DNA from: Raja brachyura
Lineage: Eukaryota
Assembly: GCA_963514005.1 (NCBI GenBank)
Contig: OY740803.1
Location: 20,088,001 to 20,152,000, forward strand
Reading direction: 5' to 3'
DNA: 64,000 nucleotides
Made by a program: the position numbers and the translations under genes. Each line of letters begins with the position of its first letter. Positions within the stretch are counted from its first letter, which is position 1. Below the pieces are notes generated by a model. It was not told where the DNA came from, did no database searches, and saw nothing but the letters and a program-made list of their open reading frames with translations. Positions 1 through 64,000 of this stretch are shown here, in pieces.

Positions 1-19
1 GCTCTCACAGAAGCTCAAC

Positions 20-332
20 AGTTTAGTTTTAGTTTTAGTTTCAGAGATACAGTGTGAAAACTGGCCCCTCGGCCCACCGAGTCTGTGCCAACCATATTAA
101 CACTATCCTACACCCACTAGGGACAATTTACAGTTATACCAAGCCAATTTACCTACATAGCTGTCCGTCTTTGGAGTGTGGGAGGAAACCAAATACCACA
201 GAGAAAACCCACACAGTCATGGAGAGAATGCACAAGCTCCATAAAGACAGCACCCGTAGTTGGGATCGAACCCGGGTCTCCGTCACTGCATGCGCTGTCA
301 GGCAGCAACTCTACCGCTGTGCCACCGTGCCG
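20..332 (-). mobile_element. HE1-like tRNA-derived SINE
   Basis: Reverse complement starts gcggcacggtggcacagcggtagagttgctgcc...cccgggttcgatccc (A/B-box-like head) and ends in a (taaac)-type tail. The same consensus recurs about 20 times in the window. Confidence 0.85.
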
Positions 333-399
333 CAGGATCAATCGCAGAACTCCATGACTATTGGAACAGGTCAAAGAGATAGTCTGGAGAATATGACAT

Positions 400-750
400 A
401 GGAGGCTTTAGAGATACAACGTGGAAACGGGCCCTTCGGCCAACCGAGTTTGTGTATGTACACTGAGCTTTTTTCTCGCTTATTATATTGTTTACAGAGT
501 ATTACGTTTAAACATTCTGGTGCAAGTAAGATTTTAATTGTTCTGTCTGGGACATATGACGATAAAACACTCCTGACTCTTGGCCGACAACCTGCTCGTC
601 TTTGGAATGTCGGAGGAAACTCCGGAGGAGCACCCGGAGAAAACTCACGCGGAACGTACAAACTCCGTACAGACAGCGCCCATAGCCAGGATCGAATCCG
701 GGCCTCTGGTGCTGTGAGGCAGTAGCTCCACCGCTGTGCCACAGTGTTGC
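400..750 (-). mobile_element. HE1-like SINE interrupted by a short unrelated insert (~450-575)
   Basis: Same head and tail consensus as 20-332. Confidence 0.75.
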
Positions 751-830
751 TCCTCAGGTCCTCAGCATGAAACGTGAATGTGTCTCCACAAGAACAGCCC
801 AGCAGTCAACTTCAACAGAGACAGATATAC

Positions 831-940
831 CTGGTGCAAGTAAACATCCACAGATACATTCTGATAGTTTCATCCTTTGGGATTTAGTCAGCAGTAGTGC
901 TACCAAGCTTCTCTTGGTAATGAATAGTGACAAGCCCTGC
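831..940 (-). CDS. Probable leader/signal-peptide exon of a - strand gene continuing left of the window (ATG at 873; MKLSECICGCLLAP-G)
   Basis: On - strand: polypyrimidine acceptor cctttttttcag ending at 941, then ATG, 14 codons + 1 nt, then donor CAG|gtatat (phase 1, typical of IgSF leader exons). Non-repetitive sequence. Confidence 0.5.
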
Positions 941-1114
941 CTGAAAAAAAGGATGGTATTACCTTGCTTGTGTTTACCTAAGGCCATAAATGATATCTCA
1001 TCTCCAGTCTGTTGACCAGTCCCATATCTATTACCTCCCAGCGGTTTGATTCTGCTGTGGACCAGGTATCGTGAGATATCGTAATGCAGGCATCTTGCAC
1101 TTTATCTGAATCAA

Positions 1115-2145
1115 GATGCACACAGTCTCTTGCCCAGAGTAGGTGAATCGAGGACAAGGGGACATAGGTTTAAGCTGAAAGGGAATAGATTTAATAGGAA
1201 TCTGAGGGGTAACTGTTTCACACAATGGGTGGTGAGGGTATGGAACAAGTTGCCAGAGGATCCAACGGGATCCCAATACTAGCCACATCTTTCCACCTCC
1301 ACCCCTTTCTGGAGCAACGGATGCAATAGATGAGGTTAGAGGAGGTGCAGGTGAACCTCTGTCGGACTTGGAAGGACTGCTTGGGTCCCTGAAAGGAGTG
1401 GATGGGGGAGGTGAAGGGACAAGTGTAGCATCCCTTGCGGTTGCAAGGGAAAGTGCCCGGGGAAGGGGTGGAGTGGGAGGGAAGGGAAGAATTGACAAGG
1501 GAGTTGCGGAGGGAGCGGTCTTTGCGGAAGGCAGACAGGGGGGGAGATGGGAAGATGTGGGTCTATTGAATATAGAATTTGTGAGGTCATGTTACAGTTG
1601 TACAAGACAGTGAGTGGTGAGACCACATTTAGAGTATTGTGTTCAGTTTTAGTCACCATGTTATAGGAAAGATGTTACCAAGCTGGAAAGGGTGCAGAGA
1701 ACATTTATGAGGATATTGCCAGGACTAGAGGACCTGAGGGAGAGGTTGAGCAGCCAGGACTTTATTCCTTCGAGCGCGGGATGATGCTGATCTTAAAGAG
1801 GTGTATAAGATCACGGGTGGAATAGAGAGGGTAAATTCACAGTTTTGTATCCAGAGAAGGGGGATAAAGAACCATAGGAGGTAGGTTTAAGGTGAGGGGG
1901 GAGGGGGAGCGTTAATCTGAATCCGAGGGGATTTTTTTACACAAAGGGTGGTGGGTGTATAGAACGAGCTGAGGAGGAGGGACTTGAGGCAGGCACTTAA
2001 ACAACTTTTTTAAAAATTGGCCATTTACATGAACAAGATAGGTTTAGAGGGACATGGGCCAAATGTAGGCAAGTGGAACTAGTATAAATGGGACATCTTG
2101 GTCGGCATGGGCAAGTCGGGCAGAAGGGCTTGTTTCTGTGCTGTG
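1115..2145 (+). mobile_element. CR1 LINE 3' fragments with an embedded, partly inverted Penelope fragment (~1260-1560)
   Basis: CR1 C-terminal motifs (RPHLEYCVQF, RGHRFKL). The Penelope piece matches 57580-57850. Confidence 0.75.
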
Positions 2146-2266
2146 CCAACTAAAAACTCAGCTGTTTTTCGACTAACCCCGGAGTCCTCCACAGTGGATC
2201 CGTATGGAACTATCCGCAAGGAAAGCTGCCGACTGCAACCCTCTTCCGCGAACAGGTGCGAGTTAC

Positions 2267-2964
2267 CGTAAACCTCCCAATCATGAAAACAACCACTGGA
2301 CCTGAAATGAACGAGAGCCTGACGGCTGGGACAAAGTGAAAGTGCAGCTTTCCATTTGAGCTGCAGTCTATTGAGTGTCTGCGTTTATTTGTGTATGTTT
2401 GCCTCTGTGAAGTAATTCGTTCTTCTAAATACATTTTAATAATTAAAACATTTAAAAACATTTTAACTATGCGTAAGATGGAACTGCAGATGCTGGTTTA
2501 CACCGAAGATACACAAAGTGCTGGAGTAACAGCAGGTCAAACAGCATCTCTGGAGAAAAGGGAATAGGTGAGGTTTGGGGTGGAGACCCTTCTGTGCCTG
2601 ATGAAAGGTCGCCACCCGGAACGTCACCTCCTCCTTTTCTCCAGAGATGCTGCCTGACCAGTTGGGTTACTCCAGCACTTTGTGTAAACCTTTTAACGAG
2701 ACAATTGACGCAGTCTCCCACGTCGGTTAAGGGCTACTCCGTGAAGCAGCGAATGCCTTGTTTTCCGCGCATGGGGCGGTAGTTATTGCTTGCTCCCGAA
2801 TCTCCAATACTGAAACAGAAACCGCGGGCAAGAGGGCGAAGTATTTAAATCCGTGTTTCCCACCCTGCATCGGGTTTCATGGGGAGGTGAAGTGCGATCG
2901 GTCAGGATGGATGTGGTCGGCGGGGATTAAGCGCGGCACAGGATACATCATCGGCCTGGTGACG
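2267..2964. promoter_or_regulatory. Candidate bidirectional promoter with non-coding first exons
   Basis: CpG-enriched unique sequence. IRF-type AAGTGAAAGT at ~2334, ISRE-like GAAACAGAAACC at 2812-2823, GC box at ~2774, TATTTAAA at 2842. Donor on - strand (CG|gtaact at 2266) and on + strand (CG|gttagt at 2965). Confidence 0.4.
2470..2685. mobile_element. Fold-back (inverted dimer) Penelope-LTR-derived short element with degenerate hammerhead motif
   Basis: Left arm is the reverse complement of the right arm. Core ctgatgaaaggtcgccacccggaacgtc at ~2598-2625. Confidence 0.7.
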
Positions 2965-3254
2965 GTTAGTGGCCACGTTTTTCTTTTCGCAGAAAAAGTC
3001 ACTTTGTTGTGGTTAGGATGGGGTCACGGCAGAGGCGACTGTAGCAGTTTCACAGGTGAAACTGACGCCTGTGACGGGTGGGTGTGTGTGTGTCCCTGGT
3101 GTGTGTATGTGTGTAGCCGGCTGGGGACTCCTGAATATCGCCCTGACCTCGGCTTTAGGTGAAACTGCGCCAGATCTCCACACTAGTCACAAAGTGCTGG
3201 AGGAACTCAGTGGACAGACAGTGGTTTCGGGTCAGCAAGTGAAAGTTCCCGCAA

Positions 3255-3630
3255 TGTGTAGGAAGGAACTGCAGATGCTGGTTTACGCCGAAGATAGGCA
3301 CAAAATGCTAGAGGAAGGACAGGCAGCATCTCTGGGTCGGAGGGATGGGTGACATTTCGGGTCGAGACCCTTCTTCAGACTCAAAGGGTCTCGACCCGAA
3401 ACGTAACCCATTCGTTTCTCTCCAAAGATGCTGCCTGTCCCGCTGAGTTACTCCATCCTGCATTCTGTGTCTATCTGAAGTGAAGGTTCACTTCGGTCTG
3501 AAGGAGAGTCCTGACCCGAACTCTCACCTGTCCATCCCCCCCCCCCCCCCCAGATGTTGCCTGACCCTCTGAGTTCCCCAGCACTTGGTATTTTGTTCAG
3601 GATTTCACCACCTACAGTTCTTTGTGACTT
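3255..3630. mobile_element. Cluster of Penelope-LTR-derived hammerhead-bearing short elements (inverted pair plus a third copy)
   Basis: tttcgggtcgagacccttcttcagac (- strand) immediately followed by agggtctcgacccgaaacgta (+ strand). Confidence 0.75.
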
Positions 3631-3709
3631 CAAGTGTTACTAATAAATAGTTAAGTAATAAGCTTAAGTAATAAATAGTTATTTCTGCTCTTTATTGCTG
3701 CTCTTTGCA

Positions 3710-3900
3710 GCTGCCCCTCTCTCCCCCTCACTCCCCTCTCCGTTAAACACCCCACCCCCAACCCCCTCACTTTCCCCCCCTCTCTCTTTCTCCCCCGCTC
3801 TCTCCTTTCCCTCCCCTCTCTTTTCATCCCTTCCCCCTCCCCTTCCCCCTCCCCCTCCTCTCTTCCCCCCCCCCCCCCTCTCTCCCTCTCGTTTCCATCC
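3710..3900. repeat. Polypyrimidine low-complexity tract
   Basis: Almost pure C/T sequence. Confidence 0.9.
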
Positions 3901-4099
3901 CTTTGTTTTGCGTGCTGTCCAATCAGATCAGATAAGATCTGTATATAAATACTATAGAGCCAAACTCATGAAAAATAAGCAGAGTCAAGGGCAAGGTTGA
4001 AGGTACAGAATACAGTTTTCAGCATTGTAGAACAAGAAAGAAAGAAGGCATGAAAGGGAATCTTCACATGTCCCAAATCTTATTCAATCAAAAATAAAG

Positions 4100-4847
4100 A
4101 GATCAAGATCAAGAGACATTTATGGTCACATGCACCAATTGGTACAGTGATATTTGGGGTCACCATACAAATAAAAAAGAACAAAACATGATAGTATTTT
4201 AACATAAACATCCCCTGCACAACGGAATCAACGTTTCCTACTGTGAGGGATGGCCCAAAGTTCAGTCATCCTCCTCTTTGTTGTCCTTGATGTACACCCG
4301 TGGTCAGGGCCTCCCGAGCCCTCCGCAGTCGCCGCTACGGGTGGCCCGATGCTCAGGCACTCTCGCCGGCATGATGGAACTCCGACGTCGGAATGGGAGA
4401 ACCACCTCAGCGGTTTGGACCTCCGAATCGGCCACTTCCTACCGGAGTCCGCGGCTCCCAAAGTCCACAGGCCACGCTGAGTGGAGACCCACTCTGGCGG
4501 CCCTCGGCAAAGGGCCCCAGGGCACAGCGATGTTGAAGTCAGCGCCACCCGCGCTGGAAGCTCTTCAAACCAGAGCTCCGCAATGTATCCAGGAAAGGCC
4601 ACTCCAATGCAGGTGGTAGGCCACGAGGAGGGGGTGAGGACGCGAGGAGAATAGTCACATCCTCGCCAGGAGGCGGCCTGGAGACGGTTTTCCCCCTTAC
4701 CCTACCTACCCCCCCCCCTCCCCCACATAGAAAAACGAAAGAAACCTCTTCAAGATACAAGATAAACAAACTAAAAAATAAAAAAAGATGGAAAATAACA
4801 GACAGACTGTAGGCAGAAGCAGCCTTCATGCGGCGCCCCTAGTGGCC
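4100..4847 (-). mobile_element. Non-autonomous retroposon (family also at 9565-10070, 50536-51015, 62345-62972)
   Basis: Shared block aacataaacatcc...actgtga(t/g)gga, GC-rich middle, microsatellite tail (aagatc)n. Confidence 0.6.
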
Positions 4848-7149
4848 TCCTTTATATAATATAGATATGATGGGATGTTGTCCAATTTGGTAGGGCAACA
4901 ATAAGAAGACAAAATGTTTTGTAATGGGAGAGACTGAAAGATATTAAGGGGGACCTAGATATCCTTGTACACTTCTCACTGAAAACATGTGTCTCTGCAA
5001 CAAGCAGTTAAGAAGGCACACAGTTTATTGGCCTTTACTGCTAAAGGATTTGTTTACAAAGATGCATCCATCAAACTGCAATTAAGCAATCGTGAAACTG
5101 CCGCTGGAATATTCTGTATAATCCTAGTCTCCCAACCCGAGGAAGGAGAGAAGAGTGTAGTGAGAGTTTAGTTTAAAGAAGCAGCATAGCAACAGGTCCT
5201 TCGGCCAACCAAATACACATCAACCATCAATCACCCATTCACCCTAGTTATTCCACTTTTTTTTCCACTTTCCCACTTTCACATTCACTCCCTACACACC
5301 AGGAGCAATTTACAGAGGCCAATTAACCTCCAAATCTGTAAGTATTTGGAATTTGGGACAGTGAGGAAGGTTTTCCAAGATGTCAACAGGACGTAGATAA
5401 ACTGGGGCAAGAAACGGCAGATAGAAATGAATTTGAACCAAAATGCAATGATTTGGACGTACCTATATATCCGTTCGTCTTTGGAATTTGGGATGAAACT
5501 GGAGCACCCCGAGGAAACTCATGCGGTCACAGGGAGAACATGCAAGCTCCGCAAAAACTGCACCCAAGTCCCTAGCGCTGTGGGGCAGCAGCTCTACCAG
5601 CTGCACCATTGTGCTGCCCCTGTTACTACAAAAGCTCAACAGATTGATTCTAGGGAGCAGGCAAAATGTGTAGGAAGGAACTGCAGATGCTGGTTTACAC
5701 CAATGATAAAAAAGCATCTGGAGAAGGGTTCCGACCCAAAGCATCACATATTCCTTTTCTCCAGAGATGCTGCCTGACCCGCTGAGTTACTCCAGCACTT
5801 TGTCTCTATCGTGGGAGAAGGGTTTTGTCGGAGAGGTTAAGTGGATTGATCCTCGAGAGAATTTGAAAGAATGAGAGATTATCTCATGAAAAACTCCCAA
5901 TCTTTTGATGTGGTGTGCAATGATAATTACAGGACACTAATGAGCTTGTGTATCCAGTGCTGACATTCAGAAATCATGGATCATGTAAAGTAGGCCAAAT
6001 GCCCCTCATACATTGAATAGAATTGGTTTGAAAGATGAAGCGTAGAAACCTGCCCTCCGGCCACCAAATCTGTGCCGAACACACTACCTCTACCCACTTT
6101 CTATGCTATCCCACTTTCACATCCAGTGCCTACACACTAGGGGCAATTTACAGAGATCAATTAACCTACAAATCATCACATCTTTGGAATGTGGGGGAAA
6201 CCGGAGCACCCGGAGGAAGCCCACACGGTCACAGGGAAAACGTACAAACTCCAGCCATGATTTGAGTCAAGATCTTTCTTTTAAAGAAGGGTCTCAACCT
6301 GAAGCGGCGCCTATCCCTTCCCTCCACAAATGCTGCCTGACCCACTGAGCTCCTCCAGCACACTGTGTTTTGCCCCAAATTCCAGCATCTGCAGTTCCAT
6401 TGTGTTTCTGTGTATTTCTTATGTTTGTCACAGAAAGAAAGTAATGGAGCTCGAGATCCTACCTTACTTCACTGAGTATTTCAATGTTCTCTTTAATTTT
6501 GAGCACTGGAGCATGTTGTGACACAGGTGTGGTATAATGGACTGTGAGGAGGGTTATCTAAGATTACAACAGATTGTAGACAAACTTGGAAACTGAGCCT
6601 AAGGAACGGCAGGTAGAATTTTATTTTAGCCAAAATACAATGATTTGGACTTGCACGTTAAACCAGGGAAGACTTAAGGCATTACCCTGGAATGCAAATG
6701 CATTGGTCCCTGAAAGTGGTGACACAAGTAGACAGTGAAAATAAAGACATGCTCTGCTTAAATTCCTCCTCTTGCTCATTACTGGACTTGTCATTTTCCC
6801 TTTTAGTTTTCAGAACTATACCGTGGCCCTCAGTTATAGTGATAGTAATTTAACACGAAATTGAGCCCTTAAGCCCAACACATCCATACTGACCAAAATG
6901 CCCCATCTAAACTAATCCCATTTTCTCACATTTAGCCCATATCCATCTAAACCTTTCCTATCCAAATACCTGTCCAAGGGCATTGATACCCTTGATACCA
7001 TTTCCTAATAAAATCCATTCATCTCAAATTTCAAATGGTTAAATTTGAAATCTTCAGAAGTTCTCCGATGAAAGAATTCTAGATTTCCTCTTTGCTTGGA
7101 CGAGAAATGTTTTTTGGCCCACGTCTCACTTTTAAGTCATGGCTTCTTG

Positions 7150-7582
7150 TTTTAAACAAGAACCAACCTCCCTTCCATTGACCCCGTTTCTCCCTCACGC
7201 TGCCTCGGCAAGGCCAGCGACATAATCAAGAACGAGTCAGACCCTGGCCGCTCCCTCTTCTCCCCACTCCCTTTGGACAAATGTATAGAAGTGTGAAAAC
7301 GCACATCTCCAGATTTAGGGACAGTTTCTTCCCAGCTGCTATCAGGCAAAGGAATCATCCTATCCCAATTAGAGAGGAGTCTTGAATTAATATCTACCAC
7401 ATTGGCGACCCTCAGACTATCTTTAATCGGACTTTACTGGCTTTACCTTGCACTAAACGTTATTCCCTTATCATGTATCTATACACTGTAAATAGCTCGA
7501 CTGTAGTCATGTATTGTCTTTCAGCTGGCTGGATAGCACACAGCAAAAGCTTTTCATTCCACACATGACAATAAACTAAACT
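7150..7582 (+). mobile_element. Rex1/Babar-like LINE 3' end
   Basis: Remnant C-terminal motif (SFFPAAIR) and 3' UTR ending aataaactaaact. A related - strand copy lies at ~7820-8215. Confidence 0.65.
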
Positions 7583-8869
7583 TTCCCATCCAGATAAATG
7601 AGTTTCCAACAATGCTATCACTTCTATTCCTGACCTCACCCACTTCCATGGGATCGTCTCCTAATTATCAATGCTTAAGGAAGTGCAATCCAGAGCATGC
7701 AGTCTATTCCAGTAAATCAGCATTGCCTTCAAAAGGCAACATTTTTGCTACCACGATGTATGCAAAACACTGTAGGCTCTGACCACTCATTTGTATAACT
7801 GTAAGATATTATTGTTGTTTAGTTTAGTTTATTGTCACGTGTAATGATGAGGTAGAGTGAAAAGTCTTTTGTTGCTTGCTAACCAGTCAGCAGAAAGGCT
7901 ATATGTACATGATTACAATCAAGCCCTCTGCAGTGTTCAGGATAAAATAAATGATGTTTAGTGCAAGATAAAGTCCAGTAGAGTCCGATTAAAGATGGTC
8001 CGGGGGTCTTCAATGAGGTGGATTGTAGCTCAGGACTGCTCTCTGATTGTGGTAGGATGGTTCAGTTGCCTGATAACAGCTGAGAAGAAACTGTCCCTGA
8101 ATCTGGTGGTGTGCGTTTTTACACTTCTGTACTTTTTGCCTGATGTGAGTGGGGAAAAGAAGGAATCACCGAGGTAAGACTCATCCTTGATTATGCTGGT
8201 GGCCTTGCGGAGGCAGGCAAGTTCATCAAATCATAAACGCTATTGTTATTGATTCACAAACCTGTACAGCAGAGAAAGGGGTCTTCGGCCCACCATGTCC
8301 ATGCCGGCATTTTAGTCCAACTAATGCAATTCCATTTGGCTGCATTATGACTGTATCCTTCTAAGCTGGCCTCTGAACAATCTGACTAACAGCATGCTAA
8401 ACGTAGTAATTGGTATCTGAATTCACCACCTATCTGACAGTATAGCATTATAGATAACAACATGTCCACACCAGCCAACATATCCCATCCACATTAGTTT
8501 AACTTGCCTGCGTTTGGCCTATATCCCTCTCAACTTGTCCTATCCATGTACCTGTCTAATTGTTTCTTGGACATTGCAATAGTACCTGCCTCAACTACCT
8601 CTGCCAGCAGCTCGTTCAATACACCCGCCTTTGTGTGAAAAAGTTACCCCTCAAGTTCCTATTAAATCTTTCCCCCCTCACAAACCAATGGCCTCTGGTT
8701 CTAGATTTCTCCTACTCTGGGCAAGAGTTTGTGCGTCTACCCAATCTATTTCTCTAATGGAATCATGGACTTGGACACAGAGGCTTTTCAGTTCATCAAT
8801 ATTCCTTAGTGCTGCCATTGACTATATATGTCCTACCTCCACTTGAGCTCCCAGTATGTATCAACTCCC

Positions 8870-9188
8870 ACTTTAGTTTAGAGATACAGATACAGTGCGG
8901 AAACAGGCCCTTCGGCCCTCCTAGTCCACACCGACCAGCGATCTTCACACATCAACACTATCCTACACACACTAGGGATAATTTACACTTATACCATGAC
9001 AATTAACCTACAAACCTGTACGTCTTTGGGGTGTGGGAGGGGACTGAAGATCTCTGAGAACACCCAGGCAGTCACGGTGAGAATGTACCAACTCTGTGCA
9101 GACAGCGCCCGTAGTCAGGATCGAGCCAGTGTCTCTGGCGCTGCAAGCTCTGGAAGGCAGCAAATGTGCCGCTGCGCCACTGTGCGCC
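8870..9188 (-). mobile_element. HE1-like SINE
   Basis: Full head-to-tail consensus. Confidence 0.85.
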
Positions 9189-9564
9189 CTCAGAATTTGG
9201 CAGGTTTAAAATTCCATTCGCCAATGCTCTGCCCAACTTGTCATCTGATCTACGTCTTACTATAGCCTGACAAACCTGCCCTGCAATCCGTAACACCAAT
9301 AATTTTAATGTAGCCTGCAAATTTACTAATCTCTTACATTCATGCCCAATTTACCAGAATAAAACACAAAGGTTCCAGCACCCATCCCACTGAAACTAAT
9401 GGTGACAGATTTGCAATCAGAAAAAAAACACCCTTCCACCACAATGCTCTGCCTCCTATCAACAAGCCTATTATGGATCCTAAGTGCCTTAACATGCAAG
9501 CTTGCCAAATGCCGTGCCAAAGTCCATAGAGACAACATCTTACAAAATCTCCTTTGCTTTCTTA

Positions 9565-10070
9565 ATACAATACAATAATACTTTATTTGCAAAGTATGTT
9601 TTGCAACATACGAGGAATTTCATTTGTCAAGTTATTCATACAAATAAAAAGCAACAGGACGCAAAATACATTTTAACATAAACATCCACCACAGTGACTC
9701 CTCCACATTCCTCACTGTGATGGATGGCAAAAAAAAAGTTACATTTCTTCCCTTCTTTGCTCTCCCGTGGTCGGGGGCCTCGAGCCTTCAGTTGATGGGA
9801 TGATCTTACTCCCGTAGCCAGCGGCGAGCCTTCCTGGTTGGGCGATCAAGCTGCTGCATCGGAGGATCTCAGCTCCCCTGCGGCGAGCGATCGGACCCCA
9901 GGTCGGGGTTGTCGAACCTTCTGCATCGTTGGAGCTCCCGACTCGGTCTCTCCCGAGACAGCGAGCCCTTGATGTTAAAGTCCCAGGCAAGGTAAGTCTG
10001 TGCCCCTGCAGTGGGGCCCAAAGTCAGTCCCTAGCGAGGTCTCCAGCTCCATGATGTTAGGCCACAGAGC
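9565..10070 (-). mobile_element. Non-autonomous retroposon with (caata)n tail
   Basis: Homologous to 62345-62972 and 50536-51015. Confidence 0.6.
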
Positions 10071-10342
10071 AGGCACGTGCCGTGAGTAATTACTCAGGGT
10101 AGGCACTCAGTCGGCTTTAAAAAAAAATTAAACCGCGCATGCGCAGATTGTTCTCTCCGTAAAAATAAAAATTACAAATAAAAGCAGTAACAATTCAATT
10201 TGCCCAAGGCTTCCGAGTTTCCTTTATTCTGAATTACTGAATGGGTGGGTGGTGAAGGGTGATGCAGGTGGAGAGATGGTGGGAAAAATGGGAGGGAAAA
10301 GTTGAATCAGTTGTCATCTTATTGAAAGACAACACTTGTTCA

Positions 10343-11012
10343 AGGGACCAATTGGGGGGACAGTTCCTTTCACAGCGTGTGGGAGGGTAGCCAGGGGTAA
10401 AGTTGCGGGGAGAGCAGGAGTGTTGAGGAGGAGGGGGTCGGGGATAATGCCAGTAACTCACTCACTGCTGCTGCAGTGCTCCGGGCGCGAAGCCACGCAC
10501 TGTAGCCGGGGATAGAAGCAGCTCGGGGAGCTGCGAGCGGCCGCCGGGCCCCGACAGCAGAACTGGTTGCCACTTCAGCGCCTTCTGCCAGCCTGCTCAC
10601 CTCTGGCAGTGCTCTCCGTCTGAACACCTCTCACCTGCCGCTCGCTCATGTCAGTGGCTCCCTGCAAATCCTTAAATTCCCACAGCCAAGTGACCTCAAT
10701 CGCGCTGTCGGAATTTAAGGACATGAGTGAGGCCAGCGAGCGGCAGGAGAGAGATTTTTAGACTGAGAGCTGCCAGAGGCGAGCGGGGGCCGGCAGAAGG
10801 CACCGAGATGGCGGCCGGTTCTGCTGTCAGGTACCGGCGGCCACCTGAGCTATTTCTCCCCCCCGGCCTCAATGTAGTGGCATTGCACGCCTCTGTGCAA
10901 GGAGCGTCGCAAGTGGCATTATCCCGATCCCCTCCTTCACAACATTCGTGCCCTCCCCGCAACTTTACCCCGGGCCAGATTCCCCAAACGCTGTGAAAGG
11001 AGCTCTGTCCCC
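10343..11012. mobile_element. Fold-back/MITE-like element with ~110-bp imperfect inverted repeats
   Basis: 10343-10452 (gggacagttcctttcacagcg...ggggtaaagttgcgggg...gggataatgcca) is the inverted complement of ~10914-11012. Confidence 0.65.
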
Positions 11013-11039
11013 ACCCCGGGAAATACGGTATTTAAAAAC

Positions 11040-13795
11040 ATCACCAATAAATGTACTTACCACATCATTGGTACACGAGCTCCATTCTTCTCTCTCCGTT
11101 TCCAAAGATACACTTAAAATAATGCCAATTCATATTTGAAAACTCCGCCAAGAAACTCGTCACTGTTATGCCACATATTTTGCAACCAGTGAATAAGCAT
11201 GAAAAACAACATATCTATATTTGGTGTTCCATTTAACCAGAGTTTCATAATACGGTGTGATTCAACACCAATTCTGTGTTGCCATTGACCTTTATTTGAT
11301 GATTCTCCTGTGGAAAACGAGATTATGTAACTACTCCAGGGGTCTTTAATTGATTCCACCCACGTGACTAACATATGCCATCATCATAATGTATCAACAT
11401 GAAGCTGAGCATGTAGATATGCATATTTGCTCAATCACTCTTTAACCCATACAATACATGTAAGGGTCTTTAGATAGTTGATACCAATAAAAGAAGAATT
11501 GGTAAGTCATGCAAATCTGCTCCACCTCTAAACTCGAGATGATATTCACAATTTTGTGTCCGCCGTAAACGGCAACTGTGGCCCAATTTCCGAGCCAGTC
11601 TTGCAAGGCAATCTTGGCCCTTATACTGGGCCTCCCGAATTCTAACCTGCTTGGAATGCTAGTATTGTCCATTTTTACATGGTTAGACCCCTCAAAGTAG
11701 ATGATAATGTCTCAATCATTTGTATTGTATAACTAAGTGTACATCTTACCAAGTTGTAAGTGGTCCCTTAATTGTAGAGTAGCACAGGTAGAGTGCGTGG
11801 AACCTCTGGCCAGCTTTCATGCTGCCACCAGCTTCAGTGAACGGCTTACTGCCAATGAAGACGTGGGGTGCGTTGTCGCTGAAACTATGAAACCTTATTC
11901 ATTCCAATAGCTTGTGCTTCGTCCTCCAGGTTTCGCCTATGAAAAGGTCTTACCTGAATAAAAGATTCGGCAGCCAGCTCTAATGTCCCCCTGATAGTGG
12001 TGTTCACTGCATATGTGTTGGTATGGCAACCTTGCTGCCAGGCATAGACCTCTGGCACGTGCCCTGCATCCCTTGGGCATGCTCTACGGCTATACCCTCA
12101 GATTCGGCGTTATACTGATCCCGCATGCTCTCCTCTTACATGAGGGAGCCATTAAGCAGCCCTGTTACAAGGTGCTGCTGGCGCGGCTTCAGCAATATGC
12201 CGACTTTGCCATGGACCCGGCGTCAGACTAATACTGACGCGGCATGCTCTCCTCTTACATGAGGGAGACATTAAGCAGGCCTGCTACGAGGCGCTGCTGA
12301 TGCAATTTCCCATTTAGGGCCATTAGCACCATTTTGCAATATAATGAAATATTTACCTAACGGCTACTGGAGCAGTAATGAATACTGTTTGTCCATCATT
12401 GTGACTTTATCAACTTCAGCTATGATAACAATTTCGTTAACAATGACCTACATGGCACTTTATAGTTTACCATTTAACAAGATAACAGTTCTCCTACTTG
12501 CACAGCTGAATCCCATCTATACTATTGCCAATTAGTCTAACGACTAGAAGGCTGTTTTATAACAACAAAGCTGTTACAGGAGTCTATTGACTGCAATCTG
12601 TTGCCCAAGCCAGCGTCAACGGCCAATTGAATAGCTAAAGGTAAATCTCAATGTCCTACAAGTCTATTTGATAGGAACATAATCTAACTGGATAGAGGAG
12701 CCCAATTTCTCAAATATAATTTGAGACTTAACAGTGGATTTTAGCACATACATAACCAGTGTTTTTGAACTGTGAATAGTCCTCTTTGTATGCTTTTTTG
12801 TCATCATTCTGTTATATTGCCTTATCCTAGCAATGCCTCCTCATCCCCCATGATCACTGTAAATGGAATACCCTAATAAACAGCCTATTCCCATGAAGCA
12901 GCCCTGAACAAGGTACTGCTGGCACCCATGAAGCAGCCCTGAACAAAGGTGCTGCTGGTGTGGCCTTTCCCATAGGCCAGTATTTGCCATAGATTTGGCA
13001 TTCTCATGAAGCAGCCCTGAGCAAAGGTGCTGCTGGCACAGCCTCTCCAATAGGCTAGCCTGCCATAACTTGGCATCCCCATGAAACAGCCGTAGGCAAA
13101 GGTGCTGCTGGCACAACCTCTCTAATAGGCTGACACTGTCATAAACTTTACTGCTGGCGCGGGCTCTCACATTAACCCGCTCTGACCCAACTCCTGCTGT
13201 AGGAGTCTCTGGATTCACATTCCCGGGAATCTTTCTTTGTCGGACTGACCATTTTTGTCAGTTGTCCCTATATCCTGGGGATGACTGCGGTTTGGGATCC
13301 GCATTGCTGGATTTCCTCTCCCCAGAAATCCATATAAGTATATATATATACCCGCGGTAACCCTCCCGGTACCTGGGCTGACCGTTCAGGTCAGTTTAAC
13401 CCCATATCCTGGGACTGCTGCGGTCTGGAACCGCATATTCTTGGGTTTCCCCTCCCCGGGAACCCAACGTCTAGAGTCACTGACCGTGTTATCAGTGACT
13501 CCGATCGCGAAACCCGACATTCGCCAGCTCCCCGCTTCCGCGGTCGGATCAAGGTTTCCCCAAAGCCCTGAGCTGGTTCCCTTGTCGGCCGTCGCGAACA
13601 TCCCGCAAAAACCTCTGAGGTTCCTGCAGGAGCCTACAACAGGTAAGGAATACCACTTACCTGAAGTTTAGACTTCCCATTGGAGGAGCTCCGCTGCTCC
13701 ACCGGTCGCCTGCACGAAAGCTTCTGACGTAATGACGCACGTGTGGCTGTACGTGGTTTTTTACGTAGTCACTCACATGACTCAGAAGTAAAATT
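11040..13795 (-). mobile_element. Degenerate, 3'-truncated DIRS-like retrotransposon (second family)
   Basis: 13730-13795 (gacgtaatgacgcac...acgtagtcactcacatgactcagaagtaaaat) matches the 5' terminus of the DIRS at 49735-49805. Remnant GTPNIDM motif resembles the DIRS RNaseH/MT region. Confidence 0.6.
12885..13160. repeat. Tandem repeats (catgaagcagccctgaacaaggtgctgctggca) inside the degenerate DIRS; related pair at 12105-12303
   Basis: Four to five diverged direct copies are visible. Confidence 0.8.
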
Positions 13796-14464
13796 AGATA
13801 ATTGCAAGGATAGGATAGGTTTAGCGGGATATAGACCAAACGCAGGCAGGTGGGAATACTGAAGTTGGGATCTATTGGTCGGTGTGGGCAAGTTGGGCAT
13901 GTACAAACTCTGTACAGATAGCACCCGTAGTTGGGTATGGGCATGTTTCCGCGCACACAACCCTAATCCTACTTCGACAACAGAATCTAAGAACCACCTC
14001 TTGCAGTACAATGATTATTTTTCTACTTGTGTTTTGCACTAATGTATTGTTTTTTTCTGTAGTCTTATTTCTTTTTTGCTGCCTTGCGGAATGTATGTGT
14101 AATTTAATGTTAAGTTACATACAGCTTATGTTTTTACATGTTGGCTGAGTCTATGTGCCTGTGGTCCTGCTACAGGCGAGAGTTTCATTGCCCTGATTCT
14201 CACTGTATTTGTGGTGACGACAATAAACTCAACTGTACTGTATTTTGTTTCCCCACGTCATTCTGACATAGATCCTATGTGGCTCTTGGCATTTATTCAC
14301 CTTTAAACATTCCAAGACATCTAATACCACCATCTCAATACCTGCATGCTCAAACCCGAACTCCTTATACTCCACATACTTCACCTTGGTGAATACAGAT
14401 GAGAAGTATTCATATCTAGTATTTCCTCACCTCTTGGCCACGCATATCAATTCCCCCTCCTATT

Positions 14465-14778
14465 CTTTAGTTTAGTTTAGAGATACAGCGCGGAAACAGG
14501 CCCTTCGGCCCACCAAGTCCGCACCGCCCAGCGATCCCCTGCGCGTTAACACTATTCGACACACGCTACGGACAATTTACACTTATACCAAGCCGATTTA
14601 CCTACATATTTGTACGTCTTTGGAGTATGGGAGGAAACCGAAGATCTAGGAGAAAACACATGCAGTCACGGGGAGAACGGACAAACTCCGTACACACAGC
14701 ACCCATAGCCGGGATCGAACATGGGTTTCCGGAGTTGCAAGCGCTATAAGGCAGCAACTCTACCGCTGCGCCACCGTA
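14465..14778 (-). mobile_element. HE1-like SINE
   Basis: Consensus match. Further + strand copies at ~14960-15180 and ~15484-15785. Confidence 0.85.
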
Positions 14779-16149
14779 CATCGTACATGGCTCCCTCATG
14801 TGTATGATTGTGAAGGAGACATTCCCCTCCGTCCCCCCTTTCCATGGCTGCCTTCTTGTTCCTAATAACTTATAGAATGATTTAGGATTCTTCTTAATTG
14901 TATTTGCAGGAGATATTTCAAGACCTCTATTTCCTTGAAAGAACCCCCTATTATTGCAGCGTTATGGTGGCACAGCAGTAGAGTTGCTGCTTTATAGCGT
15001 CAGAGTCCCGGATTTGATCCTGACTATGGGTGCTGTCCATTCGAAGTTTGTACGTTCTCACTATAACCACGTGGGTTTTACCCAGGTGCTCCGGTTTCCT
15101 CTCACATTCCAAAGACGTATAGATTTATAGGTTAAATGGCTTCAATAAAAATTGTAAATTGTCCCTCGTGCTTACGATAGTTACATTGTTTTGTACCTGG
15201 CTCCATTAGCATGTAATGGCTTCTGCATTTTGAACTGTAAATAGTTAACGGTAGTTCTTGGCTGCAAAAGTGCCCGCGGCCATCAAGCCCAGACTGTTAC
15301 TGCTCAGGTTAAGGTGCTGAAAAAAACAATCATGTCTTAATCACACACACTACTACTGCTTGAGCAAAGTGTTTTTCCATCACCCCTGCCATGCCAAGAT
15401 GATCAGGCCAAGATACGGTGACTCTTTACATGCTGGTCCCAGAGGAGGGTGTGTTATCATCTGGGGCAACAGAGTGATGCATAAGGGGCGGCACAGCGGT
15501 AGAGTTGCTTCCTTACAGCGCAAGACGTCCGGGTTCGATCCTGACTACGGGTGCTGTCTATACAAAGTTTGTACATTCTCCCTGTGACCGCGTGGGTTTC
15601 TCCGGGTGCTCTGGTTTTCTCCCACAATCCAAAGACATACAGGTTTCTAGGTTAATTGGCTTCTGTGAAATGTAAATTGTCCCTAGTGTATAGGATAGTG
15701 CTAGTGTCCAGGGTGATCGCTGGTCGGCACGGACTCGGTGGGACAAAGGGCCTGTTTCCACACTGTATCTCTAAAGTCTAAATTCTACACAATCGCACCA
15801 CTTAAAAAAATCTTTTCCATCTGTAAATCTATCACTATTTCTAGACGATACAATGCTGAGAACTATATGCTGCACTCTGGTACCTTTAGCTTCACTCTAC
15901 CTTTTGTACTTGTGTTTGGTTTGATTGCATTTGTGTGCAGTATTATTTGACTTGATTGGGTAGTGCACAAAGAAAAGCCTTTCACTGTACACGTGACAAT
16001 AATAAACTTAAACCCTAAACCCAAGCTGCTAGTGAAACATCTCATGGAGGCTACGGCAAATGGAAAACCACGTGCGAGGGGCCCTAAAGTTTTGCAATGG
16101 GATGATCAATTCCCTTTAAGCATTACACATGATTTAATCAATACATTTT

Positions 16150-16710
16150 GAATGAATGAATAAGTTTATTGGCCAAATATTCACATACAAGGAATTTGCC
16201 TTGGTGCTCCGCCCGCAAGTGACAACGACATACAGTGACGGTTAAGAATGACACATGAAACATTAAACATTAATAATAAAACACTATTGATTAAACATGA
16301 ATTAAATAAAATACCAGAGCATAAGGAGGCTACAGAATTTTGGTTATTGAGTAGAGCTATTACTCGTGGGAAAAAAGCTGTTTTTCCATCTGGCCCTGGC
16401 AGCTTTGACAGTCCGAAGTCACCTTCCAGAGGCAAGTGAGTTAAAGAGTTTGAGGCCAGGGTGAGAGGGGTCAGAGATGATCTTACCCACTTGCTTCCTA
16501 GCCCTTGCAGTGTACAGTTCGTCAATGGAGGGAAGGTTGCAGCCAATAACCTTCTCTGCTGATCGGATGATTTGCTGCAGCCTCCGGGCGTCATGCTTGG
16601 TAGCTGAGCCAAACCAGACCATGATGGAGAAGGTGATGACAGACTCTACGATGGCCATGTAGAATTGGACCATCATTGCCTGTAGCAGATTGTGCTTTCC
16701 TCCACTGCCA
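16150..16710 (-). mobile_element. Rex1/Babar-like LINE 3' fragment
   Basis: ORF 16419-16727 (FYMAIVESVITFSIMVWFG...RLQQIIRSAEKVIG...DPSHP) is the typical C-terminal region; (attc)n tail. Confidence 0.8.
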
Positions 16711-16884
16711 CATTTTGACTGGAACATTTAATTCTATTATTTTCAACAACCAAAATGTTAGTGCATTTTCTAACATACCAAGCTCAGGAGGCACAAGAAA
16801 AGTGGAATTGATTTTATGAGATCTGAAAGATAGTAACTTTTTTTTGTATTATCTTTATACCTGCAGGTGAACTGAATTCTGGAA

Positions 16885-16948
16885 ATGGATTTATGCCTCA
16901 CATTTTATCTTTATTGCATTCTACACTTATGCGTACCCTCTGCTGAAA
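16885..16948 (+). CDS. IgSF gene leader exon (exon starts 16867): MDLCLTFYLYCILHLCVPSAE
   Basis: Acceptor ttatacctgcag ending 16866, ATG at 16885, hydrophobic signal peptide, donor AA|gtaagt at 16949 (phase 1). Confidence 0.8.
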
Positions 16949-17713
16949 GTAAGTACCTAAAACCCAGAGGCCTGGGTTCGATCCTGACCTCGGCTGCTGT
17001 ATGTGTGGTGTTTGCAAGTTCCCCTTGTGACGGTGTGGGTTTCCTCTGGTGCTCTGGTTTCCTCCCACATCTCAAAAGACGGATATTCAGGTTAACTGGC
17101 CTCTGTAAATTGCCCATGACTTGTAGGGAGAGTAAGCGAAAGAGGGATAACATAGAACTAATATGAACATAGAACATAGAACTAAGATGAACGAGTGATT
17201 GATGGTTTGTGCAGATTTAGTGGGCCGAAAGACCTATTTCTACGCCATATTTCTAAACTAATAGAAGTTGATGGAAGTTTATGGATATGCAGGGAATGGA
17301 GGCATATTGTTCATGTGCAGGCAGATGAGGTTAGTTTATGTTGACAAGATGTTTGGCACATTTTAGTTTTTAGTTCAGAGATACAGCATACAATCAGCAT
17401 AGGCCCACCGAGCCTATGCCAACCATGATCACCCGTACACTAGTTCTATGTTATCCCACTATTGCACCCTGCATACTTAGGACAACTTACAGGCCAATTA
17501 AACTACAAACCCGCTCGTCTTTGGAATACAGGAGGAAACCAGAGAAAACTCACATGGTCACAGGGAGAACTTGCAAACTCCACACGGATAGCACCCAAGG
17601 TAAGGATCGAACCCGGGTCTTTGCCGCTGTGAGGCAGCAGCTCTACTGTTGCAGCACTGTGTTCTAAAAGGCCTGTTCCTCTGCTGTACTCATCTATGTT
17701 CTATGATTTTCAG

Positions 17714-18049
17714 CATTTTTGCATTTGGTTTGTGACAAATCAGTGACAGGAATTCTGCATGAGGATGCCACCCTACCATGCAAAAGTGATACAACAGGTC
17801 CAATTAACATCACACTAATAAAACTGCATCAAGATCAAACCCGTGATGAAAAATTGATCTTTAACACAAGTGAAAATGTTCGCAGAGGTCAGAATCGAAT
17901 CCAATTACGTTGTCAAGATGAATTGCATTGTCCACATGATCTGTCGCTGATAATCCACAAAACGGAGCTGTCAGATAACGGAACATATCAGTATATTGTG
18001 CGTGCAAAACATGGACATGACTCTAAATTAATTAATTTGATAATTGAAG
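17714..18049 (+). CDS. IgV-set domain exon of a B7/butyrophilin-like single-V membrane protein
   Basis: Acceptor gattttcag, 336 nt, phase 1-1, donor AG|gtgagt. Motifs VTG.LHEDATLPC, LSLIIHKTELSDNGTY and final L.I.G strand. Confidence 0.88.
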
Positions 18050-18949
18050 GTGAGTAATATTGTACTTCCTCTGCTTTTCTTTCATTTAAAAAATATTGGT
18101 TAGAATTAATTATTAATAAATTGCAGCTTTCCACTTCCAAAGCACGTGTGAGTTTGGTAAACTTATGCAATGTTGAGGATTACATTCAGAAAGTATTACC
18201 ACGGCATTAAAAAAAACCCCTCTATTTTAATTTAGTGGGCAGTACAGTGGCACAGCTGTAGTTGAGCAGCTGCCTCACAGCGCCAGAGAACCGGGTTTGA
18301 TCCTGACCTCGGGTGCTGTCTCTGTGGAGTTTGCATGTTCTCCCTATGACCACGTGGGTTTCCTCCGGGTGCTCTGGTTTCCTCCCACATAACAAAGTTG
18401 TGTGGGTTGTGGGGATTAATTAGTCTCTATAAAAGAAAGCCTCCCCCTAGTGTGCAGGGAGTGGATGAATAAGTGAGATAATGTGTGGGGAGGAACTGCA
18501 GATGCTGGTTTAAACAGAAAATAAACACAAAATGCTGGAGTAACTCAGCGGGCCAGGCAGTATCTCTGGAGAGAAGGAATGGGTGACGTTTCTGGTTGAG
18601 ACCCTTATCATAGAGTGATAGTATGGAATCGGGCCCATCAGCCCACCGAGCCCATGCCAATCATGATCACCCATAAACTAGTTCTGTGTTATCCCCCTTT
18701 GCGCCCTGCACACTTTGGGCAACTTACAGAGGCCAATAAATCTACAAACCCGCACGTCTTTGGAATACAGGAGGAAACCGGAGAAAACCCACGCGGTCAC
18801 ATTGTGAGCGTGCAAACTCCATACAGATAGCACCCAAGGTGAGGATCAAACCCAGGTCTTTGCCGCTGTGAGGCAGCAGCTCTACTGTTGCACCACAGTG
18901 TTCTAAAAGGCCTGTTCCTCTGCTGTACTCATCTTTCTATGATTTTCAG

Positions 18950-19272
18950 CATTTGTGAATTTGGTTTGTAACGAATCAGTGACAGAATACTGCATGAGGA
19001 TGCCACCCTACCATGCAAAATAGATACAACAGGTCCAATTAACATCACACTAATAAAACTGCATCAAGATCCAACCCGTGATGAAACATTGATCTTTAAC
19101 TCAAGTGAAAATGTTCGTAGAGGTCAGGATCGAATCCAATTACGTTATCAAGATCCATATGATCTGTCACTGATAATCCATAAAACGGAACTGTGAGATA
19201 ACGGAACGTATCTGTATACTGCGCGTACAGATCATGGACATGACTTTGCGCTCATCACTTTGATCATTGAAG
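18950..19272 (+). pseudogene. Disabled tandem duplicate of the IgV exon
   Basis: Highly similar to 17714-18049, including the upstream SINE and acceptor. Has a 1-nt deletion (acagaatactgc vs acaggaattctgc) and TCA>TGA at ~19194. Confidence 0.85.
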
Positions 19273-20236
19273 GTTACTCATCCACTCCCTGGTGGATGAG
19301 GAAGTGAGTGGATGAGTAAGTGAGATCATGTGTTGGGAGGAACTGCAGATTCTGGTTTATACGGAAAATAGACACAAAATGCTGGAGTAACTCAGCGGGC
19401 CAGGCAGCATCTGTGAAGCGAAGGAATGGGTGACGTTTCGGGTCGAGACCCTTAGTCATAGAGTGATACAGTGTGGAAATGGGCCCTTCGGCCTAACTCG
19501 CCCACACCGGCCAACAGTGTCCCAGCTACTCTAGTCCCACTTGCCAGCGCTTGGTCCATATCTCTCCAAACCTGTCCTATCCATATACCTGTCTTATTGT
19601 TTCTTAAATGATGGGATAGTCCCAGCCTCAACTACCTCCTCTGGCAGCTTGTTCCATACACCCAAGATCATTTGTGTGAAAAAGTCGCTCCTCCGATTCC
19701 TATTAAATCTTTTCTCCTTCACCTTGAACCTATGTCCTCTGGTCCTTGATTCCCCTACTCTGGGCAAAAGACTCTGTGCATCTACCCAATCTATTCCTCT
19801 CATGAAGATTCAGTTTACATAGTAAATGTTGTGAGAATTGAGAAAATAGAAGGTTTTGATGGAGAAATATCAGATATTGATAAATTGTGCATCAAAGTGA
19901 CCTTTGTGGATGACAAGTAGAGAAGTCTTATTATTGATACAGAAAGTTCATCAGTTTTCTGCTATTTGAAGAGAGCAAGGAGCTGTAATCTATCCAGTCA
20001 TTTCAAATGAAAGCTAAATAAATGTGAAGGAACTGGATGATATTTGGCATTTCTGGCTTGGTGCCGTCCAATCTGCAACTCCAAAGCCCCCTTATCCTGT
20101 ATCTACCTATCACTCACCAGGATTTGTCATGCCCCCACCTCTTTTCCGGCTTTTCCCCCTCCCTCCTGCAGTCTTAAGAAGCGTCCTGACCTGAAACTCC
20201 ACCGATCCATGTCTTCCAGAGATGCTGCGTGTGTTA

Positions 20237-20462
20237 AGGGCCTGTCCCACTTTCACGACCTAATTCACGACCTCTGCCGACTTTGCCCTTGAATCATACT
20301 CGCAGCATGGCCGTCACGAGGCCGTAGGAGGTTGTAGGTAGGTCGTAGCAAGCTGTGATGCTAGTCGTAGGTATTCATGGCATCAAGTAGGTCGGGGCGT
20401 TTTTTCTAGCATGATGAAAAATGTCCACGAGTAAAAAAGGTTGTGAAAGTGGAACAGGCCCT
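20237..20462. mobile_element. PIF/Harbinger-type MITE
   Basis: TIRs agggcctgtcccactttcacgacc / ggttgtgaaagtggaacaggccct, inserted at a TTA inside a Penelope-derived repeat. Confidence 0.75.
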
Positions 20463-21596
20463 CAACTCCGGCACTTTATTTTTGTTTGTAAACCAGCATC
20501 TACATTTCTTTGTTTTTCCGACTTTCATAAGGTTTCATAGGCACTTATACCTTTAATGGTATATATGGACATATGGAGTTGGCAGTGATGTCCCCGAGAT
20601 AAAAGTCCAGAAATCCTAGTACTGGAAATCTGCATTGAGGATATCTGTTGAGTGTGTTATTTGGCTTGGACACTCCATTTATAGCAGCTCCTACAACTAT
20701 GATCTCTAGATTTGCAGATAAGACTGAGTAATGGAGAACTCTTAGCACATATTGTATCTCAGTTTACTTTAATCTCATGGTTCATTTGAGACCTGATCTA
20801 TCATGTAAGAAAGCAGTGGATTTAATCTGTGTAGTGAGTCCTATCAATGCAAGCCGTTGTATAAAGAAAGCTGGGAAAACAATATTTGTAATGCTGCATC
20901 GAATAAAAATGAACTGCAGATCCTGGTTAGACACAAAATGCTGGAGTAACTCAGCGGGTCAGGCAGCATATCTGGAGATTTTTTTTTTAGTTTTGTTTAC
21001 AGCCCACCATGACCGAGCTCCATCTAATGTCTTTTGAATGCATCCAGTGAGTTGGCCTCCACTGGCTTTTGAGGTAGAGAATTCCACAAATTCACAACTC
21101 TCTGGGTGAAAAAGAGTTTCCTCATCTCGGTTCTAAATGGCCTTCCCCGTATTCTTAAACAGTGGCCCCTGATTCTGGACTCCCCCAACATCGGGAGCAT
21201 GTTTCCTGCATCTAACGTGTCCAATCCCTTAATAATTTATTTAAATTTTTATAAGACACCCATTCGTCCTTCTAAAGTCCAGTGCATACAAGCCCAGTTG
21301 TTCCATTCTTTCATCATATGACAGTCCCGCATTCCCGCCTCAACCTACACTGCACTCCCTCAACAATAAGAATGTACATCATCAAGTTAGGAGACCAAAC
21401 CTGCACACAATACTCCAAGTGTGGTCTCATCAAGGCACTGTACAACTGCATAAGGACCTATTTGTTCTTATACTCAAATTATCTCGTTATGAAGGCCAAC
21501 ATGCCATTAGCTTTCTTCATTGGTTGTTGTAGCTGCATGCCTACTTTCAGTGACTGATGTACAAGAACACCCAGGTCTCGTTGCACTTCTCCTTTT

Positions 21597-21930
21597 CCCA
21601 ATCTGACTTTTCTGTCCTGGGCCTCCTCCATTGTCAGAGTGAGGCCCAGCGAAAATTGGAGGAGCAGCACCTCATATTTCGCTTCGGTAGTTTACACGCC
21701 AGTGGTATGAACATTGCTTCTCTAACTTCAGTTAGCCCTTGCTTTCCCTATCCATCCCCTTCACCTTCCGTTCAACCACCAGTCTTAGTGTATCTGCCTA
21801 CATTCTATATTTGCCCCGCCCCCTCCAGTGACATCAGTCCGAAGAAGGGTCTCGACCCGAAACGTCGCCCATTCCTTCGCTCCTGAGATGCTGCCTCACC
21901 CGCTGAGTTACTCCAGCATTTTTGGGTCTA
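21597..21930 (+). mobile_element. Penelope 3' fragment (GIY-YIG C-terminus plus LTR with hammerhead-like motif) inserted in CR1
   Basis: RKLEEQHLIFRFGSL matches 58030-58090; ccgaagaagggtctcgacccgaaacgtc at ~21839. Confidence 0.8.
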
Positions 21931-22270
21931 CCATTCAAATAATAATCTGCCTTCTTGTTCTTGCCACCAAATTGGATAACCTCATATTTATCCACATTAT
22001 ACTGCATCTGCCATGCATCTGCCCACTCATCCAACCTATCGAATTCACCCTGCATCCTCATTGCATCATCTTCACAGTTCACCCTGCCACCCAGCATTGT
22101 GTCATCTGCAACTTTGCTAATGTTACTTTTAATTCCTTCAACTAAATCAATAATATTTATTGTGAATAGCTGCACTCCCAGTATCGAGCCTTGTGACACC
22201 CTGCCAATCACTACCTGTCATTCTGAAAGGGAACCGTTAATCCCTACTCTTTGTTCCTGTCTGACAATCA

Positions 22271-22990
22271 TAGAAACAGAAACATAGAAAATAGGTGCAG
22301 GAGGAGGCCATTCGGCCCTACGAGCCAGCACAGCCATTCATTGTGATCATGGCTGATCGTCCCCAATCCATAACCCGTGCCTGCCTTCTCCTCATATCCC
22401 TTGATTCCACTAGCCCCTAGAGCTCTATCTAACTCTCTCTCTTAAATCCATCTAGTGATTTGGCCTCCACTGCCCTCTGTGGCAGGGAATTCCACAAATT
22501 CACAACTCTGTGGGTGAAAAAGTTTTTTCTCACCTCAGTCTTAAATGGCCTCCCCTTTATTCTAAGACTGTGGTCCCTGGTTCTGGATTCACCCAATATT
22601 GGGAACATTTTTCCTGCATCTAGCTTGTCCATTCGTTTTATAATTTTATATGTTTCTATATTCCCCCTCATCCTTCTAAACTCCAGTGAATACAAGCCTA
22701 GTCTTTTCAATTTTCATCATATGACAGTCCCACCATCCCAAGGATCAATCGTATGAACCTACGCTGCCCTGCCTCAATCACAAGGATGACCTTCCTCAAA
22801 TTAGGAGATCAAAACTGTACACAATACTCCAGATGTACTCTTACCAGAGCCCTATACAAATGCAGAAGAACCTCTTTACTCCGATACTGAAATCCTCTTG
22901 TTATGAAGGCCAACATTCCATTAGCTTTCTTCACTGCCTGCTGTACCTGCATGCCAACTTTTAGTGACTGGTATACAAGGACAATGCTGT
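22271..22990 (-). mobile_element. 5'-truncated CR1 nested inside the larger CR1
   Basis: Has its own (tagaaaca)n tail; flanked by acaatca at 22264-22270 and 22991-22997. Confidence 0.8.
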
Positions 22991-25100
22991 ACAATCAATT
23001 TTCAATCCATGTCAATACCCGACCCCCAATACCATGTGCTCTAATTTTGTCCGCTAATGTGGGACCTTATCAAAGGCTTTTTGAAAGTCCAGATACACCA
23101 CATCTACTGGCTCCCCCTTATCCATTCTACTTGTTACATCCTCAAAAAATCCCAAAAGATTAGTCAAGCAAGATTCCCCCTTTGTGAATCCATGCTGACT
23201 TGGACTGATCCTGCTACTGATATCCAAATGCGCTGCGATTACATCTTTAATTATCGACTCCAGCATCTTCCACACCACCAATGTCAGGCTAACTGGTCTA
23301 TAATTCCCTGCTTTGTCTCACCCTCCTTTCTTTAAAAAGTGGGATAACATTAGCTACCCTACAATCCATAGGAACTTATCCAGAATCTATAGAACATTGG
23401 AAAATGATCACCAATGCCTCCACAATTTCTAAAGCCACTTCTTTAAGTACCCTGGGATGTAGACCACCAGGCCCTGGGGATTTATCAGTCTTCAGTCCCA
23501 CCAGTCCACCCAACACCATTTCCTGACTAATGTGAATTTCCTTCAGTTCCTCCATCACCCTAGATCCTCTGTCCCCGAATACATCTAGGAGATTGTTTGT
23601 GTCTTCCTTAGTGAAGACAGAACCAAAGTACCTGTTCAACTTGTCTGCCTTGTTCCCCCTAATAAATTCACCTGTTTCCGTCTTCAAGGGACCAACATTT
23701 GTCTTTACTAATCTTTTCCTCTTCACATACCTAAAGAAACTTTTACTATCTTGCTTTATATTCTTGGCAAGCTTACCTTCGTACTTCATCTTTTCAGTCA
23801 CCTTCTGTTGTTCTTTAAACATTCACCAATCCTCTGGCTTCCCGCTCATCTTTGCTATGTTATACGTCTTCTCTTTTTGTTTTATACTGCCCTTGACTTC
23901 CCTTGTCAACCACAGTTGCCTCTTACCCCCCTTACCTCCTAATAGTTCCTTTACCTTGAGTTCTCTCATCAAATCGATTCATTGCACAACACTAAATCCA
24001 GAATTACCTTCTCCCTGGCAGACTCCAGTACAAGCTGCTCTAAAAATCCAGCGCGGAGGCACTCCACAAACACCCTTTCTTGGGGTCCAGTACCAACCTA
24101 ATTTTCCCATTCGACCTGCATATTAAAATCTCCCATAACCACCATAGCATTACCTTTGTTACATGCAAATTTTAACTCCTGATGCAACTTGCACCCTATC
24201 TCCAGGCTACTGTTTGGGGGGCCTGTATATTAGTTTCTGCCCTCCCATTAGGGTCGTTTTGCCCTTACAATTTCTCAGTTCTATCTACAATGATCTACAT
24301 CTGATTCTATGTCACCCCTCGCAAAGGACTGAATATCATTCCTTACCAACAGAGCTACCCTACCCCCTCTGCACATCTGTCTGTCTTTTTGTTAGGACGT
24401 ATACGCCCGAATATTCAGTTCCCAGCTCCAATCCTCGTGCAGCAATGTATCTGTAATTCCCACAACATCATACCTACCAATCTCTAACTGAGCCCCAAGC
24501 TCATCTACTTTATTTCTTATACTTCGCACATTCATATATAACACTTTTAATTTGGTATTCACCTCCCCTCTCACACCGGTTCCTATTTCACTTGACTTTA
24601 CTCTCTTATCCCTTCTTGAACTTTCCGTCCCATTAATTCGGGTGTCTTTCATAACTTTACCTGTACTCTCTTTCCCTTTAACTCCATCCTTATATTTCCA
24701 ATTTGTCGACTCCTCCCCCCGGCTATTTAGTTTAAACCCACCCGTGTAGCACTAACAAACCTACCTGCCAGAATGTTGGTCCCCCTCCAGTTAAGGTGCA
24801 ACCCGTCCCTTTTGTATAGGCCCCCTTACCCCAGAAGAGATTCCAGTGGTCTATAAATCAGAATCCCTGCCCCCTGCATCAGCCGCTCAGCCACACATTC
24901 AGATCCCCTATCTCCCTGTTTCTGCCCTCACCAGCACGAGGTACTGTAAGCAATCCAGAGATAACCACCCTAGAGGTCCTGCTTTTCAGCCTTCTTCTGA
25001 AATCACTAAACACACATTGCCGAACCTCCTTCCTCTTCTTCCTGATGTCATTAGTGCCAACTTCCACAACCACTTCCGGCTGATCCCCTTCCCCTTTGAG

Positions 25101-25898
25101 CAGGCACGGAAATCGGTATCAAAATATGGGGGGGACACCATTTCTTGGCGGCCGCGCGAGCATGTGCACATTCACTCACACGCTAGGCATCAGAGGCTTC
25201 AGCCGTGGGCCCTTTGAACGGTAATTTCAGCTCAATCCAGCGCTAAATGCAGCTCAACTCTGCCTGTCTCGCCGGGTTAACCTACAGCCCTGCCTGGACT
25301 GACGGGACACCAGCCTGGAGTCGTGGAGCTAGCGCTGCTTCTCCGCGCTGGCTGTAAACCTGGGCCATATTTCCCTTAAATCCAGCCAGGGTTGGAGTTT
25401 AACCTGGCAGGACAGGCAGCGTTGAGCTAGATTTAGCGTTGCTTCTCTGCGCTGGCTGTGGGCCTGGGGGCACAGCTCCCGTCTGACTCCCGACGTCTCT
25501 GGCCACCCCCTGGAGATGGTCCAGTGGTAATTTGGCAGCGATTGTAGCGCCGGAGAGCTGGGATTGATCCTGGCTGCGGATGAGGCGCAGGTCTGTGTCC
25601 AGGGCTGCCAAGAGTGTTTTGGCACATCTCCCTCCTCCAATGACCACGTTCTATCCTCAGTCCCATCCCCCCCCCCCCCCCCCCCACTTCCACCTCTGAC
25701 CGACACGACCCTCCTCCAATGATCGTGCTGAATCATCATGTCCCGCCCCCATTGCCTGCTGACCGACGTCTCTCTCGTCCAATCGGCGCCCTCGATCAGC
25801 AGTCCCACCCCCACTGTCTCGCGGAAAGCGTAGATTTCACCAGGTTTTAAAATCCGGATTACAAAAAATCCCCCCCCCCCCCCGGATTTCCGCCCCTG
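25101..25898. mobile_element. Non-autonomous hAT element inserted in CR1 ORF1
   Basis: TIRs caggcacggaaatc / gatttccgcccctg; 8-bp TSD cctttgag / cccttgag. Confidence 0.8.
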
Positions 25899-27122
25899 CC
25901 CTTGAGGATGCCCAGCAATCAATTCAAGACGTCTTGAACACTGGCACCAGGGAGGCAACACACCATCCTCGAATCTCCTATCTGTACTTCCCACTATTGA
26001 GTCAACTACCACTACGGCGTTACCTGAGCCAAAGCGCTAGGATTTAATTGAAAGACCTGTCGCCGCACGGACTGGAAGTGTTTTAATTTTGCAAACATAA
26101 TGAAAATGTTAAATGTTTGCGTCATTTTTTGCTCTGATTGCAATCAGGCAATAATAGGTTAACTTTGACTATAAAATAAAAATCATTGCAGTGAGTGAGT
26201 CAACCTAAAATCCTTCAAGCTACAAACTGAGTTCCATCTCTGAAGAATGACAGTGATAAATACTCAATGATTCAATGATACTTTAATGTTGCACATATCT
26301 AGGTACAATGAAATGCTTTGTTTAGCAAACAACCTTGTAAAATTATATGGCAGGCTTCACCGAGCCAGCACACAAGTGTTGCAATGTTTTGCTGCCGGCT
26401 AAGTTACAAAACTGCGCCGAACAGTCTTATCTACTGCCTGCAGCCGCAAGTGGCAACAGCCCACCCCCCTCTTCCGCCGAATCCCCCCCTTTGATCTCGG
26501 TGATACCCCCCCCACCCCCAGCCAGGTCCCCCTTCGTTCTCTGCGTCCCCTGCTGGGTATCTCTCCAAGGGCCCTCCATCTTCTCCGACACCTCCTCTGT
26601 GAGCCTTGCTGCTTGATGTGAGGCATGGTTTTTTTCCATGCTTCTAGACTCCCCATAATTTTCATAAATTAGTTATGATTTACAATGGAATTTCGGTGAG
26701 CCCCGCATTGGGTTTAACCTTCATCCAGAGTTGAGTCTCCATTAGTATTGTCCTTATGTCCATGTCTCAGAATCCTGTCCATTCTGTGTCACAAGTGCCT
26801 TGTATAAATAAATTATAAAATCTATATTATCAAGAAGAAATCAGAGCAGCACAGTGGTTCAGTGGTATAGTTGGTGACTGACAACACCAGAGACCCGGGT
26901 TCGATCCCGACGACAGTAGTTGTCTGTACGGAGTTTGTACGTTTTCCCTGTGATTGCATGGGTTTCCTCCAGGTGCTTCTGTAAATTGTCCCGAGGGTGT
27001 AGAATAGTGCTAATGCAAGGGGATAGCACGGACTCAGTGGGCCAAAGGACCTGTTTCCCTGCTGCATCTCTAAAGTCTATTCGGTATTTTGAGACACGTT
27101 AATTATTTATTTTCTATTTCAG

Positions 27123-27266
27123 GACCTGAGCACTCGGAAACTAATGCAGCAACACACCAAGAGAAACCAAAAGAAAAGAAGAGAATTGGTGTTGGTCTTA
27201 TTCTTTCCATGGTTTTCTTAATGCTTCTGATATTCTCAGCAATGTTTTACTACAAGTTATCTCGAG
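27123..27266 (+). CDS. Stalk + transmembrane exon of the IgV gene (PEHSETNAATHQEKPKEKKRIGVGLILSMVFLMLLIFSAMFYYKLSR)
   Basis: Acceptor ttttctatttcag, 144 nt, phase 1-1, donor AG|gtaaac, ~22-aa hydrophobic helix. Confidence 0.82.
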
Positions 27267-29244
27267 GTAAACTATTAATTCTTATAATTGAAAGGATAAA
27301 ACTGATTTTTGCATAGCAGTTTTCGAAGAATCATTTTGTTTAAAGATACAGCATGGAAACAGGCCCTTCGGCCCACCAGCTCCACACTGACCATCGATCG
27401 GCTGTTCACATTAGTTCTATGTTATCCCACATTTGCATCCACTCCCTAACACAGACTTCTCTTGGTCCCTGGCACTGTTATCTCCTGAATTTATATATCA
27501 TATGCAGCCAGCTATAAAATGGAGAGTTAACTTTTTATTTTTGGAGCACGTTATGTATGGGCGGCACAGTGCGACAATTTTTTATAGAGGCCAATTAAAC
27601 CTACAAACCTGCACATCTTTGGGATGTGGGAGGAAACCGGAGCACCCAGAGGAAACCCACACGGTTATATGGAGAACGTGCAAACTCCACACAGACAGCA
27701 CCCGAGGTCAGAATTGAAGCCGGGCCTCTGGTACCGTGAGGCAGCAGCTCCACTCGCTGTGCCACTGAGCAACCTATTTTCTCTTTATTCGAATCTTGTG
27801 TGATTATAGATCTCACTAATCTATTCTCTGCCCACACATCATTGTCTCCATCACGGGAATCAGTTTAGTGAACAACCACTCAATCCTTACATAACAAACA
27901 CATTCCTTCTCACATCAATGGGACCAAAATGGCACATGAAACAGATTGGATTTCAGCCAGATCTTGTGCAGTTGCACAATTCAGCCTTGCTCCTGTACTC
28001 AAACCTTCTTGTAAAGGAGGCCTTGCCAGCTGAAGTGGCCACGACGTGGGTGGCCATTGGGTGGCTAGTGGCACATGGGTAGAGTTACTGCCTCACAGTG
28101 CTTGCAGCACCAGAGACCAGGGTGCGATCCTGACTACGGGTACTGTCTGATATTTTTAGTTTCCTCCCACAATCCAAAGACATACAGGTATGTAGGTTCA
28201 TTGGCTTGGTGTATGTGTAAATTGTCCCTAGTGTGTACAGGCTTGTGTTAAAGAGCAGGGATCACTGGTCGGTGCACCAAAGGGCCTGTTTCCACGCTGT
28301 AACTCTAAACTAAACTAACCTAAACTGAATGCTGCTTTCAATGGTTCAATAGTTTCTTTATTTTCGTATGTACCCAGGTACAGTTAAATACATTTTTTGC
28401 ATACAACTCAGCAAGACTATCCACGTACGTAAGCACCATTCCCAGTTTGCACAGAATTTAGAACAGTGCACTGTTTGAATGCAAGAGGTGTCATGTTACA
28501 GTCCCAGCTGCAGCTGGCCACAAAGGCCCGTTGCAGCCATCGCTTCAATCCGTGTCGTCCCGCGATCCGATGTCCCTCTCCTTGCACGGTTGCCTTATCC
28601 CTTGTTCCTGGGGGGGGGGGGGGGGGGGGGACGCCTCCCCAATGGAACTTGAGGGAGTAGAACATAAGACCCCCAGTTCTTCTTACTGGGCCCTTGGTCC
28701 AGCAACCGCTGTCGTCTCCTTCTATCCTCCTCCTCTCGCAGCGGGTGAGCTGGGCCTATTGTTGGGATGGGCAGTGCCTCGCAGGGGCCATTCATCCAGT
28801 GTCCACCGCCGTTTCTCTCCATCCTCCTCACCGGGCGGTTTCTGAATTCCCCCATTCCACGGCGGGTGAGTCAGGCCTGTTGGCACGTGGCTGCGGTCTG
28901 CCAGTATTCAATCTCAACAATTGGTGCACGTGGACACCAGATCATTGCACATTTCCTTTTGCCAGTCTATCATTGACTTGGATCATAATGCCTTCCTGTT
29001 TTAGAGTACCAATGTAAATAACCTCACTATTATCCACAGTAAACTCCATTAGCCTTACATTGGCCCATTCGCCTAACACCTCGAGACACGTCTAGAGTTT
29101 AAAAAAGATGAGAGTGTGGTGGTAGACAGGTGTGTGACATGGTGCATGGTTATGAAGCAATGCTCTCTAGGAAATAATCTTTCAGCTCTAACCTACTGTT
29201 AACCTGCCATTACTTGAATAATAATGTTGTGATTTTCTCTAAAG

Positions 29245-29289
29245 CACCGATGAGGAGATTTTCTGAAACATCGCATTCAAATTTAATAG
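29245..29289 (+). CDS. Cytoplasmic mini-exon (APMRRFSETSHSNLI)
   Basis: Acceptor gattttctctaaag, 45 nt, phase 1-1, donor AG|gtatgt. Confidence 0.65.
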
Positions 29290-30017
29290 GTATGTCATTT
29301 TTTTTTAAACAAAATGTTTTACAATGTCAATTAAGAGCGCCTACTTTAATTAGAACGAGGAACATGGAATGGTGTTGCATGGGAACAGGCCCTTTGGCCA
29401 ACAATGTATGCGCAGACCATGTTGCCAATCTAAATTCATTCCATCAGCCCGGACATTGTATATATCCCTCCATTTTCATCCTGACCAAATCCTATCTAAA
29501 CGCCTCTTAAATGTTGCTTCCAACACTTCCCCTGGTTGTGTGTTCCAGGCCCTTACCGCTGTGTTAAGAAAACTCTTTTAAACTATCCCCCTGTCAGCTT
29601 AAAGCTACAGGCTGTAATATTTGACATTTCCACACAGAGAAAAAGGCTGACTATCTACCCGCTCATTATTCTATAAACCTCTATCAACCTCCATCAAACC
29701 TCACTTAGCGTGCAATGCTCCAGAGAAAACAATCCATGTTTGTTCAATCTCTCCTTTTAGAATTTAGAACATTCTTTATTCAATCCAAAATCCAGGTATT
29801 CTCACCCTCTCCAACACTCCCGCTTCTTTTCTGCAGTACGGCAACAAGATCTGCGCACAATACTCCAAATGTAACGTCACCAATATTTTGCGCAGTTACA
29901 ACCTGACCTCCGGAATTATCAACACCCTCACCGATGAAGGGAACTATGCCTTCTCTACCAGCTTGACTACTTGAGTGTCACTTTCTAGGAGCTATGAACT
30001 TGCACGCTAAGATCCCT

Positions 30018-30119
30018 TGAAGCCTGAAGAAAGGTCTCGACCGGAAATATCACCTATTCCTTTTCTCCAGATGTGCTGTCTGACCCACTGAGTTACTCCA
30101 GCTTTTTGTGTCTATCCCC
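30018..30119 (+). mobile_element. Short hammerhead-motif Penelope-derived insertion with 9-bp TSD
   Basis: aagatccct at 30009-30017 and 30120-30128; core ctgaagaaaggtctcgaccggaaatatc. Confidence 0.75.
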
Positions 30120-30609
30120 AAGATCCCTCTGTACATTAGTGCTCCTAAGAGTCCTATCATTTATCGTATACATTCCTCTTGCATTTGACTTCCCAAAATG
30201 AAATCTTTGGGATGTGGGAGGAAACCAGAGCACCCAGAGGCAGCCTACACGGTAACAGGGAGAATGTGCAAACTCCACACAGACAGCACTCGAGGTTAAG
30301 TTCACAACTGGGTTCACTGGCACTGCGGGCCAACAGTTCTACTAGCTGTGCCACTGTACTGCCATTTATTTCCTGATGGATGACGCAGAGTTGAAGTGAC
30401 AAGACTTTACATGATCTGCAAACTAAATTCTTTTATCAAGTTAAATTTCAGAAACAAGTGTTAGATTTGGATATTAAAAATCCTCTTGTCTGTTTTCATA
30501 ATCATTCACATAAATTAGCAATATCATCACGTCTCGATATTTCCACCACAGCTCAAAGTACTGATAAATCACAATTCAAACAGCTAATTATATTTTACTT
30601 GTTTCCAAG

Positions 30610-30617
30610 CCAATTGA
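30610..30617 (+). CDS. Terminal coding exon of the IgV gene (A-N-stop) followed by AT-rich 3' UTR
   Basis: Acceptor ttttacttgtttccaag; phase-1 join gives GCC AAT TGA; unique AT-rich sequence follows. Confidence 0.5.
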
Positions 30618-31192
30618 CTGAGATCTGATCCTTCAGAGAAGAAGGGTGAATGAAGAGTGTATTAAACGGAGCAGAAATAGCAGGAAGAGACTTGACATTC
30701 TGAAGATTATGATCAGGCGTAACTCAAGTAAAAAAGAAAGATAACCTTTCTATATGATTACTCAAATTTCTTGGCAATGTTGTAAATCTTTGATGACTAA
30801 GAAAATATCATTATCATTAAAAAAAATTTTTTGACAATTTTCAACGTGTTTTTATTGTAATATGAAATTGACAAGTGCTGATAGTTTAAACATGACATTC
30901 TTTCTTGCATTCTAAATCCAAGTTCAGACTTATCCCATCAGCCAGATAAACACCCAGCCTTAACTTAATAGACACAAGAGTCACAGGTACAGCTACGTGC
31001 TGCCTTGTTTTATGCTCACTAGTGTATTAGGACCATGTTAGAGCAGGAGATTAACACAGTGATGAATGAAAGGTGGGCAAGTAGTTGTACATGCAACCTG
31101 GAAAAATAATAACCCAAAACAATGTGTGTTATGTGCAATGTCCCTTCAAATACTGTCAAATTTATATTCATGTGTACTGCACATCCTATGCT

Positions 31193-31198
31193 AATAAA
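31193..31198 (+). terminator. Candidate polyadenylation signal AATAAA of the IgV gene
   Basis: Lies at the end of the unique 3' UTR-like stretch, just before repeats resume. Confidence 0.45.
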
Positions 31199-31663
31199 AC
31201 CTGAGATTATAGTGAAGAATTTTTTGAATAAGTTCTGCTGATTTATCATCATGTCCTTAAAAGACACTTGGACAGGTACATGGATAGGGAAGGTTGGAAG
31301 GGTATGGACCAAACATAGGCAGATTAGCTTTGTTGTGGTATTTTGGTCAGCATGGACAAGCTGGGATGAAGAGCCTGTTCCCAGGATGTGTGACTCTATG
31401 ATGAGTGTCCTCACAATAGCCCAATGCTACAGAATGGGTCCAGAATACCATGTAGCCTCAAGTCACTGTGAGCAATGGAATTATCTTGCACTCCCTTGCA
31501 TCATGCTAAGATTTCTTTTAGTTTGGTTTAGAGATACAATATGAAAACAGGCCCTTCAGCTCACTGAGTCCATGCCGACCATCGACCACCCGTTCATACT
31601 AGTTCTACGTTATTCCACCTTCTCATCCACTTCCTTCACACTAGGGGCAAATTATAGGGATTA

Positions 31664-34621
31664 CTAGACTAAGTGGGACCCATTGCGTCCCAGCATCACA
31701 CAGGAGGGCTGGTCCCCCAACGCAATATTCCACCTCTCCACCAATTCCAATGTTGAATATCGGTGGCCAGTGGGGGGGGGGGGGGGGGGGTCGGGTTTGG
31801 AGTGCTAGTATGGGTGTTGTACGCTGAAGGGACTGGTTTCCAGAGGGCTAGTATGGACATTGTGGGCCGAATGGATTCTTGGGCTGATGGCTCAGTCACT
31901 CAAGCCTGTTGTGCTGGCAGCTCACTCTCTTGCGGCTGGTGGCCTCGCAGTTGACACGGCTATTCCTTGAAATTTCATTGCAAGCAGGGTGCAAGGGCAC
32001 CAAATTCAAGTGCAGTTTCATATCATTTCAAGCAGGGTGTAAGTCCACTAAAGACAGCGAGTCGTGACCTCTCCCTCCCCCCATCTCGCAGAGACTGAGC
32101 CACGCCCACACTTCCAGGTTTTATAGTCCCCCCACGTCCCACCAGAAGGAGTGTGACCTTCATGGTGTGATTGACAGGAGAGAGAACCTCAACATTTGCT
32201 AAACACTAATAACTCTTTTATTTTTCACCAATGAGAAATATCCTTGGCACCTGATGAGCAGAGGGGGACTCTGAGTAAGATGGCCAAAAATCACAGCCGT
32301 ACGTGGTAGCATGTTTTCTAAAATCAATATAAAGCACAAACAGGAAGTGGTCAAGATTAGACGTTTAATTATATAGAAGGCAGCTCTAATTAGGCAAGGC
32401 AGCTCTAATTAGGCAAGGCAGCTCGCTTTAGCACTTGCAAAACCAAAGGAAAGGCATCTCGCTTCAACACATTTCAAAACCAAAGGCAACGCAGCTCACT
32501 TTAGCACCTTCAAAACCAAAGGCAAGACAACTCAATTTAGCACTTTCAAAACCAAAGGCAATGTAGCTCGCTTTAGCACTTTCAAAACCAAAGGCAACAC
32601 AGCTATAGCACTTTCAAACCAAAACACAATTTTGCATTTTCAAACTACATTTTCAAACCACATAAAGGGCACTGACAGGTCAGTAAAACCACTCACAGTT
32701 TAGTAGACATGTGTTCAGAGTTAGTCACAGCTCAAAGTGAGAATTGTGACCTCTTGCTCCCCCATCTTGCAGAGAACTGAGGCACCTCCACACTTCCGGG
32801 TTTTATAGTCCCCCCGGAAGGGGCGTGGCCCTCAGGAGAGAGAATCTCAACATTATTTAAACACTAATAACTCTTTTATTTTTCATCTATGGGAAAAATC
32901 CTTGACACCTGATGAGTGGAGGGGGACTCTGAGTAAGATGGCCAAACATCACAGCCGTACGTGGTAGCATTCTTTCTAAAATCAATATCAAACGCAAACA
33001 GGAAGTGGTGAAGATTAGACTTTTAATTATATAGAAGGCCAGGGAGTTCTAATTAGGCAAGGCAGCTCGCTTTAGTACTTTCAAAACCAAAGGCAAGGCA
33101 GCTCGCTTTAGCACTTTCAAAACCAAAGGCAAGGCAGCTCACTTTAGCACTTTCAAAACCAAAGGCAAGGCAGCTCGCTTTAGCACTTTCAAAACCAAAG
33201 GCAAGGCAGTTTGCTTTAGCACTTTCAAAACCAAAGGCAACACAGCTCACTTTAGCATTTTCAAAACCAAAGGCGACACAGCTCACTTTAGCATTTTCAA
33301 AACCAAAGGCAACACAGCTTGCTTTAGCACTTTCAAAACCAAAGACAACACAGCTTTACCACTTTAAACCAAAACACACTTTTGCATTTCAAACTACATT
33401 TTCAAACCACATTAAGGGCACTGACAGGTCAGTAAAACCACTCACAGTGTAGTAGACATGTGTTCAGTGTTAGTCACAGCTCAGACTGAGGATTGCGATC
33501 TCTAGCTCCCCCATCTTGCAGAGAACTGAGGCACCTCCACACTTCCGGGTTCTATAGTCCCTCCGGAAGGGGCGTTGCCTTCAGGAGAGAGAATCTCAAC
33601 ATTATTTAAAGACTAATAACTCTTTTATTTTTCATCGATGGGAAAATTCCTTGGCACCTGATGAGCGGAGGGAGACTCTGAGTAAGATGGTCAAAGATCA
33701 CAGCCATACGTGGCAGCGTACTTTCTAAAATCAATATCAAGCGCAACCAGGAAGTGGTCAAGATTAAACTTTTAATTATATAGAAGGCAAGGCAGCTCTA
33801 ATTAGGCCAGGCAGCTCTAATTAGGCCAGGCAGCTCGCTTTAGTACTTTCAAATCCAAAGGCAAGGCAGCTCACTTTCACACTTTCAAAACCAAAGGCAA
33901 GGCAGCGCGCTTTAGCACTTTCAAAACTAAAGACAAGGCAGCTCGCTTTAGCACTTTCAAAACCAAAGGCAAGGCAGCTCGCTTTAGCACTTTCAAAACC
34001 AAAGGCATGGCAGCTCGCTTTAGCACTTTCAAAACTAAAGACAAGGCAGCTTGCTTTAGCACTTTCAAAACCAAAGGCAACACAGCTCGCTTTAGCACTT
34101 TCAAAACCAAAGGCAACACAGCTTGCTTTAGCACTTTCAAAACCAAAGGCAACACAGCTTGCTTTAGCACTTTCAAAACCAAAGGCAACACAGCTTTAGC
34201 ACTTTCAAACCAAAAGACACTTTTGCATTTTTAAACTACATTTTCAAACCACATTAAGGGCACTGACAGGTCAGTAAAACCACACAGTTTAGTAGACATG
34301 TGTACAGTATTATTTACAGCTCAGACTGAGAATTGCGACCTCTCGCTGCCCCATCTTGCAGAGAACTGAGGCACCTCCACACTTCCGGGTTTTATAGTCC
34401 CTCCGGAAGGCGTGTGGCCTTCAGGAGAGAGAATCTCAACATTTTTTAAACACTAATAACTCTTTTATTTTTCATCGTTGGGAAAATCCTCTTGTCCTGT
34501 GCAGCGGTGGGGGACTCTGAGTAAGATGGCCAAAACTCACAGCCATAAGTGGCAGCGTTTTTTCTAAAATCGACATACAGACAACAGGAAGTGGTCAAGA
34601 TCAGACTTTTAGTAATATAGA
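31664..34621 (-). mobile_element. Non-autonomous composite Helitron
   Basis: - strand begins A|TCTATATTACTAAAAG and ends with hairpin gggacgcaatgggtccc + acttagtCTAG|T. No TSD. Four tandem modules. Confidence 0.8.
32380..34215. repeat. Three arrays of a 30-bp minisatellite (gcagctcgctttagcactttcaaaaccaaaggcaag-type) within the Helitron
   Basis: Arrays at ~32410-32625, ~33055-33375 and ~33830-34215. Confidence 0.9.
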
Positions 34622-34879
34622 TAATCACGATCTGATTGTAATCATGTATAGTCTGTCGGCTGACTGGATAGCATGAAAGAAAAAAGCTTTACGCTTTACC
34701 TCGTACACGTGACAATAAACTAAACTAATCTCAACTAAGGCCACTTAAACTCCTAAACTCGTACATCTTTGGGATGTGGGAGGAAACCGGAACACCTGCA
34801 GAAAGTGTAAATTCCAAATAGACATCAGCTGAGGTCAGGATCAAACTCATGTCTGCCTGTGTTGCCTGTGCCACTGTTT

Positions 34880-35015
34880 GAAAAACAGACCCACCACTGC
34901 AGCTCTCCCGCTGTTCAACACCCAAGCATCACTCTAGATTTCTGTGCTCTGGAGTGGGATTTGAACCCACAACCTTCCAACCCAGAAATGTGAGCACTAA
35001 CCACTGAGCCACGAT
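34880..35015 (-). mobile_element. Old tRNA-derived SINE head of a different family (SacSINE/DeuSINE-like)
   Basis: Reverse complement gtggctcagtggttagtgctc...ggttgtgggttcaaatcccactccagag...aatctag. Confidence 0.5.
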
Positions 35016-35414
35016 GCTGTGAGATTTGAATGTGTGCTGCCGATATACAAAAGAAGAGTACGTGAAAATTAAATATTAGGCGAACTTCAGCCTTCAGAAA
35101 ATTGATGTCCCACTGGGAGTACTGTAAGTTCCTTTTGGGTCTCAACCTACTGTGTGATTTGCTCCTTGTTTGACACTGAGTGAAAAACAAAATTTTGCTC
35201 CAAATTCAATTGCAAAAGTTACAATGATATCAGCGTATGTTGAAGACCAGAGCAATGTGTGAATGGTGAAGGGGAAGAATGAGCTAAGTAGCAAGGTCTA
35301 ATTTCCTGATATGTTGGATTACCACCAGGAATCTGAGTAAATATTTCAAAGTATGCAAATATTATATACAGGAGAAATTTACCTACATGTACATGTATTT
35401 CTTTTGCACACATA

Positions 35415-35710
35415 AATTAGTTTAGTTTAGAGATGCAGCGCGGAAACAGGCCGTTCAGTCTACCAAGTCGGCGCCGACCAGCGATACCCGTACACTAGTA
35501 CTATCCTACACACTGGGGATCATTTTCCATTTTACTGAAGCCAATTAGCCTACAAATCTGTACTTTCTTGGAGTGTGGGGGGAAACCAGGGAGCCCGGAG
35601 AAAATCCACATAGGTCATGGGGAGAACGAACAAACTCCATATAGATAGCACCCGTAGACAGAATCGAACCTGGCTCTCTGGCGTTGTCAGGTAGCAACTC
35701 TATCGCTGTT
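35415..35710 (-). mobile_element. HE1-like SINE
   Basis: Consensus match. Confidence 0.85.
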
Positions 35711-35769
35711 GTTTCTCTTCAGTATTTAATAGATGGCCTTTCCCCTTAACCTCCCATATTTTCTTATTA

Positions 35770-36780
35770 TTGGTTTAATATCATTATTTATACTGAGATA
35801 CACTGAGATGCCATCCAGTCAAATCATACCACACAGGAATAGTCACGTCATATACAAGTACAGTCGTTAGTATAAGGAGAATACAGCAGAATGCAGAATA
35901 TAGTATACAGTTATAGTGTTACAGTTATAGACAAAGTGCAGGTAAAAAAAACAAACAGGTTCTGCAATGAGGTAAGTTGGAAGATGGAGTCACATCCTAG
36001 CACATGGGGGGGACTATTCAGTTGTCTGATAACAGTGGGGAAGAAGCTATGTCTGAATCTGATGCAATGTGTTTTTAAGCATTTGCATCTTCTGCTCGAG
36101 CGATTGATCAGTGGGAAAATGCTGTTTGATAATATTGGCTGCATTCCTGAGGCAGTGTGAAGTGTAAATGGAATTGATGGTGTGAGGCTAGCTTGTGTGA
36201 TGAACTAGGACCCATCCACATTTCTCTGCAATTTCCTGTGGACTTGGGCAGAGCTGTCGCCAAACCAACTTGTGATACATCCCAGCGGATAGGCACAAAA
36301 TGCTGGAGTAACTCAGCGGGTCAGGCAGCATCTCTGGAGAGAAGGAATAGGTGACATTTCAGGTCCAGACCCTTCTTCAGACTAAGAGTCGGGGGAGAGG
36401 GAAATTAGAGCTATGAAAAGGTTCAGAAACTTTATAACACATCCCGATAGGATGATGAGGTATCCGCAAATGTTGGCAAGAGTAGTTAGAGAATGCCAAA
36501 CTTCCTTAGTCTTTTGGGAATGTTGGTGTGCATTATTGGCCCCAGCTTTAACATGGTTGGACCAGGACTTGTTGGTGATATTTACAGTACACCTTGGGAC
36601 TGAAGGTCTCCAGCATCTTCACTTCAGCACCATTGATGCTGACTAAGGCATGTACGCCACCTCATTTCCTGGTCAATAACTTGCTCCTTCACCTTGGTGA
36701 TGCCGAGAGTTGTTGTCTTGTCCCCATTTTAATAATCTCTGTCTCCTCTCTGTACTCTGGCACATCATGGTTCGCGATCA
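35770..36780 (-). mobile_element. Degenerate Rex1-like LINE interrupted by a Penelope-derived hammerhead repeat (~36290-36430)
   Basis: RFRHSFFPTVIRQLN motif. Confidence 0.6.
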
Positions 36781-37369
36781 GGCCCAAAACTCCTCAGCTG
36801 GCCCGCCGGCTGGGCTTTGTGTGCAGTCCAGCACCCGGGCCAACTCATCATTCACCCAGCCACAGCCGAGTCAGACAACGAATTGCCTTCAGGAATTTGT
36901 CCCTTATTTTGACCTTTTGTCCCTTATTTGGGACTGAGAAAGTTGGAAACCTGAGTGCTAACATATGTGGAATAACACTAACAATATTGAACAGACATTA
37001 AGAATGTATTAAGAGTTTTGCACTGTTCTTTTACTTTGTATATATGTTTTATCACGAATACAGTTCATTTTCGAACTTTAAAAAGTAAACAAAGGGGCTG
37101 AGAACCAATCGTTACCAGGCATTAGAGTTGAGAATTATTGTTGAGCTTGTGTTGTTGCCTTTCCTCTTTAAATATTTGGGTTAAAACTGTAATTGTAACA
37201 TTCCTACAAGTATGTTTATTTTAATCTAATTTTCATTTTCAACATTAATTGACTCATTTTGGATCTTGTTATTGCTTTTCCTAGCTCTCACAGTCAATTG
37301 GATTTCCACTTTTACTTGTAGTTCATGATTTACCAGTCCTGATATTGGTGGATTTTGGGGCATGTGACA

Positions 37370-40300
37370 ATAGACAATAGACAATCGACAATACAGTAGG
37401 TGCAAGAGTAGGCCATTCGGCCCTTCGAGCAAGCACTGCCATTCACTGGGATCATGGCCGATCACCCTGTTCCTGACTTCTCCCCATATCCTTTTCCTCA
37501 TCTCTGTTCTAAAAAGGTTTTTCTACATCTCCTTTCTAAATGGCCCACCCCTTATTATTAAACTGTGGAACCTGGTTCTGGATTCCAACATCGGGAGCAT
37601 GTTTCCTGCCTCTAGCGTGTCCAATCCCTTAATAATCTTATATGTTTCAATAAAATTAGATCCCCTCTCGTCCTTCTAAATTCCAGTGTATACAAGCCCA
37701 GTCGCTCCATTCTTTCAACATATGACAGTCCCGCCATCCTGCGAATTAACCTCGTGAACCTACGCTGCACTCCCTCAATGTCAATAATGAAATTCCACAC
37801 ATTTGGAGACCAAAACTGCGCACAATACTCCAAGTGTGGTCTCACTAGGGCCCTGTACAACTGCAGAAGGACCTCTTTGTCCGATACTCAACTCTTGTTA
37901 TGAAGGCCAACATACCATTCGCTTTAGAAACATAGAAACATAGAAAAATAGGTGCGGGAGTAGGCCATTCGGCCCTTCGAGCCTGCACCGCCATTCAATG
38001 TGATCATGGCTGATCATCCAAATCAGTATCCCGTACCTGCCTTCTCTCCATACCCCCGATCCCTTTAGCCACAAGTGCCACATCCAACGCCCTCTTAAAT
38101 ATAGCCAATGAACTGGCCTCAACTACCTTCTGTGGCAGAGAATTCCAGAGACTCACCACTTGCTGTGTAAAGAATGTTTTCCTCATCTCGGTCCTAAAGG
38201 AATTCCCCCTTATTCTTAGACTGTGACCCCTTGTTCTGGACTCCCCCAACATCGGGAACAATCTTCCAGCATCTAGCTTGTCCAACCCCTTAAGAATTTT
38301 GTAAGTTTCTATAAGATTCCCCCTCAATCTTCTAAATTCCAGCGAGTACAAGCCGAGTCTATCCAATCTTTCCTCATATGAAAGTTCTGACATCCCAGGA
38401 ATCAGTCTGGTGAATCTTCTCTGTACCCCCTCTATGGCAAGAATGTCTTTCCTCAGATTTGGAGACCAAAACTGTACACAATACTCCAGGTGTGGCCTCA
38501 CCAAAACCCTGTACAACTGCAGTAGAACGTCCCTGCTCCTATACTCAAATCCTTTCGCTATGAATGCTAACATACCATTTGCTTTCTTCACTGCCTGCTG
38601 CACCTGCATGCCTATTTTCAATGTGTTAAAGAAGGAACTGCAGATGCTGGAGAATCGAGGGTTACACAAAAAGCTGGAGAAACTCAGCGGGTGCAGCAGC
38701 ATCTAAGGAGCGAAGGAGATAGGCGACGTTTCGGGTCGAGACCCTTCTTCATAACCTCACATTTATCCACATTATACTGCATCTGCCATGCATCTGCCCA
38801 TTCACTCAGCCTATCCAAATCACCCTGCAGCCTCCAAGCATCCTCCTCACACCTAACTATACCCCCCAGCTTGGTGTCATCTGCAAATTTGGAGATGTTG
38901 CATTGAATTCCCTCGTCCAAATCATTAATATATATTGTAAATAGCTGGGGTCCCAGCACCGAGCCTTGCGGTACCCCACTAGTCACTGCCTGCCATTCTG
39001 AAAAGGACCCGTTTACTCCTACCCTTTGCTTCCTGTCTGCTAGCCAGTTCTCTATCCACATCAATACTGAACCCCCAATACCATGTGCTTTAGGTTTGTT
39101 TGCTAATCTCTTATGCGGGACCTTGTCGAAAGCCTTCTGAAAGTCTAGATATAACACATCCACTGGTTCTCCCTTATCCACTCTACTAGTTACATCCTCG
39201 AAAAATTCTATCAGATTTGTCAGACATGATTTACCTTTTGTAAATCCATGCTGACTTTGTCCAATGATTTCACCACTTTCCAAATGCGCTGCTATCCCAT
39301 CTTTAATAACTGACTCTAGCAGTTTCCCCAGTACCGATGTTAGACTAACTGGTCTGTAATTCCCCGCTTTCTCTCTCCCTCCTTTTTTTAAAAGTGAAAT
39401 TACATTAGCTACCCTCCAATCCTCAGGAACTACTCCAGAATCTAAGGAATTTTGAAAAATGCATCCACTATTTCTGTGGCTACCTCCTTGAGTACTCTGG
39501 GATGCAGACTATCTGTCCCTGGGGATTTATCGGCCTTCAATCCGTTCAATTTACCCAACACCACCTCCCGGCTAACCTGGGTTTCACTCAGTTCCTCCAT
39601 CTTATTTGACCCCCGTTCCACTGCTATTTCCGGCAGATTATTTATGTCTTCCTTAGTGAAGACAGAACCAAAGTAGTTATTCAATTGGTCTGCCATGTCC
39701 TTGTTCCCCATGATCAATTCACCTGTTTCTGACTGCAAGGGACCAACATTTGTTTTAACTAGTCTCTTTCTCTTCACATATCTATAAAAACTTTTGCAGT
39801 CAGTTTTTATGTTCCCTGCCAGTTTCCTTTCATAATCTATTTCCCCTTTCCTAATAAAGCCCTTTGTCCTCCTCTAAAGGGCAGAAAACACTAGTGGGAG
39901 TTGTGTACAGGCCACCTAACAGTAGTATTGGAGTTGGGGATGGATTCTGAATTTCTCCCAGTCCTCCGGTAGGCTGCTTTTTCTGGCCAATTTGTATGCC
40001 TCATCTTTTGTTTTTATACTATCCCTGATTTCCCTTGTAATCCATTGGTGCACCACCTTCCCTGATTTATTCTTTTGCCAAACTGGTATGAACAATTTTT
40101 GTACTTCATCCATGCAGTCTTTAAATGCCTTCCATTGCACATCCACTGTCAACCCTTTAAGAATCACCTGCCAGTCTATCTTGGCCAATTCACATCTCAT
40201 ACCTTCAAAGTTACCTTTGTTCAAGTTCAGAACCCTTGTTTCTGACTTAATTTTGTCACTCTCCATCCTAATGAAGAACTCAACCATATTATGGTCACTC

Positions 40301-41325
40301 TTGCCCAAGGGGCCACGCACAACAAGACTGCTAACTAACCCTTCCTCATTACTCAATACCCAGTCTAGAATAGCCTGCTCTCTCGTTGGTTCCTCCACAT
40401 GTTGGTTGAGAAAACTATCCCGCATACATTCCAAGAAATCCTCTTCCTCAGCACCCCTGCCAATTTGATTCACGCAATCTACATGCAGATTGAAGTCACC
40501 CATTATAACCATGTTACCCTTGTTGCACGCATTTCTAATTTCCTGTTTGATGCCATCCCCAACTCCAATACTACTGTTAGGTGGCCTGTACACAACTCCC
40601 ACTAGTGTTTTCTGCCCTTTAGAGTTTCTCAGCTCTACCCATATCGATTCCACATCCCCCACGCTAATGTCCTTCCTTTCTATTGCATTAATCTCCTCTC
40701 TCACCAGCAACGCTACCCCACCTCCTTTTCCTTTTCATCTATCCCTCCTGAATATTGAATATCCCTGGATGTTCTGCTCCCAGCCTTGGTCACCCTGGAG
40801 CCATGTCTCCATGATCCCAACTATAGCATAGTCATTAATCGCTATCTGCACCTTCAACTCATCCACCTTATTACGAATGCTCCTCGCATTGAGACACAGA
40901 GCCTTCAGGCTTGTTTTTACAACACTCTTACTCCTTATACAATTATGTTGACAAGTGGCCCCTTTCACATCGATCCCTATTACACTTGGCCATACTCTCC
41001 TATCCCTTTGTGAGCTTTCTTTCCCGTTAATTCTGGGGTCATTAACCACCCCTTTACTCTCTTTCCCTTTAACTCCATCCTCGACTATCCCATTTGACAC
41101 CCCACCCCCCTTATTCAGTTTAAAACCATCCGTGTAGCAGTGGCAAACATGCCGGCCAGAATGCTGGTCCCCCACCTGTTAAGATGCAATCCGTCCCTTT
41201 TGTACAGTTCCCCCTTACTCCAAAACAGATCCCAGTGATCTAAGAATCTAAATCCCTGCCCGTGCACCAGCTCCTCAGCCACACATTAGGGTCCCATATC
41301 TCCCTGTTCCTGCTCTCGCCAGCAT
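37370..41325 (-). mobile_element. CR1 LINE cluster: short copy 37370-37924 abutting a long EN-RT copy 37925-41325
   Basis: ORFs 39916-40710 (EN: GVVYRPPN, MGDFN, LGKSDH), 38684-39283 (RT: YLDFQKAFD, PQGSVLGP, KFADD) and 38004-38702; tails (gacaata)n and (tagaaaca)n. Confidence 0.92.
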
Positions 41326-41800
41326 GGAAGCAAACCGGAGATAACAACCTTTCTTCACTGCCTGCTGTTCCTGCATGCTTACTTTCGCTTACATGCTTAT
41401 ATGTGACTTTGAAGTTTAGAGATGCAGCGTGGAAACAGGTCCTGTAGCCCACAGTGTCCATGTCAACCAGCAACCAACTGTACACTAGCACTATCCTACA
41501 CTAGGGTCAAATTACAGAAGCCAATAAACCTACAAACTTGTACACCTTTGGAGTGTGGGAGGAAATTGCAGCACCTGGAGAAAACCCATAGGGAGAACCT
41601 GGGCCTCCTGCATTGTGCTTGTGTATTCTTAATGTTAGGTAAAAAAAATATTCACTCATGTCATATATATCTGAGAGGTCAGAATTCCTATTAACTTCCA
41701 TTCCCACTTACCTCCTTACCCCTCCTACACATATTGATATTCATGAGCCCATAAGCACATGATATGTTTGCTTTGGAAACTGACACAACCATGCTACATT

Positions 41801-41937
41801 CAGTCTGAAGAAGGGTCTCGACCCGAAACATCACCCATTCCTTCTCTCCAGAGATGCTGCGTGCCCCGCTGAGTTACTCCAGCTTTTTGTGTCTATCTTC
41901 GATTTAAACCAGCATCTGCAGTTCTTTCTTACACAGT
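41801..41937 (+). mobile_element. 137-bp hammerhead-bearing Penelope-derived element with 11-bp TSD
   Basis: catgctacatt at 41790-41800 and 41938-41948; begins cagtCTGAAGAagggtctcgacccGAAAcATCacc. Confidence 0.85.
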
Positions 41938-43268
41938 CATGCTACATTTTGGCAGGCAGTGGCTAAAAGTACAAAAATAAGGTTATGTAACAAATATTTC
42001 AACAGCCACTGCACTGAGAGGGAAGTGAGAGTAACAGCGGATGAAGGTTCAAGCATTGGAAACAGGGAATAGAACCCGTGAGCTCAGATATTTTACACCA
42101 TTGTGACAAAGGTATAAGTAGCCCTGTGTTTTCAACCCTACAATGTGACTAAGGAGGTTCCAAACTAATAATGTTATCCCGAGGTTAATTAAACTGTGGT
42201 CTGTGGAGGAAAATGACAGACAACCTTTCAGGTTGGGACCCTTGTTAAGTCAGAAAAAGAGTCCTGTCCCAAGATGTCATCTGTCCATTACTTCCACAGA
42301 CATTGCATGGCCTTTTGAATTATTTCATCAATATGTGCTTTGCCCACTATTCCAGCATCTGCAGTTCCTTATGCCTGCATCGCCATAGACATATTTGTTC
42401 AGTCAGTCATTACTTGGGGTGTTGATCTATCCAAAGATCTATCCTTCACAATATTATGGCAACAGAAGGATCTTTCCGATGTTGGCATCTGCCCTCAGAA
42501 GGTTTATGAATGTTGACATGATCTACAGTAGGTAACTTGCCTCAACAAAGGCATTTGAATATTCAAATTTAATACTGTCATTTGCAGTGATGGAAATGGG
42601 TTTTAGGAACTAGGGGCACTCTAAGGTACATGAGGCTGAGGTTGGGAAGGAAGGGGGGGGGGGGTGGGGGTTATGTGTGGTCATACCCATGCAAGAGTAC
42701 AAGAATGCATAACTTGTTTATTGTGTACTTATAATATAGTTTATAGTGTATTATATGTCATAGCTGTTTTCTGGCATCTCTTTCTCTCTCTGTTTACATT
42801 ACAAAATGTTGCATAATGGTATATAATCTCAATTTTTTTCTGTCATCCTCTTTCTATCTGCGTGCCGTTTCTTCCGCACGGCTTCTGCCACGAAGAAGCC
42901 ATGTCCTCGCATATTCTTCGGGGTTGAATTTTGACAGAGGAGTTCCCACCAACTTAATAAATAGAAGAGTTGAGAGATGATCAGTTTGAAGTCTTGCATG
43001 TTGTGGTCACATGCAGAAATTTATGCCACTGATGCTTCTTTCACAATCTGCTGTTGATACCGGAATTGTATTTACAGCTGTGAGCAGCTGTTGAAAATCT
43101 ACAGACACTGTCTTCCCTTGATTCTTTGAATTCTCTGAAGGCTCTGACACAAAGCCGACCATTTTAGCCAATTTGTTCTGCCATTTCTTCTACATCATTA
43201 TCCCCAAAGGTAAAAAATGAATCTTCTGGAATATTGTTAATATCTAAACATTTCGACTTGTTAATTAA

Positions 43269-43847
43269 AGGGCCTATTCCACCAGCATGCAACTCTATGC
43301 GATGAGCGCGACCTAACGTGGTCGCTTGAGCCGTCCGGCGTCGCGGGGCCGGTCCCACTTCGATCACGGGAGCCGTGCGGAATTGTGCGGAGTTCGTCCC
43401 GACATCGCACGGGGCTACGAAAAACTGACTATGTTCAAAAATTCCGCGCGGCACCGGCTTGTCAGCTCGCAGTCGCCTCGACGCATTACACACCGTCTCG
43501 ACGTCGTGCCTCCGTGACCCTCTCTGTAGGTGCCTCCGTGACCCTCTATGTGTGTGGCTCCGTGGCCCTCTGTGTGTGCGCCTCTGTGCCCCTCTCTGTG
43601 TGCCCCTCTCTGTCCTGGCGAACTTACCCTGAAGACTTTGCTCCAAGTTCGCCTCACTTTGCGCCGCATTGCGCCACTCACCCGACCTCCGCGCGGCCCT
43701 CGCTGCCGGTTTGGTCGCGCTTGCCGCATGCAGGCGCATGCTGGTGGGAACGGCCCTGTACAGGAGATAACCTGACCTCCACGCGGCCCCCGTTTCTAGT
43801 TTGATCGCGCTCATCGCATGGAGTCGGATGCTGGTAGGACAGGCCCT
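43269..43847. mobile_element. PIF/Harbinger MITE with internal minisatellite
   Basis: TIRs agggcctattccaccagcatgc / ggatgctggtaggacaggccct; TAA TSD at 43266-43268 and 43848-43850. Confidence 0.85.
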
Positions 43848-45249
43848 TAACTTTTTACAAGCTGTTGTAGATTCAAGCAGCCTGGATTTCATATTATTGA
43901 CCAAACTCCTCAACAACTGTTGTCCATGTATAGTAGGTACTTTACCAGCTCTCAAATTTATTCCATTAAATATCTTGTTGCTTTCTCCACTTGAGTATAA
44001 CATTTTCCTGGCTTCTCTGTTTGACATTCAAGAATCTTGATAGTTTGTTTAATTTCCTCATGTGCTTTACTAAGTGTTTAATTTCGATTCTGCAGGTCAA
44101 GTGACAGTTCAGACAGCTCTAGTAACCTGTCCATCAACAAGCCCAAATTATCTACGATAGCTGATGCTTCTAATATTTTTTTTGCAGCCCCTCTGCACTA
44201 GATCTTGAAGCATCACATCTCCAAAATGCTCCCAAATAGCTTTATAAGACGGCCGCATTGCCTTTACAGTTCGGTAAGATGAAGCAACCCATCTCACACT
44301 GCAAACACGACCAATTTTCAACAGTTGACAATGAAGAGCCTCAGCGCATGCAGTTAACTCATCCTGATTCTTAGGAGACCTATGATATAAGGAAGACAAA
44401 TGATCGCAAACTATGATTGAAATCTGCAACTTCACTTATAGCATCACCTACACTGAGATCAAGCCAGTGCCAAACAGTTGCATTAGGGAAATCATCAAGA
44501 AATAGTTTTGCAACCCCTGCATTTCGTCCTGACATTACTGATGCACCATCAGTTACAATTTTTATCACATTTTCATTTAGGTTATGGAAAAAACACCTCT
44601 TTGTAAGCAACTTAGAAGCCCATCATATATAGATTGTGCATTTGCACCAAGTCTCATATGTTCTAAGTCAAAATAGTAAGATTAAACGAGAACTTACCTG
44701 TTCGAAGTTTGATCTTTATTTTATGAGGAGTTACGATGAGGGATTACATGAAGAAGCCCCGCCAGGCGCATGCGCGTCATACTTCAAAGCAGCGGCATGA
44801 AAACACAGAAACTATAGCCACAGTGATATAATAAGAATCAGAAGACTAGAACTACCAGATGATCTTTGCGATTATGAGGGCCGGGAGTGGAGGGCACGTA
44901 ATCCCTCATCGTAACTCCTCATAAAATAAAGATCAAACTTCAAACTGGTAAGTTCTCGTTTAATCTTACTATTTTACTTCGGAGTCACGTGAGTGACTAC
45001 GTGTAGATTTCAAAGCTCTGTGATTTCATGCCGTAGATCCATTCCATACGACACATTGCTTCAGTTGACACAGTAGTAGTGAATAAATAATGTATTAAAC
45101 ATTGCTTCGAATTATCCAATAATCATTTTTTAAATAACAAAACAGTAATAACCCCTCTATCCCAGGGGAATTACAAATGAAATTTATAAAGACAAAGCAA
45201 ATCAAATCAAACGGAACCCAACACAGCATGCCCAATTCCTGGCACTGTC

Positions 45250-46100
45250 AGGACAGGTTTATCATAAATTTTAGAAAAGTTAATTCCTTAGACCATCCTG
45301 CGGCCTCGCTGCGGATTTAATGCCGTCCTGGTGGAGTGAGATTCAAACACATGTCTACTCCAGCGGAATCTAAAACCTGTTTTAACCATCTAGAAATAGT
45401 TTACACTGACACCTTTTTATGAGTTGTTTTGTGACTGATAAGCATTGCTGTCTCAGAGCCTCTGAGACTCTTAGTTACCTCAATATATTGACTCAGGTGC
45501 TTCACTACACATAACGTTTGGTCAACAGGCTATGCTTTAAAGCTTACTTTGGTTCCAGCCATTCCTAGCCTGCTTTCTTTGATTAAATCATACATATAAA
45601 ACGTAATGTTATCTGCAGAAGACTACATGCTATCTAGTCGTAACGTTTGCACTCGTTGCGCTGATACTAGCGCCATGAGCTTAACCATTCTAAGTGTTAA
45701 CCTCTGAAAATACAATGACGTAATTGGAGCCCATTGCCAACTCAGTGTGAGAACTATACTGACATCCCAGATTTCAGTATATTTAGGCTTAGGAAAATTT
45801 TTGTTAAAGATTCCTCTCATGAATCGGGACACTAATGGATGAGACCCGATAGGTTGTTGTTCTGAAACTGCCCTAAATAGGAGGGCAAAGCACTCCGAGC
45901 ACTATAAATGGCACTATAACTCAAGTGTTCATCAAAATGCAATGTAGCAAGGAACTCCAATACATCCGGTATTCTTGCAGTATGATAAGGTATATCTGAC
46001 TGTAAACAAACATCTCCCATTTCTTAATATGAGACACATATTGTTTCCTAGTGCTATCTCTCCAAGCTGCATTTATCACATCCATGGTCCTATTCGACAG
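45250..46100 (-). pseudogene. DIRS tyrosine recombinase (frameshifted)
   Basis: LSYSAIYSARSAL, RFMRGIFN..P.PKY..IWDV, LMALVSAQRVQTL, and HSTR at ~45325-45338. Confidence 0.85.
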
Positions 46101-46123
46101 TCCAAGGCCTTAGAATGGTCTGG

Positions 46124-48160
46124 TCAGAACCTGCAGATTAACAAACTAATACCATCATGTAGCGAATGACTTTCTCCTGTTACTGGATGCACCAACAAAT
46201 TACTGCAGTTGGGGACAGTCATGAATGGCTGAGTCATCAGTCTGAGCACCAATGGGAACCATGGCTGTGTAGGCCAGTCCGGAACCACCAAAACGCCCGA
46301 GGCGGAGTCCTGCTCTATTTTGGTGAGACATTGCCTAATCAGGCAAAATGGGGAAAAAACATAAAAGTATGTACGTCCCCAATGTAGCGAGAATGCATCC
46401 ACCGCTACTGCTCCTGGATCTAGTTCCCATGAAACGTATTTCGGCAACTGGTGATTTAGCCTGGATGCAAACAGATCATATCTGGCAAACCATAGCAGCT
46501 GACAATCAGTTTAAAAACATCAGGATTTAACATCCATTCTATGTTGTCATTAAATTTTTGTGACCTGTTGGCTGCCACCACATTATCTCTACCTGGTAGG
46601 TAGATAGCTGAGACCCAGATGTTTTGAGAAATACACCAGTGCCACATGAGGTTAGCCAGATTATCACATGATACTGACCTTATTCCTCCTATGTGATTGA
46701 TACATGCCACAGCCATGGTATTGTCAATCTGGAGTTGAACATGTAAATTATTCATTGTTGAACAATAAACTTTTAATCCATAGAATGCACCCAGCAATTC
46801 TAAGTAATTTATACCATGTGTAAATAAGCAATTCACATAGTCTTGGAGTGTGAAACATCCTTTAATGATAGCACAGGGTATAACACATGTCAGCAAGCAC
46901 TGGTTACATTCTTCTACTGAACTGTGCCCAGGGAGGGGAAGCTTTATGATTGATGTTAACTAAGGCGGGGTTAATGGTACTGAGGTAGCTATATTATTGG
47001 TTGCATGCATAAACCATCTAAACCATACCTGTGCAGGATTAAATCCTCTTGCACACTCCATCTACCACCTTAGCTAGACTCGCTGTCCGTAGCTCCCCAT
47101 CCCAGAGCACTCACATCTGTTTGTAAAACCACTGAAGGTTGCTGAAACAAAATGTTTTTGGTAGTTTGTACAATATTGATAATCCACCATTGGAATTCAG
47201 CTATGGTTCTGGTTGGTAACTGCATAGGTCTATCAAAATGACCTGCATGTTCTTTAAGTGCTAGTTCTCTAGCTCGTTGCAGACTTTGACAGTGCAGAGG
47301 TCCAAACTCCACTGCAGGGAAAGCTGCCAGCAATTTATCAATAACACTGGCTACTTCCTGGATGGAGGGATATTGTTTTTCAGCGAGACTAGTACAGACC
47401 TCCCTGATCTCCACAACCTTGGCTGTAGGCAAAGTCACTGACATATCAACTGAATCAATGACAAATGCCAAATTATCAATTTTTTGAGATGGCTCTAACT
47501 TGGATTTTGTTGGATGGACCAAAAACCCTAACCTTTCAAACAGGTGTTTGGTTGCTGAAACCGATTCCTCAGCTGTCTCCTGAGTGTTGCTTATGATTAA
47601 AATATCATCTAGATAAGCCATTACAATGTGATTCTGGGCCCAAAGTAGCACCAGCACTGGTTTCAACAATTTCGTGAACAGCCTAGGAGCTGAGGATAAT
47701 CCATTGGGTAATGCTTTAAATTGCCACAGCAGTCCCATCCAACTAAATTTCAAGTATCTCCGATACTGATGATGAATTGGCATTGAATAATATGCATCTT
47801 TCAGGTCTATAGTTGCCATATAACAGCCTTGTGATAACAGCTGTTTTGCAGTATTGAAGGTGTCCATTCTAAAATGCCTATACTGAACACAGGAATTTAA
47901 CTGGTTTAGGTCCAGAATGACTCTACATCCCCCATCTCATTCTCTATCTGGGGAATATACTGGACACAAATTGTTGAGGATGGTTTGTCGTCCTCTCAAT
48001 TACCCCTTTTTGGGACAAAACCGTAATTTCTTCTTTTACCTGCTGAGTTCTGCTGCAGAAAAAAACAATACTCTATTAGGCATATTCTGTACAGGCGGAT
48101 CAATTCCTGACATAAACTGTATTCGAGCCTGACACAGTGTCTAGTATAAACTGATCAGAT
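46124..48160 (-). pseudogene. DIRS pol: reverse transcriptase, RNase H and methyltransferase-like domain
   Basis: IDLKDAYY, LPNGLSSAPRLFTK, AYLDD, TDVSALGWG, INYLELLG, DNT, and AVDAFSLHW...VVPDWPTQPWFP. Confidence 0.9.
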
Positions 48161-48174
48161 GTTATGCAGCACCA

Positions 48175-49188
48175 TTAATCATAAAACAATTGCAACCTAC
48201 CCCCAACCGGAGGTTGATCCCCAGAAATCTTATCCTGGACAGCATGAATCACCTGTACCTCTGCAGTCGGCCTTGAAGTCCTCCTTCTTCCCATACTGGG
48301 GTTATAATTGGGATACACAGGTGGGTAATACCGTTGTCCCACTGGCCCCACTCTGCTTGGCCCTGCCCCTGGATCCGACCCCCTTCGCGCTGAAAACGAC
48401 CTGCGAGGTGGCATTCTGGCAGAAAGAACATATGTCTTCATGAGACAAATTGTTTTAGCCTCTTGCTCCAGGTCCTTGACTTGTTTGAGGAGGTCCACCC
48501 CAAATAAATAATCTGGGGCTTGGATGTTGGTGGACCTACACAAAGCTGCAAATTTCAGGTTCAGCGTCGGCTTTATAGCTATTTTTCTTATGCAGTTGAC
48601 CTCAAAATATGCGTTACAGAACAGGGCCAGCATATATTGTTGTGTGCCAGACATTGGTGCCCCCCGGACTATTTTTCCAAATGCAGTGATGCCTGCTGCC
48701 ACCAACTTGAGGACCCGCTGAAACCTGATTTCTTGTCCACGCATCGCTGGACTCATTTGTGCCCATATAGCAGAGTTCACGGTGGGCACTTTGAGCGACG
48801 CACAATTAACAGGTGTTTTATATCTTGTGGCCGTCTCTTCCATAATCGTATCCTGGAGCTAGTGAGAAGTCATGTAATTAACATTGGCGGCTAGGTTTTC
48901 CTCCATAGCCTCATCAGTCCCTTCCAGAATAGCGAAGTTTCGCGCTATGTCCGGGACACCTGGAGCATGGCTCATGTGCGCTGGTGTGTGCACAAATGCA
49001 GTGACACCAGCTTCAGGGTCAGACTCCTCCTGCCCTGGCCCTCCCGAGTCATGCTCTAGGGAGGTCTCTTCCAGCCCTAAACAAGGTGCTGGAGAGGATG
49101 ATTCCCACTGGTATCCATAAACGGTGTTTTCTTCTTCGCTGTATGCACCTCTGCGAGAGGCTGTGTGGGGAATCCTAGGGGCATTCAA
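48175..49188 (-). pseudogene. DIRS gag-like ORF1 (interrupted)
   Basis: ORFs 48859-49188 and 48175-48843 (YKTPVNCASLKVPTVNSAIW). Confidence 0.7.
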
Positions 49189-50535
49189 CCCCGATTGAAA
49201 TTTTACATGGCTCTTTAAGTTTGGAGCATTTTTCCAATTGGTTGATCCATCCCCACACCTTTATATTAAAAGAAGGGAAGTCTTCCACATCATCAGACCC
49301 ATCAGATAAGATGAGCCTGAGAGTACTTTGTTTTGGCCTTCCTCCCTGGTGGAGTGGTCTCAGTGCCCTGAAGCACTGGAACTGATGGAGGCAGTTGAGC
49401 TGCCGGTAGAACCAATAGCCGGTATCGGAGCCGGCATTAGTGCAGCCGTTATCTCCCAACCCGATCTATAAGCGGTAATCGCAGAGCCGTCATTAGTGCA
49501 GCCGTTATCTCCCGGCCCGATCTATAAGCAGTAACCGCGGTCCCCGCGTGTTCCGCTCCTACTAAGGCAGTTACATTTACAACACCCTCCATAGCACTAA
49601 CTCTTGCTGGCTCCCAAGCCAGACTTACAGAGTTTAAAATCCTCGCAGGGAAGTTTTAACATTGACTTACCTGCGGGTTGCTACTTAACGCTGGTGGAGC
49701 TGCGCTCTCCAGCCCGTCGGTGCACCATGCGTTGGACGTAATGACGCACATGCGCCTGGCGGGGCTTCTTCACGTAGTCACTCACGTGACTCAGAAATAA
49801 AATAGAATGATATTGGTTGGGAAGATTCACCAAACTGCTGCTCTCAAGCAGACTACTAGCACAGTTTTCCCATTAATAGTAGCAGATTCATCAATCATAA
49901 TAGACATTTTAGATTGTTTTGAAATTATATTTTCCACCACTGTCTTTCGGATCTGGTTCCCTATGTGGTGAGAAACATCTGCACATGACTTATGAGAGTG
50001 TAGAACGTACACCAAGTCAATGCTGTTTCTTACTTGCAGTTCAATATCAGAAGACATTTGTATGGCCTACCTTTGTGTACAATATTATATACAGTTCTAA
50101 AAACTCGACCTGTTTTTGCTTCATCCTTTTAAGTGACATATACACTACATTTTCGATTGCTTTTTTTTCAGCTGTTTCATTGATTTTTTGGCATCTGATA
50201 TGAGCTTCACTATATTTGTGCTTAAAAATATTTTTTCTTAAACTCATTTACTGTTACATTGCACCACTCAGGAGACAAATTAATTCCTTGTGTTTGTTCA
50301 AGTCCAAGATGACACTTGCTGCATACACTACATCCTAGTTTTCTGTTTTTAACAATTAGCCAGGGATATACTTTATTTTTGTTTCTTGTGTCCAACAGTC
50401 TGGAAAATCACATTTTCCAATATCTTTTGAAATGCCTTCACATGCAGCATCAGGCAAAACAGCTGCACCAGTTAAATTAGCATTTTCAAGTAATTTTGCC
50501 TTCTTCTCTGGCTGAGTGTTTTCATTATCATTTAT

Positions 50536-51015
50536 TTACAATACAATACAATACAATACAATACCGTTTATTGTCATTTGAACCTCATTGAGGTTCAAAC
50601 GAAATTTAGTTTCTACAGTCATACAAACAAGAAAGAACCAAGACACAACACAATTTATACAAACATCCATCACAGTGAAGCTCCTCCTCACTGTGATGGA
50701 AGGCAAAGTGTTATCTCTCCCCTGTACTCTCCATTCTCCTCCCGATGGCAGAGTCAAAGCCCCGGCGGGTGATGGTAAGTAAGTCCCGCGGCAGTTAAGG
50801 CTGCGGCAGGCGATGCAAGGCCCCGCTCCGGGTCTTGATGTTGGAGCCCCAAGCGGGCGCTAGCAATTCCCGCGGCCATTAAAGCCGCAGCGGGCGATGT
50901 AAGGCCCCTCTCCAGGTAATTTTCAACCCCGCATCTCGGGCGGGAGATGGTGCCGTTGCGGGAGCTCCAAAAAGCGGTCTCCCACCAGGGACCCGCGAAC
51001 TCCCGATGTCACCGT
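50536..51015 (-). mobile_element. Non-autonomous retroposon with (caata)n tail nested in the hAT
   Basis: Same family block as 9565-10070. Confidence 0.6.
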
Positions 51016-51149
51016 TTCTTCATCGATCTGAAGATGCAGTCTTTTAAAGTATCTCAGTATGCTAATTTTCGCAGGGTACACAAATTTGAAATGTATAGAT
51101 ATTTGATAGTGATTTGGTAGTGATCTTATACCTATTGAGGAATTGAGGA

Positions 51150-51832
51150 GGTAGCGAATCTAGGAATAACTGTGCATAGTTCCCTGAAGGTGGAATCTCA
51201 TGTAGATCAGGTGGTAAAGAAAGTTTTTGGTGTGCTGGCTTTTATAAATCAGAGCATTGAGTATAGAAGTTGGGATGAAATGTTAAAATTGTACAAGGCA
51301 TTGGTGAGGCCATTTGTGGAGTATGTTGTACAATTTTGGTCGCCAAATTATAAGAAAGATGTCAACAAAATAGAGAGAGTGCAGAGGAGATTTACTAGAA
51401 TGGTACCTGGGTTTCAGCACCTAAGTTACAGAGAAAGGTGGAACAAGTTAGGTCTTTATTCTTCGGAGCACAGAAGGTTAAGGGGGGACTTGATAGAGGT
51501 CTTTAAAATGATGAGAGGGATAGACAGAGTTGACATATACCTATCCACTTTACTTTTAAATGTTAAAATCGATCCTGCCTCCACCACTTCTGCTGGAAGA
51601 TCATTCCACACAGCCACCACTCTCTGAATAAAGAAGTTCCCCCCCCCATGTTACCCCTAAACTTCTGTCCCTTAATTCTCATGGCATGCCCTCTTGTTTG
51701 AATCTGCCCTACCCTCAATGGGAAAAGCTTATCCACGTCAACTCTGTCTATCCCTTTCATCATTTTAAAGACCTCAATCAAGTCCCCCGTCAACCTTCTG
51801 CACTCCAGAGAATAAAGACCTAACTTGTTCAA
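51150..51832. mobile_element. CR1 3' fragment with inversion (+ 51150-51535, - 51540-51832)
   Basis: LGLYSxExRRLxGDLIEVFK is encoded on both strands in opposite orientation. Confidence 0.8.
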
Positions 51833-51834
51833 GT

Positions 51835-52451
51835 AGCCAATGAATAGTAGCAATATAATACCAAGGCGAGTGGTTAATGTGTGTGGGGGGGGGGGGGGGG
51901 GGGGGAGGGGGTGGTTAGTGCACGTGTGTGCGGGGGGGGGGGGGGATTAGTGTGGGTGGGTGGGCTGGTTAATGTGTGTGTGGGGGGTGTGGTTAGAGTG
52001 TGCATGTGTGGGGGTGTGTGTAGTGTGTGTGTGGGGGGGGTGTGGTTAGAGTGTGTGTGTGTGGGTGGGGTTTAGTGTGTGTGTGTGGGAGGTGGTTAGT
52101 GTGTGTGTGTGGGGGGTGGTTATTGAGTGTGTGTGGGGGGGTGGTTAGTGTGGGGGGGGGTGTGGTGGTGGTTTGTGTGTGTGTGGGGGGGTGGTTAGTG
52201 TGTGTGTGTGTATGGGGGGGTTAGTGTGTGTGGGGGGGGTGGTTATTGAGTGTGTGTGGGGGGGGTGTGGTGGTGGTTTGTGTGTGTGTGGGGGGGTGGT
52301 TAGTGTGTGTGTGTGTGTGTGTGTGTGTATGGGGGGGTGGTTAGTGTGTATGTGGGGGGGGGTTGTTAGTGTGCGTGTGAAGCCGCAGCATCCCCCCTCC
52401 CCCCAAACGTGCGTTGGAGGAACAAACCCAGCGGGTCTGCACTTGCTCTAG
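51835..52451 (+). mobile_element. Helitron 3' part with GT-rich minisatellite
   Basis: Ends in hairpin aaacccagcgggtct + acttgctCTAG|T, resembling the 3' end of the 31664-34621 Helitron; (gtggttagtgtgtgt)n array at 51870-52375. Confidence 0.6.
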
Positions 52452-53356
52452 TATATAGTAAAAATTGATAGTGATATAATAAAATATTTCCATTTGCACT
52501 ATTGTTTTGCTAAATAAAACCACCCACAATGAAATATTCACCACTCACGATTTAGGCTGGAAAAAACTATTGGTACTACTTATTTAATTTTCTCCCCATC
52601 CATTCTAATTTAACTGAACACTTAATCTGAAAATGCAGTTTCTTATTGGGGCAGATAATAGAAAAAGTAATGCCTTTGGAGACAGCGGCTGATTGGAGGG
52701 GAGGAGACCGATTTGTTGATTGGACGGGAATTTTAAGGGAAGATCGTCGGTGATTGGACGCAACCTCCTTGGAGACAGCGGTTGATTGGCTGCCAAATAA
52801 TCGGGAACAAAAAATTGACAAATAGGAAAACAAAAATCGTAATTACGATTTAAATCTGATGTAAGGTACATAGGGTGGGTATCGATTAATTCTAGACAAC
52901 AGATTTAAAAAAAATCTAACCCCATTAGATCACTCAGGGTGTATTTTGATATGTTCTACAGTATGAAGTGTACAGCAAAACTTGCACTTCCAGAGTGGTC
53001 TATTGTGTTGTTTCTTCAGCAGACCATAAATTTATTTTAAGAGCTAAACATAAAGTGCTGAAGACTCATCAGGTCAGGCCGGATATATGGACGGTCCAAA
53101 GAAGGGTCTCGACCCAAAACATCACCTATTCGTTCTCTCCAAAGATGCTGCCTGACCTGCTGAGTTACTCCAGCATTTTGTATCTATCTATGGAGGGAAT
53201 GGTTAGGCGACATTTAGGTGTTGGTAAAGATCGAAAATTTCACATATTTAAATATGTTGTTACGAAAATAACTACTAGTGTGGGAAATGTTTGCCACATA
53301 CATACCCAAAAGTAGAAATGTAGAAAGTTACAGTGCATAAAAAACATAGATATTAC

Positions 53357-53568
53357 GAGGGTACACAAAAAGCTGGAGAAACTCAGCGGGTGCAACAGCA
53401 TCTAAGGAGCGAAGGAGATAGGCAACGTTTCGGGCCGAAACCCTTCTTCAGACTGATGGGAGGTGGGGGAGGGGGGGGGGGGGAGAAGAAAGGAAAAAGG
53501 AGGAGGAGGAGCCCGAGGGCTGAGGGAGATGTGGGAAGGGGAGGAGACAGCAAGGGTTAACAGAAATT
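53357..53568 (-). mobile_element. Solo Penelope pseudo-LTR
   Basis: Near-identical inverted copy of 58110-58320. Confidence 0.85.
53421..53453 (-). ncRNA. Minimal type I hammerhead ribozyme motif (best-preserved copy)
   Basis: Reverse complement gtCTGAAGAagggtttcggcccGAAAcGTTgcc: CUGAnGA, stem II, GAAA, palindromic AACGUU stem III, GUH triplet. Confidence 0.7.
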
Positions 53569-55386
53569 TCTATATTTTGAAAATGGGCAAAGCAAAAAGT
53601 AGCATGTTCTCTATAAAGGTTTACCCTAAAATAATTGATCGGAAGGGTGTGATTTTCAGGGAGAGAGGGAGAGAGGCAGAGCACGAGAGAGGCAGAGCGG
53701 GAGAAAGGCAGAGCAAAGAGCGGCAAATAAAATAACGTGGAATAATAAAATAACGTGACTTTACCTGAGCCCGTGCTCGCGGTCCGGTAGCTCTGATAGT
53801 GAGTTTAAGAAATTCTCCCTTGAATTGTATTCAGAGGAACGCCGTGTCATTAATACATAGTCTGAGTAATACATTGACTTTGGAATGTGGATCAATGTAT
53901 TAATGACACATTGTATAACTACTACCTGTTAACTATTGGCTGTTAACAAGTCCTAACAGTGGCAGTTAACAAATCGTTTTCGACTGAGTTGAATAAAGTG
54001 ATAAACGACTTGAATCTTTCTGCAGTGCTCATTAAACCCAAGCTGGAAACTGAAAACTAGGGGAACACCGTCCCCCTGCGTACCCCCCCCCCCCCCCCCC
54101 CCCCCCCATTTCCATCACTGGACATTTGCCATAATCACCCACTATAAATGTATCACTGTACAGAACCACAACTGATGTATTGAATAAAACCATGCATTTT
54201 GTCTGGTGATATTATATTTGATTGCCTGGTCTTGTTTATGTACTCAGAAAGTGTATTTTGAAAAATTCTATACAATTCCACCCTTAGTCTCCTTTTTATG
54301 TTTGCCTGGAATAAATATAATCCTGTTCAATCTGGACTGTGTGTTGTACACTTAAAAGCACAACGTATACACCCCTTCCATTTACCAGAATACTGCCTGG
54401 AGTTTGCTTTCGCTGCCGCTTTTGAGCGTCTAAACTGCCATACCCTCTCACTTTGGTGTGGGGCTTGGGGAGTGAAAAGCACTTGATCAACTCTCCTGAC
54501 TGTTGCAAAGTGACTGAGCAACGTAGATGAAGGTGCGCCATGGTTTTCATAGTAACGTTGAATGCAGTGACTGGCTTTGCAGATCGGTAAGATTAGTTAA
54601 TCATTCCAGTAAAGACAAAGGAACTCTTTTCACATCCATCACAAAATTCGAGATTAAATGGGTCAATTTAATTCCTTTGCCAGCTTTCGTCTCCTCTTTA
54701 TATTTCCCTGTACTAAATAAAATCCTATTGCATCTGTGTGTAGTTCACTTAATGTCATCCCTTCCATTTACCAGAATTCGGGGTATTAGCTATAAGGAGA
54801 AAAGATAAACTTGGATGATTTTCCCTGGAGCATTGAAGCTTGAGGGGAAACCTGATAGAAGTATATAAAATTCTGGGAGACATAGATAGGGTGGACAGTC
54901 AAAACCTTTTTCACGATGTGGGAACATCAAAGGTGAGTGGGCATAGCTAAGATGAGAGGGACGAAGTTTAAAGCTGATGTGAGGTGCACATATTTTTTAC
55001 ACGGAGGTTGATGTGTGCCTGCAACACACTGCCAAAGGACTGTGGTAGAGGCAGACGCGATAGTGATGTTTGAAGAATGATCTTTGAGGTAGGCTCATGG
55101 ATATGCAGTGGATGGAAGGATATGTATCATGTGCAGGCAGAGGAGATTAGTTAATCTCAGCGTCACGTTTGGCACAGACATTGTGGGCCAAATGGCCTGT
55201 TGTTCTATTAGCAGTTCAGATCTCCAGCGCAGTCCAATTTAACATTTTGAGTGTGACAGTGAAAACACGGTGCTTGTCATGTTTAGTATAGTTTTACTTT
55301 AGAGATACATCACGGAAACAAGGCCATTGACCTAGCGGGTCCACGCCGATCTATAATCACCAATTCTCTCAGTTCAATATTAGCTT

Positions 55387-58320
55387 TCGAAACACCGAAA
55401 CACTGAAAGGTCGGTCCTTAGCAGAGGTCTTACCTTTATCCCCCTCCGTCCCCACCTCAATGGGTTCCGCGCCCACCACGACTTGGATCTCTTCTACCAT
55501 CGCCTCCGCAAAGCGGACCGAACTGCGCCGCCCCACCAACCACCCACCCACCGGGACCACCCACGCATCGCCCGCCGACCCCGACTCTACGGCCCGCGGA
55601 CTCCCACCTTCGGGCCCGTCAACCCACGACACTCCACTGCCCTCCAGCAGCCCGCAGCCGTCGCCTCACCTGCAAACTGGACTCTGCAGCGGGCCGGAAG
55701 CCTCCATGCTGTTGATTCCCACTCCTCTGGTTTTGACGGCACTGGGTCCTAGTGCCCGTCTCCCCAACCCTGGTAACCTCAGTCGCTATTCCACTGGGTC
55801 TTCCCCATCCCCCTCCAACTATGTAACCCCTGCTCTTCCCCACCCACACCACAGCCCCCATACCCCCCCACCCCCTGACCACCCTCCACCCCCCCACCAC
55901 ACAACGCTTCGTCCTCAGTCCACTCACCTGCCTGCCTCCGGCCACAACCCCCATCCTTGCCACGTGTTCATCATCCCCCCGGACCTCCCCCTCTCCGACA
56001 CCGAAAGGTCGGTCCTCAGCAGAGGTCTTACCTTTGTCCCCCTCTGTCACCACCTCAATGAGTTCCGCGCCCACCACGACTTGGAGCTCTTCTACCGTCG
56101 CCTCCGCCTCACAGCGTTCTACCACGGGAAGAAGTCCTTGCCCCCCACTGATGATCCCTTTTCCTGTCTCCAACGAACCCCTTCCTCGTGGACCCCTCCT
56201 CGTGGCCCTCCAGCTTTAGAACTCTTTATCCAGAACTGCCGTCGGGACATCAACCGCCTCGACTTCTCCACTCCCCTGTCTCACTCCAATCTCTCCCCCC
56301 TCGAACGTAATGCCATCGACTCACTCCGCAACAACCCAGACTGGGTTATCAAACCCGCCGATAAGGGAGGTGCGCATCGATCTCTACAAAGCGGAGGCCA
56401 CGCGCCAACTCTCGGACACCTCCTCCTACTTACCCCTGGACCATGACCCCACTGACGAGCACCAGGCCACCATCTCGAGCACCATAACCAACTTCATCAA
56501 CTCCGACTCCCTGCACCCCCGAGCCTCCAACCTCATCGTTTCCCAGCCCCGCACGGCCCGATTTTACCTTCTCCCCAAAACCTGACTGCCCCGGCAGACC
56601 CATTGTCTCTGCCTGTTCGTGCCCCATCTAACTCATTTCCACTTACCTTGACTCCATCCTATCCCCCTTGGTTAAATCCCTCCCCACCTATGTTCAAGAC
56701 ACCTCAGACACTCTCCGTTGGCTCCACGCATTCCATTCTCCAGGCCCCCATCCTCTCATCTTCACCATGGACGTTCAGTCACTCTACACCTCCATCATCC
56801 ACCAGGATGGTCTCAAAGCCCTCCGGTTATTCCTCGACCAGAGGAGCAACCCATACCCGTCCACTGACACCCTCCTCCGCCTAGCGGAGTTGGTCCTTAC
56901 CCTCAATAACTTCTCTTTGACTCCTCCCATTTCCTCCAAATACAAGGCGTGGCTATGGGCACACGCATGGGCCCCAGCTATGCTTGCCTCTTTGTCGGGT
57001 ACGTCGAACAATCCATGTTCTCGGCGTACCAGGGCCCCATCCCCGACCTCTACCTCCGTTACATCGACGACTGCTTTGGTGTCACCTCCTGCACCCACAC
57101 ACAACTGACTGACTGATCCGTTTCACCACCAACTTCCATCCGGCACTCAAATACACCTGGACCATTTCCGACACTTCCCTACCATTCCTTGACCTCATGT
57201 TCTCCATTGCAGGGGATACAATCCTGACCGACATCCACTACAAACCCACTGACTCCCACAGCTACCTGGACTACTCTTCCTCCCACCCTGCTTCCTGAAA
57301 GGACTCTATCCCCTATTCCCAATTCCTCCGTCTATGCCGTATCTGCTCCCAGGATGAGGTGTTCCACACCAGGTCATCACTAATGTCCTCATTCTTCAGA
57401 GAACGGGGATTCCCCTCCCCCACTATAGATGAGGCTTGCACCAAGGTCTCCTCCATACCCCGCAACACTGCCCTCTCTCCCCATTCCCCACTCGCAACAA
57501 GGACAGAGTTCCCCCTGGTCCTCACCTTTCACCCCACCAGCCGGCACATACAACACATAGTCCTCCGCCAGTTTCGCCACCTCCAATGTGACCCCACCAC
57601 TTGCCACTTCCCATCTCCCCCCCGTCTGCCTTCCGCAAAGACCGCTCCCTCCGCAACTCCCTTGTCAATTCTGCCCTTCCCTCCCGCTCCACCTTTCCCC
57701 CGGGCACTTTCCCTTGCAACCGCAAGAGATGCTACACTTGTCCCTTTACCTCTCCCCTCCACTCCTTTCAGGGACCCAAGCAGTCCTTCCAGGTCCGACA
57801 GAGGTTCACCTGCTCCTCCTCCAACCTCATCTACTGCATCCGCTGCTCTTGATGCCAGCTGATCTATATCGGTGAGACCAAGCGGAGGCTGGGCGATCGT
57901 TTCGCCGAACACCTCCGCTCGGTCTGCAATAACCAACCCGACCTCCCGGTGGCTCAACACTTCAACTCCCCCTCCCATTCCGTATCCGACCTCTCTGTCC
58001 TGGGCCTCCTCCACGGCCAGATTGAGCAACACCACAAATTGGAGGAACAGCACCTCATATTCCGCTTGGGGAGTCTGCATCCTTTTGGCTTGAACATTGA
58101 ATTTTCTCAATTCTGTTAACCCTTGCTGTCTCCTCCCCTTCCTACCTCTCCCTCAGCCCTTGGGCTCCTCCTCCTCCTTTTTCCTTTCTTCTCACCGCCC
58201 CCCACCCCCCCCACCTCCCATCAGTCTGAAGAAGGGTTTCGGGGCGAAACATTGCCTATCTCCTTCGCTTCTTAGATGCTGCTGCACCCGCTGAGTTTCT
58301 CCAGCTTTTTGTGTACCCTC
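55387..58320 (+). mobile_element. Penelope-like element (Neptune-like), RT plus GIY-YIG endonuclease, disrupted, inserted into an HE1-like SINE
   Basis: IKPADKGG, TMDVQSLYT, GVAMG, LRYIDD, CNRKRCYTC linker, LIYCIRCS..YIGETKRRLGDRFAEH; 3' pLTR with hammerhead at 58224-58256; TSD aatattagctt at 55376-55386 and 58321-58331. Confidence 0.92.
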
Positions 58321-58674
58321 AATATTAGCTTGCTTTCTCATCCACTCCCTACATACTAGGGGCAGCTTATGGAGGCTGATTAACTACAAACCTGCTGGTC
58401 TTGTGGGATGTGGGAAGAATCCTGAACACCCGGAGGAAAGCCACACTGTCACAAGCAAACTCCGCACAGACAGCACCCGAGGTGAGTATTGAACCCGCAT
58501 CTCTGTGAGGCAGCAGCCATACCCACTGCACCACTATGCAGTCACTTGTCTGCAAGTGGTTGAGATAAGTCGACAATGTTAGTTGATGTCGACAACTTAA
58601 CAAATGGAACTTTGGAAGAAAACTAAAATAAAAATTGGAAAAGAAATGACCACCAGAAAACATTAGGGTGGTGG

Positions 58675-58965
58675 CTTGGTGGCGCAGCAGTAGAGTTGCT
58701 GCCTCATAGCGCCAGAGACCCAGGTTCGGTCCTGATCCCGGATGCTGTCTGTGTGGAGTTTGTATGTTCTCTCTGTGACCGCGTGGGTTTTTTCCGGGTG
58801 CTCCCGGTTTCCGCCCACATCCCAAAGACGTACAGGTTTGTAGGTTAATTGGCGTCTGAAAATTGCCCCTAATGTAGGGAGTGGATGAGAGAGTGGTTTA
58901 ACTAACAGTGGAACTAGTGTGATGTGTGATCGATGTGGGCTGAAGTGCCTGCTTCCAATCTGTAC
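58675..58965 (+). mobile_element. HE1-like SINE
   Basis: Consensus match. Confidence 0.85.
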
Positions 58966-59289
58966 CTTTAAATTCTGAACATTACTCGGGGAATTAATGC
59001 AGAGAGTGTAGTAAAGAGGAGTCCAGGATAGGACAGGAAATTGTGTAATTTGATGGTTTGCAGATGGTTCCTGAGTAGCAGATTAGATTCATGTAATATA
59101 GTCTCTGCAATAATAGTCCCCTGATTGGGAATAAAAAAGAGAAATATAGACACAAAATGGATACATGGATAGGACAGGTTTGGAGGAATTTGGACCAAAC
59201 TCGGGCAGGTGGGACTAGTGTAGCTGGGTCATGTTGGCCGGTGTGGGCAAGTTGGGCCGAAGGGCCTGTTTCCACACTGTATCACTCTA

Positions 59290-59572
59290 AAATACTGGAG
59301 TAACTTCGTGGTTCAAGCAGCATATGTGGAGAAAAGGAATAAGTGAAGTTTCGGGTCGAGACCCTTCTTCAAACTTGGGGTCTGAAAAATGGGGATTAGA
59401 CTTTTAAGTGAAGAAGGGTCTTAACCCGAAACGCCACCCATTCCTTTTCCCCAGCGATGGCGCCTGACCCGCTGAGTTACTCCAGCATGTTGTGTCTATT
59501 TCACTATTTTTTATTGTTCCTTCTCTGTGATATTTCATTCCAGTGTAAACCGGCATTACAGTTCCTTCCTGT
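59290..59572. mobile_element. Fold-back dimer of hammerhead-bearing Penelope-derived repeat
   Basis: - strand core at ~59343-59372 and + strand core at ~59409-59438, with inverted arms. Confidence 0.75.
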
Positions 59573-59579
59573 ACAAAAC

Positions 59580-59985
59580 AGAGAAAGTCCGGAGATCTGG
59601 GGAGAGCGAGGTTGTTAAAACAAACGGGAGGGAGGGATTTCCATGACCACAGGAATAGCTCAGGAATTTCCCCGAATGATGGTTTCAGTTCGTTGGGACG
59701 TGTGTGAGCGAGCAGTCAGCTTGACCTTCCTTTCCTCTCCAGTCCTCACTTGTCCACGGTGCGTTCTGCTGGCTACCTGGCGTCGGATTACCTGCAGGTT
59801 TAACAGCAAGGACTACTGCAAAAGGCACAGACTCACGTGAGTTCTGCTTGTAGAGCAGAACCATTCACCGCCGTCTCCGCTTCAGAACAGTCAGTCAGAA
59901 GCGAAAGTCAGGAAACGGAAAGTCGATGAGAGAGAGAGATTGAAGCCAGCGGTCGCCAATATCGCAGGGTGACGGGGAGCTCCGG
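59580..59985 (+). promoter_or_regulatory. Candidate NF-kB/IRF-responsive promoter and non-coding first exon of a downstream gene
   Basis: GGGATTTCC at 59634, GGAATTTCCC at ~59663, GGTTTCAGTTC at ~59681, GAAACGGAAAGT at ~59912, TCACGTGA at ~59833; CpG-rich; donor GG|gtaagt at 59986. Confidence 0.5.
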
Positions 59986-62204
59986 GTAAGTTTGTCTTCG
60001 TGTTTCTTTATCCCAGCCTTGTCCACACTCCGGGACCGACCCGAAAATTACCTATTCCTTCTGTCCAGAGATGCTGCCCAGGCAGCTGAGCTACTCCAGT
60101 ACGTTATGTCTTTATTTGTAACCCCGCAGTTCCTTAGACAGACAGAAAAAACTGGAGTCACTCAGCGGGACAGGCAGCGTCTCTGGAGAGAAGGAATGGG
60201 CGACGTTTCGGGTCGAGATCGTTCTTCTACTCTCCGCAGTTCTTTGATATTTTCCCCCCTTTAACAGCCATTGCAACGATGGGTTGATTATTGGTTCAAC
60301 TCTTTAGTCTTTCTTAGATTGGGTGTAATTCAGACTTTTGAATGTAACTAAACTGACCTGACCTGACCTGACAGACACATTGCAGATTTCTCCCTGTGTC
60401 TGTGTGCATGTGTCTGTGTTTGTCCCCTTCTGTATGGGGTAGACTGACCCCCCACCCTCCCAAATCTTTGCACATCCCCAATCCTTTCCACTCGTCACTT
60501 AAATTTCATGTTTCATGTATTTTACGTTTTTATGACTGTTGGAAGATTAATTTCCCTCCTGGGATAAAAAAAGTTCTATCGTATAGTAGGTGTGAGATAA
60601 GGATAAAAGGAATGCAGATTGTGAAGCCAGAGCAAGGAATATAGGTTGAAGGGGATTGTTTTTTGTACAGTTTGCTGGAATGGGCATATTGTCATATTGG
60701 CTAAGGTGAGGCAGGTGAGGTTTGGATGCGCTGGAGTTGAGAGGATGAGTGAGAGGGGACTGAACGGTTTCATATCCTGCGGTGTTTGTTGGATGGATAT
60801 AGCGAGCAAACATGATAGGGAGGACAGTTCCAAATCTGGAACGAGGTGTAATAGGTCACAAATTAGGAGTTAATATATTAAAGCAGAAATGAGGTGAAAT
60901 TTTGTTCACCCAGAGACTGCGAGCCTTTAGAAGCCTCTTCATCAACAGGCGGTAAAAGTAGAGACATCGGATATGTTTTAAGGTAGAGTTGGATAGTTTC
61001 TCGACAACAAAATAAAGGAATAAAGGGTTACCAGGGGGTAGGCGGGATTTGGTAGATAATGTTACAACCATACCTTTGCATTGAATGACAGAACAGGCTC
61101 GAAAGGCCAAATGCTTTGCCCCTTCTTCTGAATTGCATGTTCAAATTTACATTTTGAACTCAAACGGCCTGGAATCAAGACACAAACTGCTGGAGTAACT
61201 CATCAGGTTAGAGAACATGGTCCTGACCCGAAACGTCACCTAGCCACGTTCTCCACGGATGCTGCCTGACCTGCTGAGTTACTCCAGCACTCTGTGTTAT
61301 TTGTTATAAACCCAACATCTGTAGTCCCTTGTTTTCACTGCCTGTAATTACTGTACATTGTTGTTGCTGTCGTTTTTGTTCTTGGTGTTGCGGTGCTCTC
61401 TTTGTTGGAATTCATAACTTGTTCTCGAATCATTCCATGATCTCTAGTCAATAAAGTTGCAATGTGTCTGCTAATCTGGGCTTGGCATCTGGGCTTGGCA
61501 GTGTCTTCCACACAGGTAATAGAAGTATAAACATGCTGTATGAATAGTGGTTCATATTTGAGGTTCCCTTTTCCTCTTTGCTGTCATCTTTCTCGCTTCC
61601 TCATACAAACTCGTACCTCTTTTTAAGCGAGTACGTCAAACAGGACAAACCAATACTTGTTGCTCACTGTTGTATGTGTCGATGCTGAAACTCTTATGGG
61701 ACGTCCTAACAGTCTTTGAATCATTTCTTCTATCCACACGTGACGGTCTGCCATCAGTCAGTTCTCAGCCTACGATGCAGAGGATGTTTCCACTAGTGGG
61801 AGAGTGTAGGACCAGAGTGCACAGTCTCAGAATAAAAGGACGTACCTATAGACTGTAAATGAGGTGGAATTTCTATAGTCATGGGTGGTGAATCTGTGGA
61901 AATCATTGCCACAGACGGCTGTTTTAGGCCAAGTCAATGGATATTTTTAAAGCAGGGATTGAAGGTCAAAGGTTAGAGGGAGAAGGCAGGATGATGGTGT
62001 TGAGAGGGAAAACTAGATCACTCATGATCAAATGGCGGAGCAAGCTCGATGGGTCGAATGACCTAATTCTTGTCCTATGTCTTATGGTCATGGACCAGAA
62101 CTGTAAGGTGCAGAGAAACCTGGAAAACCTGGAAAAAGTTCTATGTTACTTAAATGGAGCTTTCCTGATCGCTCACGTTGCTTGTCCATCGGGTGTCCAA
62201 GCTA

Positions 62205-63115
62205 TAGTTTAGTGTAGTCTAGAGATACAGTGCCGAAACAGGCCCTTCAGCCCACTGAGTCCGCACCGACTAGGCACCGAGTAGCGATCCCCGCACACTT
62301 ACACTATCCTACACACACTGGGGGCAATTTACTTTTATACCCACAATAATAACATCATAATCATAATCATAATTGTAATTTACATAATTGTAAGTGTGTT
62401 TTGCAACATACGAGGAATTTGATTACATAAAAATGGCATAAACATCCACTGCAGAGGCTCCTCCACACTCCCCACTGTGATTGAAGGCAATAAAGTCTTA
62501 TCTTCTTTCCTCCCGCGGTCGGGAGAGTCCAACCATCCGCAGCCGGTGATCGAGCTCCCTCGTCTGGGCGAACTAAGCTCCTGCATCGGGGCGGTCGAAC
62601 TCCTGTGGCTTGGAGTTCCCAAAATCGGTCCAGTGACAGCGAGCTTCACGATGTTACAGTCTGCAGCTCCCGCAGGTTGAAGCATCAAAGGCTAGCCCCT
62701 GGCAAAAGGTACGCCCGCTCCGAGATGTTAAAGTCCGCAGGCTCTGCGGTTTTGGAACTCTAGAAGTTCCAATCAAGAGGCTGCCAACTCCACAATGTTA
62801 GGCCGCAGTGCAAACGGAGATACGACGCGGGGAAAGTCGCATCTCTGTCGATGAAAGAGATAAGAATAGTTTCCCCCACCCCCCCCCACAAAACTAAAGA
62901 TAAACTAAAACATCCATTTCACAACAAACTAAAAACACAAAGACAGACCGTTGGCGAGGCAGCCATCGTGCACCAATTAACCTACAAACCTGTACGTATT
63001 TGGAGTGTGGGAGGAAAACGAAGATCTCGGAGAAAACCCACGTGGTCACGGGGCAAACGTACGAAATCTGGCACTGCAAGAGCTGTATGGCAGCTACTCC
63101 ACCGCTGTGCCACCC
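62205..63115 (-). mobile_element. HE1-like SINE split by a non-autonomous retroposon (62345-62972, (atcata)n tail)
   Basis: The SINE halves join across the insert. Confidence 0.75.
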
Positions 63116-64000
63116 AATAGACGGTCAGGAAAGTGTGGCGCTCAATCCTGAAATAGGTATCCTGATGGAAAACCATGGAATTACACACACTATCTAAAAT
63201 GAATCTGTTTTCAGTAATTACCCTGATCTTCCATTGAAGGTGCTGAGGGAGACACATGGAACTGCAGATGGTGTAATCTTGAGCAAAACACAAAGTGACG
63301 GAGGAACCCAGTGGGTCAGGCAGCATCTGTGGAGGGAATAGGCAAATTGCATTTCGGGGCTGGAGACGTCTTCAGTCGCAACCTTTCCTCCACAGATGCT
63401 GCCTGAAATGCTAAGATCTTCCTGCACTTTGTGTTTTGCTCTGAGAGACTGGGAAATCCCCAAGAAAATTTACTAACGTGATATGAGGGCTTGATATGAG
63501 GATTTGGAACAAATAAGTTGGCCAGGTACTCTCATTATCTTGAAAATTCAGTAACAACAGAAGTTGAGGAACTATGAAGTCATTAAGACAGGTCACAGAC
63601 TTTTGGATTTCTCTCCCTGATAATTGGAGGAAAACACCAAATAGAATTATTTGTTTTAATTATAGCACTTAATTCTGATGAGCCAAATCAAATGTCACAA
63701 AGATAGACACTGAGTGCTGGAGTAACTCAACATGTCAGGCACCATCCCTGGAGAAAAAGGATGGGTGATGTTTTTGGATTGTGGCCCTTCTACAGAATGT
63801 CACAAAAGTCACAAATATGATTTATTGTTTAAGGTTCTAGTTATATGAAACTCCTGACAAAACCTAACATGATATATCAGCAATGTAAACCAATGTTTCT
63901 TTCGATTTAGTACACAGTACAACACTGGAACAGGCCCTTCGACCCACAAACATCCGTGCTAACTAAGATGGTAAGTTAAAGCTAATCTCCTCTGCCTGCA

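What the first reader, a model, noticed from the sequence alone, without database searches (positions are those of the whole stretch)
2470..63800. Window-wide family of short mobile elements carrying minimal hammerhead ribozyme motifs
Seen: about 20 copies, many degenerate, of CTGAAGA-agggtctcgaccc-GAAAC-GTC/GTT/ATC followed by a conserved ~100-bp body (gatgctgcctgacccgctgagttactccagca). Positions include ~2600, 3350, 3385, 5720, 6285, 18585, 19430, 21840, 30024, 36351, 38722, 41803, 53095, 53421, 58224, 59343, 59409, 60199, 61220 and 63766. The same motif ends the autonomous-type Penelope element. Established: Penelope pLTRs carry minimal hammerheads with palindromic stem III that are thought to cleave as dimers. 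Inference: a very abundant non-autonomous retrozyme/SINE-like family mobilised by Penelope RT/GIY-YIG, roughly one copy per 3 kb, including inside host introns.
Basis: partly seen in the sequence, partly recalled or inferred. Interest (0 to 1): 0.8.

Follow-up and report, generated by a model that had tools for sequence, protein, structure and literature searches.

The report
Penelope retrotransposon tails with hammerhead motifs
The window is littered with about 25 short (95-140 bp) leftover 3' ends of Penelope-like retrotransposons that carry a decayed minimal hammerhead-ribozyme motif; this is a real but already described by-product of how these elements copy themselves, not a new kind of ribozyme element.

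Summary
All 20 listed positions are real copies. A profile search finds 35 hits at about 25 loci on both strands, far above chance.

The family consensus carries the published "minimal hammerhead" of Penelope-like elements (PLEs):
- CUGAAGA, then one extra A, then a G-C-closed helix II;
- GAAA, then a palindromic ACGU with no helix III loop, then H17.

Only 1 of 27 aligned copies keeps every box. Stem II shows no covariation, and Rfam finds nothing.

One copy sits about 120 nt after the ORF of a frameshifted PLE at about 55.4-58.3 kb. Full-length homologues of that ORF have RVT_1 plus a C-terminal GIY-YIG domain.

The short copies have these features:
- target-site duplications of 9-11 bp in three cases;
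- two 3' ends, about 40 bp apart;
- 5' ends piled up at the hammerhead's 5' edge;
- eight head-to-head inverted pairs, against 0.25 expected by chance.

Apart from the pile-up of 5' ends, which the papers read do not describe, these features match the published anatomy of PLE insertions. Nothing supports a retrozyme (no tandem arrays) or a SINE (no pol III head). No RNA evidence could be obtained.

The scan has already noted the same family on other pieces of this genome. Verdict: an ordinary new member of a known kind; low interest.

The parts
55392..58325 (+). Frameshifted Penelope-like element (RT, CX4CX2C linker, GIY-YIG start), 3' UTR with pyrimidine tract, min-HHR at 58226-58253, short-type 3' end
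   Evidence: Its pieces map to aa 206-332, 439-529 and 758-834 of P0026 (919 aa; RVT_1 + GIY-YIG). HHR found. Contig depth rises from 5' to 3'.
53350..53565 (-). 216-bp 5'-truncated copy of the same PLE subfamily; the only copy in the window with every hammerhead box intact (CUGA box at 53451)
   Evidence: 93.5% identical to 58111-58325. Passes the integrity check and the strict descriptor.
41801..41937 (+). Discrete 137-bp short copy (HHR + body + 40-nt tail extension) with an 11-bp TSD, CATGCTACATT
63702..63795 (-). 94-bp short copy with short-type 3' end and an 11-bp TSD
30018..30119 (+). 102-bp short copy with short-type 3' end and a 9-bp TSD
21589..21950 (+). Longer 5'-truncated PLE 3' fragment (about 350 bp) reaching into the endonuclease region, with an A-type tail
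   Evidence: Aligns to PLE 57972-58314 at 71.6%. Its tail is 85-88% identical to the short copies.
38622..38752 (-). Short copy with tail extension, inserted in the RT ORF of a LINE; same subfamily as the PLE
   Evidence: 95% identical to the tail at 53454. LINE domains. Sequence.
2480..2702 (.). Head-to-head inverted pair (2480-2593 minus, long tail; 2596-2702 plus); candidate 7-bp TSD TTTTAAC abuts both ends
3265..3481 (.). Head-to-head inverted pair (3265-3381 minus, long tail; 3384-3481 plus, short tail)
3496..3621 (+). Divergent-subfamily copy directly downstream of the previous pair; the only direct neighbour arrangement in the window
3178..3221 (-). Partial tail fragment
5677..5816 (.). 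Head-to-head pair; the minus arm (5677-5725) is only the tail extension, the plus arm (5717-5816) starts at the HHR
6282..6398 (+). Short copy with long tail and a decayed core
18492..18608 (-). Copy lacking the CUGA box, abutting a LINE 3' end; duplicate of the 19.4-kb copy
19339..19458 (-). Copy lacking the CUGA box, abutting a LINE 3' end; duplicate of the 18.6-kb copy
20170..20231 (+). Copy with pyrimidine-rich upstream sequence; interrupted
20465..20508 (+). Weak tail-extension hit (model positions 75-123, E 0.0078) about 230 bp after the interrupted 20170 copy
20911..20978 (-). 5'-truncated tail fragment
36286..36401 (-). Copy extending about 20 nt upstream of the HHR into the pyrimidine tract
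42200..42368 (.). Old, diverged head-to-head pair
53039..53194 (.). Head-to-head pair; the minus arm is partial (model 44-100), the plus arm is full
59289..59503 (.). Head-to-head pair with a 34-nt spacer; the outer end of the minus arm abuts a LINE 3' end
60034..60227 (.). Tail-to-tail pair (60034-60133 plus; 60131-60227 minus)
61171..61328 (.). Head-to-head pair; the minus arm is partial (model 59-100), the plus arm has the long tail
63258..63444 (.). Head-to-head pair; the minus arm has the long tail, the plus arm is partial (model 38-101)
1312..1554 (-). 243-bp internal PLE fragment (linker/endonuclease region), with no tail attached
   Evidence: 93.8% identical to 57607-57848

Best explanation
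The repeats are 3'-terminal pieces of Penelope-like retrotransposons, Neptune-type by their linker motif. Each piece is the element's minimal hammerhead motif plus the conserved 70-110 nt that follow it.

The inferred mechanism is as follows. The PLE RT/GIY-YIG protein nicks the target and starts reverse transcription at one of two sites in the conserved tail, which gives the short and the +40-nt 3' ends. It copies only as far as the 5' edge of the hammerhead. The cDNA is then joined to the target, often with a 9-11 bp duplication.

When both DNA strands are nicked and extended ('twin priming'), two tails are copied towards each other. This leaves a head-to-head inverted pair.

In the active master elements the hammerhead is part of the 3' UTR / pseudo-LTR. 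It presumably processes multimeric PLE RNA as a dimer through its ACGU palindrome.

In the genomic short copies the motif is a passenger. It decays neutrally, fastest at its three CpGs, and is intact in only about 1 of 27 copies.
For: Shown by the sequence or by tools:
- 35 hits, far above chance.
- The consensus has CUGAAGA, an extra A (25/27 copies), G10.1-C11.1, GAAA and palindromic ACGU + H. These are the features listed for PLE min-HHRs in PMC4209133.
- The motif lies about 120 nt after the ORF of a PLE whose homologues are 813-927 aa RVT_1 + GIY-YIG proteins.
- A short copy is 95% identical to a PLE-linked tail, and a 350-bp PLE fragment carries the abundant tail type.
- TSDs of 11, 11 and 9 bp flank three short copies.
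- 3' ends cluster at model positions 98-103 and 123-124. 26 of 35 hits start at model positions 1-10.
- 8 head-to-head pairs against 0.25 expected. Four of five partial arms keep a canonical tail end and lack the HHR-proximal part, as twin priming predicts.
- Contig depth rises 5' to 3' along the PLE.

From the literature:
- High 5' truncation, an adjacent inverted truncated copy and a one-sided 30-40 bp tail are standard for PLEs (PMC8557442).
- A PLE protein cleaves and extends both strands, initiates reverse transcription internally, and does not need hammerhead cleavage in vitro (PMC11167929).
Against: - 5' ends are not spread out as in ordinary truncation. About 80% lie within about 10 nt of the CUGA box, which simple RT fall-off does not explain and which leaves room for a discrete short template RNA.
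- TSDs for the inverted pairs are only 7 bp in 2 of the 9 paired loci tested (8 head-to-head, 1 tail-to-tail), near the chance level for the search space. Single-event origin of the pairs therefore rests on geometry alone.
- Partner arms are not each other's nearest relatives.
- Helix I is only 2 bp, plus 2 bp beyond an internal loop.
- No covariation, no Rfam match and no RNA data. Ribozyme activity is inferred only from motif and context.
Confidence: 0.7

Rival explanations
1. The 95-137-nt unit is a dedicated non-autonomous element. A discrete short RNA starts at the hammerhead's 5' edge, for example from an initiator-like TCAGTCT in the pseudo-LTR. It ends in the tail that the PLE RT recognises, so it parasitises the PLE machinery like a SINE without a pol III head.
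For: - Sharp pile-up of 5' ends: 26 of 35 hits start at model positions 1-10, and the TSD-delimited copies start 0-5 nt before CUGA.
- In pairs, at least one arm always reaches that edge.
- Long copies conserve a pyrimidine tract followed by YAGUCUG just upstream.
- Contig loose ends from other runs lose agreement upstream of TCAGTCTG.
- About 20 short copies against 5 longer ones in the window.
Against: - No pol III head.
- In this window, short copies are not a lineage apart from PLE-attached tails.
- The initiator reading rests on a 7-nt match.
- 5' ends scatter over about 10-15 nt.
- The same short RNA could simply be the start of an ordinary pseudo-LTR-driven PLE transcript copied from its first tail. 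In that case the copies are a by-product rather than a separate element.
Confidence: 0.22
2. It is a non-LTR retrozyme: units flanked by hammerheads are transcribed, self-cleave at two sites, circularise, and are copied back by a rolling-circle route.
For: - A hammerhead-type motif is present.
- A 2026 preprint relates vertebrate retrozymes to PLE pseudo-LTRs.
- There is one direct neighbour arrangement at 3384-3621.
Against: - No head-to-tail arrays.
- The one direct neighbour pair joins different subfamilies.
- Units are 95-137 bp against 150-450 bp for retrozymes.
- The hammerhead is the minimal type, without loop 1-loop 2 contacts.
- No copies start at the predicted cleavage site (model position 32).
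- Only 1-2 motifs are intact.
Confidence: 0.03
3. The motif no longer works as a ribozyme even in master copies. The conserved hairpin-GAAAC-body is kept as an RT binding and initiation module, and the hammerhead resemblance is vestigial.
For: - The body after the motif is as conserved as the catalytic boxes (0.81-0.86 against 0.76-0.91).
- Helix I is 2 bp.
- Copies lacking the CUGA box occur (18.6/19.4 kb).
- In vitro insertion of a PLE does not need cleavage and no RNA ends were seen at its cut site (PMC11167929).
- PLE clades without hammerheads proliferate well (PMC8557442).
Against: - The family consensus keeps every invariant core nucleotide, the extra nucleotide, G10.1-C11.1 and the ACGU palindrome. 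This is unexpected without selection in the masters.
- Related PLE hammerheads cleave as dimers in vitro, though slowly.
Confidence: 0.25

Closest known systems
Minimal hammerhead ribozymes of Penelope-like elements (Cervera & de la Pena 2014, PMC4209133; Lunse, Weinberg & Breaker, RNA Biol 14:1499, cited in PMC6765202)
   Same: [quoted passage not shown]
   Different: Helix I is shorter here (2 bp + internal loop + 2 bp, against 4-5 bp). Helix II is 4-5 bp rather than 7-8 bp. The host appears to be a cartilaginous fish, which was not in the 2014 survey. Density is high, about one locus per 2.6 kb in this window.
Canonical PLE insertion anatomy (Craig, Yushenova, Rodriguez & Arkhipova 2021, PMC8557442)
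   Same: Strong 5' truncation, an inverted 5'-truncated copy adjacent at the 5' side, a 30-40 bp 'tail' extension present at only one end, and a hammerhead in the pseudo-LTR or 3' end.
   Different: Here truncation is extreme and focused at one point, the hammerhead's 5' edge. Most insertions are therefore 95-137 bp, with no coding sequence and no direct pseudo-LTR.
PAc (Poseidon of Anolis) in vitro system (PMC11167929)
   Same: The hammerhead is followed within about 100-170 nt by the site where reverse transcription starts. Both target strands are cut and extended. Cleavage by the hammerhead is not needed for insertion.
   Different: In PAc the ORF starts inside the hammerhead (AUG in CUGAUGA). 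Here the box is CUGAAGA, with no AUG, and it lies after the ORF.
Metazoan non-LTR retrozymes (Cervera & de la Pena 2020, PMC7229834; Li, Clavereau & Pollet 2026 preprint)
   Same: Non-coding, hammerhead-bearing, PLE-related, and abundant in non-mammalian vertebrates.
   Different: Retrozymes are head-to-tail arrays of 150-450 bp units with canonical type I hammerheads, expressed as circular RNAs. None of this is seen here.
L1 twin priming
   Same: Two cDNAs primed from the two nicked target strands meet head-to-head, and each keeps its 3' end.
   Different: A different enzyme family (GIY-YIG/PLE RT), and the arms are only about 50-130 bp.

Membership tests
PLE minimal hammerhead (min-HHR) | CUGANGA and GAAA boxes flanking a helix II hairpin | tested here: met
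   Present in the consensus of 27 copies. Intact in 8/27 (CUGANGA) and 19/27 (GAAA), with four stem II pairs in 15/27.
PLE minimal hammerhead (min-HHR) | One unpaired nucleotide between A9 and 10.1, and a G10.1-C11.1 pair | tested here: met
   Extra A in 25/27 copies. The closing pair is GC in 17 and GU in 4 of 27.
PLE minimal hammerhead (min-HHR) | No helix III loop; palindromic 15.2-16.2, then U16.1 and H17 | tested here: met
   The consensus is GAAA-CG-U-C. Intact in 9/27 copies; most losses are CpG transitions.
PLE minimal hammerhead (min-HHR) | Helix I of about 4-5 bp | tested here: inconclusive
   Only two contiguous pairs (65% of cells paired), then a 2x2 internal loop and two more pairs in long copies. 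Short copies lack the outer pairs.
PLE minimal hammerhead (min-HHR) | Compensatory changes in the helices across family members | tested here: not met
   No pair in helices I or II has changes on both sides. Pairing equals the shuffle expectation. The copies are too closely related for this to be informative.
PLE minimal hammerhead (min-HHR) | Self-cleavage, as a dimer | not testable with these tools
   No RNA reads were obtainable. MFE folding does not return the hammerhead fold.
Canonical hammerhead families of Rfam | Match to a hammerhead covariance model | tested here: not met
   No match at gathering score over the whole window. No hammerhead match even at E <= 10 on the intact copy.
Penelope-like element (autonomous copy at 55.4-58.3 kb) | RT followed by a C-terminal GIY-YIG endonuclease | tested here: met
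   The RT piece finds 1381 relatives. Six relatives of 816-927 aa were scanned: all have a C-terminal GIY-YIG and five also RVT_1. The window's pieces align to aa 206-332, 439-529 and 758-834 of P0026, the last reaching the start of GIY-YIG. Pfam itself does not score the broken pieces.
Penelope-like element (insertion anatomy) | 5'-truncated copies, an adjacent inverted copy, a one-sided 30-40 bp tail | tested here: met
   compared with PMC8557442.
Penelope-like element (insertion anatomy) | Direct pseudo-LTRs from a partial tandem | tested here: not met
   No HHR-tail copy lies upstream of the PLE on the same strand. The DNA at 54.1-54.7 kb is single-copy.
Non-LTR retrozyme | Head-to-tail arrays of 150-450 bp units, each with a canonical type I hammerhead | tested here: not met
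   One direct neighbour pair only, of different subfamilies. All other multiples are inverted.
Non-LTR retrozyme | Unit-length linear and circular RNAs | not testable with these tools
   The only raw-read run offered was an unrelated organism. The other runs are contigs and probably DNA.
SINE | Pol III promoter head derived from tRNA, 5S or 7SL | tested here: not met
   No tRNA-like sequence. No 5S, 7SL or tRNA family match in the window.
SINE | 3' end shared with the autonomous partner | tested here: met
   Short copy 38622-38752 is 92-95% identical to the PLE-linked tails.

The most novel reading that the evidence does not exclude
The 95-137-nt hammerhead-headed unit is not random truncation. 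It is a discrete RNA that starts at the hammerhead's 5' edge, either at a pseudo-LTR start site matching an initiator or at a processing site beside the pyrimidine-tract-YAG. It is the preferred template of the PLE RT. That would make it the smallest known PLE-dependent mobile unit. If this window's density is typical, it is present at 10^5-10^6 copies, making this one of the most hammerhead-rich genomes known.
Probability: 0.22. Interest if true: 0.45.

Novelty: new member of a known kind. Interest (0 to 1): 0.22.

Why it matters
This instance adds a cartilaginous-fish-type genome to the hosts known to carry minimal hammerheads on Penelope-like elements. The density is very high, about 4% of this window.

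Two small points could help work on the still poorly understood PLE insertion mechanism:
- The 5' ends pile up at the hammerhead's edge.
- The inverted pairs keep both tail ends, which argues for priming on both target strands rather than snap-back synthesis.

For annotation, these units should be masked as PLE fragments. They should not be called ribozyme genes, SINEs or retrozymes.

Tried and rejected
- Rfam at gathering score and at E <= 10 gave no hammerhead match. This is expected for a motif without helix III.
- Covariation counting on 27 copies gave nothing above the controls.
- I tested whether partner arms of inverted pairs are each other's closest relatives. They are not, so this says nothing about single-event origin.
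- TSD search for the pairs found only 7-mers, near chance.
- My first TSD guess for the 21.8-kb copy was wrong. That copy extends 250 bp further into the PLE.
- MFE and co-fold of the intact copy did not return the hammerhead fold, which is not informative.
- Pfam on the broken ORF pieces gave nothing. The PLE was identified through homologues instead.
- An exact-match scan of metagenome contigs for a 23-nt core found 0 loci.
- Read laying: the raw-read run X21 gave only low-complexity reads and is an unrelated organism. The 'RNA?' runs are contigs and probably DNA. There is therefore no evidence on transcription or RNA ends.
I could not fetch an intact PLE with both pseudo-LTRs.
- I rejected a snap-back origin of the inverted pairs (partial arms lack the centre, not the tail), cleaved RNA as template (no copies start after GUC), and a type III topology with cleavage at the 5' edge (no room for helix I).

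Full report

Yes. An exact search for CTGAAGA-N8-20-GAAAC finds 3 sites against 0.16 expected. That count understates the family.

An nhmmer profile, seeded on the copy at 41.8 kb and iterated once, finds 35 hits at about 25 loci on both strands.
- The 19-nt core AAGGGTCTCGACCCGAAAC occurs 16 times with up to 3 mismatches, against 0.01 expected.
- The 31-nt body motif occurs 12 times, against 0 expected.

The copies at 18.6 and 19.4 kb are not independent. They lie in a local duplication that is 87% identical over 202 bp, flanks included.

**2. What the motif is**

The consensus of 27 aligned copies reads, in hammerhead numbering:
- helix I 5' strand: AGU;
- C3-A9: CUGAAGA;
- one extra A;
- helix II: GGGU-CUCG-ACCC, closed by G10.1-C11.1;
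- G12-A14: GAA;
- A15.1-C15.2-G16.2-U16.1, the palindrome ACGU with no helix III loop;
- C17, then ACC.

These are the features that Cervera and de la Pena list for the minimal hammerheads of Penelope-like elements. [quoted passage not shown] The authors propose that the palindrome lets two motifs build helix III as a dimer (PMC4209133; see also PMC6765202).

Helix I is weaker than in their descriptor. It has two contiguous pairs, then a 2x2 internal loop and two more pairs in long copies.

Individual copies are decayed:
- 8 of 27 keep CUGANGA;
- 19 of 27 keep GAAA;
- 9 of 27 keep CGUH;
- 15 of 27 keep four stem II pairs;
- one copy keeps everything (CUGA box at 53451, minus strand).

A strict descriptor finds 2 sites, against 0 in 200 shuffles.

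Three CpGs lie inside the motif, and many of the losses look like CpG transitions. Match to consensus is 0.76 for CUGANGA, 0.91 for GAAA and 0.84 for the tail core. The catalytic boxes therefore show no excess conservation. On dead copies this says nothing about the master elements.

Stem II shows no compensatory change, and pairing is no better than in shuffles. Rfam has no match, even at E <= 10 on the intact copy. The ribozyme assignment thus rests on the motif and on its context.

**3. The autonomous partner**

One copy (HHR at 58226) ends a frameshifted coding element at about 55.4-58.3 kb. Pfam does not score its broken pieces.

The 146-aa RT piece finds 1381 relatives. Six relatives of 816-927 aa were scanned: all carry a C-terminal GIY-YIG domain and five also RVT_1. 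This is the architecture of endonuclease-containing PLEs.

Window pieces align to aa 206-332 (KPADKGG region), 439-529 and 758-834 of P0026. The last piece contains PCNRKRCYTCP. This is a CX4CX2C linker of the kind PMC8557442 gives as the mark of the Neptune/Nematis clades. I did not build a tree.

The ORF would end about 120 nt before the hammerhead. Between them lies a pyrimidine-rich tract ending in CAUCAG-UCUGAAGA.

I searched the pieces separately and built no mended ORF.

**4. Anatomy of the short copies**

*3' ends.* These fall into two classes, at model positions 98-103 (14 hits) and at 123-124, the end of the profile (15 hits). In the sequence, the long-class copies run about 10-15 nt beyond the profile's end. 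The difference between the classes is an extension of about 40 nt that contains CCAGCATCTGCAGTTCC. It occurs 11 times, in all but one weak case (20490, 3 mismatches) directly after a tail. This matches the '30-40 bp tail, often at only one end of the insertion' of PLEs (PMC8557442). In the pairs it is indeed one-sided.

*5' ends.* 26 of 35 hits start at model positions 1-10, which is the hammerhead's 5' edge. Only five copies continue upstream: two of the PLE subfamily, the 350-bp fragment at 21.6-21.9 kb, and the copies at 36.4 and 20.2 kb.

*Target-site duplications.* Three single copies are delimited by exact duplications:
- 41801-41937 (137 bp; TSD 11 bp);
- 63702-63795 (94 bp; TSD 11 bp);
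- 30018-30119 (102 bp; TSD 9 bp).

My own estimate of the chance expectation, from the size of the search space, is at most about 0.01 each. These copies start 0-5 nt before CUGA. None starts at the predicted cleavage product (model position 32).

*Inverted pairs.* Eight loci are head-to-head pairs with 5' ends -8 to +35 bp apart. Random placement gives 0.25. In every pair at least one arm reaches the hammerhead edge. Four of five partial arms keep a canonical tail end and lack the hammerhead-proximal part. This is what two cDNAs primed on opposite target strands would give. It is the reverse of what snap-back synthesis would give.

Candidate TSDs for the pairs are only 7 bp, in 2 of the 9 paired loci tested (8 head-to-head, 1 tail-to-tail). 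That is near chance for the space searched, although at 2468/2690 the repeat abuts both ends exactly. Partner arms are no more alike than random copies.

**5. Relation of short copies to PLEs**

The short copy inserted in a LINE (38622-38752) is 95% and 92% identical to the two PLE-linked tails. The 350-bp PLE fragment carries a tail that is 85-88% identical to the abundant short type, the same range as among the short copies themselves. In this window, then, the short copies are not a lineage apart.

No tRNA-like head exists, and there is no 5S or 7SL match. The only direct neighbour arrangement (3384-3481 with 3496-3621) joins different subfamilies. These results rule out a SINE in the strict sense and a retrozyme as defined in PMC7229834.

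**6. Reads**

The single read-laying run gave no RNA evidence.
- The raw-read run X21 laid only low-complexity reads and belongs to an unrelated organism.
- The other three runs are contig sets, and the 'RNA?' ones are probably DNA.

The contig runs do show three things:
- Single-copy depth at 54.1-54.7 kb. The 216-bp inverted copy at 53.35-53.57 kb is therefore a separate insertion from the PLE.
- Summed depth rising from 5' to 3' along the PLE.
- Depth over the abundant tail type about 2x10^5 times that of the single-copy flank.

The tool warns that this ratio is not a copy number, so I use it only as a sign of very high abundance. Loose ends agree on TCAGTCTG and lose agreement upstream of it. 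They split between ends near 53181-53185 and continuation into the extension.

**7. Most likely mechanism**

This section is inference built on sections 1-6 and on published biochemistry. A PLE protein has been shown in vitro to cut and extend both target strands. It starts reverse transcription at an internal site some 100-170 nt after the hammerhead, and it does not need hammerhead cleavage (PMC11167929).

I therefore read the short units as cDNAs primed in the tail and ending at the hammerhead's edge. Inverted pairs arise when both strands prime.

Why the 5' ends pile up there is not settled. My preferred idea is that pseudo-LTR-driven transcripts start there; TCAGTCT fits an initiator, from my own knowledge. 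On this idea the RT copies from the first tail it meets, so each transcript can yield a 'strong-stop'-like mini-insertion. In D. virilis, an intron end maps to the same edge of helix I. The pyrimidine tract plus YAG here could be read in the same way. Both readings rest on short motifs.

**8. Comparison, novelty, verdict**

Minimal hammerheads on PLEs are published, as is their mass occurrence as dispersed single motifs on truncated copies and the tandem/inverted/tail anatomy (PMC4209133, PMC8557442, PMC6765202). A 2026 preprint ties vertebrate retrozymes to PLE pseudo-LTRs.

The scan's own notes show the same family on several other pieces of this genome. Two follow-ups reached 'ordinary by-product' verdicts.

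This is a new member of a known kind. The only mildly new points are the focused 5' end and the evidence for twin priming. Interest is low.

Noticed in passing
window 38004-40710 (-): A LINE with an AP-endonuclease (Exo_endo_phos_2) and RVT_1. Its RT ORF is interrupted at 38622-38752 by a short PLE copy. About 120 bp of LINE coding sequence seems to be missing at the insertion, and there is no TSD.
   Followed up: partly
window 18609-18654, 19459-19760 and 59162-59289: LINE 3' ends (...CCACACTGTATCACTCTATGA) abut PLE short copies directly. At one site, now present twice through a local duplication, the LINE end meets the copy's 5' end on the same strand and replaces the CUGA box. At another site it meets a tail end in the opposite orientation. 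This could be RT template switching onto LINE RNA, or a target preference for the LINE's terminal repeat.
   Followed up: partly
window 17719-18057 (+): An ORF with an immunoglobulin V-set domain (E 1e-8), probably a host exon. A nearby duplication of about 200 bp (18456-18654 against 19303-19504, 87% identical) carries a PLE copy with it.
   Followed up: partly
window 1312-1554 (-): A 243-bp internal PLE fragment (linker/endonuclease region, 94% identical to 57607-57848) with no 3' tail. It ends abruptly at PLE position 57848, which is unusual for a target-primed copy.
   Followed up: no
window 55400-55509 and 55998-56107: A 110-bp direct duplication (92.7% identical) inside the N-terminal part of the PLE, separated by a proline-rich low-complexity ORF stretch. 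It may be a partial tandem or a slippage product.
   Followed up: no
window 47070-47867 (-), 48175-48843 (-): A second reverse transcriptase ORF (RVT_1, E 4e-17) in a region that another note of this scan calls a DIRS1-type element.
   Followed up: no
window 58160-58225 and 53452-53520 (-): A long pyrimidine / poly-C tract ending in CAUCAG lies immediately before the hammerhead in long copies. It looks like a 3' splice acceptor and overlaps an initiator-like TCAGTCT. In D. virilis Penelope an intron ends at the same edge of helix I (PMC4209133).
   Followed up: partly
window 54840-55207: An unrelated high-copy repeat (contig depth about 2-3x10^5, also at 17268-17360) lies between single-copy DNA and the PLE.
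   Followed up: no

Follow-up and report, generated by a model that had tools for sequence, protein, structure and literature searches.

V-set immunoglobulin domains are recognized by their Cys-Trp-Cys core. The N domains of CD2/SLAM and CEACAM proteins are V domains from which both canonical cysteines are absent, and butyrophilins carry a cytoplasmic B30.2/SPRY domain. The B7 family ectodomain is described as an IgV followed by an IgC domain (PMC11599192); the same source also describes several CD28-family receptors of cartilaginous and bony fishes that are absent from humans, and calls for work on the ligands of these receptors. A skate PD-L1 has been identified in Amblyraja (XP_032874294; Kondo et al. 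2025, PMC12151841 supplement 1), and a teleost relative of the gene described here, zgc:174863, is enriched in the microglia/macrophages of zebrafish while the retina regenerates (PMC7720500). Ig domains have also been found to gain and lose cysteines stepwise, with shifted disulfides (PMC4354306).

Here, we describe a gene in a 64,000-nucleotide stretch of the Raja brachyura genome (contig OY740803.1, positions 20,088,001 to 20,152,000), referred to below as the window. The gene is an ordinary ortholog of annotated, uncharacterized skate genes. Its protein fits an informal zgc:174863-like family, the A-Cys family, in which a Cys in strand A of a B7-like V domain precedes the B-strand Cys by 15-16 residues. 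Our literature searches returned no description of this family, which may already be named in work on the evolution of B7 (Flajnik et al. 2012) or in Hansen et al. 2009.

Results

The gene lies on the forward strand of the window. Its leader exon begins with a 5' UTR part (16867..16884), preceded by an acceptor AG ending at 16866 and presumably by one or more exons farther 5', and continues with the signal peptide coding part (16885..16948, aa 1-21), which is 91% identical to the Leucoraja leader. The IgV exon (V1; 17714..18049) is recognized by the Pfam V-set model and is 73-76% identical to V1 of Leucoraja and Amblyraja. Next come a stalk and transmembrane (TM) exon (27123..27266, aa 134-181), placed by hydropathy and with a TM part 87% identical to that of Amblyraja, a cytoplasmic tail exon with the motif RRFS (29245..29289), and a final coding exon with the stop codon (30610..30617), placed by the ortholog C-terminus. 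Candidate polyA signals (ATTAAA) are found downstream of it at 30661 and 30816. A longer last exon (30552-30626) was rejected, as ortholog C-termini give it no support; the short one is backed by RefSeq orthologs with an identical NLIAN ending. The sequence-only reading had proposed five phase-compatible exons and about 198 aa, and this is borne out: the five coding exons have AG/GT ends, every junction is in phase 1, and the product is 198 aa plus a stop.

Reads were compared over 16700-18300. One run (X1), which is RNA only by guess and comes from a relative, joins 16948 to 17714 across GT..AG, in a contig that extends for 83 letters on the exon-1 side of this junction, with some 316 more upstream. 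Junction 1-2 is accordingly based on reads, and junctions 2-3, 3-4, and 4-5 on splice signals and ortholog proteins. A DNA-type run across 17807-18298 has 0 differences from the window, so the Tyr115 described next is no sequencing error.

The cysteines of the protein fall at positions 4, 11, and 16 in the leader, 28 in strand A, 44 in strand B, and 88 and 94 in the D-E loop. The F strand reads DNGTYQY, placing Tyr115 (codon TAT at 17992-17994) at the F-Cys site; there is no Trp in the protein, and Leu59 occupies the core Trp site. Sequons for N-glycosylation are present at N53, N72, and N110, a hydrophobic span covers residues ~155-177 by hydropathy, and the tail of about 20 aa carries RRFS and is without a tyrosine motif. 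The retained B-strand Cys, the missing F Cys and core Trp, the extra cysteines, the three sequons, and the RRFS tail had all been reported from the sequence, and all are seen. The V domain passes the curated Pfam V-set cut-off (1e-08), and an AF2 model (pLDDT 78.6) assigns Cys28 to strand A, Cys44 to B, and Tyr115 to F. Modeling the V domain as a homodimer, without an alignment, was uninformative (score 0.00). We do not claim interferon inducibility: an ISRE-like pattern occurs 15 times vs. 11.3 expected, and 17 of 100 shuffles reach 15.

A second IgV exon is dead in the window (18950..19272, forward strand). It sits in a tandem duplicate (18636..19281, forward strand) of 17398-18058, a block that takes in about 310 bp of upstream intron and is 81-95% identical by segment. 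Its lesions are the deletion of 1 bp near 18985, a stop (TGA) at 19194-19196, and a donor that has degenerated to GTTACT, repeat-derived sequence having replaced the original. This exon is 86.9% identical to Amblyraja V2 vs. 71.0% to Amblyraja V1. The sequence-only reading had treated it as a duplicate with Tyr at the F-strand position; the Tyr is there, but a chance duplicate is rejected, the exon being the now dead ortholog of a second V domain that is intact in Amblyraja and Leucoraja. Because it is dead, the window gene can make the single-V form only. Between V1 and dead V2 we counted 9 synonymous and 20 non-synonymous codon differences, including the stop, a count that is not valid as a selection test.

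The RefSeq orthologs, all named "uncharacterized," are LOC116988133 (Amblyraja radiata), LOC129708458 (Leucoraja erinacea), and LOC144594901 (Rhinoraja longicauda). They share the leader, V signature, TM, and tail with the window gene (V identity 64-75%) and, unlike it, keep the second V exon intact. They also lack both the F Cys and the core Trp, contrary to the possibility, raised earlier, that orthologs retain these residues. Like the window gene, A. radiata and L. erinacea have single-V products, annotated as X2 isoforms of 196-197 aa. The description of the gene as single-IgV holds for the window but not as an ancestral state: the single IgV is a derived, skate-level condition that Leucoraja and Amblyraja already show in their X2 splice isoforms. 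In skates, IgC has been lost and V doubled, and a search for an IgC exon across the window by tblastn and profile found none. Cysteines in the skate D-E loop number 2 in 12 domains and 0 in 11, never 1; the CQDELHC pair is a recent skate V1 addition and not the replacement bond.

Related V+C proteins of sharks and rays occur as 2-5 paralogs per genome on one contig, under automatic names such as CD276-like, PD-L1-like, PD-L2-like, and butyrophilin-like. Like the window gene, they have the A/B Cys pair, no F Cys, and mostly no core Trp; unlike it, they have IgC. The best stingray match to the window protein reaches 46% across the leader and V, and the window gene clusters with V+C proteins of stingray and sevengill (100/100), the skate clade standing on a long branch. 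Every skate, ray, and shark protein examined (58/58) has the pair as Cys-x15-Cys, a spacing of 16. The F position in 55 distinct elasmobranch V domains is Tyr in 50, Phe in 2, Ile in 1, and Cys in 2, and loss of the core Trp along with the F Cys runs across the elasmobranchs examined. With 53 of 55 domains lacking the F Cys, with Tyr in V2 as well, and with the agreement of the DNA-type run, the loss is both genuine and old, as had been argued.

The suggestion of a lineage-specific family is not supported, since members run from sharks to teleosts and coelacanth and include bichir, reedfish, sturgeon, and bowfin. The bony-fish proteins, annotated as zgc:174863-like or "CD276 antigen homolog," are V+C+TM proteins with a short basic tail. 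Their A-strand Cys precedes the B Cys by 15-16 residues, much as in the window gene; unlike it, many hold the F Cys and Trp, giving a Cys triad. Other bony-fish members without F Cys and Trp have Tyr, Phe, or Trp at F, the Trp being that of coelacanth, and in sturgeon and sevengill members the Trp is kept and the F Cys absent. The A Cys was found in 64 of 66 V+C proteins; of these 64, F Cys and Trp occur together in 23 and are both missing from 38, a nearby Trp without F Cys is seen in 3, and F Cys without Trp in none. The B Cys is retained in all 41 V+C proteins without F Cys. Statistically, the coupling of F Cys and Trp does not stand as independent: a tree covering 51 of the 66 rows shows 4 changes in each residue and only 2 starred pairs that are independent (p 0.5, not significant). 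Furthermore, 6 of 21 Leucoraja-type V1 domains have regained the F Cys without Trp. As for whether the A-Cys family is a clade relative to CD276 and PD-L, the deep branches are weak, with a single CD276-type row on a long branch.

Sequence comparisons make it likely that the window gene arose within a jawed-fish family of B7-like IgV+IgC proteins, in keeping with the B7/butyrophilin-like ancestry first suggested. Its stingray and shark V+C relatives match CD276 at 3.7e-37 and PD-L1 at 4e-20, their profile ranking runs from CD276 to PD-L1, PD-L2, and then butyrophilin, and PD-L1 is the first fold match of a horn shark V+C model. The fold of the window V alone has V-type top matches, the best being VSIG4, MOG, Nav beta2, and BTN3A1, and its ESM Atlas neighbors are generic V-set or B7/BTN clusters. 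As in B7 proteins, the window protein is of type I, with a leader, an N-terminal IgV, and a short tail. The IgC is absent from it and present in its stingray and shark relatives, and Tyr115 and Leu59 stand in place of the canonical B-F disulfide and C-strand Trp.

Other assignments were rejected. The gene is not the PD-L1 ortholog, as its Amblyraja ortholog is XP_032900532 and the Amblyraja PD-L1 has a canonical core. A butyrophilin is ruled out by the ~20-aa tail and by orthologs with no B30.2/SPRY Pfam match, and a CD2/SLAM or CEACAM N type by the invariant B Cys. Siglecs are described as having a conserved F-strand Arg for sialic acid (PMC8161119); skate V1 orthologs have Tyr or Asn where the window protein has Arg118, which argues against this class.

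Discussion

We lean toward reading the window protein as a B7-derived type I glycoprotein with one IgV that acts as a co-signaling ligand through its GFCC' sheet, with Cys28-Cys44 replacing the B-F bond. We infer this pairing of the A and B strands because it is the sole pair retained in every relative, and the rewired disulfide proposed earlier stands as the best available interpretation of the sequences. The register would argue the same way, position 6 of antibody V domains adjoining the B-strand Cys. Tyr115 may occupy the core space vacated by the Trp-to-Leu change, and Cys88-Cys94 may close a 4-residue insertion in the D-E loop. The short tail without a tyrosine motif suggests a ligand rather than a signaling receptor; RRxS is a possible kinase site, such motifs occurring in 19 of 47 tails only. 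On immune cells, a V receptor of the CD28-family type would be its partner, and diversifying pressure would act on the face that binds it.

Variation in the Leucoraja-type proteins bears on that face. In 21 such proteins, 20 of them Logan proteins in which V1 diversity may mix species or paralogs, divergence is 12.0% in the outer V1, 1.7% in the inner V2, and 0.8% in the tail. Ten distinct V1 sequences, some mosaic, are carried on a near-fixed V2 and tail. Variable V1 sites make up 22 of 51 on the front face vs. 5 of 57 elsewhere; they occur only in BC, C, CC', C', F, FG, and G, and none of the 26 sites of strands A, A', B, D, and E varies. CEACAM N domains are both microbe-bound and variable, and the window protein could similarly be a pathogen-facing receptor, as also proposed from the sequence alone, or a decoy, its front face varied by microbe or virus binding and its B7 ligand role secondary or lost in skates. 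This pattern of V1 types, at most an indirect hint, the long branch of the skate clade, the lost IgC, and a tail without signaling would all suit such a role, which we nevertheless consider unlikely: a self-diversifying host receptor predicts the identical pattern, and the mixed origin possible for the Logan records applies here as well.

An adhesion molecule of the CAR/JAM/VSIG4 type, homophilic or heterophilic, with a B7-like past and no co-signaling role, is less probable still. In sequence, the window V alone is nearest to CAR and VSIG4, and cell adhesion has been proposed for zgc:174863, by prediction only (PMC7720500, section 9). The CAR and VSIG4 matches are weak (E 0.03-0.2), however, and generic for V-set domains, and comparisons with the V+C relatives lead to B7-H3 and PD-L. 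The tail is also shorter than those of CAR/JAM-type proteins.

The same ligand function might be served without an A-B bond, the hydrophobic core alone holding the domain together and Cys28 and Cys44 being free or Cys28 forming an interchain dimer. Three-Cys bony-fish members could indeed use B-F and spare the A Cys for a dimer, but a B Cys kept in every V+C protein without F Cys is hard to account for if partnerless, and the spacing is constant in elasmobranchs, making this account quite improbable. That the gene is decaying, with IgC loss, dead V2, and core changes as steps to a pseudogene, is the most doubtful explanation, for although V2 has three lesions and the skate clade evolves fast, the five-exon frame is open, a relative has a probable spliced transcript (X1), RefSeq orthologs including single-V isoforms are intact in three skate genera, and the core changes are common to all sharks and rays examined.

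We raise, tentatively, a broader possibility: jawed fishes, sharks as well as teleosts and coelacanth, would have an unrecognized B7 subfamily, masked by automatic CD276/PD-L/butyrophilin names, with an A-B disulfide and a V core repeatedly dismantled through a three-Cys intermediate, whose members would be ligands of orphan fish CD28-family receptors and whose skate member would be hyperpolymorphic at the receptor face. The A-Cys family is a testable candidate ligand set for the CD28-family receptors of fishes that are absent from humans, and the V1 variability of skates, if allelic, would be unusual among B7-type ligands. With the A Cys fixed and F Cys/Trp lost or regained at least 4 times, the family offers a natural series of triad, A-B only, and revertant alleles that would let rerouting of Ig disulfides be tested.

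Among known systems, B7-H3 (CD276), PD-L1, and PD-L2 are like the window protein in having a short tail without a tyrosine motif, and unlike it in possessing an IgC and a V core of the canonical Cys/Trp/Cys type. Our literature searches found no Ig domain with an A-B disulfide. The nearest parallels to the proposed bond are CD4 D2, where the B-F bond is likewise replaced by a neighboring pair, there a C-F cross-strand one, and titin, where the B/F/G Cys triad of an I-set domain prefers a non-classical pair (PMC5766482). Unlike the window V, these domains join strands C-F or B-G rather than A-B, and they belong to other Ig sets.

Gene structure and read support

The window contains a real gene for a single-IgV membrane protein. 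Its coding exons (16885-16948, 17714-18049, 27123-27266, 29245-29289 and 30610-30617) are separated by introns that are all phase 1 and GT-AG, and the V exon matches the Pfam V-set at 1e-08. The 198 aa product lacks any Trp, its mature form carries Cys at 28, 44, 88 and 94, and in strand F of the V domain Tyr115 stands at the usual V-set Cys site. Three sequons and a ~20 aa cytoplasmic tail that contains RRFS and lacks a tyrosine motif complete the protein, confirming the sequence-only reading of a five-exon gene missing both the F-strand Cys (F Cys) and the core Trp.

Four read runs were compared with window 16700-18300, where the junction test covered exons 1-2. In X1, a matched run guessed to be RNA and showing 8 differences over the V exon, a 940-letter contig passes directly from 16948 to 17714 and so skips a GT..AG intron. 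A DNA-type run is identical to 17807-18298 (0 differences), a stretch that includes Tyr115. The X1 contig continues for 204 letters beyond the V exon; since depth across that exon stays single, these letters, in which no junction was seen, are probably not a second V domain.

The contig also holds one or more unlocated upstream exons. A possible place for them is window 2700-3100 (+), a stretch that looks non-repeat and has, at 2812, an ISRE-like site with 1 mismatch. A possible first non-coding exon of a next gene lies at 59790-59990 (+), where an exact ISRE-like GAAACGGAAAGT occupies 59912-59923, with GTAAGT as donor at 59986. Across the window, the ISRE-like pattern occurs at chance level. 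Elsewhere lie arrays of a ~30-bp unit inside a larger unit of about three copies (32400-34600) and broken ORFs, which by motif we take to be a DIRS-type retroelement (45600-49500, -), a CR1-type LINE (38000-41200, -) and a Penelope-type element (55300-57900, +).

Skate orthologues and a dead second V domain

Of 51 candidates, 6 matched the V exon. Three are RefSeq entries annotated as uncharacterized, from Amblyraja radiata, Leucoraja erinacea and Rhinoraja longicauda; the other three are Logan clusters without a name. The long forms of the skate orthologues have two tandem V domains, an outer V1 and an inner V2, and single-V X2 isoforms exist in Leucoraja (197 aa) and Amblyraja (196 aa). What had been read as a duplicate of the V exon (18950-19272) is better identified as the orthologue of V2, being 86.9% identical to Amblyraja V2 vs 71.0% to V1. 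It is dead: 1 bp is deleted, a stop lies at 19194-19196 and repeat-derived sequence stands in place of its donor, so the window gene can yield the single-V form only. Just 3' of it, at 19273-19400, a copy of 18456-18553 (92%) follows a short, inverted-looking piece; this arrangement points to loss of the donor through repeat rearrangement. V1 and V2 resemble each other more closely in the window (80.4%, using the dead V2) and Rhinoraja (81.3%) than in Amblyraja and Leucoraja (71-72%), which may reflect gene conversion. The ends of two RefSeq models may be annotation artefacts, since P0033 at its C-terminus and P0047 at its N-terminus match repeat-like window sequence.

A B7-like family in sharks, rays and bony fish

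With a horn shark "PD-L1-like" protein as query, 537 candidates yielded 27 matches, all of them shark or ray proteins. These members, with automatic names such as CD276-like, PD-L1-like and PD-L2-like, have an IgV+IgC+TM architecture. Against solved structures, a profile of 27 family members matched, in this order, CD276 (3.7e-37), PD-L1 (4e-20), PD-L2 (7e-16), butyrophilin (6e-13) and CD86 (8e-09), and PD-L1 was the first fold match to the horn shark V+C model (pLDDT 80.8). The isolated V domain of the window is not diagnostic of relationship: by sequence it matched CAR and VSIG4 at E 0.03-0.2, and by fold VSIG4, MOG, Nav beta2 and BTN3A1. In the tree, the window gene groups with stingray and sevengill V+C proteins (support 100/100; the sevengill row is a long branch), indicating that skates lost IgC after separating from stingrays. 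The window itself contains neither an IgC exon nor a paralogue. V multiplication recurs within the family, judging from two unnamed proteins, P0056 and P0057, with 5-9 family V domains in tandem array. The window gene is not the skate PD-L1, which is XP_032874294 and has a canonical core (PMC12151841).

A profile searched against 1.84 billion representatives yielded further members. The 20 of these matches that were named include coelacanth, bichir, reedfish, sturgeon, bowfin, bonytongue, eel-group and other teleosts, and none is a tetrapod or chimaera. One of the teleost proteins carries the name zgc:174863; the zebrafish gene of that name is listed as enriched in microglia/macrophages in retinal regeneration (PMC7720500).

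Among 66 single-unit members of 225-400 aa, from sharks, rays and the profile search, a strand A Cys (A Cys) is present in 64 and the B-strand Cys (B Cys) in all 66. The 64 have both F Cys and C-strand Trp in 23 cases and neither in 38; the remaining three lack F Cys but carry a Trp in the C-strand stretch, displaced by one residue from the core site in one of the three. In the tree, P0166 groups with coelacanth members despite having no A Cys. On a trait tree of 51 of the 66 rows, with 15 elasmobranch rows left out, F Cys and Trp each changed at least 4 times, in directions (gain vs loss) that the tree does not separate. Their coupling is suggestive rather than shown, since no more than 2 independent pairs fall on starred branches (p 0.5).

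A proposed rerouted disulfide

The A Cys and B Cys are 16 residues apart in 58/58 elasmobranch-type proteins examined, and across 55 distinct elasmobranch-type V domains the F position holds Tyr 50 times, Phe twice, Ile once and Cys twice. An AF2 model of the V exon, built with 30 sequences (pLDDT 78.6), assigns Cys28 to strand A, Cys44 to strand B and Tyr115 to strand F. We propose, on comparative grounds, that a Cys28-Cys44 (A-B) bond would replace the canonical one, because no other pair is conserved throughout, the two residues keep a constant spacing, and all 41 proteins without an F partner retain the B Cys. In antibody V domains, position 6 and the B-strand Cys have the same spacing and face each other across the sheet. 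The aromatic at the F position, which is Trp in coelacanth members, likely occupies the room vacated by Trp-to-Leu. Cys88 and Cys94 accompany a 4-residue D-E insertion in V1 of the Amblyraja, Leucoraja and window types; as these Cys occur as two (12 domains) or none (11), they likely close a small loop by a bond of their own.

Variability of the outer V domain

We compared 21 Leucoraja-type two-V proteins (P0003-P0005, P0008-P0025), comprising one RefSeq entry and 20 unnamed Logan records; the records may span species or paralogues. Average difference was 12.0% in V1, with 10 distinct sequences, 1.7% in V2 and 0.8% in the TM/tail. The outer V falls into about four divergent types and mosaics, while the inner V and tail are almost fixed. 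One outer type has regained the F-strand Cys; a Cys is again at F without Trp in 6 of the 21 V1 domains. Variable sites number 22/51 in BC, C, CC', C', F, FG and G vs 5/57 elsewhere (Fisher p 4e-05, the sites not being independent), with 0/26 in strands A, A', B, D and E. The BC/C/CC'/C'/F/FG/G face is the receptor-facing side of B7 ligands.

Comparison with known systems

The window gene most likely acts like a B7 ligand. Its tail lacks a tyrosine motif and 19/47 family tails carry R[RK]x[ST], features more in keeping with a ligand than with a signalling receptor. The sequence-only interpretation, a B7/butyrophilin-like ligand or pathogen-facing receptor with rewired disulfides, possibly from a lineage-specific family, is partly right, the family extending to bony fish. 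A literature search for the family or an A-B disulfide found no description, and earlier naming is possible. Orphan CD28-family receptors are described in fish (PMC11599192), and general background is found in PMC13262535, PMC6795676, PMC9127221, PMC3964593 and PMC8161119. What makes the finding interesting is less the single window copy than the diversity of skate V1 and the rerouting of the V-domain core across the family.

V domains without the canonical bond include those of CD2, CEACAM and Siglec. B7 members have an IgC and a canonical V core, whereas the window gene is missing both and is therefore classed as B7-derived and not as belonging to B7 itself. Precedents for a rerouted Ig disulfide are CD4 D2 (PMC4354306) and the B/F/G triad of titin (PMC5766482), neither of which is A-B.
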